A stretch of DNA of 64,000 nucleotides, taken from positions 22,090,871 to 22,154,870 of the forward strand of contig NC_092676.1 in the NCBI RefSeq assembly GCF_964355755.1, given 5' to 3'. This stretch comes from Antedon mediterranea (Eukaryota; Animalia; Echinodermata). Position 1 is the first letter of the stretch, and each line of letters begins with the position of its first letter. The notes under the pieces were generated by a model. That model had not been told where the DNA came from, made no database searches, and saw nothing but the letters and a program-made list of their open reading frames with translations. A program made the translations under genes and the position numbers. Shown piece after piece: positions 1 to 64,000 of this stretch.

Positions 1-249
1 AAAAGTTTTTGTCACATAAAGTTTAATAGTGTAGACAAAATAAAAACAAAGTGCTTAGTACTATCAATGACCTCACAGTAGGTACAATATTATTTTCCAG
101 ACAGATTACTAAACTACATTTGACTCTCTTTGTCTGTCCACTGTAACTTTCATTTTTCATAAATCAAGTTTATACAGTACTTTTATAATTTACTATTTTT
201 TCAGACAATAGTTCATTTATCCCACAGCAATGTTATAATCATTATTTAA

Positions 250-392
250 ATCTCTGTCTATGCTATCATACTTTATGTGATGTGCCTATGGACATGATGG
301 TGTCATATCACTACCATATTTAAGAATATCACTACCATTATTTGAGCACATCACACTTTTTTGTCAAACTAGTTGATAGTGTAGACAGAGCT
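250..392. mobile_element. Harbinger-like MITE, family 1 (TIR GCTCTGTCTACACTATCAAAC)
   Basis: Degenerate left TIR and a right end GATAGTGTAGACAGAGCT. Other copies or fragments at 1-37, 2607, 7238, 22288-22440, 47083-47238, 49668-49765, 52480-52630, 61240 and 62646. Confidence 0.6.
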
Positions 393-585
393 TTAAAGAA
401 ACTTGCTAATCAGTAGGTGAAATTTTTTTTTATTTATTTATTTTTTTAAAGATTTTTTGTACGTTTATCACAATTTGTTATTGATGGTGCAGGAGGTAGA
501 GAAGACAAGACTATAGCGGAGAGCTGAAGGATGAGCGCCCCCAGTCGGGATCTACAAACCCTGTCTTATAAAAATTATTTCTCAC

Positions 586-3500
586 CTGATATCGAAGTTA
601 AACTGTCCATTCTCCTGAGAGGCAACGTCATAGTTGAATGATGCTGTAGATATATCAATGTGCCTAAATAAAAATAATGAAAAAAAGAAAGTTCATTTCC
701 CTCTAGCAGTATACACTCTTTGCTTTAATTAAAAGTATACTGTAGCTTTCACACAGTATAATTGCTAAACTGTACACATTCTTCGTAATATGACAATATA
801 CCACATTGATATTACAACAATATCACATTAAAACACCGGTTTTTGTCAGATCACCAAGTTAAGCAACGTTGGGCCAAGTAAGTAATTTAAAAGGAGACTT
901 AGGAATACCAACCAATATGATTGGTCGAAGTGGGTGCATCACATCACAATATGAAAATATTAATTTGTGCGCAATGTATGCTGGGATTTATAGCGGGCGA
1001 CTAAAATTATTATTATTAGAATCGACTTATTTTTTAACCGTTTAAAGATGAAAAAAAAATGTTACAATACTGTAGGTCTATAAAGTATTTATTTTTACAT
1101 AAAATGTAGTGTGTGACCTTAAATTAGGTCAAAAAACGTAAATGTCTTTGTCAATGCTACTTCCCACTTTAAATAAGTACATGTACATATTAAGAACAAA
1201 TTCGCAAAGTAATTCTCAGGTCGTTCTCAAACCCACAACCTCCAGATAACTAGCCTGTTATTTGCTTAGTACTTATATTTATTATTAATGTATATTATTA
1301 TTCATAATAATATTTGAAAAAAACAGACTTACCCAAGTGGTAACAGATCCTGCTTGGTTCTGTAGTAATAGAGATGACAAGTACGTTGTTCAAAAACAAA
1401 CCTTTAAATTATTAATAATAAATAAAAATAATGCTTATTATTATATTATTATACTATTATTATATTATAATAAGATGCACTGAAATCAGATATTGTACGT
1501 CATGATAAACACTGGAATACTGTAATGTAACAACTATTCTTATTGGTTAAAGACCCCTTCCCTGCAATTTTGGACGTTTTTTGGAAAATAATACATATAT
1601 ATCACTTTAAAAACATTAAACCATGTCATTCCTTGTCTTAAATGTACGTTTTATGGTAAATTATGATAAAAAGTGAGAAACAATGCACTACCTAAGTAGC
1701 TCGCGGCGATCGACCTCTCGTGGACGGTCTTAGGCCTAGCCTAGCTAGGCTTAGTTTTGTAGGCCTAGCTGGTAAACATCGGTAACGTACGAACATCGTA
1801 CGCTAGCTATATACGTTGTCAGTTATTTGCTGCATTAATTGTCTTTCTATTTTTGCCAGACTCCGTTGATACAAATTGGGGAAAACCCGGTATTTTCGCT
1901 GAAAAGTTAGGAGTCTTCCATTTGTTTTGGCCTCACGATCGATCGAAAAGTGGGCGAATTACAGGTGAAAACAAAATATCAATCCGCGCGCAATGCATTT
2001 TGGGATTTATAGCGGGCCGCTATAATTATTAGAATCGGCTTATTTTTCACATTTTTAACCGTTTAAAGACGAAAAAAGTTATCGCAATAGGACCATATAG
2101 TATTATTTTTACATTAAATATAGTTTGTGATCTTAAATTAGATCTAAAAAACGTAGGGAATGGGGCTTTAAGTATGAATAATTGATGGAATATAGTGCAT
2201 TCAATGTATTACTCTACGGTAATTCCCTATTAATTAATTATAATTATTAGAATCGGCTTATTTTTCACATTTTTAACCGTTTAAAGACGAAAAAAGTTAT
2301 CGCAATAGGACCATATAGTATTATTTTTACATTAAATATAGTTTGTGATCTTAAATTAGATCTAAAAAACGTAGGGAATGGGGCTTTAAGTATGAATAAT
2401 TGATGGAATATAGTGCATTCAATGTATTACTCTACGGTAATTCCCTACTTGCATTGAATGCTATGAAGTGTTTCTGAAAGTGCACAAAAGTGAAAATTAT
2501 GTACATTCTGTACAGAAGTGTATGGTTTGAAACCACTTCAGTATCTCTTTCCTTCCTCACTAGTAATGTATACTCTATACAGTTTACAATACAAAAATAA
2601 AGCGTTGTCTACACTATCAAACAAAAATGACAACAAATGTAATGTGCCCATATGGACATGATGTACCAAGTTTCTACATTCCGCGTATATAGATATACGC
2701 GCCGCAAACTGTGTGGAATACATACATTGTTCACGGAAAAAAGTAAAAGATTTAATTTCAAATGAAATTCATGGCCTAGAATTTCATAAACCAAGCAGAA
2801 AAAATGAATCGGAGTTAGTAAGCATCAAGGATACTCGGGACAGATCCATACAGATTACTTTGCAGGGTATGAATATGCAAGCTGACATCGAAACAATTTT
2901 TAATGCTGCAACCATTCTCAGGAAAGCAATAACAAATGCTGGTAAATGGACCTTCACGGGTATGTTGATCGACACAAATGATTCTCATGTACCGTGTGAA
3001 CTTTATACCTTTTTTTGATGGGTTCTACAGGGTACTAAATCATACAATATGCCAAAAGGTAAACGAGCAAATTAGTAGATAGACGTGTGAAGATTCTTGC
3101 CGAGAGCACTGTTTGTCATTGCCTGTCGGATTGTCAGGTTAGTCACAAATCTGATGAAGTAAGATGTCGTCGTGAAATGCCAACAGCGCTTGGCATTGGT
3201 ATTGCTGTAAGACATGCAACTAGAGGAAAGAAGATTATTATTTAACCTTCTTCATAGGTTTGGTTGTTCAGTGCCTTATGAACGAATTCAAAAGGTAGAA
3301 ACTCAAATAGCTAACCAGGTTTTGCACAGAATGCAAGTAAACAATGGTTTATATACCTGAAATATTGTTCCTGGAAGACACATCTTTTTTGCGGTAGATA
3401 ATGTCGACTTTGCAGAGAATACTCTGAATGGAAAGCGCACTCTTCATGGAACAGCTATGGCAATATATCAGAGGCGTAGACTAGATGATGTAACTCCAAA

Positions 3501-6500
3501 TTTACAACTCTCAGGTGAAGCCCAAGATAAGACAATAAAAGAGCTACCCTCAACAGTCACAGATCTACTTCCTTGTAAAATGCCTAAGAAGCCCACACCA
3601 ACTTACTCAACATTTACCCTAAGTGAACTTCATCCAGGTATTACTGCTATACGCATGACATGACTTGGTTGTTAGGACAGGCTTTATCAACTCACATAGC
3701 CGATTATCAACCGCTAGACTTGCAATCCGAAAATGATTCAGTAGATGTACCAAATCACATGCTAAGATGGTCTGCATATAACTCCCTTGTAAACAAAGGA
3801 ATGCCACTCACAAGTGTTAATACACCACCCTTAATAGCTGCTCCAGCTCATGAATGGTCAACACTGCTTACTGTATTAAAACAAGCACAAGGCATATCGG
3901 AAAAGGTTATTGGTGCACAGCACAAAACTGTAATCACTTTAGACTTGGGCTTATAAAAACCTGCTAAGCAACTTCAAATGGCTCGCGATGCAACCAAATG
4001 ATACTCCGGCCAGGGGAGCTTCATACAGTAATGGCAGAACTACGGTCCATAGGTTCTTTTATGGACTGCAGTGGTTTAGATTTGTGTTGGACAGAAGCAG
4101 ATTTATATGGATCAGCTACTGTGTAAAGCAGATTCTTGATGGACGACACGTAAAGAGAGGCAGATGAGTAAATTTGATGAAGGCTTTTCTAACAGACCAC
4201 TTGCAAATATATGCAGATGGTTTTGGAAATGCTTACCTACATCCGAGCAGTGCGAACTGCCAATTGGAGTCTTCATCTTGAAGCTACCGAAACATTTATA
4301 CCATATTTCTTTGCACATGACAAATTAAATTACGCCCGGTTAATCCCTGTATACCTGGCAGATATGAGAGATTTGGAAACATCAGATCCAGAAATATGGA
4401 AAGAATTCAACGATGGCAACTGGGTGGTAAATAAAAATTCATTGCCATTTTGTGCTGTTGGTCCAGATCACACATTTGAACAAGTAAATTGAATGATGAA
4501 AGTACTTGGTGGGCTAACTTGTATTGCGTTAAACCCTTTTGCTCGCACAAAGTTTTTTCTAGTGGCTCCTGCTCTCGCTCACCTCGCTAAAGAAGCTGAG
4601 ACAATGACTTTTCGTCCAAGTAGACATTTATCAATATCAAGACATCATGATAATAGTAATGCTAAAACAGATCTCCAAGCAAAAAACTTAATGGACCTGA
4701 CAGGAACAATCAACAAATTCACAAACCCGTTCACAGACGAATGTGATCAGTTGATCACTAAAGCCATATGCCCACCCACATCCAGCATGATGTCAATAAC
4801 AGAACAAAAATTGGACAAGAAAGCTTTACAAAATTTGTGACCGAGAGGATTACCACAAATGAAAAAAACCTGTGGGCTCCAATGAAGAAACTGAAATTAC
4901 ATATATGGTCTTCAAGTGGGATGAAAATCCAGACTAAGATTGACAACAAGGAAGACCAGGCGCTGTTTGCTCGTTTGCTAGTTGTATCCAAGTCGAGGGA
5001 CATCGACCTTAGACAAGCCGTCGGTACATATGAGTTTTCTGTTGTCCCAAGAGCTTTATTCGCAGCAGATGGTTCACTGTTTCCTACAATGTCGAAGAGT
5101 GACTTGATGACGATTCTCGAAAAGCTACCAAAAACGATAGAAGTCACTCACGAAACAAATTACTCAACAGAAAAAAACATCAGGAACTGTAAACGAGTAT
5201 GTATTGTCGATGCTATGGCTGATCTGCAATCACTAAGTAAACCTGAGAATATTGAAACCTGCTTGGATCTATCAGAACATTTCATTGAACGGCACTGGCA
5301 GAAGTATGGTAACTATGATGAGGATTTGGTGTTTGACCGATATGATACAGGAGAATCACTCAAAGCTTCAACCCGTGCGAGATGGCTAGGCGGCAATAAA
5401 GCTGTAGCTTACCACATTACAGATTCAACTTCAATCGGTATGAAAGATGAACTTACGACGTATTTAGCTGAAAAGATATTAGACCATGCGGAGGAAAATA
5501 AAAAGCATCTTGTAGTTGCCTGGCGGAACAAAGCGAAAGCTACACATAGGGAAGAAGAAACCTTGCAAGTAGTCAGGAGGAAGCTGATACCAAACTCATT
5601 TTGCATTCCGTTGATGCAACAACAAAATGGTGCTACCACACTAGATATATACTCACCTGACACTGACGTACTTGTACTAGCCATCAGACAATACCCCATT
5701 ATATGCCAAAATACAAACTTTGTTACCGGCATTGGTAAAACCCGCAGGACAATTTCTATCGGCGCAATCCACAGAACACTGGGTGAGTACAAAGCAGCAG
5801 CCCTTCCAGGACTGCATGCTTTCTCAGGTGCAGATATTACTGGTAGATTTTCTGGGAAAGGAAAGACTACATTCTGGAATGTTTTGGAGGAACTACATCC
5901 AACTGGTGGTATTGTTACTGCCCTGAAATTATTAGGAACAACAAATGAACTATCTGAAGAATCATTTGCTGCAATAGAAGCATTTGTGTGTAAGCTCTAC
6001 AGTATATACGAAACACAGAATTAACAAATGTAGCTGATGTTAGGTGGTGGCTTTTTAAGAAGAAACAAGCACAATCAGAGGGTTTGCCTCCAACGCTGGG
6101 TGCATTGCGGCCTGCCATTTTAAGGGCACACTATCAGGCTATAATATGGAACAACGATGTCATTGCTAATCCAACTATACCAGAGCCTCAAGATTTTGGT
6201 TGGGATATTGTAGATGGCCATTATAAAGCAGTTATGACATCTTTGCCTCCAGCTCCCCAGGGTGTTATCGACCTAGTGAAGTGCCGCTGTGCAAAAACAC
6301 CATGCACAACCAACCAATACAAGTGCAAAAAAACGGTTTAAACTGCACAGACCTTTGCAGTTGCTGTGACGATGAGGAATTATGTGACAACCAAGAGCAG
6401 ACAAGTCTCACTGATGATGAGGATGATGATGAAAACATTGAAGAGGACGACACTGATGATGAACTTATACTGTAACAATTTAGTCTATAAAATAATTTAT

Positions 6501-9500
6501 TTACACTTTTGAAGCAAAATAACTAAAAAGGCAATTAACAACAGAACTACTGGAAATGTGTATGCTCTAAATAAAATCAAGTTACTATGCCAACAGTACG
6601 GTATGGAGATGAACAAATCCAGACAACTAGGGTAAAAGGTCAGTAATTGTATTTTCGGTCATTATTTTTGAAAGGTTTTCATTAGAGCAAATAGAAAGTT
6701 GTATGTTATGAACATTTTGAAACCAAAATGAAGTATCTATGTCTACCCGTTATCGAGATATGAAACTTCCATTCAAATAGGGTCAACGGTCATAAATAGC
6801 AATTTTTGTCACTTTGTTGGGTAAAGGTTCCATTAGAGCTGATATAAAGTTTTATATTATGAACAATTTGAGGCTACAATCAAGTCGCTAAGTCCACCAG
6901 TTATGGAGATATAACAATTCCGGTCAATTAGGGTCAACGGTCAGAACTGGTATTTACGGTCATTTTTGCGGTAAATGTTCCATTAGAGCTAATATGAAGT
7001 TGTATATTATGAACAATTTGAGACCAAAAACAAGTCTCTACAGTCTGTGGTTACCAAGATATGAACATGTTAACTTTCAATGGTGGCCATTTTGAAATCC
7101 AAGATGGCGGGCCTCTGCCACCCTTCCAACTTTGTCAACAAGTTTTTTCCTGTTGTTTGGATTGTATTCAACATATCTAAATAGGTGGGATCTTCTATTC
7201 ATAAAAATCCCACGGGATTACATAGTCTCCCTGACTAAGTGTAGACAGAGCAGAATTTAGTCCGTCTTGATATTTCATCATTCAGACAAGTTACTGTGCC
7301 TTATTCCCAAGAGCACAAATAAATACAAATTTGTTCTAAATTTACATTAAATACCGAGTTGAAGAGCCACTTGATTCATACTGTGCCTTTTCAGTGGTAC
7401 TGTAGTATACAGAATTTGAAATAAAAGGGAAAAGAGAGGAATAGGAGGAATGACCTAAAACTGTGGTTTGAGTGAATTAACTTCCACTTCTCACTTTTCC
7501 TTGATCTTCTTTTACTTTACAATAAATATCATTATCAAAAAAGCTTGAACAAAATGTATTGCAATTTAAACTTACCATCGTGTCCTGAATGTCCTTATCA
7601 AACCTCTGTCACCTTGTTTGCTAAGAAAACCACACAGTCTTACATCCTCAGAACCATTCTGTAAATGTGAAAAGGAAGTCCTTATTGAAAATTCATAACA
7701 CATTATAGCCCTTAATAATCTGATACAATGCCAAAAAAAAAATAACTCTCTTTGACTTGTGCAAGATATTTGCCTACCTGTAGTGTTACATGAGGTAATT
7801 TCCCGAATGATCGGTACTGGGTATGTAATATCAACTACCGTTTCTGCAGTACATAATTCATAGAAGCACTGATGAAGAAAGTTTATCTAGCGGTATTGCT
7901 ATAGAATGGCCCAAGACAGGCTTTAGTGGTTAGAACATGGAGGTATAAAATAGATACCTCCATGGTTAGAATATTGAAATGTTGTTAGAAATTGATTAAC
8001 TTTAGTGTAAATAGTTGGATGTAGAGTTTAGATTGTGTCATGTGATAAATAGTTTATTCTTTCCATTTTTATTGTTACGTTATAAAGTTCAATTTAAAAA
8101 ATAATGTGTATGAATATGTATAATATTCACAATTACAAAGTTAAACATAGATTTATTTGACAAGCTGGTCAGCGTAGTGGTCCAGTGATGTGGTCATGGA
8201 CCATGGTGGTTGCAAGTTTGATTCTTGCTAAAAATGCTAAAATTATTTTTTGGGGTCTCTACATCGCAAAGATGAAAAACTTTCATGTGCATGAAGAAAT
8301 TTGTGTTGAACATGTGATTATTATATGGGCCTAAATTAAAAGGCCCTATGCCTACTTACTATTTTGTTTCTGGTACTCTAGGCCTAGTTGAAATAAATGA
8401 ATCCTAGATTTTCTTTTTTTTTTCACCAACAATGTATTTATAAATCTATATATAAATTTACGTAATGAGCAAAATTCGGTAAATCGCGCGTTATTTCTAG
8501 AATGTTTACTCGATGGTATATAAAGTTGGTTCGTACTTTCGGTACTGATTTTAACCACCTGATGTAACCCTGTTTACTAATTAAATTGAGTTCGATAATT
8601 AGTTATTGACGATTAAAACGAATTTAGGTTCAACGATTTGCCCCAAATAGGGGTGTTTTTCGATCGTGGTATACACTGTCTAATGGATAGTCCGTCTTGA
8701 AAAATACCCACAGACGATAATACGAGGATGCTTCGCATTTTCCTATCTCCTCCTACGATAATTGTTTTTAATGGCTGAAAACCGGTTGAACAGCTCGAGT
8801 ACAGCATCATAATGTTGAAGACAGGCCGATTTTCTTTAAAAAATACTATTTTGATAGATTTAATATACGTTTATACAAATGTATTGATTTGCGATGAATG
8901 GAACATTCCAATCTCTGTTCCACAAGTGTCTATTCCCTCAGGCGTCGTAAAGGCAAGTGCTGTATACTCATAACAGAAATTCGATCCATTTTTTTCTTCA
9001 ATCTGTGCTGCAGAGGTTGGATATAGATTTTTTTTAACGGATAATAATGAGATAGCGTTTTCTGTCGCCGCGGGTGTATATTATGTACAAATCTTTATTA
9101 TTGCAGTTAAACCACCCCGGGAACCACCCACATCATCACCCTTCCCTCACTGGCATCAGTAGCGTTGTAAAGCCAGTAGAGGATAGGCCTACGGTGGTAC
9201 GAAGGATCAACAACAACTTCGGGTGGGTAGGGTAGGAACCAACTTAAGTATGAATTGGCTCTAGAAACAATTGAAAACCATTAGGCCTACTAATTAAGTT
9301 GAGTTAGATAATTTAATATTTATTAACGATTAAATCGAATTTATGATTTGCCCCGAATAGAGAGGTGGTTTTCACAAATTGTTTAACATTATATAAACAT
9401 ATATACGTCGTAGTGTATCGTTACATGTACTGTACTATTTCAATCGACTAGGACGGTGAAAGTTTCAATTACATCGCAATGTTTTACTGTGTTTAGTGGT

Positions 9501-10423
9501 ATATTATTTGTAAAACATGAAAAAACAATTAATAATTCGTTACTAAATGGATAAAGAATATATTTAAAAATTGTTCCTCTTTGCACCCATCCTCTTCCCC
9601 ATACCTCAACCATAATGTTACTGTACATACAAAACACAAATTAAGTTTGTTTAAATTTGACTTAAACAATTAGTCTCATTTTGCGACAAGTTTCTCTTTC
9701 GGAAGTAATTCCCAGGGTGCTAATTTTAGTTGAGTACATAAATCACAGTGTCTTATTGTCCTGCATTATTGTACATTTGAAATTGTCAGTTTTTTAACGC
9801 TGAAATTATTATGTATTCGAGAACCATCTGTGGGTACGACCTAGATGGTACGCGAGCGAAGCGAGCGTACCATCTAGTATCTATAATTACAGTATAGGCT
9901 ACACAACAGATAATTATAAACATATACTGTATATATAAAAAATAGACTCGAGGCCTGATGGGTAGCTTTCAATTTTAAATTAGGCCTAATTAATTGGCTT
10001 AGGCCCTAGGCTAGGCTTATATAATAGTAGGCCATGGAGAGGGCCAGGGAGATGTGAAATGAACTCTCTAATAATTAGGCCTACCTACTACAGTACCTAG
10101 TTAGGCCAGGCCTAGGCCTACCCGCCTACCTAGCTACTCACATCTGCAGGGTCCTCCATGATGGGGATGGTGGTGTTTTCGCCTGCTGCGGTGGTCGACC
10201 TAGTTTCAGCCGCAGGGTGGATATTCGTAGGCCTAGGAGAAGCAGTGGAAAGCTTGTAATTATCAGTTGTTGAGAAGGTAGCCTGGTCATTGACTATCTG
10301 CTGATGACTTGGTGGCGGCCGACTTGGTTGACCTTCCTGTCGAATTGTGTCATCAAATGATATCAGAAGTCCCGTAGGAACTTCCGTGTTTTCTTCGAAA
10401 CATGAATTCATCGAGCAGTGCAT
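586..10423 (-). CDS. TBC1D2: TBC1D2/TBC1D2B-like PH-domain Rab-GAP, 5' part (exons 10423-10142, 7658-7576, 1401-1333, 663-586; continues left of window)
   Basis: GT-AG exons join in frame (phases 0,2,2,2): ...MEDPAD|NGSEDVRLCGFLSKQGDRGLIRTFRTRW|FVFEQRTCHLYYYRTKQDLLPLG|HIDISTASFNYDV..., matching the TBC1D2-family PH domain as I recall it. The start codon (10423 or 10411) is uncertain. Confidence 0.85.
813..910 (+). pseudogene. 5S rRNA-derived pseudogene/fragment
   Basis: ...aaaacaccggttttt gtcagatcacc aagttaagcaacgttgggcc...ggaatacc follows the metazoan 5S sequence with many substitutions and a degraded internal promoter. Confidence 0.7.
1551..2167. mobile_element. Kolobok-like non-autonomous DNA transposon
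   Basis: TTAA on both sides (1547-1550, 2168-2171); imperfect TIR AGACCCCTTCCCT / AGGGAATGGGGCT. A related fragment lies at about 950-1140. Confidence 0.6.
2021..2447. repeat. Direct tandem duplication, period about 218 bp
   Basis: 2021-2228 is repeated at 2239-2447 and includes the right end of the Kolobok-like element. Confidence 0.85.
2665..7237 (+). mobile_element. Decayed AcademX-type DNA transposon (transposase + XPG/FEN-like nuclease + Cys-rich finger), 5' end missing
   Basis: Frameshifted ORFs across 2713-6475 with SPDTDVLVL, HAFSGADITGRFSGKGK, LPPT...ILRAHYQAIIW and a C-terminal Cys cluster. Right terminus ...CTCCCTGACTA. Lies in the TBC1D2 intron, inside a split family-1 MITE. Confidence 0.75.
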
Positions 10424-11740
10424 TACTTTTTTACAAAGTTTTGTTTTTGTTTTTCATACATACAACAAAAAGTCGAGAGAGGAAACAGGAGAAAAAAGTA
10501 AACACTACTTTGAAGCCCGCCCTCATCTATTGTGTCCCCCCATGCATGCGATGCATGATATAGATATAGATATAGATATCGCATCAATCATTACATAATA
10601 GAAAAAAAATTGCCTCATTTTGGGATATAATAATTAATACTGAATACTGAACCATTAAGAAATTTCACAAAAACATGTGAAGACTTAGTAATTATTAAAA
10701 TGTCTTAACATAAACTTTAAAAAAATGTCTGGGGAAACAATGTTCAGCGCTTAGATGTTTCACAACATTAGGCGCTATATAATCCAGGATATTATTATTA
10801 TTAAATAACAAGAGGGATGGAAGCCATGATCGTTTCGATCTTTCTTTTTATATCATTACTATATGTTATTTAAAAATAACCAGTGCACATATTGGTTTTA
10901 AAATGTAAAATGTATAAGTCGATAGTAGATAATATCATTCCCTCAGTCAGTCGGTGATATCAAATATTATATTCACCACCTCTAAGCAAGAAATATCTGT
11001 ATAATATGAGTCAAAAGATGCTCTCCAGGTGGTATAACATCTTGAGATCCTGAGCGTCTTCTTAAATAATTAGTCTTACAGTTTATTTTTGTTAATTTAC
11101 ACGTAATTATATTCTATGGACAAGAGACTCCGAAGTAATTGAATTGAATTAAATTAGAAATGCTAAAAAAATCAAGGACTACATGTTATACGCAGACCTA
11201 TTTGTAGTCTAAAGACAGTATCAAGTTTACTGATTTGCAGATAGTATCGGTATGCCTATCGTAGTGAGACTGTCTATCTTTATTATTTTGAAAAACATAC
11301 CAATATTAACACAAGCAATATAGAAACACATAAAACGAGTTTAAGCTATAAATTATATTATAGATTCATGGTTTTAAGTTCGTGTCCCAGCATGGTGGTA
11401 TGAATAAATCATAATTTAAGTAGGCCTTAATAAACTTATTATACAATATGTAAACTCAAATAAATTATTAATGGTATCCTCTATAAACGTACAATAGGAT
11501 ATTAATAGTATTTCTAAATAACAATTAAATATTAACATGAACCATAAGACTTCCATCAGCAAAACCTGGATATATCTGCTGAAATGATTTACCTAAATTA
11601 TTAAAACTCACTAGAAATGCTAAAAGTAATCTTTAAACAACAAGATGTAAATTAATCGCCATACATGAGCTGATTCTGAGGAGATAAAATAAACTCGACT
11701 TCGCTCTCCGATCTCGGGAAGTTATAAGTTGTTTAAGAAG

Positions 11741-11810
11741 ATGTCTATCTTTCAAACCCTCACGCTGTTGGTACCATTGCTGTTTTCCAGCTGTTGTGTT
11801 TCCGTGAATG
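11741..11810 (+). CDS. LRR gene exon 1: signal peptide MSIFQTLTLLVPLLFSSCCVSVN
   Basis: ATG, hydrophobic core, donor G|GTAAGA (phase 1) that is in frame with the next exon. Confidence 0.8.
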
Positions 11811-14800
11811 GTAAGATTGATTTACCTTATTTTATTTTCAAACCGTTCAAATAAAGTGTCATTTATAACATATAGGGGCCTATAAAGTATAGGTTGCTGG
11901 CTTATGATATTGGTCAAACATTGAAGGTGTCTGTCCGTCCTCCTTGGTCATTTCTCTAAATTAAACGTTGCATTTCAATGTCACAGAATGTTCACATATC
12001 ACACCTATAACAAACGCTGCAAACAATAGTTCTTTATTTGCTAAGGAAGCCTATTGTTTTATTATTTACACATTACGTAGCTACACGAGGACTCTTGTTC
12101 AGTTTATAACATAAATGATGTCACTATTAATTGACTCAGGGCCTCTGTTGGCCTATTCAATTACAAAAACATTTATTTACGTTCAAAAGACAACGAGTTA
12201 TAAAAACAATAATGACAAGAGATAATTGAGAAAATGGACGAAAGCAATTGGAGAGTATTTTAAAAAAAAAATTACATATTTTTGAAAAATATACCATTCT
12301 AGTTTTATTATCCCGAATACTGAACGTGTCCATTGTAGGTCCTATACCATAATTGTAGTTAAAAATAAGTTTAATCTCGAGGTGCAATAGAAAACATTAT
12401 ACAGTATTTATAAAACAATTAAATTGTAATTCCAATATACGCTTAACGCTAAACTGGATATTAATTAATGTGTGCTAAAATGTGTATTCTATCCATGGAG
12501 GTAAAAATAAATACCTCCATGTTCTATCTATATCAAATTCACACACATTTCATATTGTAGGCCTACTGTAACGCTGAAAGCAATTACATACAATTGAAAG
12601 TAATTGTTTTAAAGCATTATCGTTGTTGTACTGCACACCGTATTTGTTTTTATTTCTGTATTTGTTTCTGTGTACCAATTTTCAGAAACTGGCTGCTGGC
12701 TGGTTTTGTATGTTTTATACCGTAGGCTTAACAATAAATAAATAACATATACATTTTACTTTTTAATATTTACTTCTTTACTTTTATTATTATATTTGTT
12801 TTAACAGAAGCAAGTGTATGCCCAAAAGGTTGCATTTGTAACTATGAGAGATATCGGGGCGCTCCTCCTAGTACTTGGTGTTATAATTGGAATACTACCA
12901 TACATACACAACTTGTATTGTACAATGAGGATAATCCTATACAAATATTGTAAGTAGTAGTTTTTGTTTTTGTATTTTAACATTAATATTTGTCTATCAC
13001 GAACAAATAACTTTCCCAGTGAGGGATAATAAATTATTTTTTTAAGTATATGATGAATAAGTATAATAAATAATTGTATCTTAATGCTCTTGAGCGTAAG
13101 TAAGAACCATTTCCTCTCCCATAAGCTCGATTCTGGAGGTCCACCAAAGCAAGAACTATAACGACTATAAAACCCAGCCAACATAACTCCCCTAATTAAC
13201 AAAAATGTAAAATAACCATTTATACATGTAAATAACTCAATCCAGAATAATTTCTGTAGACCAAAATCTAAGAATTCAATTGATAAAGGAACAGAAACAA
13301 AAATGGTGATGTCAATCAAGTGATTGGTATGAGAATTAAAATGTTAAAACTATCTTATAATATATTTTGACATCATTCAAGTACAAGAGCTGACATACCC
13401 ATGCAGTATATTGTTATGCTTTACCAATAAATACAAAATACGATATATTTGTTACCCCTCAGGCGCTGTATAGAACGGCCTGGCCAGAACGCGATTTTTT
13501 TTCGTACAGAATTTGGAGACCCCTTATGTTAAAGATAGCCGAAGTACTTCCTAAATATAACTCAACCTAACCCTTTAAATAATCTCTCTCACTATAAAGT
13601 AAAAAGAATTTACTGATGGGATTCGAACCCCATTCGACAACACAGACGGCTTGACAGAAAGGGTTTGCATTAGTGAATTGTAGATTAATTCTTACGTCAC
13701 ACCTTATTGATATGACTAATGAATATTCATGTTTATTTTGTGATGTTTCATGTACGAAAAGAAACATCGCGGCCGGAACCATAGGTACATGACGGGATCA
13801 TGACGGGACAACATTTTTACCAATATCTTATCTTATTTAAACATATCCACATGTGTGTAAATTAAATACGAAAGACCACAACAGACACACACGCAACAGT
13901 AATTTATAATATATAATGTGGTGTTAATAATAGTATATTATATTAAACATTAAATAGGGTAAAATTAGAACTTTAAAACCAGTGTGAATTCATCCAGCAT
14001 AAATAAATTAAGCTATTCATTTTGTCAGATAAAATTAGTAACAATTTAAAAAAATTACAGTAATATTATTATGTTAAATCATTAATTAATATTTCCATAA
14101 GATAGAAAATAGAACTTAAAAAAACTAGTGTAAATTCATCTGCATAAATGAATTTTAATATTTTTTTTTCAGATTAATTATAAGGAATCTTATTTTTTTT
14201 AATAGTATTTATTATTAGTAATAGGCCTATTAAATAATATTTTAGTTCATGCTTACAAATCTCTTAATTATTGTTTAGTAATTTTGTATGAGAATGAAAA
14301 TGTAAAGATTGTATTATTTTACCATGAAATTCAAGTGTAAGAGTTTTTATCTATGTTATACTTGCAATCTATTAATTAATTGTTGTCTGTGTATGAAAGT
14401 TAGAATGTTTAAATTATCTTGATTTACCATTCAGTATATATTGACATCATTTTAAGTTCAATAGTTATACCCATACAGTATAAAGTATAATGTAGTATTA
14501 CTAATGTAAATAATTTAAACATTTGAGGAAACAGAAAGACAGAATTATTGATATTGTAATTACTCCGTGTGCTTATTCTGTGCATTCTTTTTCTATTTGA
14601 GGTACGTGGATGGTAATCAAATAAGTACATTGCCAGCCAATACATTTGCTGGTTTGACAGCATTGAAATATCTGTAAGTGTATTGCTTTGTTTATGTATA
14701 TTGTCACAAAATGTATTTATGAATTTGCTTTTCTTTCATCCAATCTACATGGTAGATGGATGAAGATATTGTTTTTAACCACGTGACTATGTGGCGTAGG

Positions 14801-17800
14801 TTTGTTGTTTATGTATAATTTGTTATTGAGCTATGGAGAATTACTTCTTTTTTTTCCGAAATAAAAGATGAATGAATGAATGAATATTAATTAAGAGCAT
14901 GGTGTCTGTAAAAATCAAAGATTTGGTGGCAGATGTAAAAAAATGGATTTCTCTCAAATTTTTACCATGAATAGACATTTCAATAAAAAGCATAGGCTAT
15001 CTACAAAATTCATTTTAATTTTTAGCCTCCGTTGCCATGACAACGGTCAATTATCCAAATTTTGTTGTTTGTGCAATTTTTTCACAGATTTTCTATAGTG
15101 AAAAAGTACAAACTTGTATACTTATTTTAACCAAAAATACTTACAGTATACAGTTTTTGTTTATAGCAGTGTAAACAACATGTATTGAGTTCCATTTAAT
15201 GTAGAAAAAAAATAAATTACAAAATGGAGTTTGGTTGATACCATTATTTTAAAAAGGGGTGTTTTTAAAAAATATTTTTTTTATAAAAGTATACCTCATA
15301 AACGTACCTATAACTTCCAAAGTGGTGTTTTTAAATCAATGAGGTTTTTTAATTTGATAGTCAATAGGTTTGTCAACAATAATCACGAAAAAAACACTGG
15401 GGTAAATTTCGTACATAGGTTTTGTGTTGCCAGGAAAATACGAAAAATACAAAAAATATAACAAAGTATCAACAAACAAAACACATGAAACACAATTTAA
15501 ATATGGCTAATCCAATAATAAAATGTATATGTGGCTTGTCATAATGCTACTAGAGTCATACGAATAGTTTAGATAAAATAGGAGAATGTGTTGCCAGGTT
15601 TATTTCAATTAATTGCCAGAAAAACAGTATTTTGCATTGAAATATTTAGTTGATGGAAAATAATGTTAAACTTGGAAATAATTGCGTCAATGGTTTTTAT
15701 AAATTTTTTAATCTATTTTGTGTAAAGAGATACAGAAAGACCTCCCAAAAAATCTGACCTTGTAAATAGATCATTTGAGGTCAAAAGGGGTCAGCATGCA
15801 AAACAGGACAGGTCCCCACTTTACTACAACTATTAATGTTTGATCAAAATTTACAAGATAGTTCATAACATTCTCAACAATTTTCATATTTTACCTATAG
15901 TGTTACCCTAGCAACCATTTCTATGTGTAACTAAGGAAAGTAATTTTTAAAAAAACGTAAAAAATGGCGTTTTTATAAATACAAAGAATTGATTGCATTT
16001 GTAATTTTTCTCAATTTTACTTCTACTGCATTCCATTAATGAAAAACTTGACCTTGTAAATTCATTCATTTTGAGGTCAACATTTTACCATAGTAACTGT
16101 TTCTATGCGAAAATTTCAAAAAAATAAGGGTTTTTCATAAATACAAAACATTTTTTCTACATAGTTTTACATTTCTACTTTTTGCCAAATTTACTTTAAA
16201 TACTGAATCCTAATAATCTCAGAAAGAAAGTCTTGACGAATCTGAATAAAGGTAACAAATGATATTTAAATATGGAGTTTCATGAAAAAAAAAATTTTAC
16301 ATATTGAGGTCAAATGACATCAACATTTTACCTATAGTGTATTGTAGCAACTGTTACGTTTCTATACGTAACTAAGTACAATATTTTTAATATGGGGTTT
16401 CATGACTACAAACAATAGATTACATAGCTTTACTACCTTTTCCCAAATTTACTTATCTACTGAATCCCAGAAAATGTCTGACCTTGTGAAAGGGTCATTT
16501 GTTGGGTCAAGTTATGTCAAAATGTATTATTTATGTTATCTTACAGTAGAACCTGTTTCTATTAGGCTATGGGGCATGAGCCAAAAAGAGGCCTAGAAAA
16601 CGAATTTCGTGATCTCCTAACGGGGGGGAGGAAGATATTCACACAGTTTATAGTTAATAATTAGATTAACACAAATTCAGCCGGTCCCGCTTTCAAAAGT
16701 TACGCAATAAGTGTAATTTTAGGTGTAAAAAAATCGAATTTCTCAACATAAAGAAATACATAGAAATAGCGCCCTCTATTTTGTATATTTTCTGTTAGTG
16801 TTAGTACTGGATAAAATACAATCGTTCCATTGGAATAACTTATACTGTATCTTTCTTTCACATTTAACATGCAATATTTTTATCATAATTTTGAGATTAA
16901 TATTGTAGTCCTTGTAAGAAATGTATCTGTTAGTAAACCTTAATTAATATTTATTTAAGCACACTGAAAAGAAGATGCATTTTCAATCTTTATAATTCAT
17001 GACTATGCTGTCACAAAATATTTATTAATATTATCTCTCCTATATAATTGCAACTTTTTGTTTTCATTGGATGCATAACATAGAATTATAATCAATTAGT
17101 AATAAATCAAATGTTGCATTATTGTTTTCATTGTAGATGTATAACATAGAATTATAATCAATTAGTAACAAATAAATGAAATTATTACAGCAAAGTTTCT
17201 TATAATACTCCTGTTTCTTAATATTGCTTATCATCTCATGGGTTCTTTATTTTATACTTTCTCATGGTTCATCCGTTATGTTACAAAATAGTTAAGTTAC
17301 AAAATAGTTTAATATAAATTTACATTTTATACTAATAGGCATATTAATGTATTGTAAGCATCAAAGTAGAAAGTTTCTTATAATACTCCTGTGTCTTAAT
17401 ATCGCTTATCATCTCATGGTTCATCCATTACGTTACAAAATAGTTAAGTTACAAAATAGTTTAATATAAATTTACATTTTATAGGCATATTAATGTATTG
17501 TAAGCATCAAAGTAGAAAGTTTCTTATAATACTCCTGTGTCTTAATATTGCTTATCACCTCATGGGTTCTTTATTTATACTTTCTCATGGTTCATCCTTT
17601 ACGTTACAAAATAGTTAAGTTACAAAATAGTTTAATATAAATTTACATATTATAGGCCTATTACATTAAAATCATGTAGACCAAGTAAAATGAACATTTG
17701 TAAACCATAAATTACACTTAAACTACACTAAAAAGTTCTTCCTGCTCAAACTCTTCCTCATCATCGCTATCATCTCCATCAATTTCAAACATCTGATGTA

Positions 17801-20800
17801 TGAAGAAGATTGTTACAGTTTTTGCACGAGCATAATTCTGTACAAGAGAATCCTAAGGATACACAGCATTTTTCATTTGCAACCCCTTCATTGCATTTTG
17901 ACTTTTTACATGACCAGGATGACAATTCGAGAATGCTGTGTAGAGCAGGTTGCTTCTCCATCCAGTCAATTACGAGTTTATTATCGGCCATCTTCCACCC
18001 ATTTCCAACAGGAGATGGAGCATTTTGTTGTTGAATAAAACTAGCTTTGTGAATTGAAGCTTGAGAATTGGCATGCTGAATATGTTTATATACAGTATCT
18101 TTATTGTGTGGCATCATATTTTCAGCTCTTGCATTCATTGAGAACATTGCATACCTTACTTCATTGACAGATTGGTTCTTGTGACAATACTGTACAGCCT
18201 ACATACAAATGTTTCTAGATCACAAAGTAATTTATCTGAAAGTTTGCTGGTAGAATTGCCCAATGAAAAGAATGCATAAATTAGAGTTTTCCATTACGAG
18301 TTTCATTGCCTTCACTTTACCGTTCCCAAAAAAAGCGCTGACTGAATCGCATCCTGTGAAGCAATGTAGTCTAATTAATGCATTTGAAACATCATTTCCA
18401 ATATGTTCCTGAATAGCCTGCAGATGAATTGTTCGGAGATTAGCATCTTTTCCAGTATTGAAATATAGGTGAGAGCCATGCAGACTTTTGCAAAATGCCA
18501 ATCCAATAATAAAAACATCATCAGTGTCAGGGCTGATTGTAACAATATCTTTACCACCATGGTGTGCAGCATACTTCGCATACAGAAACATTCTGGTGTC
18601 TGCCTCTTCTTGATTAAAACTTTTCCATTTGATTCTGAAATAGAATTGCATAATAATGATGATGTTATGAATACATTTATTCCCTTGAGGTGATCTGCTT
18701 CACACATGCTTCATATTTGAAAGAAGAACTTGATTAGCAGATAAAAATGTTTTCAACTGTTCTGGAATTTGCTGTTCGGCTTTTGGTATTTTAATTGTTT
18801 GTGAGCCGATGGCTACTCTTCGACTTCGTTCAGCATTTTTTATGCAGTTTGTGTAATTGCTACATGTGATCGCAGAACTCTCCTTCGTTTAGTAACTCTT
18901 CTGTTGACTCTAATCCTTGAAATTCTTCTGTAAAAAAAAAGAATACTAATTAATATTTATGATTCTAAATGTTTGTGTAATAAATATAATAATATAATCA
19001 GTTCAGTATCATCTATACACTATTTAATATTGCAGTACAAGAATTCAAATAATATGTCTCAAATAACAACATAAAGCATCAGGTTGGTCCATTCTGTCCT
19101 TGCCTGAGGCTACTTGCCAAGGTTTGCATGCATTACCACATTGAATAATAAAATGCAAATGTTTTTTCCCAAGATGGAGGTACCATCAAACTAGGTCCAC
19201 TACACAATAATACTGGGGCCACCCTAGCTAGGCCTAATTCATATTGTAATTATGGGTTCATTTTTTTTTTGGCCCAGATATTTAAAAAAAATTATATACT
19301 AGGCCTAGCCTACTCTACGTAGGCTTAATACATATTAAAAAAATAAACTTTGTAGACTACCCACCGCCAACCTACCTAGCTAGGCTTTTTTTAGCAAGGC
19401 AGTATGATATGAACTAATTACTGGGCCTAGCTAGCCTAGGCTAGACCTATCATTAAAACAAATAGAATTTACCTTCTTCATTGTTGGATGAATTAACATC
19501 CTCTATTTCATATTTTACTGCTCGCCTTTGTTTGCTACAATCAGTGAAATATTGATAGCATCTTTTTATGACATCCAGCGTCGCCAGGAATTGGTAACAA
19601 GTATTGGTAAGCTCCTCTCAATATTTTCAAAAGGATTTGCGGCTACAAAACTCCTTTTGATTGCCGCTTAGATTGCACCAACTTTTTGTACACATTAAAA
19701 AAGTTTTCCATTTGGTTTCTGTGAATGTTAATATTGTCCCAGAATTAGATGTATTGTGTCAATAACAACGTTTTTGATCATCAGAAGATGACATCTTCCT
19801 GCTCCGCGCTCCAGAAGAACAACACATGTTTGTTTACAATCGTCTAGTAGCCGTATCCCGCTGTGTAAGGGAATCTGATTGGACAGTTACTGTTGCACAG
19901 CTCCATGAGTTAAAAGACAAATTTTTTGATTGGTCAATTGTGCGACCTGTACTGACCTACAAAAATTTTCTATATCGCAATAAAATACATATAAAAACAA
20001 ACATATTTCGTTGACGCGTAAAATTTACAAGCGGGACCGGCCAGTTTAAGGTTATCTATATTTTTGTTATAATTGTCATAGCAATTTTATTCTCCCCCCC
20101 GATAGGGGATCACGAAATGAAACGATAGAAGGCCATGCCCCATAGCCTATATGCGTAACTAAGGATAATTGTTTTTCGCGCCGCGGCTCTAGCCAGCTAT
20201 GTCCCAGGAGGACACATTCATTAATAAGCTGTTTCATAGCGGTAGCTTTAGTATCTAAGGCTGACAGTTTTGTGAATTTGGAAACTCGACTATAATTTAT
20301 AGGTAGCTGCTGGACCCAAAAAACGTCTGGGAGAAGAGAGTCTATATGAAAGCCTTTGCTGATAATACAGTATTATTGAGATGTAGACGGAAATCTGTAA
20401 AATCTTGATCAATAAATAATAACTTCGTTTTTGCTGTCAACCAGGCCGGTATTATAATAAGTCACTGTCAAATAATCATTCGATAATGGTCAAAACTTTA
20501 TTTTGGCTCTGTCAACATAAAGGGAGGTATTTACAATGACTTTCTTTGACTGTCAATCTAGGCCAATGTTATAATAATACGCCGTCAGATATTAAATCAT
20601 TGAAACAGTCCTCGTAAATTTTTTGTTGGTTATCAGATGCCGTGGGGGGTCCAATCAATTATCGTCAGAAGGTGAACAATCAGTCTAGGTAGCAGCAGCA
20701 GAACGCCTGCTCCATTAATTAATCCAGAAAAAGGTTTGTACATTATCTATTTGTTAATTAGCCTTCTCCTAACACAATTATATTTTCTTTAAAAAAAAGG

Positions 20801-23800
20801 TTTTATAAGTGGTTTCAACATTTATGACAGTAATGTCTCTATTTAAAACTAAGATATCTTAGTTTTTAATAGAGATATCTTAGTTTTTAATAGAGATATC
20901 TTAAATAAGATATCTCTATTTAAAACTAAGATATCTCTATTAAAAACTAAGATATCTCTATTGCTTGAATAAATGACAGCTTGGCGCGCCATATGAAAGT
21001 GTTGGTGAATTCATAATTATACTTAATATTATATTTATTTATATATATATATATATAATTATATTATTATACAATTGAAAGCAAAACCCGTTGAATCTCA
21101 AATCATTAGGACTAGAAATTTGGCTTATCAATCAAATAAATACTTTCGTTCAAAATGAAACTCCAACCTCTCTAATCAAAAGATTGAACTCGAAAACGGA
21201 CCGTTTTTTTGAATTGGGTATGTTGAAACATTTCAATATTCATTTAAAAAAGTACATTAATTATGGTATTGATCAGTGGCTATAGAGGCGTAAAAACCCT
21301 CGGTCAATATCATGTAAAATGCACTGTGGAAGGGTCATTATTAAGACTGCAAAATTGGGCTTATCAACAAATAAATACTTTCGTTCAAAATGTAAAATCA
21401 AGGCTGAAAAATTGGGCTTATCAACAACAAAATATTTTATTATTAGACGCGATAACATCAAGGATAATCAGTATAATTATTAATATAGCCACTGTTACTA
21501 GTTTTATTCTACATGCTAAAGTAAATAAAAATCCACTAGAAAACAAGCAAGTCTGAATGTTATGCTTATTAGCCATGTTATGTTTGTTACTGTAGGCCTA
21601 TGATTGTTTGTAATGTCCACATATTATTTCCGTGGGCATATCCATAGTGTATCACTCACAAAAAAGACGTGTGAGGTTCTTTCTTTAGATTTTCAAGAAT
21701 GATTTGTGTTACAGGTTGACACAAGAGTCAAATGCTCAAGATATCGGCTAACGCCATGGAACCCTTGGCTTATCAATGAATAATAAATACAGTACTACTT
21801 TCGTTCAATTGAAATCGGAATCTGACCGTTTCATTAAATTGGGTGTGATTAGGCCTAAACATATAATAATTTATTAAAAAGGTACAATAAAAACAAATGC
21901 ATCAGAGGCGTAAAGAACCCACGGTCAATATCATGTAAAATGTATATGGTATACGCACTGTGGAAGGGGTCATTATTATTAAACTGGAAAATTCGGCTTA
22001 TCAACAAATAAATACTTTCGTTTAAAATGTAAAATAAGACTGCCAAATTGGGCTTATCAACAAATAAATACTTTCGTTCAAAATGTAAAATAAGACTGCA
22101 CAATTGGGCTTATCAACAAATAAAATACTTTTTTTTCAAAATGTAAAATTAAAACTGGAAAATTGGGCTTATAAACAAATAAATACTTTTTTTCAAAATG
22201 TAAAATTAAGACTGGAAAATTGGGCTTATAAACAAATAAATACTTCCGTTCAAAATGTAAGAAAACATTTTTTAAATATAATCCTTAAGCTCTGTCTATT
22301 ATACTATCAAACTAAATATGATGTGCCCATATTATATAGACATGACGATGTCATATCACTACGATAATCGGGCATATCACTACCATATTTGGGCACATCA
22401 TACTTTTTTTGTTAAACTAGTTGGGACAGTGTAGACACAGAACTATGTGATCGAAACATAAGTCGGAATTGGACTGACGCGATTGATTTAATTGAGTATT
22501 TTTATTAATGTAATGATTCATTAAAAACTATAATACCGATACGCGTTTGGTACAATGGGGCAAAAAACCCTGAGAAATAATGTTATAACGCGATTTGGTG
22601 ATAGCTTAGCAATAATACAACCCATATAAAATAAATGTTATTCTACAGACAGTAATTATATATTCAAAAGCCATATTATTATTATTATCAATACCTAAAT
22701 GCGATAGTAATAACCACATACATTATTCCCAATACAAGTTTGTGCGTTTAATTCTAGAAAGAAACGACTGTGCTGACAGGCCAATGACATAAATCACAAG
22801 TAAAGTCCCAATTGTTCACTTGCGTTTTGATTGACCGACCTATTATATTAGATTAATGAAGACTGTTCTTACAACTGTCCAGTCAAAAAGTTACGCGGCG
22901 TTTTTTGTAAGAAATATTTCTTGTTTAAATACAGTTGAACCTCCCGTAAGTGGCCACCCTCGGGACCTGGAAAAGTGGCCGCTTACGGGCGGTGACCCCT
23001 TACGGGAGGTTCTGCCGATAAAGGGCCAAAATCACTTATTATGGCTATATACGATATTCTTAACGATCAATTTTCCAGCTAATTGTAGGCCTATTATTAT
23101 TTATAATCAGGTGGTTTAGTATTTTTTAGCATTTTCAAACAAATTTTAAAAACTTTTATCATATCAAAAATGGTCGGTCAAAATCTGTGTAGTTTTCTCA
23201 TCTCTTCACAGTAATGTTTTTAAAACCTCTTCAAAATAAAGCTAATATATAAAGAAATACAATAAACATGCACCTCTAATTCATAGGTCCATGCAATAAG
23301 TATCACATTTTTCGATTGGCCGCTTACAAAAAATCTCATTTTTAGTATAAAAAGGTGCCCGCAGCTACTTACGGTAAGCACCAAATGCACTAATTAGATA
23401 GGAAGAACAAACAGGCTTTTCAAAATGCGTCCGTTGAGGGAGGTGGCCGCTGTAAATAAAATATGGGGTTTCATGAATAAAAATAATCACAGAAGAAAGT
23501 GCTTACGAATATGACCTTGTGAAATGGTAATTTGAAAATGCAAATAAGGCATGCCTGCTAATACTCTACAAATTTAAAATTGTATGAGATAAATATGCAA
23601 AATCTAAAGAATATCTCATTTTTAGTTACCATAGTAACTGTTGCTATCCATAACTAAGGGAAATTAAATAATTATCAGATAATTATTAATTAATAATTAA
23701 TACTGAATCCAACCATCACAGTAAAAAAAATATAGAATTTAAAACCAATATGTAATAATAAAGTGTGATATTTTACATGCTGACCTTAAATGAAATGAAA

Positions 23801-26800
23801 TTTCAAATCAGGGCTTCAATATTTGTTATGTAGCATTAACATACCTGAGTATATCATTGACTTTTGATTGGTTCTATTTTGGGGAGGGGAAAGTGGTAGA
23901 TCCAGGACTTTTAAATAGTTAGGGGGTTGAAGGCGAGGGTCTAAAAACTTAACTTTATGTCCTATCTTTTGCATTGCAATTTTTAACTTGGGGTGGGTGG
24001 GGGCTTGGAGAAAGGGGGAGGGGGTGGGATTGAGGAGTTTGAATCCGTCTATTCATTGGGGCGATAGTAGCGGCAGTGTGGGTGGTGCTTGAATGCATGC
24101 ATTTAACACTCTATAGTGGATGATCGACCAAAGTGTTGCAGTTTATCTTTTTGTGGTTATAGTCGGGGTAGGGGGGGAGGGGTGGTAGTCGAAAGTGGTG
24201 GTGGATGGGCATGTGGGATCTGCTTAGGTTAGCAAATAAAAGAAGTAAACAAATGAAAGAGGAGCTTCAAAATAAGAGAGGAGTAATCTGTTGCAAAGAT
24301 TAAAATTCACAACGATCTGATAATTTATTCAAATTTCCAGAGGATATAACCTATAAAATGACATTAAAACTGGGAATTACAGAATCTATAATTAAAAATT
24401 AATTTTTTTTCTCACAACACAACTAGAACTATATAAAACATTAAGAATTTTTCTGACCAATGAGTTTCAAATCAAATAATCAAAGAAAATAAAATGTTTT
24501 TACTAATATACCATGTTTTTTTGTTATAAAAATGCCTATGTTTCTCGCAACACTGCTTGTAGATTTTAAATTTACCCCAGTATTTTATTTTAGAAATCAA
24601 TTATTAAACATTAGAACTACCTATTTGTAATAAATCAGCTAAAAAAAAACACCACTTTGGGCATTATGGTGAAGTAAAGTTTAGTTGCATTGAACAATTT
24701 AAAAAAAGTGAAAAACACCCCTTTTTAAATAAATGGTATCTCCCAAAGTATGAAGTAAAAAAAAATTAAAAAATTTGAAACAGGTACACAATGCATTGTT
24801 ATTATGCATACACTAATTATTTTTTTATAATTAAATGAACAAAACAAAAATATCGTTCATCAAAGTAGTACCAATATCCATTTTAAAAAACCTTAAAAAA
24901 GGACAAAATTTGTCAAAAACACAAATTTGGCCGTTGCCATGGAAATATACGTGTGAAATAAAAAATACTTCATATTTGATTTCTCTCAACACATATATAG
25001 CCATGTGCAAAATTTGAAAGAAATCCATTTTTTTGAGTCTGCCACTCTTTTTGATATTTCTTCTTTGATTCTTACAGACAATGGCTCTTAATATGTCAAT
25101 AGGTTAAAATTAGAACGTTAAAACCAGTGTGAATTCATCCAGCATAAATAAATTACGTTATTCATTTTTGTCAGAAACAGTATTAACAATTGAAAATTAT
25201 TACAGTATTATTATTGTGTTAATTCATATTTCCATAGGATAAAAAATAGGACTTTAAAAACAGGTGTAAATTAATCCAGTAAATTACTGAATTATGATAT
25301 TACTTCGATATTAACAATTAAGGAGTTTTATTTTTTTTAATAATTTGTATTAATAATATTAAATAATTGTGAAACTAATATCTCTTTCAAACTTTCAATT
25401 ACTTAATTAATTGTAGCAATTTTGTATAAGAAATAAAATGTTAAAATTATCTTAATTTAACATAGTATATAATTATGTTGACATCATTCAAGAAATAGAG
25501 TTGATACTAAACCCATGCAGTATAACTATAATGTTACTAATGTAGATAATTTATACATTTGAGGAAACAGAGAGACACAAATAATTGATATTGTAATTAC
25601 TCCATGCTTATTCTGTGCATTCTTTTTCTATTTGAGGTACTTGTCTTATAATCAAATAAGTACATTGTCAGCCAATGCATTTGTTGGTTTGACAGCATTG
25701 GAAGAACTGTAAGTGTATTGCTTTTTTACATATTTACAAGTTTGTCTTTATTTACTAATTATATTACACATTAATAACAATTATTATTTTTATAGGTTAA
25801 AAATAGAACTTTAAAAACAGAATTTTAATATAATTTTTTCAGGTTAATTATAAGGAGTCTTATTTTTTCTCAAATAGTATTTATTATTAGTATATTAAAT
25901 TATATTTTAAATTATTATCTTGTCCATGCTTGCAATCACTGAATTATTGTTTAGTAATTTTGTATGAGAATGAAAATGTAAAGATTGTATTATTTTATCA
26001 TTAAATTCAAGTGTAAGAGTTTTTATCTATGTTATACTTGCAATCTATTAATTAATTGTTGTCTGTGTATGAAAGTTAGAATGTTTAAATTATCTTAATT
26101 TACCATTCAGTATATATTGACATCATTTTAAGTTCAATAGTTATACCCATACAGTATAAAGTATAATGTAGTATTACTAATGTAAATAATTTAAACATTT
26201 GAGGATTCAAACAGAAAGACAGAATTATTGATATTGTAATTACTCCGTGTGCTTATTCTGTGCATTCTTTTTCTATTGGAGGCACTTGAATGGTAATCAA
26301 ATAAGTACATTGCCAGCCAATGCATTTGCTGGTTTGACAGCATTGAAATATCTGTAAGTGTATTGCTTTGTTTATGTATATTGTCACAAAATGTATTTAT
26401 GAATTTGCTTTTCCTTCATCCAATCTACATGGTAGATGGATGAAGATATTGTTTTTAACCACCTGACTATGTGGCGTAGGTTTTTTTTTTATTATAATCT
26501 ATATATTATACATTGTTGTTGTTTATATATAATTTGTTATTGAGTTAGGGAGAATTACTTTTTTTTTCCGAAATAAAAGATGAATGAATGAATGAATATT
26601 AATTAATATTTCAATAGGTTAAAATTAGAAAGTTAAAACTACGTGTGAATTCATCCAGCATAAATAAATTACGTTATTCATTTTTGTCAGAAACAGTATT
26701 AACAATTGAAAATTATTACAGTATTATTATTGTGTTAATTCATATTTCTATAGGATAAAAAATAGGACTTTAAAAACAGGTGTAAATTAATCCAGTAAAT

Positions 26801-29800
26801 GACTGAATTATGATATTACTTCGATATTAACAATTAAGGAGTTTTATTTTTTTTAATAATTTATATTAATAATATTAAATAATTGTGAAACTAATATCTC
26901 TTTCAAACTTTCCATTACTTAATTAATTGTAGCAATTTTGTATGAGAAATAAAATGTTAAAATTATCTTAATTTAACATAGTATATTATTATGTTGACAT
27001 TTGAGGAAACAGAGAGACACAATTGATATTGTAATTACTCCATGCTTATTCTGTGCATTCTTTTTCTATTTGAGGTCCTTGTATGGTAATCAAATAAGTA
27101 CATTGCCAGCCAATACATTTGCTAATTTGACAGCATTGGAAACTCTGTAAGTGTATTGCTTTTTTACATATTTACAAGTTTGTCTTTATTTACTAATTAT
27201 ATTACACATTAATAATTAATAACAATTATTATTTTTATAGGTTAAAAATAGAACTTTAAAAACAGAATTTTAATATTATTTTTTCAGGTTAATTATAAGG
27301 AGTCTTATTTTTTTTCAAATAGTATTTATTATTAGTATATTAAATTATATTTTAAACTATTATCGTGTCCATGCTTGCAAACACTTAATTATTGCTTAGT
27401 AATTTTGTATGAGAATGAAAATGTAAAACCTGCCCAGTGGGCACAGAACATAATTTCAACGTTGAATCAACGTTGAAATATAGTTTATTTGTTGAAATCA
27501 TGTTGTCAGCGTTTTTCAAATGTTGAATCAACGTTGAAATAACATTTTTTCCCTAACTATTTTTTTTACGTTTAGTAATAAACATTGAATCAACGTTGAA
27601 ATAACATTTTCTTTTTAACTAGTAATTTATGTTAATTAATAAATGTTGGTTTAACGTTGAAATAACATTGTCTTTCTAACAAATGTTTTACGTTAATTTA
27701 TCAATGTTGATCCAACGTTGAAATAACATTGTTTTTAAAACAAATGTTTTACGTTAATTTATAAATGTTGATTCAACGTTGAAATAACATTGTATTTTTA
27801 ACTAGAAATTTACGTTAATTTATCAATGTTGATCCAACGTTAAAATAACATTGTCCTTCTAACTAGTAATTTACGTTAATTTATCAATGTTGATTTAACG
27901 TTGAAATAACATTGTCTTTCTAACTAGTAATTTACGTTAATTTGTCAATGTTGATCCAACGTTGAAATAACATTGTATTTTTAACTAGAAATTTACGTTA
28001 ATTTATCAATGTTGATCCAACGTTAAAATCACATTGTATTTTTAACTCGAAATTTACGTTAATTTATCAATGTTGATCCAAAGTTGAAATAACATTGTAT
28101 TTTTAACTAGTAATTTACGTTAATTTATCAATGTTGATCCAACGTTGAAATAACATTGTATTTTTAACTAGTAATTTACGTTAATTTATCAATGTTGATC
28201 CAACGTTGAAATAACAATGTATTTTAAACTAGAAATTTACGTTAATTTATTAATGTTGATCCAACGTTGAAATAACATTGTATTTTTAACTAGAAATTTA
28301 CGTTACTTTATGAATGTTAATCCAACGTTGAAATAACATTGTCTTTTTAACTAGTAATTTAAGTTAATTTATCATTGTTGATCCAACGTTGAAATAACAT
28401 TGTCTTTCTAACTAGTAATTTACGTTAATTTATCAATGTTGATCCAACGTTAAAATCACATAGTATTTTTAACTAGAAATTTACGTTAATTTATCAATGT
28501 TGATCCAACGTTGAAATAACATTGTATTTTTAACTAGTAATTTACGTTAATTTATCAATGTTGATCCAACGTTAAAATCACATAGTATTTTTAACTAGAA
28601 ATTTACGTTAATTTATCAATGTTGATCCAACGTTGAAATAACATTGTATTTTAACTAGTAATTTACGTTAATTTATCAATGTTGATCCAACCTTGAAATA
28701 ACATTGTATTTTTAATTAATAATTTACGTTAATTTATCAATGTTGATCCAACGTTGAAATAACATTGTCTTTTTAACTAGTAATTTAAGTTAATTTATCA
28801 TTGTTGATCCAACGTTGAAATAACATTGTCTTTCTAACTAGTAATTTACGTTAATTTATCAATGTTGATCCAACGTTAAAATCACATAGTATTTTTAACT
28901 AGAAATTTACGTTAATTTATCAATGTTGATCCAACGTTGAAATAACATTGTATTTTTAACTAGTAATTTACGTTAATTTATCAATGTTGATCCAACGTTA
29001 AAATCACATAGTATTTTTAACTAGAAATTTACGTTAATTTATCAATGTTGATCCAACGTTGAAATAACATTGTATTTTAACTAGTAATTTACGTTAATTT
29101 ATCAATGTTGATCCAACCTTGAAATAACATTGTATTTTTAATTAATAATTTACGTTAATTTATCAATGTTGATCCAACGTTGAAATAACATTGTATTTTT
29201 AACTAGAAATTTACGTGAATTTATTAATGTTGATCCAACGTTGAAATAACATTGTATTTTTAACTAGAAATTTACGTTAATTTATTAATGTTGATCCAAC
29301 GTTGAAATAACATTGTCTTTCTAACTAGTAATTTACGTTGATTTATCAATGTTGATACAACGTTGAAATAACATTGTCTTTATATCTAGAAATTTACGTT
29401 AATTTATCAATGTTGATCCAACGTTGAAATAACATTGTATTTTTAACAAGAAATTTACATTAATTTATCAATGTTGATCCAACGTTGCAATAACATTGTA
29501 TTTTTAACTAGAAATTTACGTTAATTTATCAATGTTGATCCAACGTTGAAATAACATTGTCTTTCTAACTAGTAATTTACGTTGATTTATCAATGTTGAT
29601 CCAACGTTGAAATAACATTGTATTTCTAACTAGTAATTTTTTTCAAACAGTTATTATTTTTGTTTTTCAATGTTATTCCAACGTTATTTTAACGTTGAAA
29701 TCCAGTTGTCATTTTCAAATGACATGTTTTCAACGTTGAAAAACTCTTGAAATTATGTTGTTTTTTCAAACAATTATTATTTTTTTTTCAATGTTAATTA

Positions 29801-32800
29801 AACGTTAAATTAAAGATAAATTCTATTTAATACTTTGGTTAAAATGACATGTTTTTAACGTTTAATATTAAATAATTGTTTAAGTGCATTGCCATTGATG
29901 TTTCAACGTTAAATTAACATTAGATTTCAGTTGGCGGTTTATTTTATCATCCTTTATTGTAAAACAAATGATTATTGGTTATTTAGGAATTTTAGATTGG
30001 CAAATTGTCTCTGTATAATACAAAAATGTTCTAAGAAGTTGTTGAAAATTGAATGATCCTTTCATGCAAGATCAAATTTCATAAGATACGTGCTTGTCAT
30101 TGGTTAGTTTCGTTTTGATAAAATTTTGAAACTGGTGTCAGTAATTTCAGTTACTTCGACATAGGCTAGGCCTACAGTAGTAGTGGTGTGTAGAAAAAAA
30201 AGGCTCATCATTGAAATTGTCAAATAAGTATGTTTTGAGGTAGGAAAACAATCTTTTTTATTTGTAATCTACTAATTTATAAGCTTTGAGCTTGACTATT
30301 TTACCCTTATCAAACAATAGCTAGCCTCTAGTCTAGGCCACACATGCATAGCTAGGCTATAGCCTGGTAGGCTAGGCCTATATAGGCTAGGCTAGTAGGC
30401 TAGGCAGGCTGCCAAACTGATGAACTGAATTCACTCACTAGGCCTAGTGGAAGCATTTAGTATTATGCATGTCAAGTGCAAACATTTGCCTTGCCAAGGA
30501 TAACTACAGTTCTGTACTTATTATGGTTATAAAATGGTATGTATTAGGCCTAGGCTAGGCCTTTTAGTTCAATAATACTTTCTTTATTTATCCAAAAGTA
30601 TACATAAATATAACATTATAATATTTAATTAGTTGGCCTAGCCTAGCTAGCTTTCTGCTAGGCTGTCTACAGTAGCTGCTAATGCTATTATTAGTGTTAA
30701 TAGTATACAAACACATGTTGCTTGCCTAGCCTAGGACGGCTATTTGTTAAACTTACTCGCTTTCTTTATTTCAGATTGTAGGCCTAGCTAAGGCCCTTAG
30801 GCCTATGCCTAGCTAGAGTACAAAATAATGAAGTACATGTAGGCCTATAATCTTTTCTATGTGAATCAAACGAGAAAAATCTAATGGATGATCAATATTT
30901 TTATATACAAAAGGTTGGTATTTATAGTTCTTAACTTTAATATTGAATTGAATAAATATTACGCCGTGGTTAGGATTCCGGCACCGCAACTCAACTTCCC
31001 ATCGTTAGGGAATCCGACACGCTATTGCGCATGCCCAGAGCGAAGTAATTATAGCTTGCACTAGTGCCACAGACCGCGCACCACATTACCCGAGAGTCGG
31101 AGTGTTAACTAGGGATGTACTGTGTAGCCAAAGATATCTTTGCTGTGGCCTAGTTAGTCGTCGCGCGGGGGAGAGAGCGATGGATGAAACTTGGCCTAGG
31201 CCATACATGAATTAATAATTATGCCACGCGTTAAAATAATTATTATGATATTGATAAGAATCAGCTTGCATATTTCAAGAAATGTACGAAAATGAATAGC
31301 GTAGCGTTGCGACACCGACTTCTCCCGAATAGGTCTGTTTTATTTTTTCACATCCGCACGGCGGCTGCTGTCAACAAATCAACTTGTATACGATTGCATG
31401 ATGTTATGTACAGTATAAATGCGTTAAATGAAATCTTTTATTTTGTACTTGAAAAATCATAAAAATTAAAACTAGTCATGCAATTATAATTCATAAATAT
31501 ATAAAGTTTATATATGAATGAAGCAAATTTAATTACGAAATAAATAGGCCCAATGGTCACATCTAGCTGGTAGGCCTACTAGTATTAGTAGGCATGTAGG
31601 CCGGCTAGTTCGCCGTGGCGCAGCTATTAAAATGATCCATCGCTGTAAAGCTTGGTTCCCACTAGAACGTAACGCAAGGACGTAAACGCAACGCAAGCGT
31701 TTTAACCAATGACAAGCGAAGTTATAGACAGTTAGCAATCACAAGCGAATAAGCCATCGCTTGTGATTGGTCAATTTACTTGCGTTGCGTTACGTCCTTG
31801 TGTTGCGTCGCTAGTGGGAACCACGCTTTGGTCTGTTGTAGACAAAAATAGAGTCGCCGAATACCTCGCTCTGGGCATGCGAAATAGCGTGTCGGATTCC
31901 CTAACGCTGGGCAGTTGAGTTTCGTTGCCGGAATCCTAACCACGGCGTAAATATTAATACAGTGTTGCAATATTATTTACATAAATTGAATTGATTGCAT
32001 AGTTTACAAGTAAGTGTGAAATGATGTTCTGAATTGAATTTTTGTTTATGTACAGTATGATTTTTGAACAATGTGTTAAAGATATAATTGAACTGAACAA
32101 TTTTTTTTTAAATGTTTTGTTGAATATGCCGTCACTATAGAGTTGTTCACTTTGACCAAAAATTAGATTTTAAAAAATGCATTTGTACCTTAAAAGGGGG
32201 ACAATTTAAACAAACAATTGGTTTTTGGTTAAATGTACTGTTTATTTTGTATTTTTGTTAAGTGAAATCTTTATTGTTTTTGTTTATTTTCTACGGCAAG
32301 TGAATATCTAAATTGTTAAAATTGCAAAATGGCAAGGTATTCAAAGTATGATTGTATTAATCTTCATTGTTCATGTTTTTTGGGGACAATAAATCTTTCA
32401 ACAATTAATTTTTTACTGTATTATTTTTGTTTAAAACTACAGTAACGTGATTGAATTTGTTTCAGGTTTGGAAAAATAATATTGCCACACTTTTGGAAAG
32501 CATAGGACAATGTCAACACAGGAATCGAGGCAACTGTTTATTGACTAATCGGAACAATGCAATTACAGTATTGTGTTATTACCATCATTTGGACTTCTGC
32601 AACATTAGCACAAGGCACCTGTGACGTGTGTTGTATTTATTGTGTTTTACTGTAATCAGCCAATATTTATAGTTATTCAATCATGTTAGTTGGCAAACAT
32701 ATTACAAACTGGTTATTAGTATATTTTTTATACTTAACATTGGTACCTGAGAACTGTCAGTGAGGATGTACATTATTTGATTGTTGCTTGGATTTTGCCT

Positions 32801-35800
32801 GATGATTTGATAACACCTGATTAAATGTTATTTTATGTTTTTATAGAAATTAAAGATTAGTAAGATATACAGTATTTATAAAATGTCTCTATTGATGGAT
32901 TCTGCGATGTAACAGTAACTTTACTACTAACTACTTTAAAACCGTTGATTCAAATTGGATATAGTAATTCAACAAATCAAATTTCAACGTTAAATCTATG
33001 TTTAAATTTACGTTGATGCAAATTTTCATTTCAACTTAATTATTACGTTGTTTCAACGTTAATAATGTCAACATTGAATCAACATTGATAATTTCAACGT
33101 AGACATTTTTACGTTGTTTCAACGTTGATAATCTATGTTGAATCAACGTTGACATTTTTGTTGAGGCAAACTTTCATTTTCAACGTTATTTTAACGTTAC
33201 CTATTTTAACGTTGTTTCAACGTTGATAATTTCTATGTTGATTCAACGTTGACATTTACGTTGAGGCAAACTTTCATTTTCAACCATTTTTTCAACGTTA
33301 TTTCAACGTTACCTATTTTAACGTTGTTTCAACGTTGATAATTTCTATGTTGATTCAACGTTGACATTTAAGTTGAGGCAAACTTTCATTTTCAACCATT
33401 TTTTCAACGTTATTTCAACGTTACTTATTTTAACGTTGTTTCAACGTTGATAGTTTCTATGTTGATTCAACGTTGACATTTACGTTGAGGCAAACTTTCA
33501 TTTTCAACCATTTTTTCAACGTTATTTCAACGTTACTTATTATAACGTTGTTTCAACGTTGATAATTTCTATGTTGATTCAACGTTGACATTTACGTTGA
33601 GGCAAACTTTCATTTTCAACCACTTTTTCAACGTTATTTCAACGTTTGCAGATAACGTTGAATTAACGTTAATTCAACCAATTTTTGCCCACTGGGTGTA
33701 TTATTTTACCATGAAATTCAAGTGTAAGAGTTTTTATCTATGTTATACTTGCAATCTATTAATTAATTGTTGTCTGTTTATGAAAGTTAGAATGTTTAAA
33801 TTATCTTGATTTACCATTCAGTATATATTGACATCATTTTAAGTTCAATAGTTATACCCATACAGTATAAAGTATAATGTAGTATTACTAATGTAAATAA
33901 TTTAAACATTTGAGGATTCAAACAGAAAGACAGAATTATTGATATTGTAATTACTCCGTGTGCTTATTCTGTGCATTCTTTTTCTATTTGAGGTACTTGT
34001 CTGATAATCAAATAAGTACATTGCCAGCCAATGCATTTGCTGGTTTGACAGCATTGAAAAGATTGTAAGTGTATTGCTTTGTTTATGTATATTGTCACAA
34101 AATGTATTTATGAATTTGCTTTTCCTTCATCCAAGCTACATGGTAGATGGATGAAGATATTGTTTTTAACCACGTGACTATGTGGCTTAGGTTTTTTTTT
34201 CTATATATTATATATTGTTGTTGTTTATATATAATTTGTTATTGAGCTATGGAGAATTACTTTTTTTTTCGAAATAAAAGATGAATGAATGAATGAATAT
34301 TGATTAATATTTCAATAGGTTAAAATTAGAACGTTAAAACCAGTCTGAATTCATCCAGCATAAATAAATTACGCTATTCACTTTTGTCAGAAACAGTATT
34401 AACAATTGAAAATTATTACAGTATTATTATTGTGTTAATTCATATTTAAAAACAGGTGTAAATTAATCCAGTAAATGACTGAATTATGATATTACTTCGA
34501 TATTAACAATTAAGGAGTTTTATTTTTTTTAATAATTTGTATTAATAATATTAAATAATTGTGAAACTAATATCTCTTTCAAACTTTCCATTACTTAATT
34601 AATTGTAGCAATTTTGTATGAGAAATAAAATGTTAAAATTATCTTAATTTAAAGATGTATTGTCCCTTTGACTAATTACAAAAAAATAAAAAATAACACA
34701 TTTCGAAAAAAAAGTGGGTCATTTTGAACTATCATAATAGTTATTAACTATTACCAAAAATTTGTTGAAAAAAAAATCATTTAACTGAAATACAGACGTT
34801 TTTTTGTTAAAAAAATAACTTTGACTTCCATTCAAAGTTTTCGATCAAAACATATCCCATAATGAAACGTGCTTGTTTGGCTACTCTGTATATGCATAAT
34901 CATAAAACTTCCTCACGATCTGTGTGAAAATACCTTCTCAACAGTGACGAGTTGTAAACAATCCTAATTAGCATATGCATAATGCATACTCGTAGATTGA
35001 AATCTTTGTTTACTTTCGCTCGCGACGATTTTCCAGACGAAATGTAATCAAACTAATTTACCTGTTAATTATGTAAAATTGTTGCTTTTGGCTCGAATTT
35101 TCGACTTAAAGTGAACAACTTTAATATTATTTTGATATGGCCAATTTAGATTTAGAATATTTTGACCTTCATTTTTTGTGTTTCAAGGGACAATACATCT
35201 TTAACATAGTATATAATTATGTTGACATCATTCAAGTAATAGAGTTGATACTAAACCCATGCAGTATAACTATAATGTTACTAATGTAGATAATTTATAC
35301 ATTTGAGGAAACAGAGAGACACAAATAATTGATATTGTAATTACTCCATGCTTATTCTGTGCATTCTTTTTCTATTTGAGGTACTTGTATGATAATCAAA
35401 TAAGTACATTGTCAGCCAATGCATTTGTTGGTTTGACAGCATTGGAAGAACTGTAAGTGTATTGCTTTTTTACATATTTACAAGTTTGTCTTTATTTACT
35501 AATTATATTACACATTAATAACAATTATTATTTTTATAGGTTAAAAATAGAACTTTAAAAACAGAATTTTAATATTATTTTTTCAGGTTAATTATAAGGA
35601 GTCTTATTTTTTCTCAAATAGTATTTATTATTAGTATATTAAATTATATTTTAAACTATTATCTTGTCCATGCTTGCAATCACTGAATTATTGTTTAGTA
35701 ATTTTGTATGAGAATGAAAATGTAAAACCTGTATTATTTTACCATGAAATTCAAGTTTAAGAGTTATTATCTATGTTATACTTGCAATCTATTAATTAAT

Positions 35801-38800
35801 TGTTGTCTGTGTATGAAAGTTAGAATGTTTAAATTATCTTGATTTACCATTCAGTATATATTGACATCATTTTAAGTTCAATAGTTATACCCATACAGTA
35901 TAAAGTATAATGTAGTATTACTAATGTAAATAATTTAAACATTTGAGGATTCAAACAGAAAGACAAAATAATTTATATTGTAATTACTCCGTGTGCTTAT
36001 TCTGTGCATTCTTTTTCTATTTGAGGTACTTGTTTTATAATCAAATAAGTACATTGCCAGCCAATGCATTTGCTGGTTTGACAGCATTGAAAAGACTGTA
36101 AGTGTATTGCTTTGTTTATGTATATTGTCACAAAATGTATTTATATATTGTTGTTGTTTATGTATAATTTGTTATTGAGCTATGGAGAATTACTTTTTTT
36201 TTCGGAAATAAAAGATGAATGAATGAATGAATATTAATTAATATTTCAATAGGTTAAAATTAGAACGTTAAAACCAGTCTGAATTCATCCAGCATAAATA
36301 ATTACGCTATTCATTTTTGTCAGAAACAGTATTAACAATTGAAAATTATTACAGTATTATTATTGTGTTAATTCATATTTCTATAGGATAAAAAATAGGA
36401 CTCTAAAAACAGGTGTAAATTAATCCAGTAAATGACTGAATTATGATATTACTTCGATATTAACAATTAAGGAGTTTTATTTTTTTTTAATAATTTGTAT
36501 TAATAATATTAAATAATTGTGAAACTAATATCTCTTTCAAACTTTCAATTACTTAATTAATTGTAGCAATTTTGTATGAGAAATAAAATGTTAAAATTAT
36601 CTTAATTTAACATAGTATATAATTATGTTGACATCATTCAAGTAATAGAGTTGATACTAAACCCATGCAGTATAACTATAATGTTACTAATGTAGATAAT
36701 TTATACATTTGAGGAAACAGAGAGACACAAATAATTGATATTGTAATTACTCCATGCTTATTCTGTGCATTCTTTTTCTATTTGAGGTACTTGTCTGATA
36801 ATCAAATAAGTACATTGTCAGCCAATGCATTTGCTAATTTGACAGCATTGGAAGAACTGTAAGTGTATTGCTTTTTTACATATTTACAAGTTTGTCTTTA
36901 TTTACTAATTATATTACACATTAATAACAATTATTATTTTTATAGGTTAAAAATAGAACTTTAAAAACAGAATTTTAATATTATTTTTTCAGGTTAATTA
37001 TAAGGAGTCTTATTTTTTCTCAAATAGTATTTATTATTAGTATATTAAATTACATTTTAAACTATTATCTTGTCCATGCTTGCAATCACTTAATTATTGT
37101 TTAGTAATTTTGTATGAGAATGAAAATGTAAAACCTGTATTATTTTACCATGAAATTCAAGTGTAAGAGTTTTTATCTATGTTATACTTGCAATCTATTA
37201 ATTAATTGTTGTCTGTGTATGAAAGTTAGAATGTTTAAATTATCTTGATTTACCATTCAGTATATATTGACATCATTTTAAGTTCAATAGTTATACCCAT
37301 ACAGTATAAAGTATAATGTAGTATTACTAATGTAAATAATTTAAACATTTGAGGATTCAAACAGAAAGACAGAATTATTGATATTGTAATTACTCCATGT
37401 GCTTATTCTGTGCATTCTTTTTCTATTTGAGGTCCTTGTCTGATAATCAAATAAGTACATTGCCAGCCAATGCATTTGCTGGTTTGACAGCATTGAAAAG
37501 ACTGTAAGTGTATTGCTTTGTTTATGTATATTGTCACAAAATGTATTTATATATTGTTGTTGTTTATGTATAATTTGTTATTGAGCTATGGAGAATTACT
37601 TTTTTTTTTTCGAAATAAAAGATGAATGAATATTAATTAATATTTTAAAAGGTTAAAATTAGAACTTTCAAACCAGTGTGAATTCATCCAGCATAAATAA
37701 ATTACGCTATTCATTTTTTCAGATAAAATTACTAACAATTTAAAATTATTACAGGAATATTATTGTGTTAATTCATTAATTGATATTTCCATAGGATAAC
37801 AAATAGAATTTTAAAAACAAGTGTAAATTCATCTAGCATGAATGAATTTTAATATTATTTTTTTTTTTTCAGATTAATTATAAGGAATCTTATTTTTTTT
37901 TAATAGTATTTTTGTTATTAGTAATATTAAATAATATTTTAAACTATTATCTTGTTCATGCATGCAATCTCTTAATTATTGTTTAGTGATTTTGTATGAG
38001 AATGAAAATATAATGACTGTATTATTTTACCATGTGATTCAAGTTTACTCGCAATCTATTAATTAATATTGTTGTAGTATGTGTATGCAACTTAGAATGT
38101 TCAAATTATCTATCATTTAAGTACAAGAGTTGATACTAAACCCCATGCAGTATAACTATAATGTTACTAATGTAGATAATTTATACATTTGACGAAACAG
38201 AGAGACACAAATAATTGATATTGTAATTACTCCATGCTTATGCTGTGCATTCTTTTTCTATTTGAGGTACTTGTCTGATAATCAAATAAGTACATTGCCA
38301 GCCAATACATTTGCTAATTTGACAGCATTGGAAGAACTGTAAGTGTATTGCTTTTTTACATATTTACAAGTTTGTCTTATTTACACAATAATAACAATTA
38401 TTATTTTTATAGGTTAAAAATAGAACTTTAAAAACAGAATTTTAATATAATTTTTTCAGGTTAATTATAAGGAATCTTATTTTTTTTCAAATAGTATTTA
38501 TTATTAGTATATTAAATTATATTTTAAACTATTATCTTGTTCATGCATGCAATCACTGAATTATTGTTTAGTAATTTTGTATGAGAATGAAAATGTAAAG
38601 ATTGTATTATTTTACTATGATTTTCAAGTGTAAGAGTTTTTATCTATTTTATACTTGCAATCTATTAATTAATTGTTGTCTGTGTATGAAAGTTAGAATG
38701 TTTAAATTATCTTGATTTACCATTCAGTATATATTGACATCATTTTAAGTTCAATAGTTATACCCATACAGTATAAAGTATAATGTAGTATTACTAATGT

Positions 38801-41800
38801 AAATAATTTAAACAATTGAGGAAACAGAGAGACACAAATAATTGATATTGTAATTACTCCGTGTGCTTACTCTGTGCATTCTTTTTCTATTAAAGGTACT
38901 TGTATGATAATCAAATAAGTACATTGCCAGCCAATGCATTTGCTGGTTTGACAGCATTGAAATGGCTGTAAGTGTATTGCTTTGTTTATGTATATTTACA
39001 ATTTTATCTTAATTTACTTTTATATTACATTAATATAAATTAATATTTTAAAAGGTTAAAATTAGAACTTTCAAACCAGTGTGAATTCATCCAGCATAAA
39101 TAAATTACGCTTTTCATTTTGTCGGATACAAGTATTAACAATTTTAATATATTACAGGAATATTATTATGTTAAATCATTAATTGATATTTCCATAGGAT
39201 AAAAAATAGAATTTTAAAAACAAGTGTAAATTCATCTAGCATGAATGAATTTTAATATTTGTTTTTCAGATTAATTATAAGAAATCTTATTTTTTTTTAA
39301 TAGTATTTATTATTAGTAATAGGCCTATTAAATAATATTTTAAACTATTATCTTGTTCATTCTTACAAATCTCTTAATTATTGTTTAGTAATTTTGTATG
39401 AGAATGAAAATTTAATGACTGTATTATTCTACTATGATTTTCAAGTGTAAGAGTTTTTATCTATGTTATACTTGCAATCTATTAATTAATTGTTGTCTGT
39501 GTATGAAAGTTAGAATGTTTAAATTATCTTGATTTACCATTCAGTATATTGACATCATTTTAAGTTCAATAGTTATACCCATACAGTATAAAGTATAATG
39601 TAGTATTACTAATGTAAATAATTTAAACAATTGAGGAAACAGAAAGACAGAAATTATTGATATTGTATTTACTCCATGTGCTTACTCTGTGCATTCTTTT
39701 TCTATTGGAGGTACTTGGATGGTAATCAAATAAGTACATTGCCAGCCAATACATTTGCTGGTTTGACAGCATTGAAATATCTGTAAGTGTATTGCTTTGT
39801 TTATGTATATTGTCACAAAATGTATTTATGAATTTGCTTTTCCTTCATCCAATCTACATGGTAGATGGATGAAGATATTGTTTTTAATCACGTGACTATG
39901 TGGCGTAGGTTTTTTTAAATATATCTATATATATATATTGTTGTTGTTTATATATAATTTGTTATTGAGCTATGGAGAATTACTTCTTTTTCCGGAATAA
40001 AAGATGAATGAATGAATGAATATTGATTAATATTGCAATAGGTTAAAATTAGAACTTTAAAACCAGTGTGAATTCATCCAGCATTAATAAATTACGCTAT
40101 TCATTTTTGTCAGAAACAGTATTAACAATTGAAAATTATTACAGTATTGTTATTGTGTTAATTCATATTTCCATAGAATAAAAAATAGGACTTTAAAAAC
40201 AGGTGTACATTAATCCAGTAAATGACTGAATTATGATATTACTTCGATATTAACAATTAAGGAGTTTTATTTTTTTAAATAATTTGTATTAATAATATTA
40301 AATAATTATGAAACTAATATCTCTTTCAAACTTTCAATTACTTAATTAATTGTAGCAATGTTGTATGAGAAATAAAATGTTAAAATTATCTTAATTTAAC
40401 ATAGTATATATGTTGACATCATTCAAGTAATAAAGTTGACACTAAACCCATGCAGTATAACTATAATGTTACTAATGTAGATAATTTATACATTTGAGGA
40501 AACAGAGAGACACAAACAATTGATATTGTAATTACTTCATGCTTATTCTGTGCATTCTTTTTCTATTTGAGGTACTTGTATGAAAATCAAATAACTACAT
40601 TGCCAGCCAATACATTTGCTAATTTGACAACATTGGAAGAACTGTAAGTGTATTGCTTTTTTACATATTTACAAGTTTGTCTTTATTTACTAATTATATT
40701 ACACATTAATAACAATTATTATTTTTATAGGTTAAAAATAGAACTTTAAAAACAGAATTTTTAATATTATTTTTTCAGGTTAATTATAAGGAGTCTTATT
40801 TTTTTTCAAATAGTATTTATTATTAGTATATTAAATTATATTTTAAACTATTATCTTGTCCATGCTTGAAATCACTTAATTATTGTTTAGTAGTTTTGTA
40901 TGAGAATGAAAATGTAAAGATTGTATTATTTTACCATGAAATTCAAGTGTAAGAGTTTTTATCTATGTTATACTTGCAATCTATTAATTAATTGTTGTCT
41001 GTGTATGAAAGTTAGAATGTTTAAATTATCTTGATTTACCATTCAGTATATATTGACATCATTTTAAGTTCAATAGTTATACCCATACAGTATAAAGTAT
41101 AATGTAGTATTACTAATGTAAATAATTTAAACATTTGAGGAAACAGAAAGACACAAATAATTGATATTGTAATTACTCCATGTGCTTACTCTGTGCATTC
41201 TTTTTCTATTAAAGGTACTTGTATGATAATCAAATAAGTACATTGCCAGCCAATGCATTTGCTGGTTTGACAGCATTGAAATGGCTGTAAGTGTATTTCT
41301 TTGTTTATGTATATTTACAATTTTATCTTAATTTACTTTTATATTACATTAATATAAATTAATATTTCAAAAGGTTAAAATTAGAACTTTCAAACCAGTG
41401 TGAATTCATCCAGCATAAATAAATTAGGCTTTTCATTTTGTCAGATACAAGTATTAAAAATGTTATAATATTACAATAATATTATTGTGTTAATTCATTA
41501 ATTGATATTTCCATAGGATAAAAAATAGATTTTTAAAAACAAGAATAAATTCATCTAGCATGAATGAATTTTAATATTTGTTTTTCAGATTAATTATAAG
41601 GAATCTTATTTTTTTTAAATAGTATTTATTATTAGTAATATTAAATAATATTTTAAACTATTATCTTGTTCATGCATGCAATCTCTTAATTATTGTTTAG
41701 TGATTTTGTATGAGAATGAAAATTTAATGACTGTATTATTTTACCATGTGATTCTAGTTTACTTGCAATCTATTAATTAATATTGTTGTAGTATGTGTAT

Positions 41801-44800
41801 GCAAATTAGAATGTTCACATTATCTATCATTTAAGTACAAGAGTTGATACTAAACCCCATGCAGTATAACTATAATATTACTAATGTAGATAATTTATAC
41901 ATTTGACGAAACAGAGAGACACAAATAATTGATATTGTAATTACTCCATGCTTATGCTGTGCATTCTTTTTCTATTGGAGGTACTTGAATGATAATCAAA
42001 TAAGTACATTGCCAGCCAATGCATTTGCTGGTTTGACAGCATTGATACGCCTGTAAGTGTATTGCTTTGTCTACTTATATTTACAATTTTATCTTAATTT
42101 ACTATTTTATTATGCTAATATTAATTAATTTTTCAATAGGTTAAAATTAGGACTTTCAAACCAGTGTGAATTCATCCAGCATAAATAAATTAGGCTTTTC
42201 ATTTTGTCTGATACAAGTATTAACAATTTAAAAATATTGCATGTGTTTTTGTGTTAATTCATTAATTAATATTTCTATAGGATAAAAAAATACTAGAATT
42301 TAAAACAAAAGTGTAAATTCATCCAGCATGAATGAATTTTAATTTTTTTTTTTCAGATTAATTATAAGGAATCTTAATTTTTTTAAATAGTATTTATTAT
42401 TAGTAATATTAAATAATATTTTATTAAACTAATATCTTGTTCATGCTTGCAATCACTTAATTATTGTGTTTTATAATAATTGTGTATGAGAATGAAATTG
42501 TAAGACCTGTATTAGTTTACAATGAGATTCAAGAGTTTATCTATGTTATACTTGCAATATATTAATTAATTGTTGTCTGTGTATGAAAGTTAGAATGTTT
42601 AAATTATCTTGATTTACCATTTAGTATATATTGACATCATTTAAGTAGGCCTACAATAGCTGAAACTATAATACGCATGCAGTATAACTATGATGTAGTT
42701 ACTAATGTAAATAATCTAAAAATTTGAGGAAACAGAGACACAAATAATTGATTATTGTCTGCTTATTCTGTGCATTCTTTTTTTATTTGAGGTCCTTGTC
42801 TGATAATCAAATAAGTACATTGCCAGCCAATGCATTTGGTGATTTGACAGCATTGGAAAAACTGTGTATTGTTTTGTCTATTTATATTTACAATTTTATC
42901 TTAGTTTACTGTTATATTACATTAATATTAATTAATATTTCAATAGGTTAAAATTAGAAATTTAGACCATACCAGTCGTTGTCTGCGTTAGGGATGGTCG
43001 TATTCCTAGTAGCTTTCTTAGGTAAGTTTTCGGATATATCGCATTTCACGGGAGCTTTGAAAGAAACTTAGTTTTTTTTATAATAAATCTGAAAATAACA
43101 GTCTTGAAACTTCCAAAATGGTGTCAAAAGCAAGAAAAAATAGTAAACACTATATTCTAGGAATTATTTATAATAAAGTGACGTCACTAATAATTACTTT
43201 CAGGTGTTGAAATTAATAAATAGTGATATTTCTTGAGTTAATAATCGAAATTCGCTGATACTTGGTAAATAGCTTGTATACGGTGATAGGGTTGCCAGGG
43301 CATTTAAAGCTTTCGCCCAATTTGTTCGTATCGAATATGAACGACCCTGTTTCAATGTGCCCTTGTTTTTTCTTGTTTCAAAGTGCTCCGGTCTCCCCTA
43401 CTGAAATACGCACAGTAAACAAAAATGATACAATTAATATATTTTATGACACAATGTCCTGTGTTTTTTCATTATTTAGTCATTTTATGACTTAACATTT
43501 TTATTATTAATAATATTTTATCAGTATTGTTAGATCCATATTATTTGATGATTAATTTACTAGCATTACTATATTATATATATATATATATGTTTATTAA
43601 GCATATACTTATTGTTGTACCGGGATCCGGGTACATTGAAACACTTAAGTAGTTAATTTAATTAGCCTCCTCAACGAAAATTACCAAAGTTTTTTTTTTC
43701 TTTTTGACTTTAGTAATACTGAATGACACCCATTACTTGCTTTTGACACAATTTTGGAAGTTTCAAGACTAATATTTTCAGATTTATTATAAAAAAACTA
43801 AATTTCTTTCAAAGCTCCCGTGAAATGCGATATATCCGAAAACTTACCTAAGAAAGCTACTAGGAATACGACCATCCCTAACGCAGACAACGACTGGTAT
43901 GGTCGACGACGCGTCTTTAATCAAAGCAGAGAAATCTGCAACAATTATAACGGTGATAGAGGGTGTGTAAAGACAAACTGCAATGTAGCTCACATTTGTT
44001 TGTTATGTAAAGGCCACTCACAGTCAGCGTACAGGTGGTCAAAAAACGGACAAGGGCCTCAAGTGATAGGGGCCACTGCAAAACGTTAAACGAAACCGCT
44101 AACTTTAAAACCAAAGCTGGTTTGGTGTTGGTTTTGTTGGCAAACCAAAATCCACCTTTATTATTCAATTATCCATCCAATTCTCAACTTTAGTTCTGTT
44201 ATTTTTATTTCTATTTCGAAAACTCAGTCTACGCGCATTCAGCGTCTGCATAACCGTTTTTTACGCTACATCAGCCACAACCAGAATCCTGATTTTCATT
44301 TCCATGTCCAATCTGCTGAGTCCCGTAGAACCTTTTTTGATCTTGTTTTTTTTTGTATAAATGTCTTAATTCTTTATTTGACTGTAACTTAGTTAGTCAT
44401 TTTTATCTTAGAGTCCCTAGTCATCGTCTTAAAAGAAATCCTACTTTTCATATTCCTGTAGAGTAAATGTTTTTAAAAATGGTTTTATTAGTAGATTAAG
44501 TCAAACTTATAATTCTTTTACTTTAAGAAACCCTCAGTTAGATATCTTTATTAATAATTTCCGTAAGTTTCGCAACATTGTTAGTAGTTTAGTTTAATAT
44601 TTTGTTTTTGTATGTGTACGTGTTTGTCTGTGTTCCCTCCTGTAAGTGGTGAACCATGAGTTCACTGTTGGTTGGGAAATGAAATAAATAAATAAACTAC
44701 GACACAACAATAACTACCTCTATAAATATTGAACAGCTACATAAGCATATGGCACTGTGTCCAAACACGTATCTAAAGAACTAGTGTTAGACGGGTTGGT

Positions 44801-47535
44801 ATATGGTTTTTCAAATTTCAAATCACTTCCAGAGCAATCGATTGAATGTAAGAACTTAAAATCGTCTACAAGGTAACCCGATACGGTTGCTGAATTGATA
44901 AAAACAGAAGTTACCAAGGGATATTTATTAGACCCATAGAACGTTATTCCATACAAACAATATCGCATAAACCCTATCGGCATCGCAGAAGGCAAATATT
45001 CCCACAAAAAGAGACTAATCTTTGACTTGTCCGCAACCCGAGCTTGAACGAACTTATAGATATAGATCAGTATTCACTACAGTACGTCAAAATAGACGAC
45101 GCTATTAGAATTATAAAAAACCAGGGTCGTGGAGCATTATTGATAAAAACAGATATAACCGACGCATTCAAAATAATACCCATCCACCCAGGACTCAGAG
45201 GCTACCATGGAATTAAATGGAACGAACAATATTACTTCTTTAAACAATTTTTTTTTTTGCTGTCGTTCAAGTCCAAAAACATTTGACACACTATTTATTA
45301 TTTGGACAACATCATACAATACATTATTGTTTTGATTAACCCTCTACTCGTCTCTAATGATGATCTGGGTTCTTTAACTTGCATATAAATTTAAAATGAA
45401 TAAACTGGACCTACGGTTTATAGTCCTTATCCGTCCGAGAAGACTTGCCGATATTGTTGGCTCTTTAGGTATGGTAAACTGTGCCATTGCCTTAATCGCC
45501 CGTCCATTTGACTCGCTTCAATAAAAACATCAGCATAAGAGTTGACACTATACCCATGTTTTATTAAATGTTTTAAGCCACAGATAATAATAAATCATGA
45601 AAATTAATTTTTACAACTCAGTTATGGAATTAAAGTTTTATAAATGATTCTGATTTTGTACGGCATATACCAGAAAAATAAATAGTTTGTCTTTCAACAG
45701 GAGGTTAGAAAACAATACTATAACTACCATTGAACCAGATGCATTCTCTTCTTTTGCTTCATCACTTTCACATTTGTAAGTTAGCCCTGTAATTTATATA
45801 CAGTGTGAATTTTATTATTTGGTTTTCTTTTTCATGCTTTGATGAGATTAACTAAACAATTTAATAAATAATTTACAGTATAGCTTTGCGTCATCTGACG
45901 TGATCATACTTTATACTAAGTAGGCCTACATTTGAGAATACTTGAGGACTTCTCAGGATACGGTGGGCATTGAAGCGACGACTTCCAAAAAATCACAATA
46001 TTGGCATTCAATACCTCTTATAAACAAAGATTTACGATTTAATTGTTAATATCTGTAGTTGTCAAAATCTACTTATTGTTACTTCTGTACACAAAAAAAA
46101 GTATGTTGAAATATGTGAACTGAATATTAAAGAACATCGGGTAGAATATTACTGAGTAAATAAATAATTAATTAAATTTACCTACTACAACCATGATCAC
46201 CTGTTTTTTAAACCACTTTGGAAGTAACAAAAATCTGAAACCTTACCTTCTAACCATTATTATACTGGTATTTTCTATCTTTCGTTTTAAAAATCACTTT
46301 GCACGTAAAATAAAGAACTTTACAAAAATGATCACTTAATACTAACCGTAAAACTTATTATTTTTATTTTAGGTATCTCATAGGCAACAGTTTACGGGTT
46401 TACAGTGATAAGACGTTTAAAGAATTGGCAGTCTTAAGAGTATTGTAAGTAATGATAGATCTGCATTTGACAATTTGCTATTATCAAACTACTAGTTTTT
46501 AGTCGCGTGCAAACGCGACTCTTACAGCTCATTATGTCGGTGAGTCAGTCGGTAAACACTAACTCAAATGTGAGCACGCGACTGCAGCCATGTATATGGC
46601 CTTGTTAGTTACAGGGTAATGCCTGGGTAATACAGGGTAATTGTGTATTATAATCTTAAATACAAAACATAGTGGTTTACTGCAACTAAATTGATTTATT
46701 AAGTTACTATGTTTAGAAAGCTTGAGGAACGACGATAATAAATATCTTTAGGCTTACCTTTTAACTTTATTTGCCTATTCTAATCAATTTAATAAAAACT
46801 ATAGCGTTATTATAGTTTGTAGTTAAGTTGTCTTGTTGGTAAATTAAAATAATTCTAATGGTTCCGTCATAAGAGGGTTTATCATTGGTCATTAGCATTT
46901 CTAGGTATGACTTGACGTCATCACATTTCTGCAATTGTAACGTCATATGTTAGCTGTTTGATGCTTTGTAAGAAATAATTAAAAGTAGTTGGCTTAAAAA
47001 TTAAACTTGACTTTACGTCATCGCATTTTGCAATTGTAACGTCATACGCTAGATGTTTGATGTGTTGAAATCGAATATTTAAAGCTCTGTCTACACTATC
47101 AAACTAGTTTGACAAAGTATGATGTGCCCAAATAAGGTAATAATATGACCAAATATGGTAGTGATATGACACCATCATGTCAATATATGGGCACATCACA
47201 TGTTTTTTCACATAAAGTTTGATAGTGTAGACAAGGCTTAAGAGACTTTTCTACTTTTGATAAATATGTTGTGACAATCCTTTTTTTCTTTTTTATATAA
47301 TCAATTTTTTCTTTATATTTATTCATTTGGATGATGTTTAAAATATTGATTTTTATAAAGATTATACACTTATTAGACCTCTATTGCACACGCTTAATTT
47401 CACAGGCACTCAGACTTCCGACGGCTTTGTTGTCTTGTGAGTGTCAGTGTTTCCTGCGAACCCGTCGATGCCTCAGATTCTTGTGAAGATATAATGAATA
47501 GGCATAATCATTTGCATAGTTGTCCGCTTAACTAA
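11741..47535 (+). CDS. Secreted multi-LRR protein derived from an LGR/RXFP(GRL101)-type receptor: SP + LRRNT + 16 cassette LRRs + 2 constant LRRs + hinge (546 aa if all exons are included)
   Basis: 21 exons join in frame (70+142+16x72+75+72+130 = 1641 nt) and end at TAA 47533-47535. Individual exons are listed separately. Confidence 0.8.
12808..12949 (+). CDS. LRR gene exon 2: LRRNT cap (EASVCPKGCICNYERYRGAPPSTWCYNW...NPIQIL)
   Basis: Acceptor ttaacag, CPxxCxC...C motif, donor TT|GTAAGT (phase 2). Confidence 0.85.
13468..13915. mobile_element. Probable non-autonomous insertion (Helitron/SINE-like) containing a tRNA B-box-like segment
   Basis: Interrupts sequence homologous to the LRR repeat unit; contains gggattcgaaccc at about 13618 and ends in acagacacacacg...tttataatata. 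Family unclear. Confidence 0.3.
14602..14673 (+). CDS. LRR cassette 1: YVDGNQISTLPANTFAGLTALKYL
   Basis: 72 nt, acceptor GAG, donor GTAAGT. Confidence 0.85.
16563..20149 (-). mobile_element. AcademX-type transposon, internally deleted, nested in the Sola3 element
   Basis: TIR TAGGCTATGGGGCATG, 3-bp TSD TAT (16560-16562, 20150-20152). Minus-strand remnants QEEADTRM, SPDTDDV, HCFTGCDSVSAFFGNGK and a Cys-rich tail. Confidence 0.85.
17190..17650. repeat. Tandem repeat, 3 copies of about 150-180 bp, inside the Academ element
   Basis: aaagtttcttataatactcctgt recurs at about 17192, 17369 and 17516. Confidence 0.8.
21985..22260. repeat. Minisatellite, unit about 56 bp
   Basis: ggcttat(c/a)aacaaataaatactt...caaaatgtaaa in about 5 copies; related copies at 21120-21430. 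Confidence 0.75.
22932..23452. mobile_element. Tc1/mariner (Tigger/pogo-like) MITE
   Basis: TA|CAGTTGAACCTCCCGTAAGTGGCCACC at the left; degenerate GAGGTGGCCGCTG|TA at the right. Confidence 0.55.
25637..25708 (+). CDS. LRR cassette 2: YLSYNQISTLSANAFVGLTALEEL
   Basis: 72 nt, GAG/GTAAGT. Confidence 0.85.
26282..26353 (+). CDS. LRR cassette 3: HLNGNQISTLPANAFAGLTALKYL
   Basis: 72 nt, GAG/GTAAGT. Confidence 0.85.
27075..27146 (+). CDS. LRR cassette 4: SLYGNQISTLPANTFANLTALETL
   Basis: 72 nt, GAG/GTAAGT. Confidence 0.85.
27460..29640. repeat. 61-bp satellite array (about 35 copies) in the left arm of the EnSpm element
   Basis: Unit aatgttgatccaacgttgaaataacattgtatttttaactagtaatttacgttaatttatc, period 61. 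Confidence 0.95.
30960..31949. mobile_element. Nested TIR element (about 85-bp TIR, apparent 5-bp TSD AATAT)
   Basis: TACGCCGTGGTTAGGATTCCGGCA... is inverted at 31866-31949. Superfamily not determined. Confidence 0.75.
31649..31827. mobile_element. Harbinger-like MITE, family 2
   Basis: TIR AGCTTGGTTCCCACTAG; near-identical copy at 50480-50663. Confidence 0.75.
33100..33650. repeat. 112-bp tandem repeat (about 5 copies) in the right arm of the EnSpm element
   Basis: atgttgattcaacgttgacattt at 33235, 33347, 33459 and 33571. Confidence 0.9.
33993..34064 (+). CDS. LRR cassette 5: YLSDNQISTLPANAFAGLTALKRL
   Basis: 72 nt, GAG/GTAAGT. Confidence 0.85.
34653..35200. mobile_element. Kolobok-like MITE
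   Basis: TIR AGATGTATTGTCCC, TTAA TSD; empty site cttaatTTAAcatagt in sister units. Confidence 0.85.
35381..35452 (+). CDS. LRR cassette 6: YLYDNQISTLSANAFVGLTALEEL
   Basis: 72 nt, GAG/GTAAGT. Confidence 0.85.
36026..36097 (+). CDS. LRR cassette 7: YLFYNQISTLPANAFAGLTALKRL
   Basis: 72 nt, GAG/GTAAGT. Confidence 0.85.
36787..36858 (+). CDS. LRR cassette 8: YLSDNQISTLSANAFANLTALEEL
   Basis: 72 nt, GAG/GTAAGT. Confidence 0.85.
37432..37503 (+). CDS. LRR cassette 9: SLSDNQISTLPANAFAGLTALKRL
   Basis: 72 nt, GAG/GTAAGT. Confidence 0.85.
38267..38338 (+). CDS. LRR cassette 10: YLSDNQISTLPANTFANLTALEEL
   Basis: 72 nt, GAG/GTAAGT. Confidence 0.85.
38896..38967 (+). CDS. LRR cassette 11: YLYDNQISTLPANAFAGLTALKWL
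   Basis: 72 nt, AAG/GTAAGT. Confidence 0.85.
39711..39782 (+). CDS. LRR cassette 12: YLDGNQISTLPANTFAGLTALKYL
   Basis: 72 nt, GAG/GTAAGT. Confidence 0.85.
40572..40643 (+). CDS. LRR cassette 13: YLYENQITTLPANTFANLTTLEEL
   Basis: 72 nt, GAG/GTAAGT. Confidence 0.85.
41215..41286 (+). CDS. LRR cassette 14: YLYDNQISTLPANAFAGLTALKWL (identical to cassette 11)
   Basis: 72 nt, AAG/GTAAGT. Confidence 0.85.
41981..42052 (+). CDS. LRR cassette 15: YLNDNQISTLPANAFAGLTALIRL
   Basis: 72 nt, GAG/GTAAGT. Confidence 0.85.
42792..42863 (+). CDS. LRR cassette 16: SLSDNQISTLPANAFGDLTALEKL (damaged donor)
   Basis: 72 nt, GAG acceptor; a 4-nt deletion reduces the donor to GTGTAT. Confidence 0.6.
42965..43904. 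mobile_element. TIR element with about 105-bp near-perfect inverted repeats and no TSD
   Basis: GACCATACCAGTCGTTGTCTGCGTTAGGGATGG... is inverted at about 43800-43904. Confidence 0.8.
43905..45290 (+). mobile_element. DIRS/Ngaro-like retrotransposon relic (gag zinc finger + RT), interrupted by a probable LINE 3' end at about 44090-44697
   Basis: REICNNYN...C...C...HICLLC; then YRINPIGIAEGKYSHKKRLIFDLS and LQYVKIDDAIRII...KTDITDAFKIIPIHP, with stops and frameshifts. Confidence 0.7.
45701..45775 (+). CDS. Constant LRR exon: RLENNTITTIEPDAFSSFASSLSHL
   Basis: 75 nt, canonical CAG acceptor, GTAAGT donor, phase 2-2. Confidence 0.85.
46373..46444 (+). CDS. Constant LRR exon: YLIGNSLRVYSDKTFKELAVLRVL
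   Basis: 72 nt, TACTAAC branch point at 46340, TAG acceptor, GTAAGT donor. Confidence 0.85.
47083..47238. mobile_element. Harbinger-like MITE, family 1, complete copy
   Basis: TAA TSD on both sides; TIR AGCTCTGTCTACACTATCAAAC. Confidence 0.8.
47406..47535 (+). CDS. Terminal exon: LGR type-C hinge HSDFRRLCCLVSVSVSCEPVDASDSCEDIMNR + short frameshift tail, stop
   Basis: CAG acceptor, phase 2; CC...C.P.D...SCED(L/I)M is the RXFP/GRL101 hinge pattern. Confidence 0.75.
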
Positions 47536-47660
47536 AATATTGAACAAGGATAATTCAGGTAACAATAACAATGTTAATAAAGTCGAAACCATTCTCATCA
47601 CTAACTTTGCCGCTGATGGCAATAATCATCATCATTTCAAGTGCAGATTTACTGAGGACG
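47501..47660 (+). pseudogene. Frameshifted remnant of GPCR TM1-TM2
   Basis: Out-of-frame GIIICIVVRL...KVETILITNFAAD, then in another frame MAIIIIISSADL. No further TM segments are recognisable. Confidence 0.6.
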
Positions 47661-48877
47661 GTATTCAGAAGTTGCTAGAGAATGACAATTTGCTAATCCT
47701 ATATGATGTGTTAATCCTATATGATTTGTTAATCCTACTTGATTTGTTACTAAAAAACTTATATCATTTTGTAGATAATTATTATGGTAAAAAGATGGTT
47801 TATCTTGCGCTACCCTGAAAAGAAGTCGTTTTCAAGAAAGGGAGTATCTATCCTGTTGCATCATTGCTTGATCTGTTTATCCTGTGAGATTTGTTAATCA
47901 CACGTAATTTGTGTCTGATCTGATTTGCTAATTTAAATGACATTTTTAAATTATTGCTTAAAGTTAAATTATTTTGTCTTTTTGCTTAATTTATACTTAG
48001 ATCTTTTTATATAGGCCTAAGCCTACTAACATTGTAAAATACATTTAACATAATGTTAGTTGATAAGTTCAATTAATTTGTTTATATAACATTTATGGTT
48101 CACACTAATACATTAAAAACACACATACTGTACATATATTAACGAATGCTACTGTATGTGATCCGTGTATGTACACAAAGCGATGTCACACGGGTGGTAT
48201 GTGCATATTGTATTCAGCTTTTGTTCTTGAGTAACTGACCTGACATGGAGGTATACAACTAAATACTCTCTCAATATTTAATTTGTTATCAAACATATAT
48301 CTTTTCATTTAGGCTGAACGTACACATTAAGTGTCAAACATAGGAAACGGACAATAATTTAACATCAATAGTGATAGAGGGCACTATTGATTGATTGATT
48401 GATTTTATTCGATATTCATAAAAATAGTTAAAATATACAATGTACATATTAAAAAATAATACCAGGATAACCCATTAAGTCGACAAATAAAAAGTAAACT
48501 TATTTCCAATGGGGTCCAATCCGTACTAAAGTACAAATATGTTAAAGAGGGCGCAATAATAAAAAGTATAATACGTATGCCATAAATAAATTTTATACCA
48601 TTATGGTAGAGGGCACTAAAGTACAAATTGTGATAGAGGGCGCTATAGTACAACAGTATACAGTAGACACATACTCCCTGCAATGAGATACACGACATTG
48701 TGGTTCAAATGTGTGTAATGATCAGATTGACGATAGGTTATGTACTTTCTTTTGAAGTAGACTGCCTTTTGCAATCGGAATTTATACCATAAGAGATACA
48801 GACAGTGCGCATGTGCAATTCAGTTAATGTATTCATTAATTGTATCCTCTGTTTTATCCAGCTTGTGCACTCATTTC

Positions 48878-51800
48878 TCAGTCATTTTCAACTTTTTCTG
48901 TCTCGGCATTATTGCTTGTATCATTTTCCTGTTTCTGAAATGTGAGTTATACAATTTCCCTATTAGGTAAGATCATCAAACAAAATCTAAAACGATAAAC
49001 CGTTTACAACAGAAATCAGACTGTGATATATTCAAATGGGATGTTTTGTTATAGGAAAACCCCGAACCCAAAAATGTGTAAATGTGTAACTAGGCCTACT
49101 TTAAATAACATAATGTGGCTTAATACTGGGGCTTTACGGTGTTGCGTTTAGATTTCATAGTAAAAGTAATGGAAATACGGTAAAGCGATTGTTCGAAATG
49201 GTATCAATCTCTTCGACTACGTTATATCTTCCAAGGACAATGTTGTATCTCGTAAGTTTCGTATAATGTGGCCATATAATATATGAAATATAACCTTTTA
49301 TTTCAATGAAATATAACATTTGACATCCACTTGGGAATGAGATTAGTCCATGAGAAAAAAATATCATTCCCCGAGCGTCTCAAATGTCATCTCTAAGCAG
49401 GCAATATTCGTAAAAATTTAACTCCTTTCATACCTCCTCTGAACTATTTTTCATCATGACTTTTACGTCGTCAAGAGCGTCTTTTACAGCTTCTAAACTT
49501 TCTAATACACCACCAAGCACACCTACAAGGGACTAAAACATAAAACATGTATATATAAATATATTACTTTGAAATTTGCTCTTTTAACTCGTTTAAATTT
49601 AAATATAAGTGATTGCGCTCTAGAGGCCTATGAAATCTAAGGTCCACAATAATAGAGGTCCATTCAACTCTGTCTACACTATCAAAATAATGTGACAAAT
49701 GATGATGAAATCATCGTGTAATATGGGCACATCACATTTTTTGTCACATCAAGTTTGATAGTGCTTAAGGTTTTCATGAAAAGGCTTTCATTTAATGAAA
49801 TTTATATTAAAATGTGGTTATTTTTGTTTTAAGAATTTGCTTCTTGAATTTTCCAATTTTCTTTGTTTAAATCAGTTATTTTATTTTGTTGTCATATTGA
49901 AATTTTTATCGCTCAAAGAAAATTTTAAAAAGTTGTCATTGTCATTGTCAAAACAATTAATGGTTCAATACCTGTTTTAAACATGCTTCAAAAAGTTCGT
50001 TACGGTACTGAAATAAAAGAAAATAAAATAGATATATTTGATTTTTTTTTTAAATTGCACAATTTGAAACAAATGATGATTTTGTTTATATACTTTATAA
50101 ATGACACCTATACATTCGAGTTGCTGTTATGTCCAGTACAAGCATTAAATAGTAAAAAGATGCCTGATTATTCATAGGATGATCCATCAAAGGCAAACGC
50201 TATTATAAATAAAGTTTATCTAACTAACTAGTTTATCATTATGTTATTGTACAATGTTGTTATATTGTGGAAATAAATAGAAATGGAAATACATGGATGC
50301 TATTGTGTTTTATTACATACATTAACGTAATTATAATTAGTGACAAAATATTTGACAATTTCACTAAAAGCGCTGTGATTGATCATTATCATTGTTAAAG
50401 CAAATAAGGTAAACATTGCAACACTAAAATTATCACATATCAATGTAACTCACAAGTCAATATACTTTACAAGCAATAAAGCTTGGTTCCCACTAGAACG
50501 TAACGCAAGGACGTAAACGCAACGTAAGCGTTTTAACCAATGACAAGCGAAGTTATTATATAGACAGTTAGCAATCACAAGCGAATAAGCCATCGCTTGT
50601 GATTGGACAATTCACTTGCGTTGCGTTACGTCCTTGTGTTGCGTCGCTAGTGGGAACCACGCTTTACGTACAGTAAAGTGATCTTTCAGATATTGTACAC
50701 TATCCTAACCCCTCCTGGTATCCAAATCACATTGTATGAGATATTTAGGCCCTTATTATATGTTCATGTTTATTGATTGATTCTCATTATGCCGCAACTC
50801 AAAGACGTATTCTTAACGCAAGTAAATATGACCAATGACAAGCGATCGATCATTGAAACTGTCTCTTGTCATTGGTCAACTCGCTTGCGTTGCGCCTACG
50901 TATTAGTAGGAACGAAACTTAAGTTACTTAACGTTAAGATATCTCATGTTCTTTTTAATTTGGTGGGAGTTGTGGGAGGATCGGTTGAGGTAGTAAATAT
51001 TAATCTAGCTACTGTACATTAAAAAAATACATTGCAATAGAAAGTAGCACATCATGTTAAGTTCAACATTTTATTTCACCTCCCACCACCAAAATGCATA
51101 TCTTCCACTGCTTAATATAACTTCTACATAACTATGTTGTGTTTGAATATTCTTTTATCTCACAATGAATGCCTAACGAATGATATATGCCTACTATTAT
51201 TTCAGTTTGCGTGTTCAAAAGAATAATCATATTCTAATTAATTAATTAAATTAGCTTCACAAATGTATTTTAAATATTTCAAGGTAGTTTACACGGTACG
51301 GAAACTGTTTCGAACTTGGCTGAAATAATCCAAATTCAATAAATGTTCAAGCATGATAATTTAAAAATGTTTAGGCTTTTAGTGAGTATTAGCAATAAAA
51401 GTGTACAAAATATAATTAGCCTACTGTTTCTAACACCGATTTATCTGCTGGCGCTGTGTGTTTTTTTTTTCTCCTATTTAGGCTATAGCTTAAGCTGTGG
51501 TGACACCAGTGGCGTCCTGCAAGCGAAAGGCCTATGCATTACTGTAGCCTATATATTGAGTAGACGCCTTATCAAAGTTAAGCATTATATTATACTGTAC
51601 CTCATGACCAGGCTCAGATAGTAGTAGCGTAGACACTACGTTTTTTAGTTTAGTATTAGCAGATAATGGCTAAACGTTCGAGTAAAGAGTAGTAAAATAG
51701 ACGAGTTAATGAGTTAAAATTTGTATTCATAAATTGTTTTTAATGATATCTCGCATGATCCTGGAAAATTACCTTTTATGTTACTTCATAATTGAGAGAA

Positions 51801-53093
51801 AACGTAGGCCACTCCAAAATTACTAAACAATAATAGGCCTACCGGTAAATTCATCGGGCGTTCATAAAACCACCTTTGGATGAATGGAATTTAAGAGATA
51901 TTTTTGGCAGCAGAAACACTTCTCTGGTTAATCCTCAACCTTTCAACATACCACTTCTGCCTTACTTACATTCAGTTTTTTTGGAAAGGATAAACGATGA
52001 TTATGAATGACAATATGAGAGCACATTAACAGTTTATCTTAGCAGCATTTGAAATCATTTGAAAAAACAGTAATAACAATACGTATTGTTATACTTACCC
52101 TTCTCTTTATCTGAAAAAATGAAATGAATAAAGAATATTAAGAAAAAATCACATTTGCCATTCCATGCGTATGGGGTAATTACCTGAGTTGTTTAACGGG
52201 TTAAACTACATTTTAAAATAGTCCTGGGCGGGTAACTTTCCTGTTTATATTGCATAGACACATTATAATTATTTGTTTTAATTCTTTCTCCTTACCTCTG
52301 ACTCTTGAATAAACAGGGGTAAGGCTTGTATTGTGTCTCCAAACGTTGATTGATGTAGCATGCGATTCCGGTAAGCTGTTGGTATTCTACCAGCTATAGA
52401 TGTAGATGACGCTGGAGGGATAGGAGGAACCTATAGAGAAATGACTGAGTTAAGCTTATAGTTCTACTACAAGTCTTTTAAATAAGTGTAATGACAAACA
52501 TTATGTGACAAAAAATATGATGTACCCATTTTTTGGACATGATGATGTCATATCACTACCATTATTTTGGCATATCACTGCCATATTTGGGTACATCACA
52601 GGTTTTTAGTCTAACAGTGTAGACAGAGCTAAAGAAAACTGGTTGATTTGGATAAATATTCTTTTTATTAAAGGCCAAAATACTCCAAATGTGTTCTTCA
52701 ATTTAGAAGGTGGACCTAGGCTTTCTAATAACTATAAATTGTGTTGAAAATGTTAGGAAAATGAAAGTATTCAAAATAGCACCTACTTTAGCTTTATCAT
52801 TGTTTGAACATGACTATAATTCAATTTATTTTGTTTCAGTTAAAAAGCAGGAGGAACAAGCCAGTTTAACCATGGAGGTATAACCTCCATGGTTTAACCA
52901 GCGAAGAGTTAAATTTAACTCTTCCCTGGTTGAACCATTCTATGCATTGTGCTATTTGAATAAATAACATAAATTTATTATGCATATAAAGGAAATTATT
53001 ACCTACTAGCTTTATTATTTATTTAATTACTTGTGTGATAAAGGAAATTGAATAACACTTTCTACTTACCTTCCTTATTACTTTAAGTCCCAT
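48878..53093 (-). CDS. Orphan gene C, about 108 aa (exons 53093-53070, 52430-52296, 52110-52099, 49532-49434, 48934-48878)
   Basis: All phase-0 GT-AG exons: MGLKVIRK|VPPIPPASS...FIQESE|IKRR|SLVGVLGGVLESLEAVKDALDDVKVMMKNSSEE|KQENDTSNNAETEKVEND*. Confidence 0.65.
50480..50663. mobile_element. Harbinger-like MITE, family 2
   Basis: TIR AGCTTGGTTCCCACTAG, flanked by TAA/TTA; a degenerate copy lies at about 50800-50920. Confidence 0.75.
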
Positions 53094-54094
53094 TTTAAGA
53101 CTCCCGTAATATTCACCGTTCTCTGACCAGCAGTGAAGGGTTACCTAGTGATTGTCTTTGTTAATAATACATGCATATAAACAAATTTCTACCGGTCGAT
53201 CTGCTGCTTCATTGTGTTTATTCTTCAACACAAACGTGTTTCCTTGCTCACATCAATATTAATAACTTCGAATTTTTAAGTATTGAATCAGTCACGAAAT
53301 ATAATTATATTTGTTTAGTGTGCAGTAAGAATTGATGTATAGTCAATAGGATTAAATTCAGTATTGTTTACATGTGAATATTGACAGGCTAATTCAATAG
53401 TATGAGTCTAATGACCGTGATAAGTGTCTTTATAAACGTTTATAAACCTTATGAAATGTTGGGGTATGTCTGAAATTGATTAGACCTACTTGAAACACGC
53501 AACTCTAAAACAAAATAAGTAGGCCTACAGTTTACAAAATCCCAAAAATGTTTCCACCCTGGATTATCTATTTCATTTTACAATTTTTTTAAATAAAATG
53601 CTTGGATCCACTGCTTCCAGGTTAGAGACACGTACGGTTCTGACAGCAACCTTCGTCCGCTATAGGCCTACATTGTGTGTGTCCTGACACTTTAGGCCTA
53701 ATAGTGCCTCTTAGCGCTTCACAAGCGGTTGGGATTAATTGTCCTAATTGTTTTTATAGTGAGGGAGATTACTTTAGACGGTTATGTGTAAGAAGTTAGC
53801 TGTAGTGCTATGAGTTATGGATGAGCATGTTAACAGGTAGTGCGAATGCTCTACCTTTATGCAAATCGACTGAAAATTTTGTAATCACCTCCGTCGTCAT
53901 CATCGAATAATTTAATTTTCAGTGATAAGAAAAATACTCAATCATAACACGTTTATAGGTATTGGATAGATTTTAATCACATTGAGCTATAACATATCAC
54001 AGAAAAGACGATTGAAAATATCAAACTTATACAAAATATAATATACGATAGTTAAAATTGTACCACTCTCAAAGTGGAGTATCACAGACTTAGA

Positions 54095-56786
54095 TTATCT
54101 TGTTGATTGAGCACTTAGTTTTCTCGACGCTTGTGAAGTAACAGATGATGCCCTAGATTTCACCCTGGATCTTAATCTGTTGGACCGACTGCTGCCTGGC
54201 GGTTCCTGAGGTGGAGATGGGGCAGTTGTGTTTCTACCGGAATTCACTTGCTGCTCTTTTCCATCGTCTGACTGGGCTATAGTCTCAGTCGTTGCTACAT
54301 CACCCGGGTCATCGGTGTCTGGTGTTTTGGGTTTAATATCGGGTGTTAGCGGTTTATCGTCAGATTTATTTGTATCATCTTCTGTAGTTCCGTCTGGTTT
54401 CGTTGGCTGTTCATTCTGTTTTCCAGAACCGGTTTCTTCCATTTTTAGATTTTTGTCCGACATTTGTTTATTCTCATTTTTTTCTTTAATTGGTGTCCCA
54501 GGTTTACTTTCTGTTGACACTGAATTTTTCTCTAGTACATTTTCTGTATTTGTATTGGGTGTTGTCGGCTTTTCATTTTCAATTGTATCCTCCCTAGCAG
54601 GAGACATCTTATCTTCTTCAGTGTCTTCTAAACTTTTTGTCTCTTCAGTGTTGTCTGGCTTCGTTTCATCTTGTGCATTATTACTATATGGTGTTGATGG
54701 CTTGCTATTCACATGGTCGTTATTTTCTTGGTCTTCTTTTGTCTGTGATTCCGAGGGCGTTGGTTTATCGTCTGATTCGCCAGGTTCAGTGTCTAGTTGA
54801 TCGCTAACCACTGCTGTTATTTTCTTATCTCCGTTATCCATCGGTATGTTTTCCATCTGTTTAGCTTCTGATGCAATTGCATTCTAATGAAGAAAGTAAC
54901 AGTATCATGGTAGTTTTTATAATAACATGTTATGTCTGTAGTATTTTTATAGGATTATCGTATTATTTATCAGAGGCCGATCTAGGGGTACCGATGGGGT
55001 CTCTGCTGCGTAAGAGTAAGCTAGAGATACCAGATAAAGCTGCATAATACTTATTCACAGTAGGCCTACTTGTTTATGGTTTACAGTAGATGGTCATTTC
55101 AACGTGAATATTGTTTATATTTTCATGGCACTAACTCTAACAAGTGCGTGGATTTTTTATGTTAACAAATAATAACAAAATAGAGCGAGAATTGATTTAT
55201 TAGTACATCAATGGTGACATATCCAGGATTTTGAGGTACTCTGTGCTGATATTAACCTAATTTTAAATATTTTTTCTTTAATCTTGAGATTTTTTTATGC
55301 TAGAAGTGTAGGCCTAATTGATACCTTGTTCACGTTCTCAGAGGTAGGTCTATCTGTTCTCTTCATGAGATGTTGTAGTTCATTCAAAGACTCTTGCACT
55401 GCTTGTAGTTGCTGTAATACCGTCACAAAATGATCTTTCATGGACTGTAGTAGACAAAATAATGTAACATATAATAGATACAGGTACATATACAGATGAT
55501 CTTAGACTGAGTTATTGGTTTAAATCCTATCTACTGCAAGGTCAGTTCTCAACTTCTCCTAAAGTGCGGTATGTTTAAGTATACGGTTTTGATATGTTTT
55601 TTCTCTGAACGGATTTACACCTATTTGGACAGTTTCAATTCGCTACCGTTATAACCACCATTACTAATAATACTATCACCGTTATGCAGTAGATAAGTGA
55701 TAGATTACTGTTTCTATTTACTCAAAGTCCTCATGAGAAACAAACTCCATAACTTACACCAGCTAGTTTCTACATTATGATTACTCTTTAGATCATTCAT
55801 ATAATGTAGAATAAGTAAATTGTTATGCATTAATTACTTCTTGTATACCTATTCATGCATGAAGTATATACTTATTAATATTTTTTTAATTAGGCTACCT
55901 ATCTTACTTACCGATTTAACGACGGTTGAGAAGAACTCGTATGTTCGCTCATCTGGTGGTAATTTCAGAGTATTTTTCTTTTTGTTATCTTCCTATCAAT
56001 CAAGATATACATAACACCATCAGACAAGTAAAATACAAGTATTGTAAACAAATCTGAAGCCTAGAATTCATTAATAATAAAACATATACACATTTTTACA
56101 AAGAATAAAAATAATATTATACCCTAAATTTAATTGTATTTATGAAATATTATACATTATTCACCTTAAACACTTCGGTGCGAATCGAAGAAAATCCGTA
56201 ATAGCAGCAGCTAATATAAACTATACTTATACAAAATAAAATATGTGAAATAACTTTCATTAAGAATAAATACCGGTTCTTTGTCTTTTTCTTTGTTTTC
56301 TTTTACTTGTTCTTCCTTCTCTTTAATTTGATTTTTCTTTTCCTTTTCTGCACCGTCTTTGTCCCCCTTTTCTACCACATCTTTGTCACCCTTTTCTACC
56401 ACATCTTTGTCACCATTTTCTGCCACATTTGTATCTCCTTTTTCCATCACATCTTGTTCGTATTTTTCTACCACATCTGTATCACCTTTTTCTGTCACAT
56501 CTTTATCACTCTTTTCAACCACATGTTCGTCATTATTCTTTTCTTCTGCAACTTTCTCTTCCTTTACAGACTTTTCTTCATCAGTCTTTTCTGAAATTTC
56601 CTCTTTATTACTGTCAGTTACATTTTCGTTGGTACTCTCTGATATACCTTCTGCTTTCTCATTACCAACATCTCCTTGCACTGGTTCTATTGTGGTAGTT
56701 TCTTCTTTATTCTTATTTCCTTCTTCTTTGGAATTCGCTTCCTCCACTTCTCTAGCATTTTCCGGCTCTGAATTATTCGTAGACAT
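54095..56786 (-). CDS. Orphan gene B, about 500 aa, acidic and disordered with a central coiled coil (exons 56786-56274, 55992-55912, 55444-55325, 54883-54095)
   Basis: Two long E/K/D/T/P-rich ORFs joined in frame by two phase-0 exons with good splice sites. Confidence 0.7.
56350..56525 (-). repeat. Coding 24-bp repeat (VVEKGDKD-like, about 7 copies)
   Basis: Visible in both the DNA and the translation of gene B exon 1. Confidence 0.8.
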
Positions 56787-57617
56787 ATTTTTGATAAACA
56801 AAACTCACCTCGTAGCCATTTTATAAATTTCAGTAATTCATTTCAAAATGATAGGAATAAATTCATTCATTTCAGAAGCCGGTATTCTATATATGTCGAC
56901 AATAAATTCTTACGCATATTCTATATTCATACACATATTAATTTGTCATTACTTATAAACTTGCAAAAGCTCGCCACCTACCGGCCGACAACAAACGCAT
57001 TCGTATTTGGCTAATAATATTATTTCAATCGAAAACGCCCCCTGTAAACAGTGCAGCGTAAGCATCGTATTTATATTGTACCTTTTTTTACTATTTGTTA
57101 ATCTAAATGCTATGTCTATTTTTATACATAGAATTAGAATAATTATTACGCACTAAATGTAAAATTCACCATTATAAAAGCAGTTAACCAACTTTCAATT
57201 GTTACAAAAATAATAATTGGATGATTTAAAAACCATCTGTAGAATTCTTTCTTATCGATCGGTTATTAACAGTAGTATAATGGTAGCCTTTTCAGATCAA
57301 TCCAAAGTATTGAATTTATTGACATTACAAGAAATTACCAACGACAAAACTCAACAATAAGCGTCAGAAAATTATTAATAACAATACTAATGTAAATAAA
57401 TATCAATATATTTTGGATTATGGTGTTGAAATTAGTGTTTGTATCGGAAGCGTCATGACAACCGTACTATCCAACATTACTCATCGATCTTTCCTCATCA
57501 TTATACACAATTCTATAAGATTGTAGTAATTATCAGTTTTCCTGTCTCTATATAAAAGCAATCCCTTAAACTAGTTATACTCTATAGGCAAATAATGATA
57601 TACATTTTTTTAGTTAA

Positions 57618-57955
57618 AGATATATTGTCCCCCTGAAAAAAAAAAATCTTAAAAATGTTTTTGTTGAATATGCCATTTTAATGTAACATAATAGTTATAC
57701 ACTTTGACAAAAAATTGGATTAAAAAAAATGTATTTTACCTGGAAAAAATGCAATTTAAAGCAAAAAATTGTCAAATTGGCTGCCAGCCAATGGGTTTTT
57801 GGTTGAATTTGTCATTTTATAAGTGAAAACATTATTTTTTTTCCATTTTTTTTCTTCTTTGGAAGTGAGTAACTTTATTAAAACTACAAAATAACATATT
57901 CAAAGTCTGATTTAATTAATCTTCATTTTTTATGTTTTTGGGGGACAATACATCT
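57618..57955. mobile_element. Kolobok-like MITE
   Basis: TIR AGAT(A/G)TATTGTCCCC with TTAA TSD. Confidence 0.8.
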
Positions 57956-58564
57956 TTAAATGTGCCTTTGAAATATGAAGTTTTGACTTATGCATTATGT
58001 TTAATAATAGACAGGTCTTATGTTGAATCTCTGGAGCTTGGCCTTTATTGGAAAAAATGAAGATTTAAATTAGAATTAACAGTAGTGTTAGTATTGATGA
58101 TGTTACCAAAGCTCGCCTCGATGAATGCAGCAACTGATGATGGATGCTTTGACTACACTACATTCTCTCCTTCCCTGCCTGCCCATGTTAAGAATTACAT
58201 ACAAATATTACAGGGGGCTTCTTCTCTTTGAAATGTAATCAGTTTTTTCTGTGTGTAAAATATTTCGCTCGGCCTACATAATTTTTCCATCAATGGCATG
58301 AGAACATATTTCTTTGGTTATAGGAATCTACTAAGTTCGTATTTCGTTTCATTTCATTCAATGTGGATACAGTTTAGTGGAATAATAGCGAAAACTGTTC
58401 CCAACTGAAAGCTACGGGGTTATCATACAGGTGGTGATTATTGTTTTTGATTTTGATAAAAATGACACAACATGTCCACGTGACTTTTGACATTCACATA
58501 TAGTTGAATGTCGTATTACGGCTCTGATATATGCACACTCGTTATACCATTCTATAATTGCAAT

Positions 58565-59910
58565 ATTCATTCATTCATTCAATCTTTTATTTCGCAAACT
58601 CTGGTCCATAGAAAGTAAATTACATATAAATGAAATAAATAAAATAAACAAAATTACTACTACTCATCTCAGGATGGCATTCCATCTGGAGAGCATCTTC
58701 GACTTAACTAAGACATTGCTTATAATCGTTGAGATTAAAATATTTTTGCTTGCATTAAGTCTACACATCAGGCCATATATTGATATTCTTAACAATTCAT
58801 AAAAAGAGGGAATTCTACATTCCGTAAACATGAGGCTGGCACTGCAATGTCGAGGCCTTTGAAACAACATTCTTAAACCATTATTGTAGCATACCTGGAG
58901 AGATCGCAAGGTACCTTGATTATAGTTGCACCATAATGTAGCACAATACATATTTACACAATATGTTCTAAATAAAACACATTTCACATTGATAGAACAC
59001 ATACTAAATTTTCTGACCAAGGAGTTGGCTCGGATACACAAAGATCTGTATTGCCGCTTTATATCAAACTCATCACATAAATCCAAGGATATAACATGAC
59101 CAAGATATGTGGTTGAGTCCACATATTCTAAGCTTTTGCCATTAATGGTAATAATAGGTTTCAATTGAATCCTCCGTGACTTAGGACAGATTATCATACA
59201 AGATGATTTCTTAGCATTGTAAACAATATCATTTTTGGCCGCAAAGCATTCAGAAATTTTAATTAGATGTTGCCACCCTGATGCAGAAGGTGATATAAGC
59301 ACCATATCATCTGCATACGATAGGTTGTTAAATTTAATATAATTTAACTCACACCCTTCTTTGCTGTTGCTAAGCTTAATGATAAGATCATTTATATATA
59401 TATTATACAGATGGGGAGACATTACTCCTTCCTGTCTAACACCATTTGATGGAAGGGCTCCGAAAAGGATTTGCCCCATTTAACAATGAAACACTGCTGA
59501 ATATTATACCAAGCTTTTAGTACTCTAACAATTGGACATGGAGTATCATTAATAATTAATTTCTTTAAAAGTGTCCAATGGTTCACCCTATCAAAGGCTT
59601 TAGAAGCATCGAGGTAGCATACATAGACAGGGCTACCATTACGATAGTAGTAATCAGCTATTTGTTTAAAAACAAAAATACAAGTTTCTGTACCATGGTT
59701 AGATTTAAAGGCAAATTGTCTGTCATCAGAAGTTATAGTATCACCAGATAATTCGATAAGAACATGTTCTAAAACCTTAGATATTACACAGGCTAGGGCA
59801 ATCAGTCTATAATTATCCTTGCTTGTAATGTCACCTGACTTAGATTTTACGATAGGTACAAGAATGACATCAGTCATACCTCTTGGGACCGTACCGTATT
59901 TTAAACAAAG
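58565..59910 (-). mobile_element. 5'-truncated LINE (RTE-X-like) with a frameshifted reverse transcriptase
   Basis: YLDASKAFDRVNH, GVRQEGVMSP and YADD motifs; 3' tail AATAAAAGAT(TGAA)n. Confidence 0.9.
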
Positions 59911-60503
59911 GTTAAAACAACAACAACAACAACAATATAACGACAAGGAACATATTATAAACATTGTATACATTTATTTCCATTTTTATAATTGATATAA
60001 ATGACTATTTTCAAATGACACCCGTGTTATAGAACGTATACTTACTTTGCATTAAATAAACGTTAGGCTTGAAAACCAATTAAACAACTTTAAATTATTT
60101 ATTGGAAGTCTGCATACGTAGGTTAATATAAATTATGAATATAACAATAACCTTTTTATCAGTTTCAATTAGAAATACTATTTAGGATTGGTTTTTATGA
60201 AATCACATGTACGCCTTAGTAAGAATGTTAAAATGACATGACAGGTTTTACTTGGACATAGTTATATTCAAGCGCGCGATATCACATTGCATTACTCCCT
60301 CACGGATCTAAATGTTTTAAGTGGGTTGTATTTAACGAAACGAAATCCTGATATAATATTTAAAAATAACCAATACAATATACTAGTAAAAATATATAAA
60401 TTCCATTATGGTAAAATACAAATTAGTTTGCATATTGCATCTGTTAATAAGCAAAACGTGTAGTCAAAGTCATTTCACAATTAATATTCTATCGTCGTTC
60501 GTA

Positions 60504-63500
60504 TTATTTTATTGCGAATATCGTGGTGCTATGCGCCAGCTCGTCGTCACTAAGTTCTACAATGTTTGATTTTTCATCAGATGTTGGGAAATTTCCATAC
60601 AGTGCGTGGAACGTAGATGACTGTAGCATTCTTTCCGAATAACCACTTCTTGGAGATTTGCTTAAAATGGAGAGAAAGTAAAACAAGATTGATTTGTGAA
60701 CATTTCAATATTATATTAATATATATATTAAGATACAGTAGAGCTCTTACGAAAATACCTTTTCTGTTCTAAAGTTATTAATATTATAATGGTATTATCT
60801 TTATGTACATTCTTCAAAAAAAATCGTCATTGCTTGCTCATTTCAGTCCATTGGTTTAATATTCTTTATTCCAAAAATCATTTGATTTATTTACAGAATT
60901 ATAGATTTGTATTCGTTCAATTTCTGGTAGATCTAAATTATTTAGTATTATTAGAAAGTCTTTTGTGCCTGCAAAAAACTAAGGCAGACCAACCTTTTAT
61001 TTATATCTGAATCATTCCACGTGCCGTGAATTGCACTTGCAAATCTTGACGAATGAAATGCCCACTCCATCTATATTGATAACAAAAAAATAATGTGAGT
61101 ATGATTTCTCGAGATTGTATATGTAAACAGTACGGTAGAACAGAAACCGAAAAGAACCGATCACACTTATTCCCTGAATGTAAGACGGCGCCAGGTTTTT
61201 AAATACTGTAAAATCATTAAACTATTTTGAAAAAAAAAACGTGTGATGTGCCCAAATATGGTAGTGATATGCCCAAATATGGTAGTCCAACGGAACAAGT
61301 GTGAATTGCTATTGGATTTTGTTACGGTTTTAATAACTCTCAACTTACATGTCTTCTGCTTGTCTTCATCACTACCATATCTCGGACTTCTTCCAGAGAT
61401 ACTTTTAGTTTGTCTAATTCGTCAACAATGTACTTTATAATATCTTGTGCGTCCTATTTCAATGTACAGCAATGCAGTATAAAATAAAAAGATATATATT
61501 GAGTGAAATTTATATCTGATATAATTACCTTTTTAAGGCTGGTAATAGATTTGTAAGAAAATTTTCTTTAATTAGAATTAGTAAATGTAGAATTTCTTCA
61601 TTTATTTTGAGTTTCTTTCTGGCTGTTTTAAGATGTATTGTCCCCCAAAAACATAAAAAATGAAGATTAATTAAATCAGACTTTGAATAGGTTATTTTGT
61701 AGTTTTAATCAAGTGAATTACTTCCGTAGAAAAAAAACCGGAAAAAATAATGTTTTCACTTATAAAATAACATGAAAAATGGTTAAATTCAACCAACAAT
61801 CCATTGGCTGACAGCCAATTTGACCATTTTTTTCTTTAAAATCCAGTTTCTTCAGGTAAATAAAAATTTGTTCGATCCAATTTTTGGTCGAGGTCAATAA
61901 CTATTATGTGACATTAAAATGGCATATTCAACAACAAAAATTGAAAGAAAAATATTTTTCAGGGGGACAATACATCTTTATAGTTATTACTAATTTTACA
62001 AACGTGTATCTTCATCGAGATATAGTCCACCGATACACCTACGTACCTACACAGTAAATTGCCTTTGGATTTATTTTGAGTAAGCTATTTTTGTTTGTTT
62101 TTACTTTGTTTCCAATTATTTTTTCTAAAGATTTTACTCACGACTATAATGAAAAAAAAAACAATAATATGCTGAGTATGTATTTGTTGTGAATAATATC
62201 TACTCTACTGCCTTACTAACTATAACGACTAAAACACCATATTGTCCTACTTTTGCATTCTATTGTGATTATTTATACCACGAACTCGAACATTACAAGC
62301 TTACAATTGTTTCCAGAATGCTGAACTGCATTTATTTTTATATGTTTTTCTCATTAACTTGATATTTGTGTGGGTAATTGCAAACTCGATCTATTGCTCA
62401 GTGAGTACAGAACTGATGGGTTTCTTTTATTTTCAATAAGTCGACTATATTCAGGAATAATTAAAATTTCATTATTGCTAGACAATAAAGTTAATTATCA
62501 AATATACACTTAAATCGTTAGCATGGAAAGAAATTGTGCCTTATGGACTTCAAATAAAAAGCAGTCTAACTTAACGATTCACTAGACAGAGAGGATCGAG
62601 GCAAGCACATAAAAAAAATGATTTGAATGTTATGTATAGAACTAAAGCTCTGTCTCCACTATCAAACTTTATGTGACAAAAATGTGGTGTGTCCATATAT
62701 GGATATCAATACCATTCTGGTAAAAGTTTTTATTCAATGTGTTTTCATTAAAAAAACAAATAAGATATTTTTAATCTTTCTATTGTGGCATGGTAATGTT
62801 TTTATATTTTTATATAATTGCATTTGTTAAAATTGTTTTTTTATCTTTTATGCTTTATTTATATGTTATGAATAAATTTGTATTCCATTGTAAATCACAC
62901 TTATATCATACTATATTTCTTTATCATTATTATTATTATTATTATTATTGTTATTATTATTATTATTGTGTACTTATTGCTGTATTTATTGCATAGAGAA
63001 GGAGAATAAACTGAATAAATACATTTGACCAAATGAATTATGATTTTGTCACCGTAATAACCTTTCCCAACTTCCTTGACGTGCAATTCAAATTATTTAT
63101 TTTTTTATCAACGAACATCAGAAGATGCAATACATTTTCAAGTTCTTTACAGATTCTTTACAGATGAACATAAAATTATAAATATAATTATTTTTCACCT
63201 TTTCAATATGATTTCCCATCATTGATATGCGGTAGTCCTGCATCTCGTAACTGCTTTCTGGTGTATCATCTCTCTATTGAAAAAACAAATATGCAAGATA
63301 TAATAATACTAAAGATAAATAGCAAAAAAAAATACCCAATATTGAGTCTTATCCGCGTATCTCATCAGTGGCAAAATATTCAACTCATAAAACCATCAAG
63401 ATTTCCATTTCATTTTTTATTAATATCTTTTATCAAGTCTGGCCAGTGTATCTTTTATATACATATCCGTAATTCATTCATACCTTATAAACAGTTATAA

Positions 63501-63953
63501 CAAACTCGATACGGTATTATGATATTTACAAAGAACTTATTGTGGGATATCAATTCATTAAAATTCAAATAAAGATTACACGTACGTGTAGATGCATTCT
63601 CAAATTATTTATTAAAACTGCAAGCATTGTAGACTTATTATTAATTGTAGTGATGATGTTGATTGCCAGGCAAATCCTGACAATGACTCTAAGAATATGG
63701 TGATGACGAGGGTGGTTGTGATGGTGACGATATTGATAAGAGGCTAATTAGACCTTTATTGTATTTTTATCGGTTAATATTTTGACTGTTATTATAATAT
63801 ATTTACTACTTTTTTGTACGGTTCGATAGCCATCACAGCTTGTTGCTCTTGAAGACTTTGGATTTGTTTCATAAGTTCTTCAACATTCACTCGTTCAGCT
63901 GCTCTCTGCTTTTTTCTTTTACGCCGCTCCTTTTCGTCTCTTGCATCTAACGT
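60504..63953 (-). CDS. Orphan gene A, 3' part, coiled-coil protein (exons 63953-63810, 63273-63199, 61453-61349, 61070-60994, 60660-60504); starts right of window
   Basis: In-frame GT-AG chain TLDARDEKERRKRKK...|RDDTPESS...|DAQDIIKYIVDELDKLKVSLEEVRDM...|MEWAFHSS...|SKSPRSG...FAIK*. The donor at 63810 is weak. Confidence 0.65.
61631..61977. mobile_element. Kolobok-like MITE, inverted relative to the 57618 copy
   Basis: TIR AGATGTATTGTCCCC at both ends; internal sequence is the reverse complement of 57618-57955. Confidence 0.8.
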
Positions 63954-64000
63954 CTAAAAAATTAGAAAATGATATGTTAGTTATGTAGAATTCTAGTTAG

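Follow-up and report, generated by a model that had tools for sequence, protein, structure and literature searches.

An array of LRR cassette exons in the feather star Antedon mediterranea, probably derived from an LGR-type GPCR gene and predicted to encode a secreted protein

The 64-kb stretch of Antedon mediterranea DNA analyzed here (the window, which has no N in its sequence) carries a locus on the forward strand whose features are as follows; all exon borders are predictions from sequence and homology, and identities are to XP_071963857.1 (our P0005), an uncharacterized protein of the same species.

11741..11810, +, exon 1: predicted signal peptide (23 codons, phase-1 end; ATG, hydrophobic stretch, GTAAGA donor)
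12808..12949, +, exon 2: LRRNT cap (14/40 identities with residues 341-381)
14602..14673, +, cassette 1: 72 nt, weak Pfam LRR_8 match (E 0.006)
14894..25088, no strand assigned: intronic insertion with terminal inverted repeats whose ends match, between cassette 1 and the remainder
25637..27146, +, cassettes 2-4: starts 25637, 26282, 27075
27430..33697, no strand assigned: intronic insertion with terminal inverted repeats, containing 61-nt and 112-nt tandem arrays
33993..42052, +, cassettes 5-15: starts 33993, 35381, 36026, 36787, 37432, 38267, 38896, 39711, 40572, 41215, 41981
42792..42863, +, cassette 16: weakened donor GTGTAT
45701..45775, +, constant LRR exon c1: 75 nt (13/24 identities with 527-550)
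46373..46444, +, constant LRR exon c2: 72 nt (9/23 identities with 552-574)
47406..47535, +, last coding exon: short, type-C-like LGR hinge (13/31 identities with 576-607)
47497..47883, +, 7TM remnant: pieces of TM1, ICL1, TM2, ECL1, ECL2 and TM5, found by frame-aware alignment

Spliced in silico, exons 1 and 2, the 16 cassettes, c1, c2 and the hinge exon give 1641 nt and an open frame of 546 amino acids with no internal stop, in the order given by the initial annotation (signal peptide and LRRNT, then cassettes, then constant LRR and hinge exons). Exon 1 is assigned on its own sequence, the N-terminus of XP_071963857.1 being different; the exon 2 region gave a tblastn match at E 0.003 within the window. 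These two exons join in frame, and no LDLa module was found between them. After the hinge the last exon runs into a 10-residue out-of-frame tail and a TAA, and when used as the sole query its 42 amino acids found no match in Pfam, PDB, ESM Atlas, a word-index protein search or a set of 1.84 billion representatives. The predicted protein has no hydrophobic helix past the signal peptide, so the product is likely secreted, as had been proposed.

A 72-nt scan recovers all of the tandem LRR exons previously reported, exactly 16 copies, each of 1+69+2 nt (phase 2-2) and stop-free. They had been called interchangeable; the count stands, but cassettes 11 and 14 are identical, leaving 15 distinct sequences, and cassette 16 has a damaged donor. 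The donor is GTAAGT in cassettes 1-15, and GTGTAT in cassette 16 represents a 4-nt loss, such that read-through there would append a 28-residue hydrophobic tail followed by a stop. Cassette acceptors are of the weak RAG type, with G or A at -3 in every case (GAG in 14, AAG in two), and the four constant internal and last exons have CAG or TAG. Introns among cassettes 5-15 are 557-1316 nt long, and the array's two long gaps, 3' of cassettes 1 and 4, are the terminal-inverted-repeat elements listed above; the repeat flank breaks off at 14894 and picks up again at 25088. A single cassette plus the read-through tail was insufficient as a query (17 candidates, none reaching E 0.001), and protein relatives were retrieved with a cassette profile.

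LGRs are conserved, mostly single-copy hormone receptors. Among the 57 profile matches listed, XP_071963857.1 has the highest cassette identity (83%) and is the only one with a 7tm_1 domain. It is colinear with exon 2, the cassettes, c1, c2, the hinge and the TM remnant, although it is a single gene model that is apparently chimeric, with unrelated sequence at both ends. Its repeats are 74% identical to the window cassettes (mean of best matches), and the constant exons are 35-54% identical, as expected of a paralogue-level relative. Among solved structures its best LRR+7TM match is RXFP1 (PDB 7tmw); its LRR-hinge-7TM region reaches 167.8 bits with RXFP1 and 96.8 with LGR4, and the hinges of the protein and RXFP1 align. 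A Pfam scan of this protein found no LDLa, and NCBIfam gave generic LRR matches only, far under the cut-offs. The locus itself has the signal peptide, LRRNT, tandem LRR ectodomain and cysteine-rich hinge (13/31 with that of XP_071963857.1) of an LGR-type class A GPCR, and only a remnant of the rhodopsin-family 7TM that a functional one has. Through XP_071963857.1 it resembles the type C LGRs (RXFP/GRL101) in its short hinge and in a 7TM closest to RXFP (by bit scores, no tree), and it lacks their N-terminal LDLa modules. These homologies suggest that the gene is no new invention and belongs to a relaxin-receptor-like (LGR type C-like) GPCR family that has expanded and lacks LDLa. The earlier description of the gene as independently evolved, with unrelated constant exons, is not supported, since all of its parts have homology to an LGR-type GPCR, c1, c2 and the hinge included (through XP_071963857.1). 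Feather stars belong to the least studied echinoderm class, and a literature search that covered few subscription journals found no published description of an LGR-like cassette family.

The 7TM remnant, which the initial annotation had overlooked, aligns with a frame-aware score of 120.5, versus 34-46.5 for five shuffles. It carries five frame changes and three stops (47653, 47683 and 47869). TM3-4 and TM6-7 were not found in 47400-53000 or in the rest of the window, nor was an intact 7TM exon found downstream in the window; TM1 as the sole PDB query gave one chance match only. The 387 nt of the remnant thus hold eight lesions, and the 450 nt of ectodomain exons outside the cassettes hold none (P 0.002; 0.02 if only five are counted in the remnant), a test that assumes independent lesions and compares against exons recognized partly through being intact. 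The 16 cassettes likewise contain no stop and no frame break. One contig from a second individual (sample X1) spans the hinge/TM1 break (47409-47558) with no gaps, and in sample S2 the remnant is present on both allelic contigs. The break is therefore not a slip of the assembly, nor is it private. In the other S2 allele seven substitutions in 47475-47496 alter a conserved hinge motif (there are also seven gap letters, whose placement is not displayed). Sample X1 is DNA-like, with contigs on introns and transposons and no splice joint among the 15 listed of 627, and it carries no information on expression. Several paralogue contigs are present as well; the hand-translated loose ends of other contigs encode intact TM1, TM2 and ECL1 motifs like those of XP_071963857.1, and intact-looking paralogues therefore exist in the same organism.

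Within the array there are duplicated doublet blocks that are 97-99% identical and whose introns are nearly the same, the cassette flanks are mosaics, and 48 of 91 site pairs are incompatible. These observations support unequal crossover as the way in which the array grew, much as the initial annotation had suggested. The cassettes differ from one another chiefly in what they encode: pN is 0.128 and pS 0.020, and variants are 20 replacement to one silent (P 0.004-0.03), a count that omits codon 23 (eight of the 29 variants) because it has multiple hits and the majority bases of its columns spell an artificial stop. Nineteen of the 29 variants fall in the concave-face codons (the five xxLxLxx positions, 15 nt) and one in the structural codons (21 nt); the concave positions were fixed after the alignment had been inspected, and the cassettes do not count as independent samples. 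Divergence averages 32% at concave bases, 8.4% in the flanks and 4.4% at other exon bases. In an AlphaFold model of the XP_071963857.1 ectodomain, codons 23 and 1 of the cassette lie on the β-strand (pLDDT 66, single sequence). This clustering of replacement changes supports selection on the predicted binding face. Units 1 and 5 have no difference in 206 flank bases and nine differences in 72 exon bases; since units with 99-100% identical flanks can differ at up to nine replacement-type bases, these changes should be younger than the shared 7TM break. Conversion from intact paralogues could have supplied cassette variants and so mimicked selection in a dead gene. On the other hand, a codon-14 variant that predominates in the contigs aligned at 41256 is absent from all 16 cassettes of the window, and exchange with those other copies is therefore not free.

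We consider it somewhat probable that this is a feather-star LGR type C-like locus with a destroyed 7TM, one that likely continues to specify a secreted LRR solenoid of ~520-550 residues whose concave face would bind variable external ligands. With the membrane part broken and most cassette differences falling on the predicted binding face, the likely product is a secreted recognition protein that diversifies fast. The unit would be one LRR exon plus its intron, which unequal crossover and short conversion events would multiply and recombine in the germ line, so that diversity would lie mainly between alleles and paralogues; selection would keep scaffold residues and favor new concave ones, and diversification would have continued after the 7TM was lost. 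Our first guess at the predicted ligands is microbial or self/non-self molecules, and the second is that the protein may act as a decoy for ligands of the intact paralogues. Expression and secretion are predictions, as is a degree of cassette skipping where acceptors are weak.

The damaged cassette 16 donor, the weak acceptors of all cassettes and the altered hinge motif of the other S2 allele stand against a functional gene. They would fit a pseudogene of an LGR-like GPCR, as would the destroyed 7TM, the three insertions that the array carries, the several paralogue contigs, and cassettes nearer to XP_071963857.1 than are the constant exons. The selected pattern would then predate the 7TM break or have arisen in intact paralogues, and the array would be drifting, perhaps as a cassette reservoir for conversion into intact copies. 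We think this rather unlikely, given the confinement of frame changes and stops to the 7TM remnant, the replacement differences that should postdate the break, and the codon-14 variant that is absent from this array. It is very improbable that the array is in part an assembly artefact with over-expanded or mis-ordered repeats; contigs of two samples run across it, the window has no N, and a real array is indicated by 15 exon sequences that differ from one another, by flank mosaics that are likewise distinct and by unique insertions, although the listed contig pieces there, at most 413 nt long, are too short to confirm cassette number and order independently.

Combinatorial cassette skipping in an expressed gene, a mechanism raised by the initial annotation and known from reports on brown-algal ROCO genes, would let every animal or cell make solenoids of many lengths and surfaces. 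It would be compatible with the secreted-solenoid reading; we regard it as unlikely. Every cassette is 72 nt long and phase 2-2, RAG acceptors occur in 16/16 cassettes and 0/4 constant exons (albeit as one inherited trait), and sources report ambulacrarian LGR LRR exons that are 'sometimes skipped' (PMC8286064) and alternative splicing of ROCO LRR exons (PMC11378527). Frame symmetry is, however, the LGR gene default and requires no special cause, docking/selector complementarity does not exceed that of shuffles, introns of at least 557 nt leave no steric exclusion, and so few positions differ among cassettes that many subsets would be near-equivalent. Somatic DNA assembly into an incomplete germline gene, like that of lamprey VLRs, appears exceedingly improbable. 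The 24-residue LRR units between constant ends and the variability at the same strand positions recall VLRs, but the cassettes have their own splice sites, are ordered on one strand and lie in a gene that is complete as it is, and the constant ends derive from an LGR; in true VLRs the gene is incomplete and flanked by donors, whose sequence is copied into it by conversion (PMC11160967). The proposed lamprey parallel thus extends to module size and concave-face variation and fails on mechanism, these cassettes being spliceable exons.

Dscam-type mutually exclusive splicing is defined by docking/selector RNA pairing or by steric exclusion. We reject it, and with it the Dscam parallel drawn earlier: the longest exact complements, sought as exact matches for two candidate docking regions, are 10-13 nt versus 9-12 nt in shuffles, and the introns are long.

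The ROCO parallel of the initial annotation holds in part. Brown-algal ROCO type I LRR exons are described as 72 nt long and phase 2, as a recombination hot spot with inactivated exons, and as under positive selection at concave-face positions (PMC3341825, PMC11378527), and this locus shares the 72-nt phase-2 one-LRR exons, the recombination and the concave-face selection. ROCO proteins are intracellular GTPases with demonstrated splice variants, whereas the product of this locus is a predicted extracellular GPCR derivative, and any skipping of its cassettes is a prediction. Because one-LRR exons, unequal crossover and concave-face selection were already described in brown algae, what is new here lies in the lineage and parent family rather than in the mechanism. 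LGR genes ordinarily carry one LRR in each phase-2 exon (PMC11378527, PMC8286064). Type C LGRs such as RXFP1 and GRL101 are reported to have 7-9 LRRs (PMC9545775), and the locus has 18, with no LDLa and with the 7TM lost at the DNA level; ambulacrarians are reported to have a single orthologue of every type-C LGR (PMC8286064), and the present family is multi-copy. Lineage-specific LGR expansions in Trichoplax (41) and Nematostella (9) are non-canonical, with many LRRs and ligand-less so far, and the relevant part of that account describes neither hypervariable near-identical exon arrays nor 7TM loss (PMC9545775). The soluble ectodomains Lgr4-ED and LGR7-truncate, proposed ligand absorbers (PMC4154783, PMC3477067), are secreted like the product predicted here, but they are splice variants of intact conserved genes; at this locus the gene itself is without a 7TM and its LRRs appear to be under diversifying change.

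A multi-copy LGR branch with arms-race LRR variation and a predicted secreted member suggests that the scaffold was co-opted for recognizing changing targets, and the family would be a concrete case of LRR diversification in an invertebrate deuterostome without somatic rearrangement. A broader idea, which we consider quite doubtful, is that in feather stars a relaxin-receptor-type GPCR lineage became a variable-LRR system, in which membrane-bound and secreted members would pool one-exon cassettes; swapping across loci, selection at the binding face and exon skipping would together produce a per-animal repertoire of receptors and soluble binders. If true, such a shared-cassette recognition system would be the first VLR-like echinoderm repertoire, on a hormone-receptor scaffold. 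XP_071963857.1 differs from the locus in having six repeats rather than 16 and an intact TM1-TM6 (no NPxxY motif is seen). In both, the order runs from an LRRNT through near-identical 24-residue repeats and two distinct final LRRs to a hinge and TM1-TM5, and the repeats of XP_071963857.1 vary at the same strand positions as the cassettes of the locus.

The window is AT-rich animal DNA free of N, and a 72-nt scan finds exactly 16 LRR exon copies between 14602 and 42863, each of 1+69+2 nt and stop-free (16/16). When the predicted exons are joined from signal peptide to last exon they give 546 codons with no stop, so the array of 16 one-LRR, 72-nt, stop-free exons between constant exons described in the initial annotation holds with predicted borders, although its 16 cassettes include only 15 distinct sequences (number 14 is the duplicate). 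Insertions bounded by terminal inverted repeats account for the long gaps that follow cassettes 1 and 4, and a third, small insertion follows cassette 5.

Features of the window gene and its array (window positions; all exon borders predicted)
11741-11810, signal-peptide exon
12808-12949, LRRNT exon
14894-25088, 10.2-kb intronic element with terminal inverted repeats, after cassette 1
27430-33697, 6.3-kb element with terminal inverted repeats, after cassette 4
34652-35200, 550-nt MITE-like insertion with inverted ends, after cassette 5
45701-45775, constant LRR exon c1
46373-46444, constant LRR exon c2
47406-47535, last exon (hinge)

Single exons were too short to serve as queries in any search; a profile built from 15 of the 16 cassettes (duplicate 14 excluded) found 57 proteins out of 1544 candidates. 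Among these 57 listed matches, the uncharacterized A. mediterranea protein XP_071963857.1 (P0005) has the highest identity (83%) and is the only one with 7tm_1. P0005 and the window gene are colinear, with identities of 14/40 in the LRRNT, 13/24 in c1, 9/23 in c2 and 13/31 in the hinge, and P0005 carries six cassette-type repeats. Against the relaxin receptor RXFP1 its LRR-hinge-7TM stretch reaches 167.8 bits, versus 96.8 against LGR4. Because of this colinearity and the higher RXFP1 score, the window locus likely derives from a type-C-like LGR that lacked LDLa modules, a lack that sets it apart from canonical type C LGRs; without an intact 7TM region it is no functional LGR. LGR-type receptor genes usually carry one LRR per phase-2 exon (PMC11378527, PMC8286064, excerpts), so the frame symmetry of the cassettes is inherited rather than invented, and the independent origin first proposed for this gene is not borne out. 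Each type-C LGR is reported to have one orthologue per ambulacrarian (PMC8286064, excerpt), and lineage-specific LGR expansions are described in Trichoplax and Nematostella (PMC9545775, excerpt; general LGR background in excerpts of PMC4079206 and PMC6267866). The literature listings searched contained no account of such a family of LRR-cassette LGR derivatives in crinoids. The P0005 model itself looks chimeric, with about 340 unrelated residues ahead of the LRRNT, and has no NPxxY motif; we take its sequence after TM6 to resemble a retroelement endonuclease. P0005 may therefore be a disrupted paralogue in its own right.

The stretch immediately after the hinge, 47497-47883, can be aligned to P0005 TM1-TM5 with a score of 120.5 (34-46.5 for shuffles, n=5), in pieces with five frame changes and three stops; no counterpart of TM3-4 or TM6-7 was found in the window. 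DNA contigs from two samples, X1 and S2, were compared with 47250-48250. An X1 contig (depth 3.5) spans the break between hinge and TM1 without a gap, differing at 4 letters. Because two allelic S2 contigs over 47535-47683 merge into one over 47654-47905, at X2 depths of 157 and 161 versus 282, the remnant is, on contig evidence, present on both S2 haplotypes, one of which differs by 5 inserted letters. Other contigs depart from the window sequence, and their loose ends, translated by hand, give GNSVVIISR, SDLLMAVYL and HYRGRYSE, which match TM1, TM2 and ECL1 of P0005; by this reading, the same organism has paralogues in which those parts are intact. The 387-nt remnant carries 8 lesions and the constant ectodomain exons (450 nt) none (P 0.002, assuming an even fall of lesions; 0.02 with only five counted), from which we infer that the ectodomain was kept under constraint after the 7TM loss. 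Beyond its signal peptide the predicted product lacks any hydrophobic helix, and it would be secreted.

Two-cassette blocks, introns included, are 97-99% identical (25088-26400 versus 36238-37550, 97.4%; 33697-34111 versus 37136-37550, 99.0%). The cassettes' flanks are of two alternating types that are recombined in units (cassette plus flanking intron) 11, 14, 15 and 16. The four-gamete test fails for 48 of 91 informative exon site pairs; we read these mosaics and incompatible sites as the probable outcome of unequal crossover together with short conversion, or else of recurrent mutation. Within cassettes pN is 0.128 versus a pS of 0.020, replacement and silent variants stand at 20:1 with codon 23 excluded (P 0.004-0.03), and 19/29 variants fall in the five x positions of xxLxLxx versus 1/29 in the seven structural codons. 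Because of this replacement excess and clustering the variation is non-neutral, as judged by simple counts on related copies, with x positions fixed after the alignment was seen. Mean divergence is 32% at the five x codons, 8.4% in flanking intron and 4.4% in the remaining exon; between units 1 and 5, 0/206 flank bases and 9/72 exon bases differ. Codons 23 and 1 lie on the beta-strand in an AlphaFold model of the P0005 ectodomain (single sequence, pLDDT 66), and the LRR beta-strand is an established ligand face (PMC3341825, excerpt).

These observations are explained best, and on balance probably, by a truncated LGR, live or very recently live, encoding a secreted LRR solenoid whose array would be diversified in the germ line. 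The solenoid's likely role would be to bind variable outside ligands or to serve intact paralogues as a decoy, in the manner of soluble LGR ectodomains (PMC4154783, PMC3477067, excerpts). The array works like brown-algal ROCO LRR exon arrays (PMC3341825, PMC11378527, excerpts), a parallel already drawn for Ectocarpus in the initial annotation. That the locus is instead a pseudogene or cassette reservoir is possible but rather unlikely. Window cassettes average 74% in their best matches to P0005 repeats versus 35-54% for constant exons, which fits cassette traffic between paralogues, and such traffic could leave a selected-looking pattern on a dead gene. One point against free import is a codon-14 variant that accounts for most of the contig depth at 41256 and is present in P0005 repeats but in 0/16 window cassettes. 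The other S2 allele has 7 substitutions in the 22 nt of 47475-47496 (and gap letters of unplaced position) that alter five residues of the conserved hinge end, which favours a pseudogene but could reflect relaxed constraint, conversion or a hidden deletion; the lesion-free ectodomain speaks against one.

Combinatorial cassette skipping, compatible with a diversified secreted solenoid, seems doubtful. In its favour the cassette acceptors are weak (GAG or AAG in 16/16, versus CAG or TAG in 4/4 constant exons), but neither docking-type pairing (exact matches, two candidate docking regions) nor steric exclusion was found in the array, which counts against the suggested likeness to Dscam splicing. 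The contig pieces listed across the array, at most 413 nt long, are too short to confirm cassette number and order. Mis-assembly of the array is very improbable, and VLR-like somatic assembly, the lamprey parallel once offered, scarcely credible: VLR donors flank an incomplete gene (PMC11160967, excerpt), and the window gene is not a VLR.

The cassette 16 donor has lost four bases. Because the normal donor is missing, 42792-42951 reads through into a 28-residue hydrophobic tail (Kyte-Doolittle 19-mer maximum 2.14), then a stop; read-through of the other 15 cassettes meets an immediate stop. The tail could represent a membrane- or GPI-anchored form, or a chance product of AT-rich intron. At 42965-45290 a 173-nt inverted repeat (96.5%) comes directly after this cassette and is followed by a decayed reverse-transcriptase remnant (weak RVT_1, E 0.018). 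The 10.2-kb element contains decayed transposase-like frames (17785-19100, minus strand), with similar-looking ones at 2662-6475, where 4762-6021 has no Pfam match. The two ends of the 6.3-kb element are occupied by a 61-nt array (about 35 copies) and a 112-nt array, respectively, and a 114-nt inverted repeat lies within; relatives of the MITE-like insertion lie at 32215-32403 and 57615-57960/61624-61980. A convergent multi-exon gene (48850-56760, minus strand) has long exons of acidic, low-complexity sequence and a repeat of 8 residues (24 nt x 8 at 56342-56532), and similar short exons recur at 60500-63950. Frameshifted reverse-transcriptase-like frames at 58664-59973 (minus strand) are, we presume from resemblance, LINE-type.

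Follow-up and report, generated by a model that had tools for sequence, protein, structure and literature searches.

Along a 64,000-nucleotide stretch of the Antedon mediterranea genome, hereafter the window, exactly 16 LRR units succeed each other on the forward strand between positions 14602 and 42863, each being 72 nt long, in phase 2, flanked by AG, open and free of indels. As their variation gathers at the x positions of the pattern L-x1-x2-L-x3-L-x4-x5-N, this locus raises a twofold question, i.e., whether selection on a binding face has shaped the array, and what kind of gene carries it. The initial annotation had viewed the units as cassettes reminiscent of VLRs, with diversifying selection acting on the ligand-binding concave face despite homogenised introns.

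A predicted spliced gene with one repeat per exon

The array units are in-frame spliceosomal exons within one complete germline gene (Table 1). With AG/GT exon ends, a single open frame of 546 codons encompasses a signal peptide, a cap, 18 LRR exons and a hinge, the hydropathy maximum of the whole gene model being found at residue 2. The cassette framing inherited from VLRs is not supported, since the units are spliced exons of a complete gene possessing its own signal peptide and cap, a GRL101-like hinge and a broken 7TM region. Because every LRR has a 72-nt phase-2 exon to itself, the gain, loss or skipping of an exon leaves the frame intact. The acceptors are purine-AG in all 16 array exons (14 GAG and 2 AAG) vs CAG or TAG in four single exons; GAG acceptors are rare and weak. 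At unit 16, the donor reads GTGTAT in place of GTAAGT, four bases having been lost.

Table 1. Features of the LRR gene and of its downstream region (positions in the window)
Feature	Position	Strand	Remarks
First coding exon	11741..11810	+	ATG, hydrophobic signal-peptide-like stretch, phase-1 donor
LRR N-terminal cap exon, Cys-rich (CPxxCxC)	12808..12949	+	Phase 1 to 2; motif read by eye, no Pfam match
LRR exon unit 1, class A	14602..14673	+	
LRR exon unit 2, class B	25637..25708	+	
LRR exon unit 3, class A	26282..26353	+	
LRR exon unit 4, class B	27075..27146	+	
LRR exon unit 5, class A	33993..34064	+	Bears the sole silent scaffold change
LRR exon unit 6, class B	35381..35452	+	
LRR exon unit 7, class A	36026..36097	+	
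LRR exon unit 8, class B	36787..36858	+	
LRR exon unit 9, class A	37432..37503	+	
LRR exon unit 10, class B	38267..38338	+	
LRR exon unit 11, class A	38896..38967	+	Same sequence as unit 14
LRR exon unit 12, class A	39711..39782	+	
LRR exon unit 13, class B	40572..40643	+	
LRR exon unit 14, class A	41215..41286	+	
LRR exon unit 15	41981..42052	+	Divergent, flanks mixed
LRR exon unit 16	42792..42863	+	Donor weakened by loss of 4 nt; skipping possible, frame unaffected
LRR exon 17, outside array	45701..45775	+	75 nt, phase 2-2; LRR_8 E=0.0034, below curated cut-off
LRR exon 18, outside array	46373..46444	+	72 nt, phase 2-2; gapless coverage in organism B
Putative GRL101/LGR-C-like hinge (CC-x7-C-x-P ... 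SCEDxM)	47406..47535	+	Stop at 47533 after deletion and frameshift in TM1; by-eye match to PMC8286064 supplement rows
Putative decayed 7TM remnant (TM1 end, TM2, extracellular loop 1)	47498..47703	+	Three frames, in-frame stops; by-eye match, no profile match
Hydrophobic stretch after acceptor-like site	48862..48970	+	Candidate exon, open in the phase needed by any LRR exon; no database match

Two organisms carry related exons at numerous further loci; the 243 records in X1, with a core-to-flank depth of about 35-41, likewise imply many such exons elsewhere. Splicing with a 72-nt period is seen in paralogues, at one joint of an RNA-like run that was chosen by species label and covers the present copy by single contigs only, at a depth below 8 and in part intronic; a search with the 3' region listed no RNA data set containing it. 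In one paralogue contig of the RNA-like run, an LRR continues directly into a hinge-like Y-S-D-L-F motif.

Variation among the units and tests of selection

The residues originally listed at the five x positions proved exact, namely K/E/I at x1, Y/E/T/R/W/K at x2, Y/H/S at x3, D/S/N/Y/F at x4 and G/Y/D/E at x5, and the lone silent change reported outside these codons, TT|G in unit 5, was confirmed; a second synonymous pair, AGA in three units vs CGC in unit 15, sits inside x2. By minimum-step count, 31 steps separate the units, 1.5 of them synonymous and 29.5 replacement, the latter splitting into 20.5 within x codons and 9 elsewhere, where the toggles are V/L, S/T, P/S, T/A, A/V/G, G/N/D and A/T. 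The description of this variation as almost purely non-synonymous is borne out across all steps (P=0.003 for at most 1 of 31 and P=0.015 for at most 2 of 31), but the scaffold by itself shows no significant shortage of silent changes (1/10, P=0.24).

The 15 nt of the five x codons gather 19 of the 29 variant alleles, leaving 10 for the other 57 nt (P=2.5e-7), and the excess persists when the most variable codon is dropped (11 alleles in the remaining x sites vs 10, P=2.8e-4) or when the four concave codons are compared with the other exposed codons (17 alleles in 12 sites vs 10 in 36, P=3.4e-5). Single codons delimit the peaks sharply: between x3 and x4, the Leu codon is unchanged in 15/16 units. 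Values of pi reach 0.19 and 0.44 in the two x blocks, as against 0.029 at the acceptor, 0.044 in the core and 0.009 at the donor, the most uniform part of the unit consisting of the exon scaffold together with ~25 nt on the acceptor side and 14 nt on the donor side. Over the 15 spliced junctions, 13 distinct five-residue faces are formed, in which Y, D, S and E dominate. All four gametes are present at 16/28 informative site pairs and the exons are therefore patchworks. At x1, the K/E choice tracks the downstream intron class of the A/B dimer, so this position is mainly a marker of dimer class. A placement of the variation on the concave face fits the enrichment at x codons, but x1 and some 30% of the replacements (9 of ~30 steps) lie off the pattern.

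Among the class-A units (n=8), divergence amounts to 28.8% at x-codon sites, 2.0% in introns and 1.6% in the scaffold, which puts the x codons 14-fold above the class-A introns (P=5e-9); the outcome that the initial annotation had named as refuting selection, x diversity at or below the intronic level, was therefore not observed. The flanking introns, assumed at first to be homogenised, are so within a class (2.0%) but not between A and B, which differ by 13.8% at -130..-4. There is a hint, no more, of stronger homogenisation in the exon than in the introns: at 14 synonymous sites, about two silent A-vs-B differences would be expected and about none is seen. In 7,702 neutral gene-conversion simulations, a recombination-proof null, the observed x-codon share was never reached. 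Using home-made code with relative branch lengths fixed and an unstable omega (13 to 212), of which only the site list is used, M2a was significant over M1a on 4/4 trees; it picked x2 and x4 on 4/4 trees, x3 and x5 on 3/4, and also the convex-side codon 17 on 3/4, while x1 was not robustly selected. That no x codon is a stop carries little weight (P about 0.11). An edge gradient as the cause of the x peaks was ruled out, the flanks being quiet on either side.

Diversifying selection on x2-x5 is well supported, because no simulation matches the pattern and because x codons so exceed introns in divergence; the selection claimed at the outset for the beta-strand x codons is accordingly supported, by allele enrichment, simulations and site model alike. 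From the LxxLxLxxNxL register and textbook LRR geometry (PMC4561518), x2-x5 are predicted to be coplanar on the concave face. A stand-in bacterial LRR protein, which is not the protein of this gene, was folded without alignment and gave 12-residue strands at a pTM of 0.44; this fold has no bearing on the coplanarity of x2-x5.

The hinge and the putative decayed 7TM region

Downstream of the repeats, the gene appears to derive from a GRL101/LGR-C-like GPCR. The hinge and TM2 motifs resemble, by eye and with no E-value, the GRL101-like rows of Acanthaster, Amphiura, Holothuria and Schizocardium, and the CC-x7-C-x-P spacing is common to the hinge and to the Amphiura and Schizocardium rows. As for LGR type C membership, the short hinge motif is recognisable by eye before TM1, whereas an intact rhodopsin-type 7TM and an LDLa module are lacking from what was found: the 7TM region has suffered at least three frame changes and two stops, and a motif scan in all six frames of the window, relying on a simple pattern that could miss a split or diverged module, returned no LDLa. 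Compared with GRL101/LGR type C receptors as far as described in the available parts of the sources (PMC8286064, PMC4561518, PMC4079206), the gene has in common the short CC...C and SCEDxM hinge, the TM2 start, one exon per repeat and LP/AF-type repeats, but differs in that no LDLa was found and by 18 LRR exons instead of about 10, the broken 7TM, hypervariable repeats and many related loci, when one GRL101 orthologue is given per ambulacrarian species studied (PMC8286064, in the part available). A molluscan parallel, the Biomphalaria SudRes2 GRL101-like cluster, similarly contains expanded genes, some of which are truncated or lack domains, and the hyperdiverse region around it has been associated with resistance to parasites; unlike here, its genes are described as having a 7TM along with CTL and LDL domains, and diversity lies between genes and haplotypes rather than within a one-repeat exon array (PMC12297450, in the portion accessible).

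Profile and structure searches were silent on this region. The hinge had no match in Pfam, PDB or among protein homologues and no usable one in Atlas; PDB gave none for the TM2 piece or the 48761-48967 frame and one irrelevant match for the TM1-TM2 frame; no 7tm_1 match appeared in the remnant frames, Pfam was blank for 9/10 pieces searched, and a literature search on the hinge motif brought irrelevant papers only. A unit-9 query, 17 residues of which are intron-derived, yielded 21 candidates, 8 of them generic LRR proteins apparently of prokaryotic or environmental origin and none a family member. The hydrophobic stretch at the far end was the top of 2 matches among 285 acceptor-frame pairs and may represent a further 7TM remnant or possibly a single-pass anchor exon. 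A donor-like site within the hinge (47437) leads to no hydrophobic phase-0 exon.

The unique stretch orthologous in organism B differs by 7.8% (136/1,734 nt) and is colinear across 47363-47974, and a contig from a second individual is gapless over 47409-47558. Several replacement differences separate haplotypes in the hinge; together with the damaged unit 16 donor, they have the look of a decaying gene and count against the explanation favoured below.

Competing readings of the locus

The explanation we modestly favour is that of one germline spliced LRR gene, likely a former GRL101-like (LGR type C) GPCR minus its 7TM, with 16 duplicated exons likely under diversifying selection at predicted concave codons, its predicted product being a variable recognition protein, either secreted or single-pass, and by analogy likely immune in function. 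The pattern of the array shows that a two-exon A-B unit was duplicated in tandem, transposons interrupting it later. Unequal crossing-over and gene conversion would then have kept scaffold and splice flanks near-identical while reshuffling strand variants among units, with selection retaining or favouring new residues at x2-x5, as the statistics support. Decay of the 7TM probably preceded the latest turnover of the array, an order suggested by the divergence of class-A introns (2.0%) as against organism B (7.8%) and by 16/16 open exons, in which case the repeat domain would have evolved on without signalling. With the membrane part of the receptor lost, the product would be a variable, likely secreted recognition protein, binding ligand as a soluble or anchored horseshoe, e.g., an opsonin, an agglutinin or a decoy for intact paralogues. 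The ~30% of replacements off the concave strand, with the model-picked codon 17, speak against this explanation.

A doubtful but serious contender is a recent pseudogene, namely one defunct gene of a large GPCR family, whose x diversity was selected earlier, as a receptor, or imported by gene conversion from live paralogues. The broken 7TM, the damaged unit-16 donor and the drifting hinge would fit, as would the many related exons available as donors, and the x2 alleles are 2-3 bases apart, as for imported or old alleles. Yet array turnover looks younger than the species split and the 7TM damage older; dead-gene simulations showed the pattern in 0/4,021 kept, import lying outside those simulations; and the silent variant dominating paralogues at the Asn codon beside x5 (108,296/129,901 depth in X1) occurs in 0/16 array units, which argues against distant paralogues as donors. 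That the pattern is an artefact or a mutational hot spot, through repeat assembly errors or because conversion tracts have a neutral effect at their edges, is largely refuted and now hardly credible: x codons do lie at both exon ends, the repeat is young and recombination inflates tree-based tests, but the flanks are quiet on both sides of the peaks, the interleaved Leu codons are constant, no simulation reaches the pattern, and the same codon, x4, shows several alternative letters in the DNA runs of organisms A and B.

The two remaining alternatives concern the source of diversity. A combinatorially spliced receptor, ROCO- or Dscam-like, with the same selected exons and diversity arising mainly from exon skipping within each animal, seems rather improbable. 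Every array exon is symmetrical (phase 2-2), the purine-AG acceptors set all 16 units apart, and splice variants are known from brown-algal ROCO genes of the same layout, as available parts of the source describe them (PMC11378527). Against this, paralogue loose ends also show AAG, so that a purine-AG acceptor may be a harmless family trait, and no exon-skipping read was seen among short-read contigs from one RNA-like run, shallow at this gene and of a kind that cannot reveal skipping. Somatic assembly of the VLR type, in which immune cells would copy the units, as donor cassettes, into an incomplete gene, is very improbable. It would account for the 24-residue repeats, for the VLR chains among the 7 PDB matches of the unit profile and for variable residues sitting where VLRs have theirs on the strand (PMC3900441, in its accessible part). 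In agnathans, however, the germline VLR gene is incomplete and flanking donor cassettes supply the replacement for its intervening sequence, as far as the consulted portion of PMC12264053 goes, while here the units carry splice sites and lie in frame inside a complete gene; neither a CP/LRRCT/stalk end with GPI or TM nor any LRRCT-stalk was found; and 0/19 x-codon alleles are C>T or G>A from the major base of the column, i.e., there is no deaminase-like spectrum. The 24-residue LRRV-type repeats with variable concave positions are present, although common to many LRR families and not diagnostic.

Precedents and significance

With agnathan VLRs and the amphioxus VLR-like Bf66946, as portrayed in the available parts of PMC3900441, PMC12264053 and PMC4731796, the gene shares 24-residue LRRs, variable concave residues and the prospect of a secreted or anchored recognition protein; unlike the somatically assembled agnathan VLRs, with their CP-LRRCT-stalk end, its diversity is germline and exon-borne and its C-terminus GPCR-derived. 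The closest precedent is the brown-algal ROCO exon arrays, for which the accessible text of PMC11378527 (with Zambounis 2012 as cited there) describes 72-bp phase-2 one-LRR exons in tandem (16 exons in SJ02233), four positively selected concave-face sites and a proposed immune recognition. Those are ROC-COR GTPases of algae with splice variants, whereas the present gene is animal, with a signal peptide, an LGR-C-like C-terminus and, by inspection of the gene model and downstream frames, no ROC-COR, so the shared layout is convergent.

Concave-face selection in LRRs is textbook knowledge and arrays of 72-bp one-repeat exons with selected strand sites are known in brown-algal ROCOs. What would be new, if true, is the same design in the animal GRL101-like GPCR lineage, which in echinoderms and hemichordates is generally regarded as a single-copy hormone receptor; no comparable animal gene was found in a literature search whose reach excluded most subscription journals. 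A bolder conjecture, of low probability as a whole, is that a GRL101-like family turned into a large variable LRR repertoire, its weak-acceptor exons duplicated, converted, selected and combinatorially spliced, this copy being a soluble or single-pass antibody-like molecule, which would make it an independent germline-and-splicing route to VLR-like binders. As to the favoured explanation, this copy seems to have gone on diversifying after losing its membrane part and, if expressed, would offer a tractable variable invertebrate recognition protein in which a GPCR ectodomain has become an antibody-like molecule. Within one gene, selection likely separates four codons while conversion would homogenise their surroundings.

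Exon array and gene anatomy

A fuzzy search with the first unit recovered 16 copies of a 72-nt segment, comprising 15 distinct sequences, each copy with AG directly before it and GT directly after it. A unit specifies 23 amino acids and, across a phase-2 intron, shares one further Leu codon; every unit is therefore one exon for a 24-residue leucine-rich repeat (LRR). Joined by coordinates, the exons (see table) form a single open frame of 546 codons. The gene is not a VLR: its units are in-frame exons of a complete gene, while in the germline a VLR gene lacks part of its sequence, which donor cassettes supply (PMC12264053). Array introns measure 557-789 nt, save three enlarged by insertions, and intron sequence sorts the units into two alternating classes, A and B, so that duplication mostly proceeded by dimers of two exons. 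At acceptor position -3, all 16 array exons carry a purine (14 GAG, 2 AAG), unlike the four single exons, where the acceptor is CAG or TAG; AAG acceptors are also present at paralogue loose ends in public runs.

Features of the gene and its surroundings in the window
Position	Strand	Feature	Remarks
2660-6480	+	Large DNA-transposon-like frames	Broken; Cys-rich motif at end
11741-11810		Signal-peptide exon	Upstream of array
12808-12949		Cys-rich cap exon	Upstream of array
14602-42863	+	Array of units 1-16	All on this strand
14890-25090		10-kb insertion in intron 1	Bounded by TTAA and imperfect inverted repeats; ends presumably piggyBac-like
about 17800-19800	-	Nested, broken transposon-like frames	Within 10-kb insertion
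27430-33695		6.3-kb insertion splitting intron 4	Inverted CCCAGTGGG ends
27519-29639		61-bp tandem array, 34.8 copies	Within 6.3-kb insertion
33177-33646		112-bp array	Within 6.3-kb insertion
34648-35205		Short TTAA-flanked inverted-repeat element in intron 5	Similar ends twice more, about 57610-57960 and 61620-61980
42918-43906		Long inverted-repeat element, arms about 400 nt	Directly 3' of unit 16
about 44700-45300		Broken reverse-transcriptase-like sequence (by eye)	Past long inverted-repeat element
45701-45775		LRR exon unrelated to units (exon 17)	Downstream of array
46373-46444		LRR exon unrelated to units	Downstream of array
from 47406		Hinge exon	Downstream of array; stop at 47533
49390-63960	-	Neighbouring multi-exon gene	Long acidic low-complexity exons (54098-54883; 56214-56804, with 24-bp repeat)
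about 58600-59970		Broken non-LTR retrotransposon	Interrupts neighbouring gene

The hinge is short and reads CC-x7-C-x-P, then SCED-x-M; spread over the remaining two frames are the last part of TM1, TM2 in two pieces (its start, NKV..LITN.A.D, and the remainder) and an extracellular loop containing two TGA stops. Weaker possible traces of later helices lie at 48690-49230. By eye, the hinge and TM motifs match the GRL101-like sequences that supplement file 3 of PMC8286064 gives for Acanthaster, Amphiura, Holothuria and Schizocardium. Since no database queried gave an E-value for any piece of the hinge or the seven-helix GPCR region (7TM), calling the gene GRL101-derived is a motif-level inference. 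A six-frame scan of the window found no LDLa motif and, as the 7TM and LDLa tests both failed, the gene is not filed as GRL101.

Distribution of variation among units

The residue lists of the initial annotation for the variable codons of L-x1-x2-L-x3-L-x4-x5-N proved exact when the 16 units were re-checked. By minimum-step count, 31 changes comprise 1.5 synonymous and 29.5 replacement, the five x codons accounting for 20.5 of the replacements and other codons for 9; variation does concentrate at x codons as claimed, but about 30% of replacements fall off the strand, and the near-absence of silent change in the scaffold, i.e., the rest of the unit exon, is real (1 of 10 silent) but alone not significant (P=0.24). 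Column alleles, the counts of which recombination cannot inflate, number 19 in 15 x sites vs. 10 in 57 other sites (P=2.5e-7), or 11 vs. 10 without the most variable codon (P=2.8e-4). Because the x positions are preset by the LRR motif, this enrichment is no post hoc pick. Eight class-A units have alignable upstream introns; pairs of these units differ on average by 0.288 at x codons, by 0.016 in the scaffold and by 0.020 in the intron, which upholds the expected excess over intron background (P=5e-9). The respective values are 0.133, 0.082 and 0.020 in the class-B trio, where the scaffold also exceeds the intron (P=0.01), and 0.467, 0.053 and 0.026 in the remaining pair; units 4, 6 and 16, with deleted, interrupted or divergent flanks, stand outside these comparisons. 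The supposed intron homogenisation holds within class (2.0%) but not between classes (13.8% near the acceptor). Codon x1, at the flank of the LRR strand, is a class marker, class A carrying K and class B carrying E. The predicted coplanarity of the x codons follows from the LxxLxLxxNxL register, the strand of which lines the concave face (PMC4561518), and from VLRC, where the entropy mapping cited from PMC3900441 supports concave-face placement of variable positions.

Four gametes occur in 16 of 28 informative site pairs within the exon, hence tree-based tests are inflated. M2a vs. M1a is significant on all four trees (2dL 27-106). The test picks x2 and x4 on all of them; x3, x5 and convex codon 17 are each picked three times, and x1 once, weakly. 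Greater weight was given to a forward simulation in which 16 copies evolved with conversion tracts averaging 6, 20 or 100 nt, under regimes either fully neutral or with buried residues fixed; among 9,159 runs, 7,702 had 22-36 alleles, and none of the latter reached 19 of 29 alleles at x codons (maximum share 0.55). The diversity profile along exon and flanks shows that the peaks are no edge gradient: x3-x5 (0.19) and x1-x2 (0.44) stand out from the acceptor (0.029), the core (0.044) and the donor, taken as its first 14 bases (0.009). Nor does the latitude of exposed residues to vary account for the pattern, given the excess at concave sites (17 alleles in 12) vs. other exposed sites (10 in 36; P=3.4e-5).

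Related sequences in public sequencing runs

The comparison covered four of eight public runs, each aligned to two stretches of the window. A 120-nt stretch around unit 9 aligned to 243, 258 and 225 records in three DNA-like runs of two source organisms, A and B, many only over exon core and donor, their flanks being unrelated. The exon core has 35-41 times the summed depth of the acceptor flank, which itself lies at 33-40 times single-copy depth in both organisms; these figures, a measure of depth and not of copy number, indicate that organism B has an array of comparable size and that many related exons exist elsewhere. In the same runs, codon x4 shows 6 to 8 alternative letters over its three sites, and most paralogue depth carries, in the Asn codon beside x5, a silent variant seen in 0 of 16 units. 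An RNA-like run contains one joint back 64 nt with 8 letters between, i.e., a 72-nt period, and loose ends where one LRR continues into the next or, once, into a motif resembling the hinge; such joints and ends are attributed to spliced paralogues and not to the present gene.

Over 45500-48300, one organism B contig runs colinear with the window, differing at 136 of 1,734 nt (7.8%), and shows no large insertion after the hinge. For this stretch, 40 of 187 substitution rows and 12 of 95 indel rows were covered, and no organism B frameshift is among them; the A-B differences covered at 45701-45717, in exon 17, hint at changes in x3, x4 and the residue after Asn. A contig from a second study, under organism A's species label, has no gaps over 47409-47558, which spans the first frameshift and stop. 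Seven hinge substitutions at 47475-47526 are common to organism B and a half-depth contig of X1, an organism A run, so one organism A haplotype, or close paralogue, would match organism B there.

Proposed mechanism and known designs

Symmetrical exons permit tandem duplication with the frame kept, and unequal crossing-over with conversion would keep scaffold and splice flanks alike and reassort strand halves; at a junction, the face takes x1-x2 from one exon and x3-x5 from the next, with 13 different faces over 15 junctions. Diversity at x2-x5 (n=64 residues, including Tyr 22, Asp 11, Ser 9 and Glu 6) is likely maintained by selection. Diversification seemingly went on after 7TM loss, since the youngest array turnover (2.0%) seems more recent than the separation of A and B (7.8%), while decay of the 7TM is far advanced. 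The alternative of a pseudogene, its signature inherited or imported, draws on the damaged donor of unit 16 and the drifting hinge and is considered less likely. The gene model has no hydrophobic segment past the signal peptide, and the product would therefore be secreted; a single-pass product may arise instead by splicing of an LRR exon to the acceptor-like site at 48862. In hydrophobicity, the phase-2 frame of that site ranks first among the window's 285 acceptor-frame pairs, a property explained equally well as a 7TM remnant.

The exon-array design is already known. Brown-algal ROCO genes, as described in PMC11378527, share with the present gene 72-bp phase-2 LRR exons and selected concave sites (four in ROCO) and have splice variants; a phase-2 layout in vertebrate gonadotropin receptors is noted there too. 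In the literature searched, with candidates mostly compared by description, no expanded, LDLa-less, 7TM-less GRL101-derived animal gene of this design was found. Given this pattern of selection and the analogues described in PMC11378527, PMC12297450 and PMC4731796, we infer that the gene may serve an immune role.
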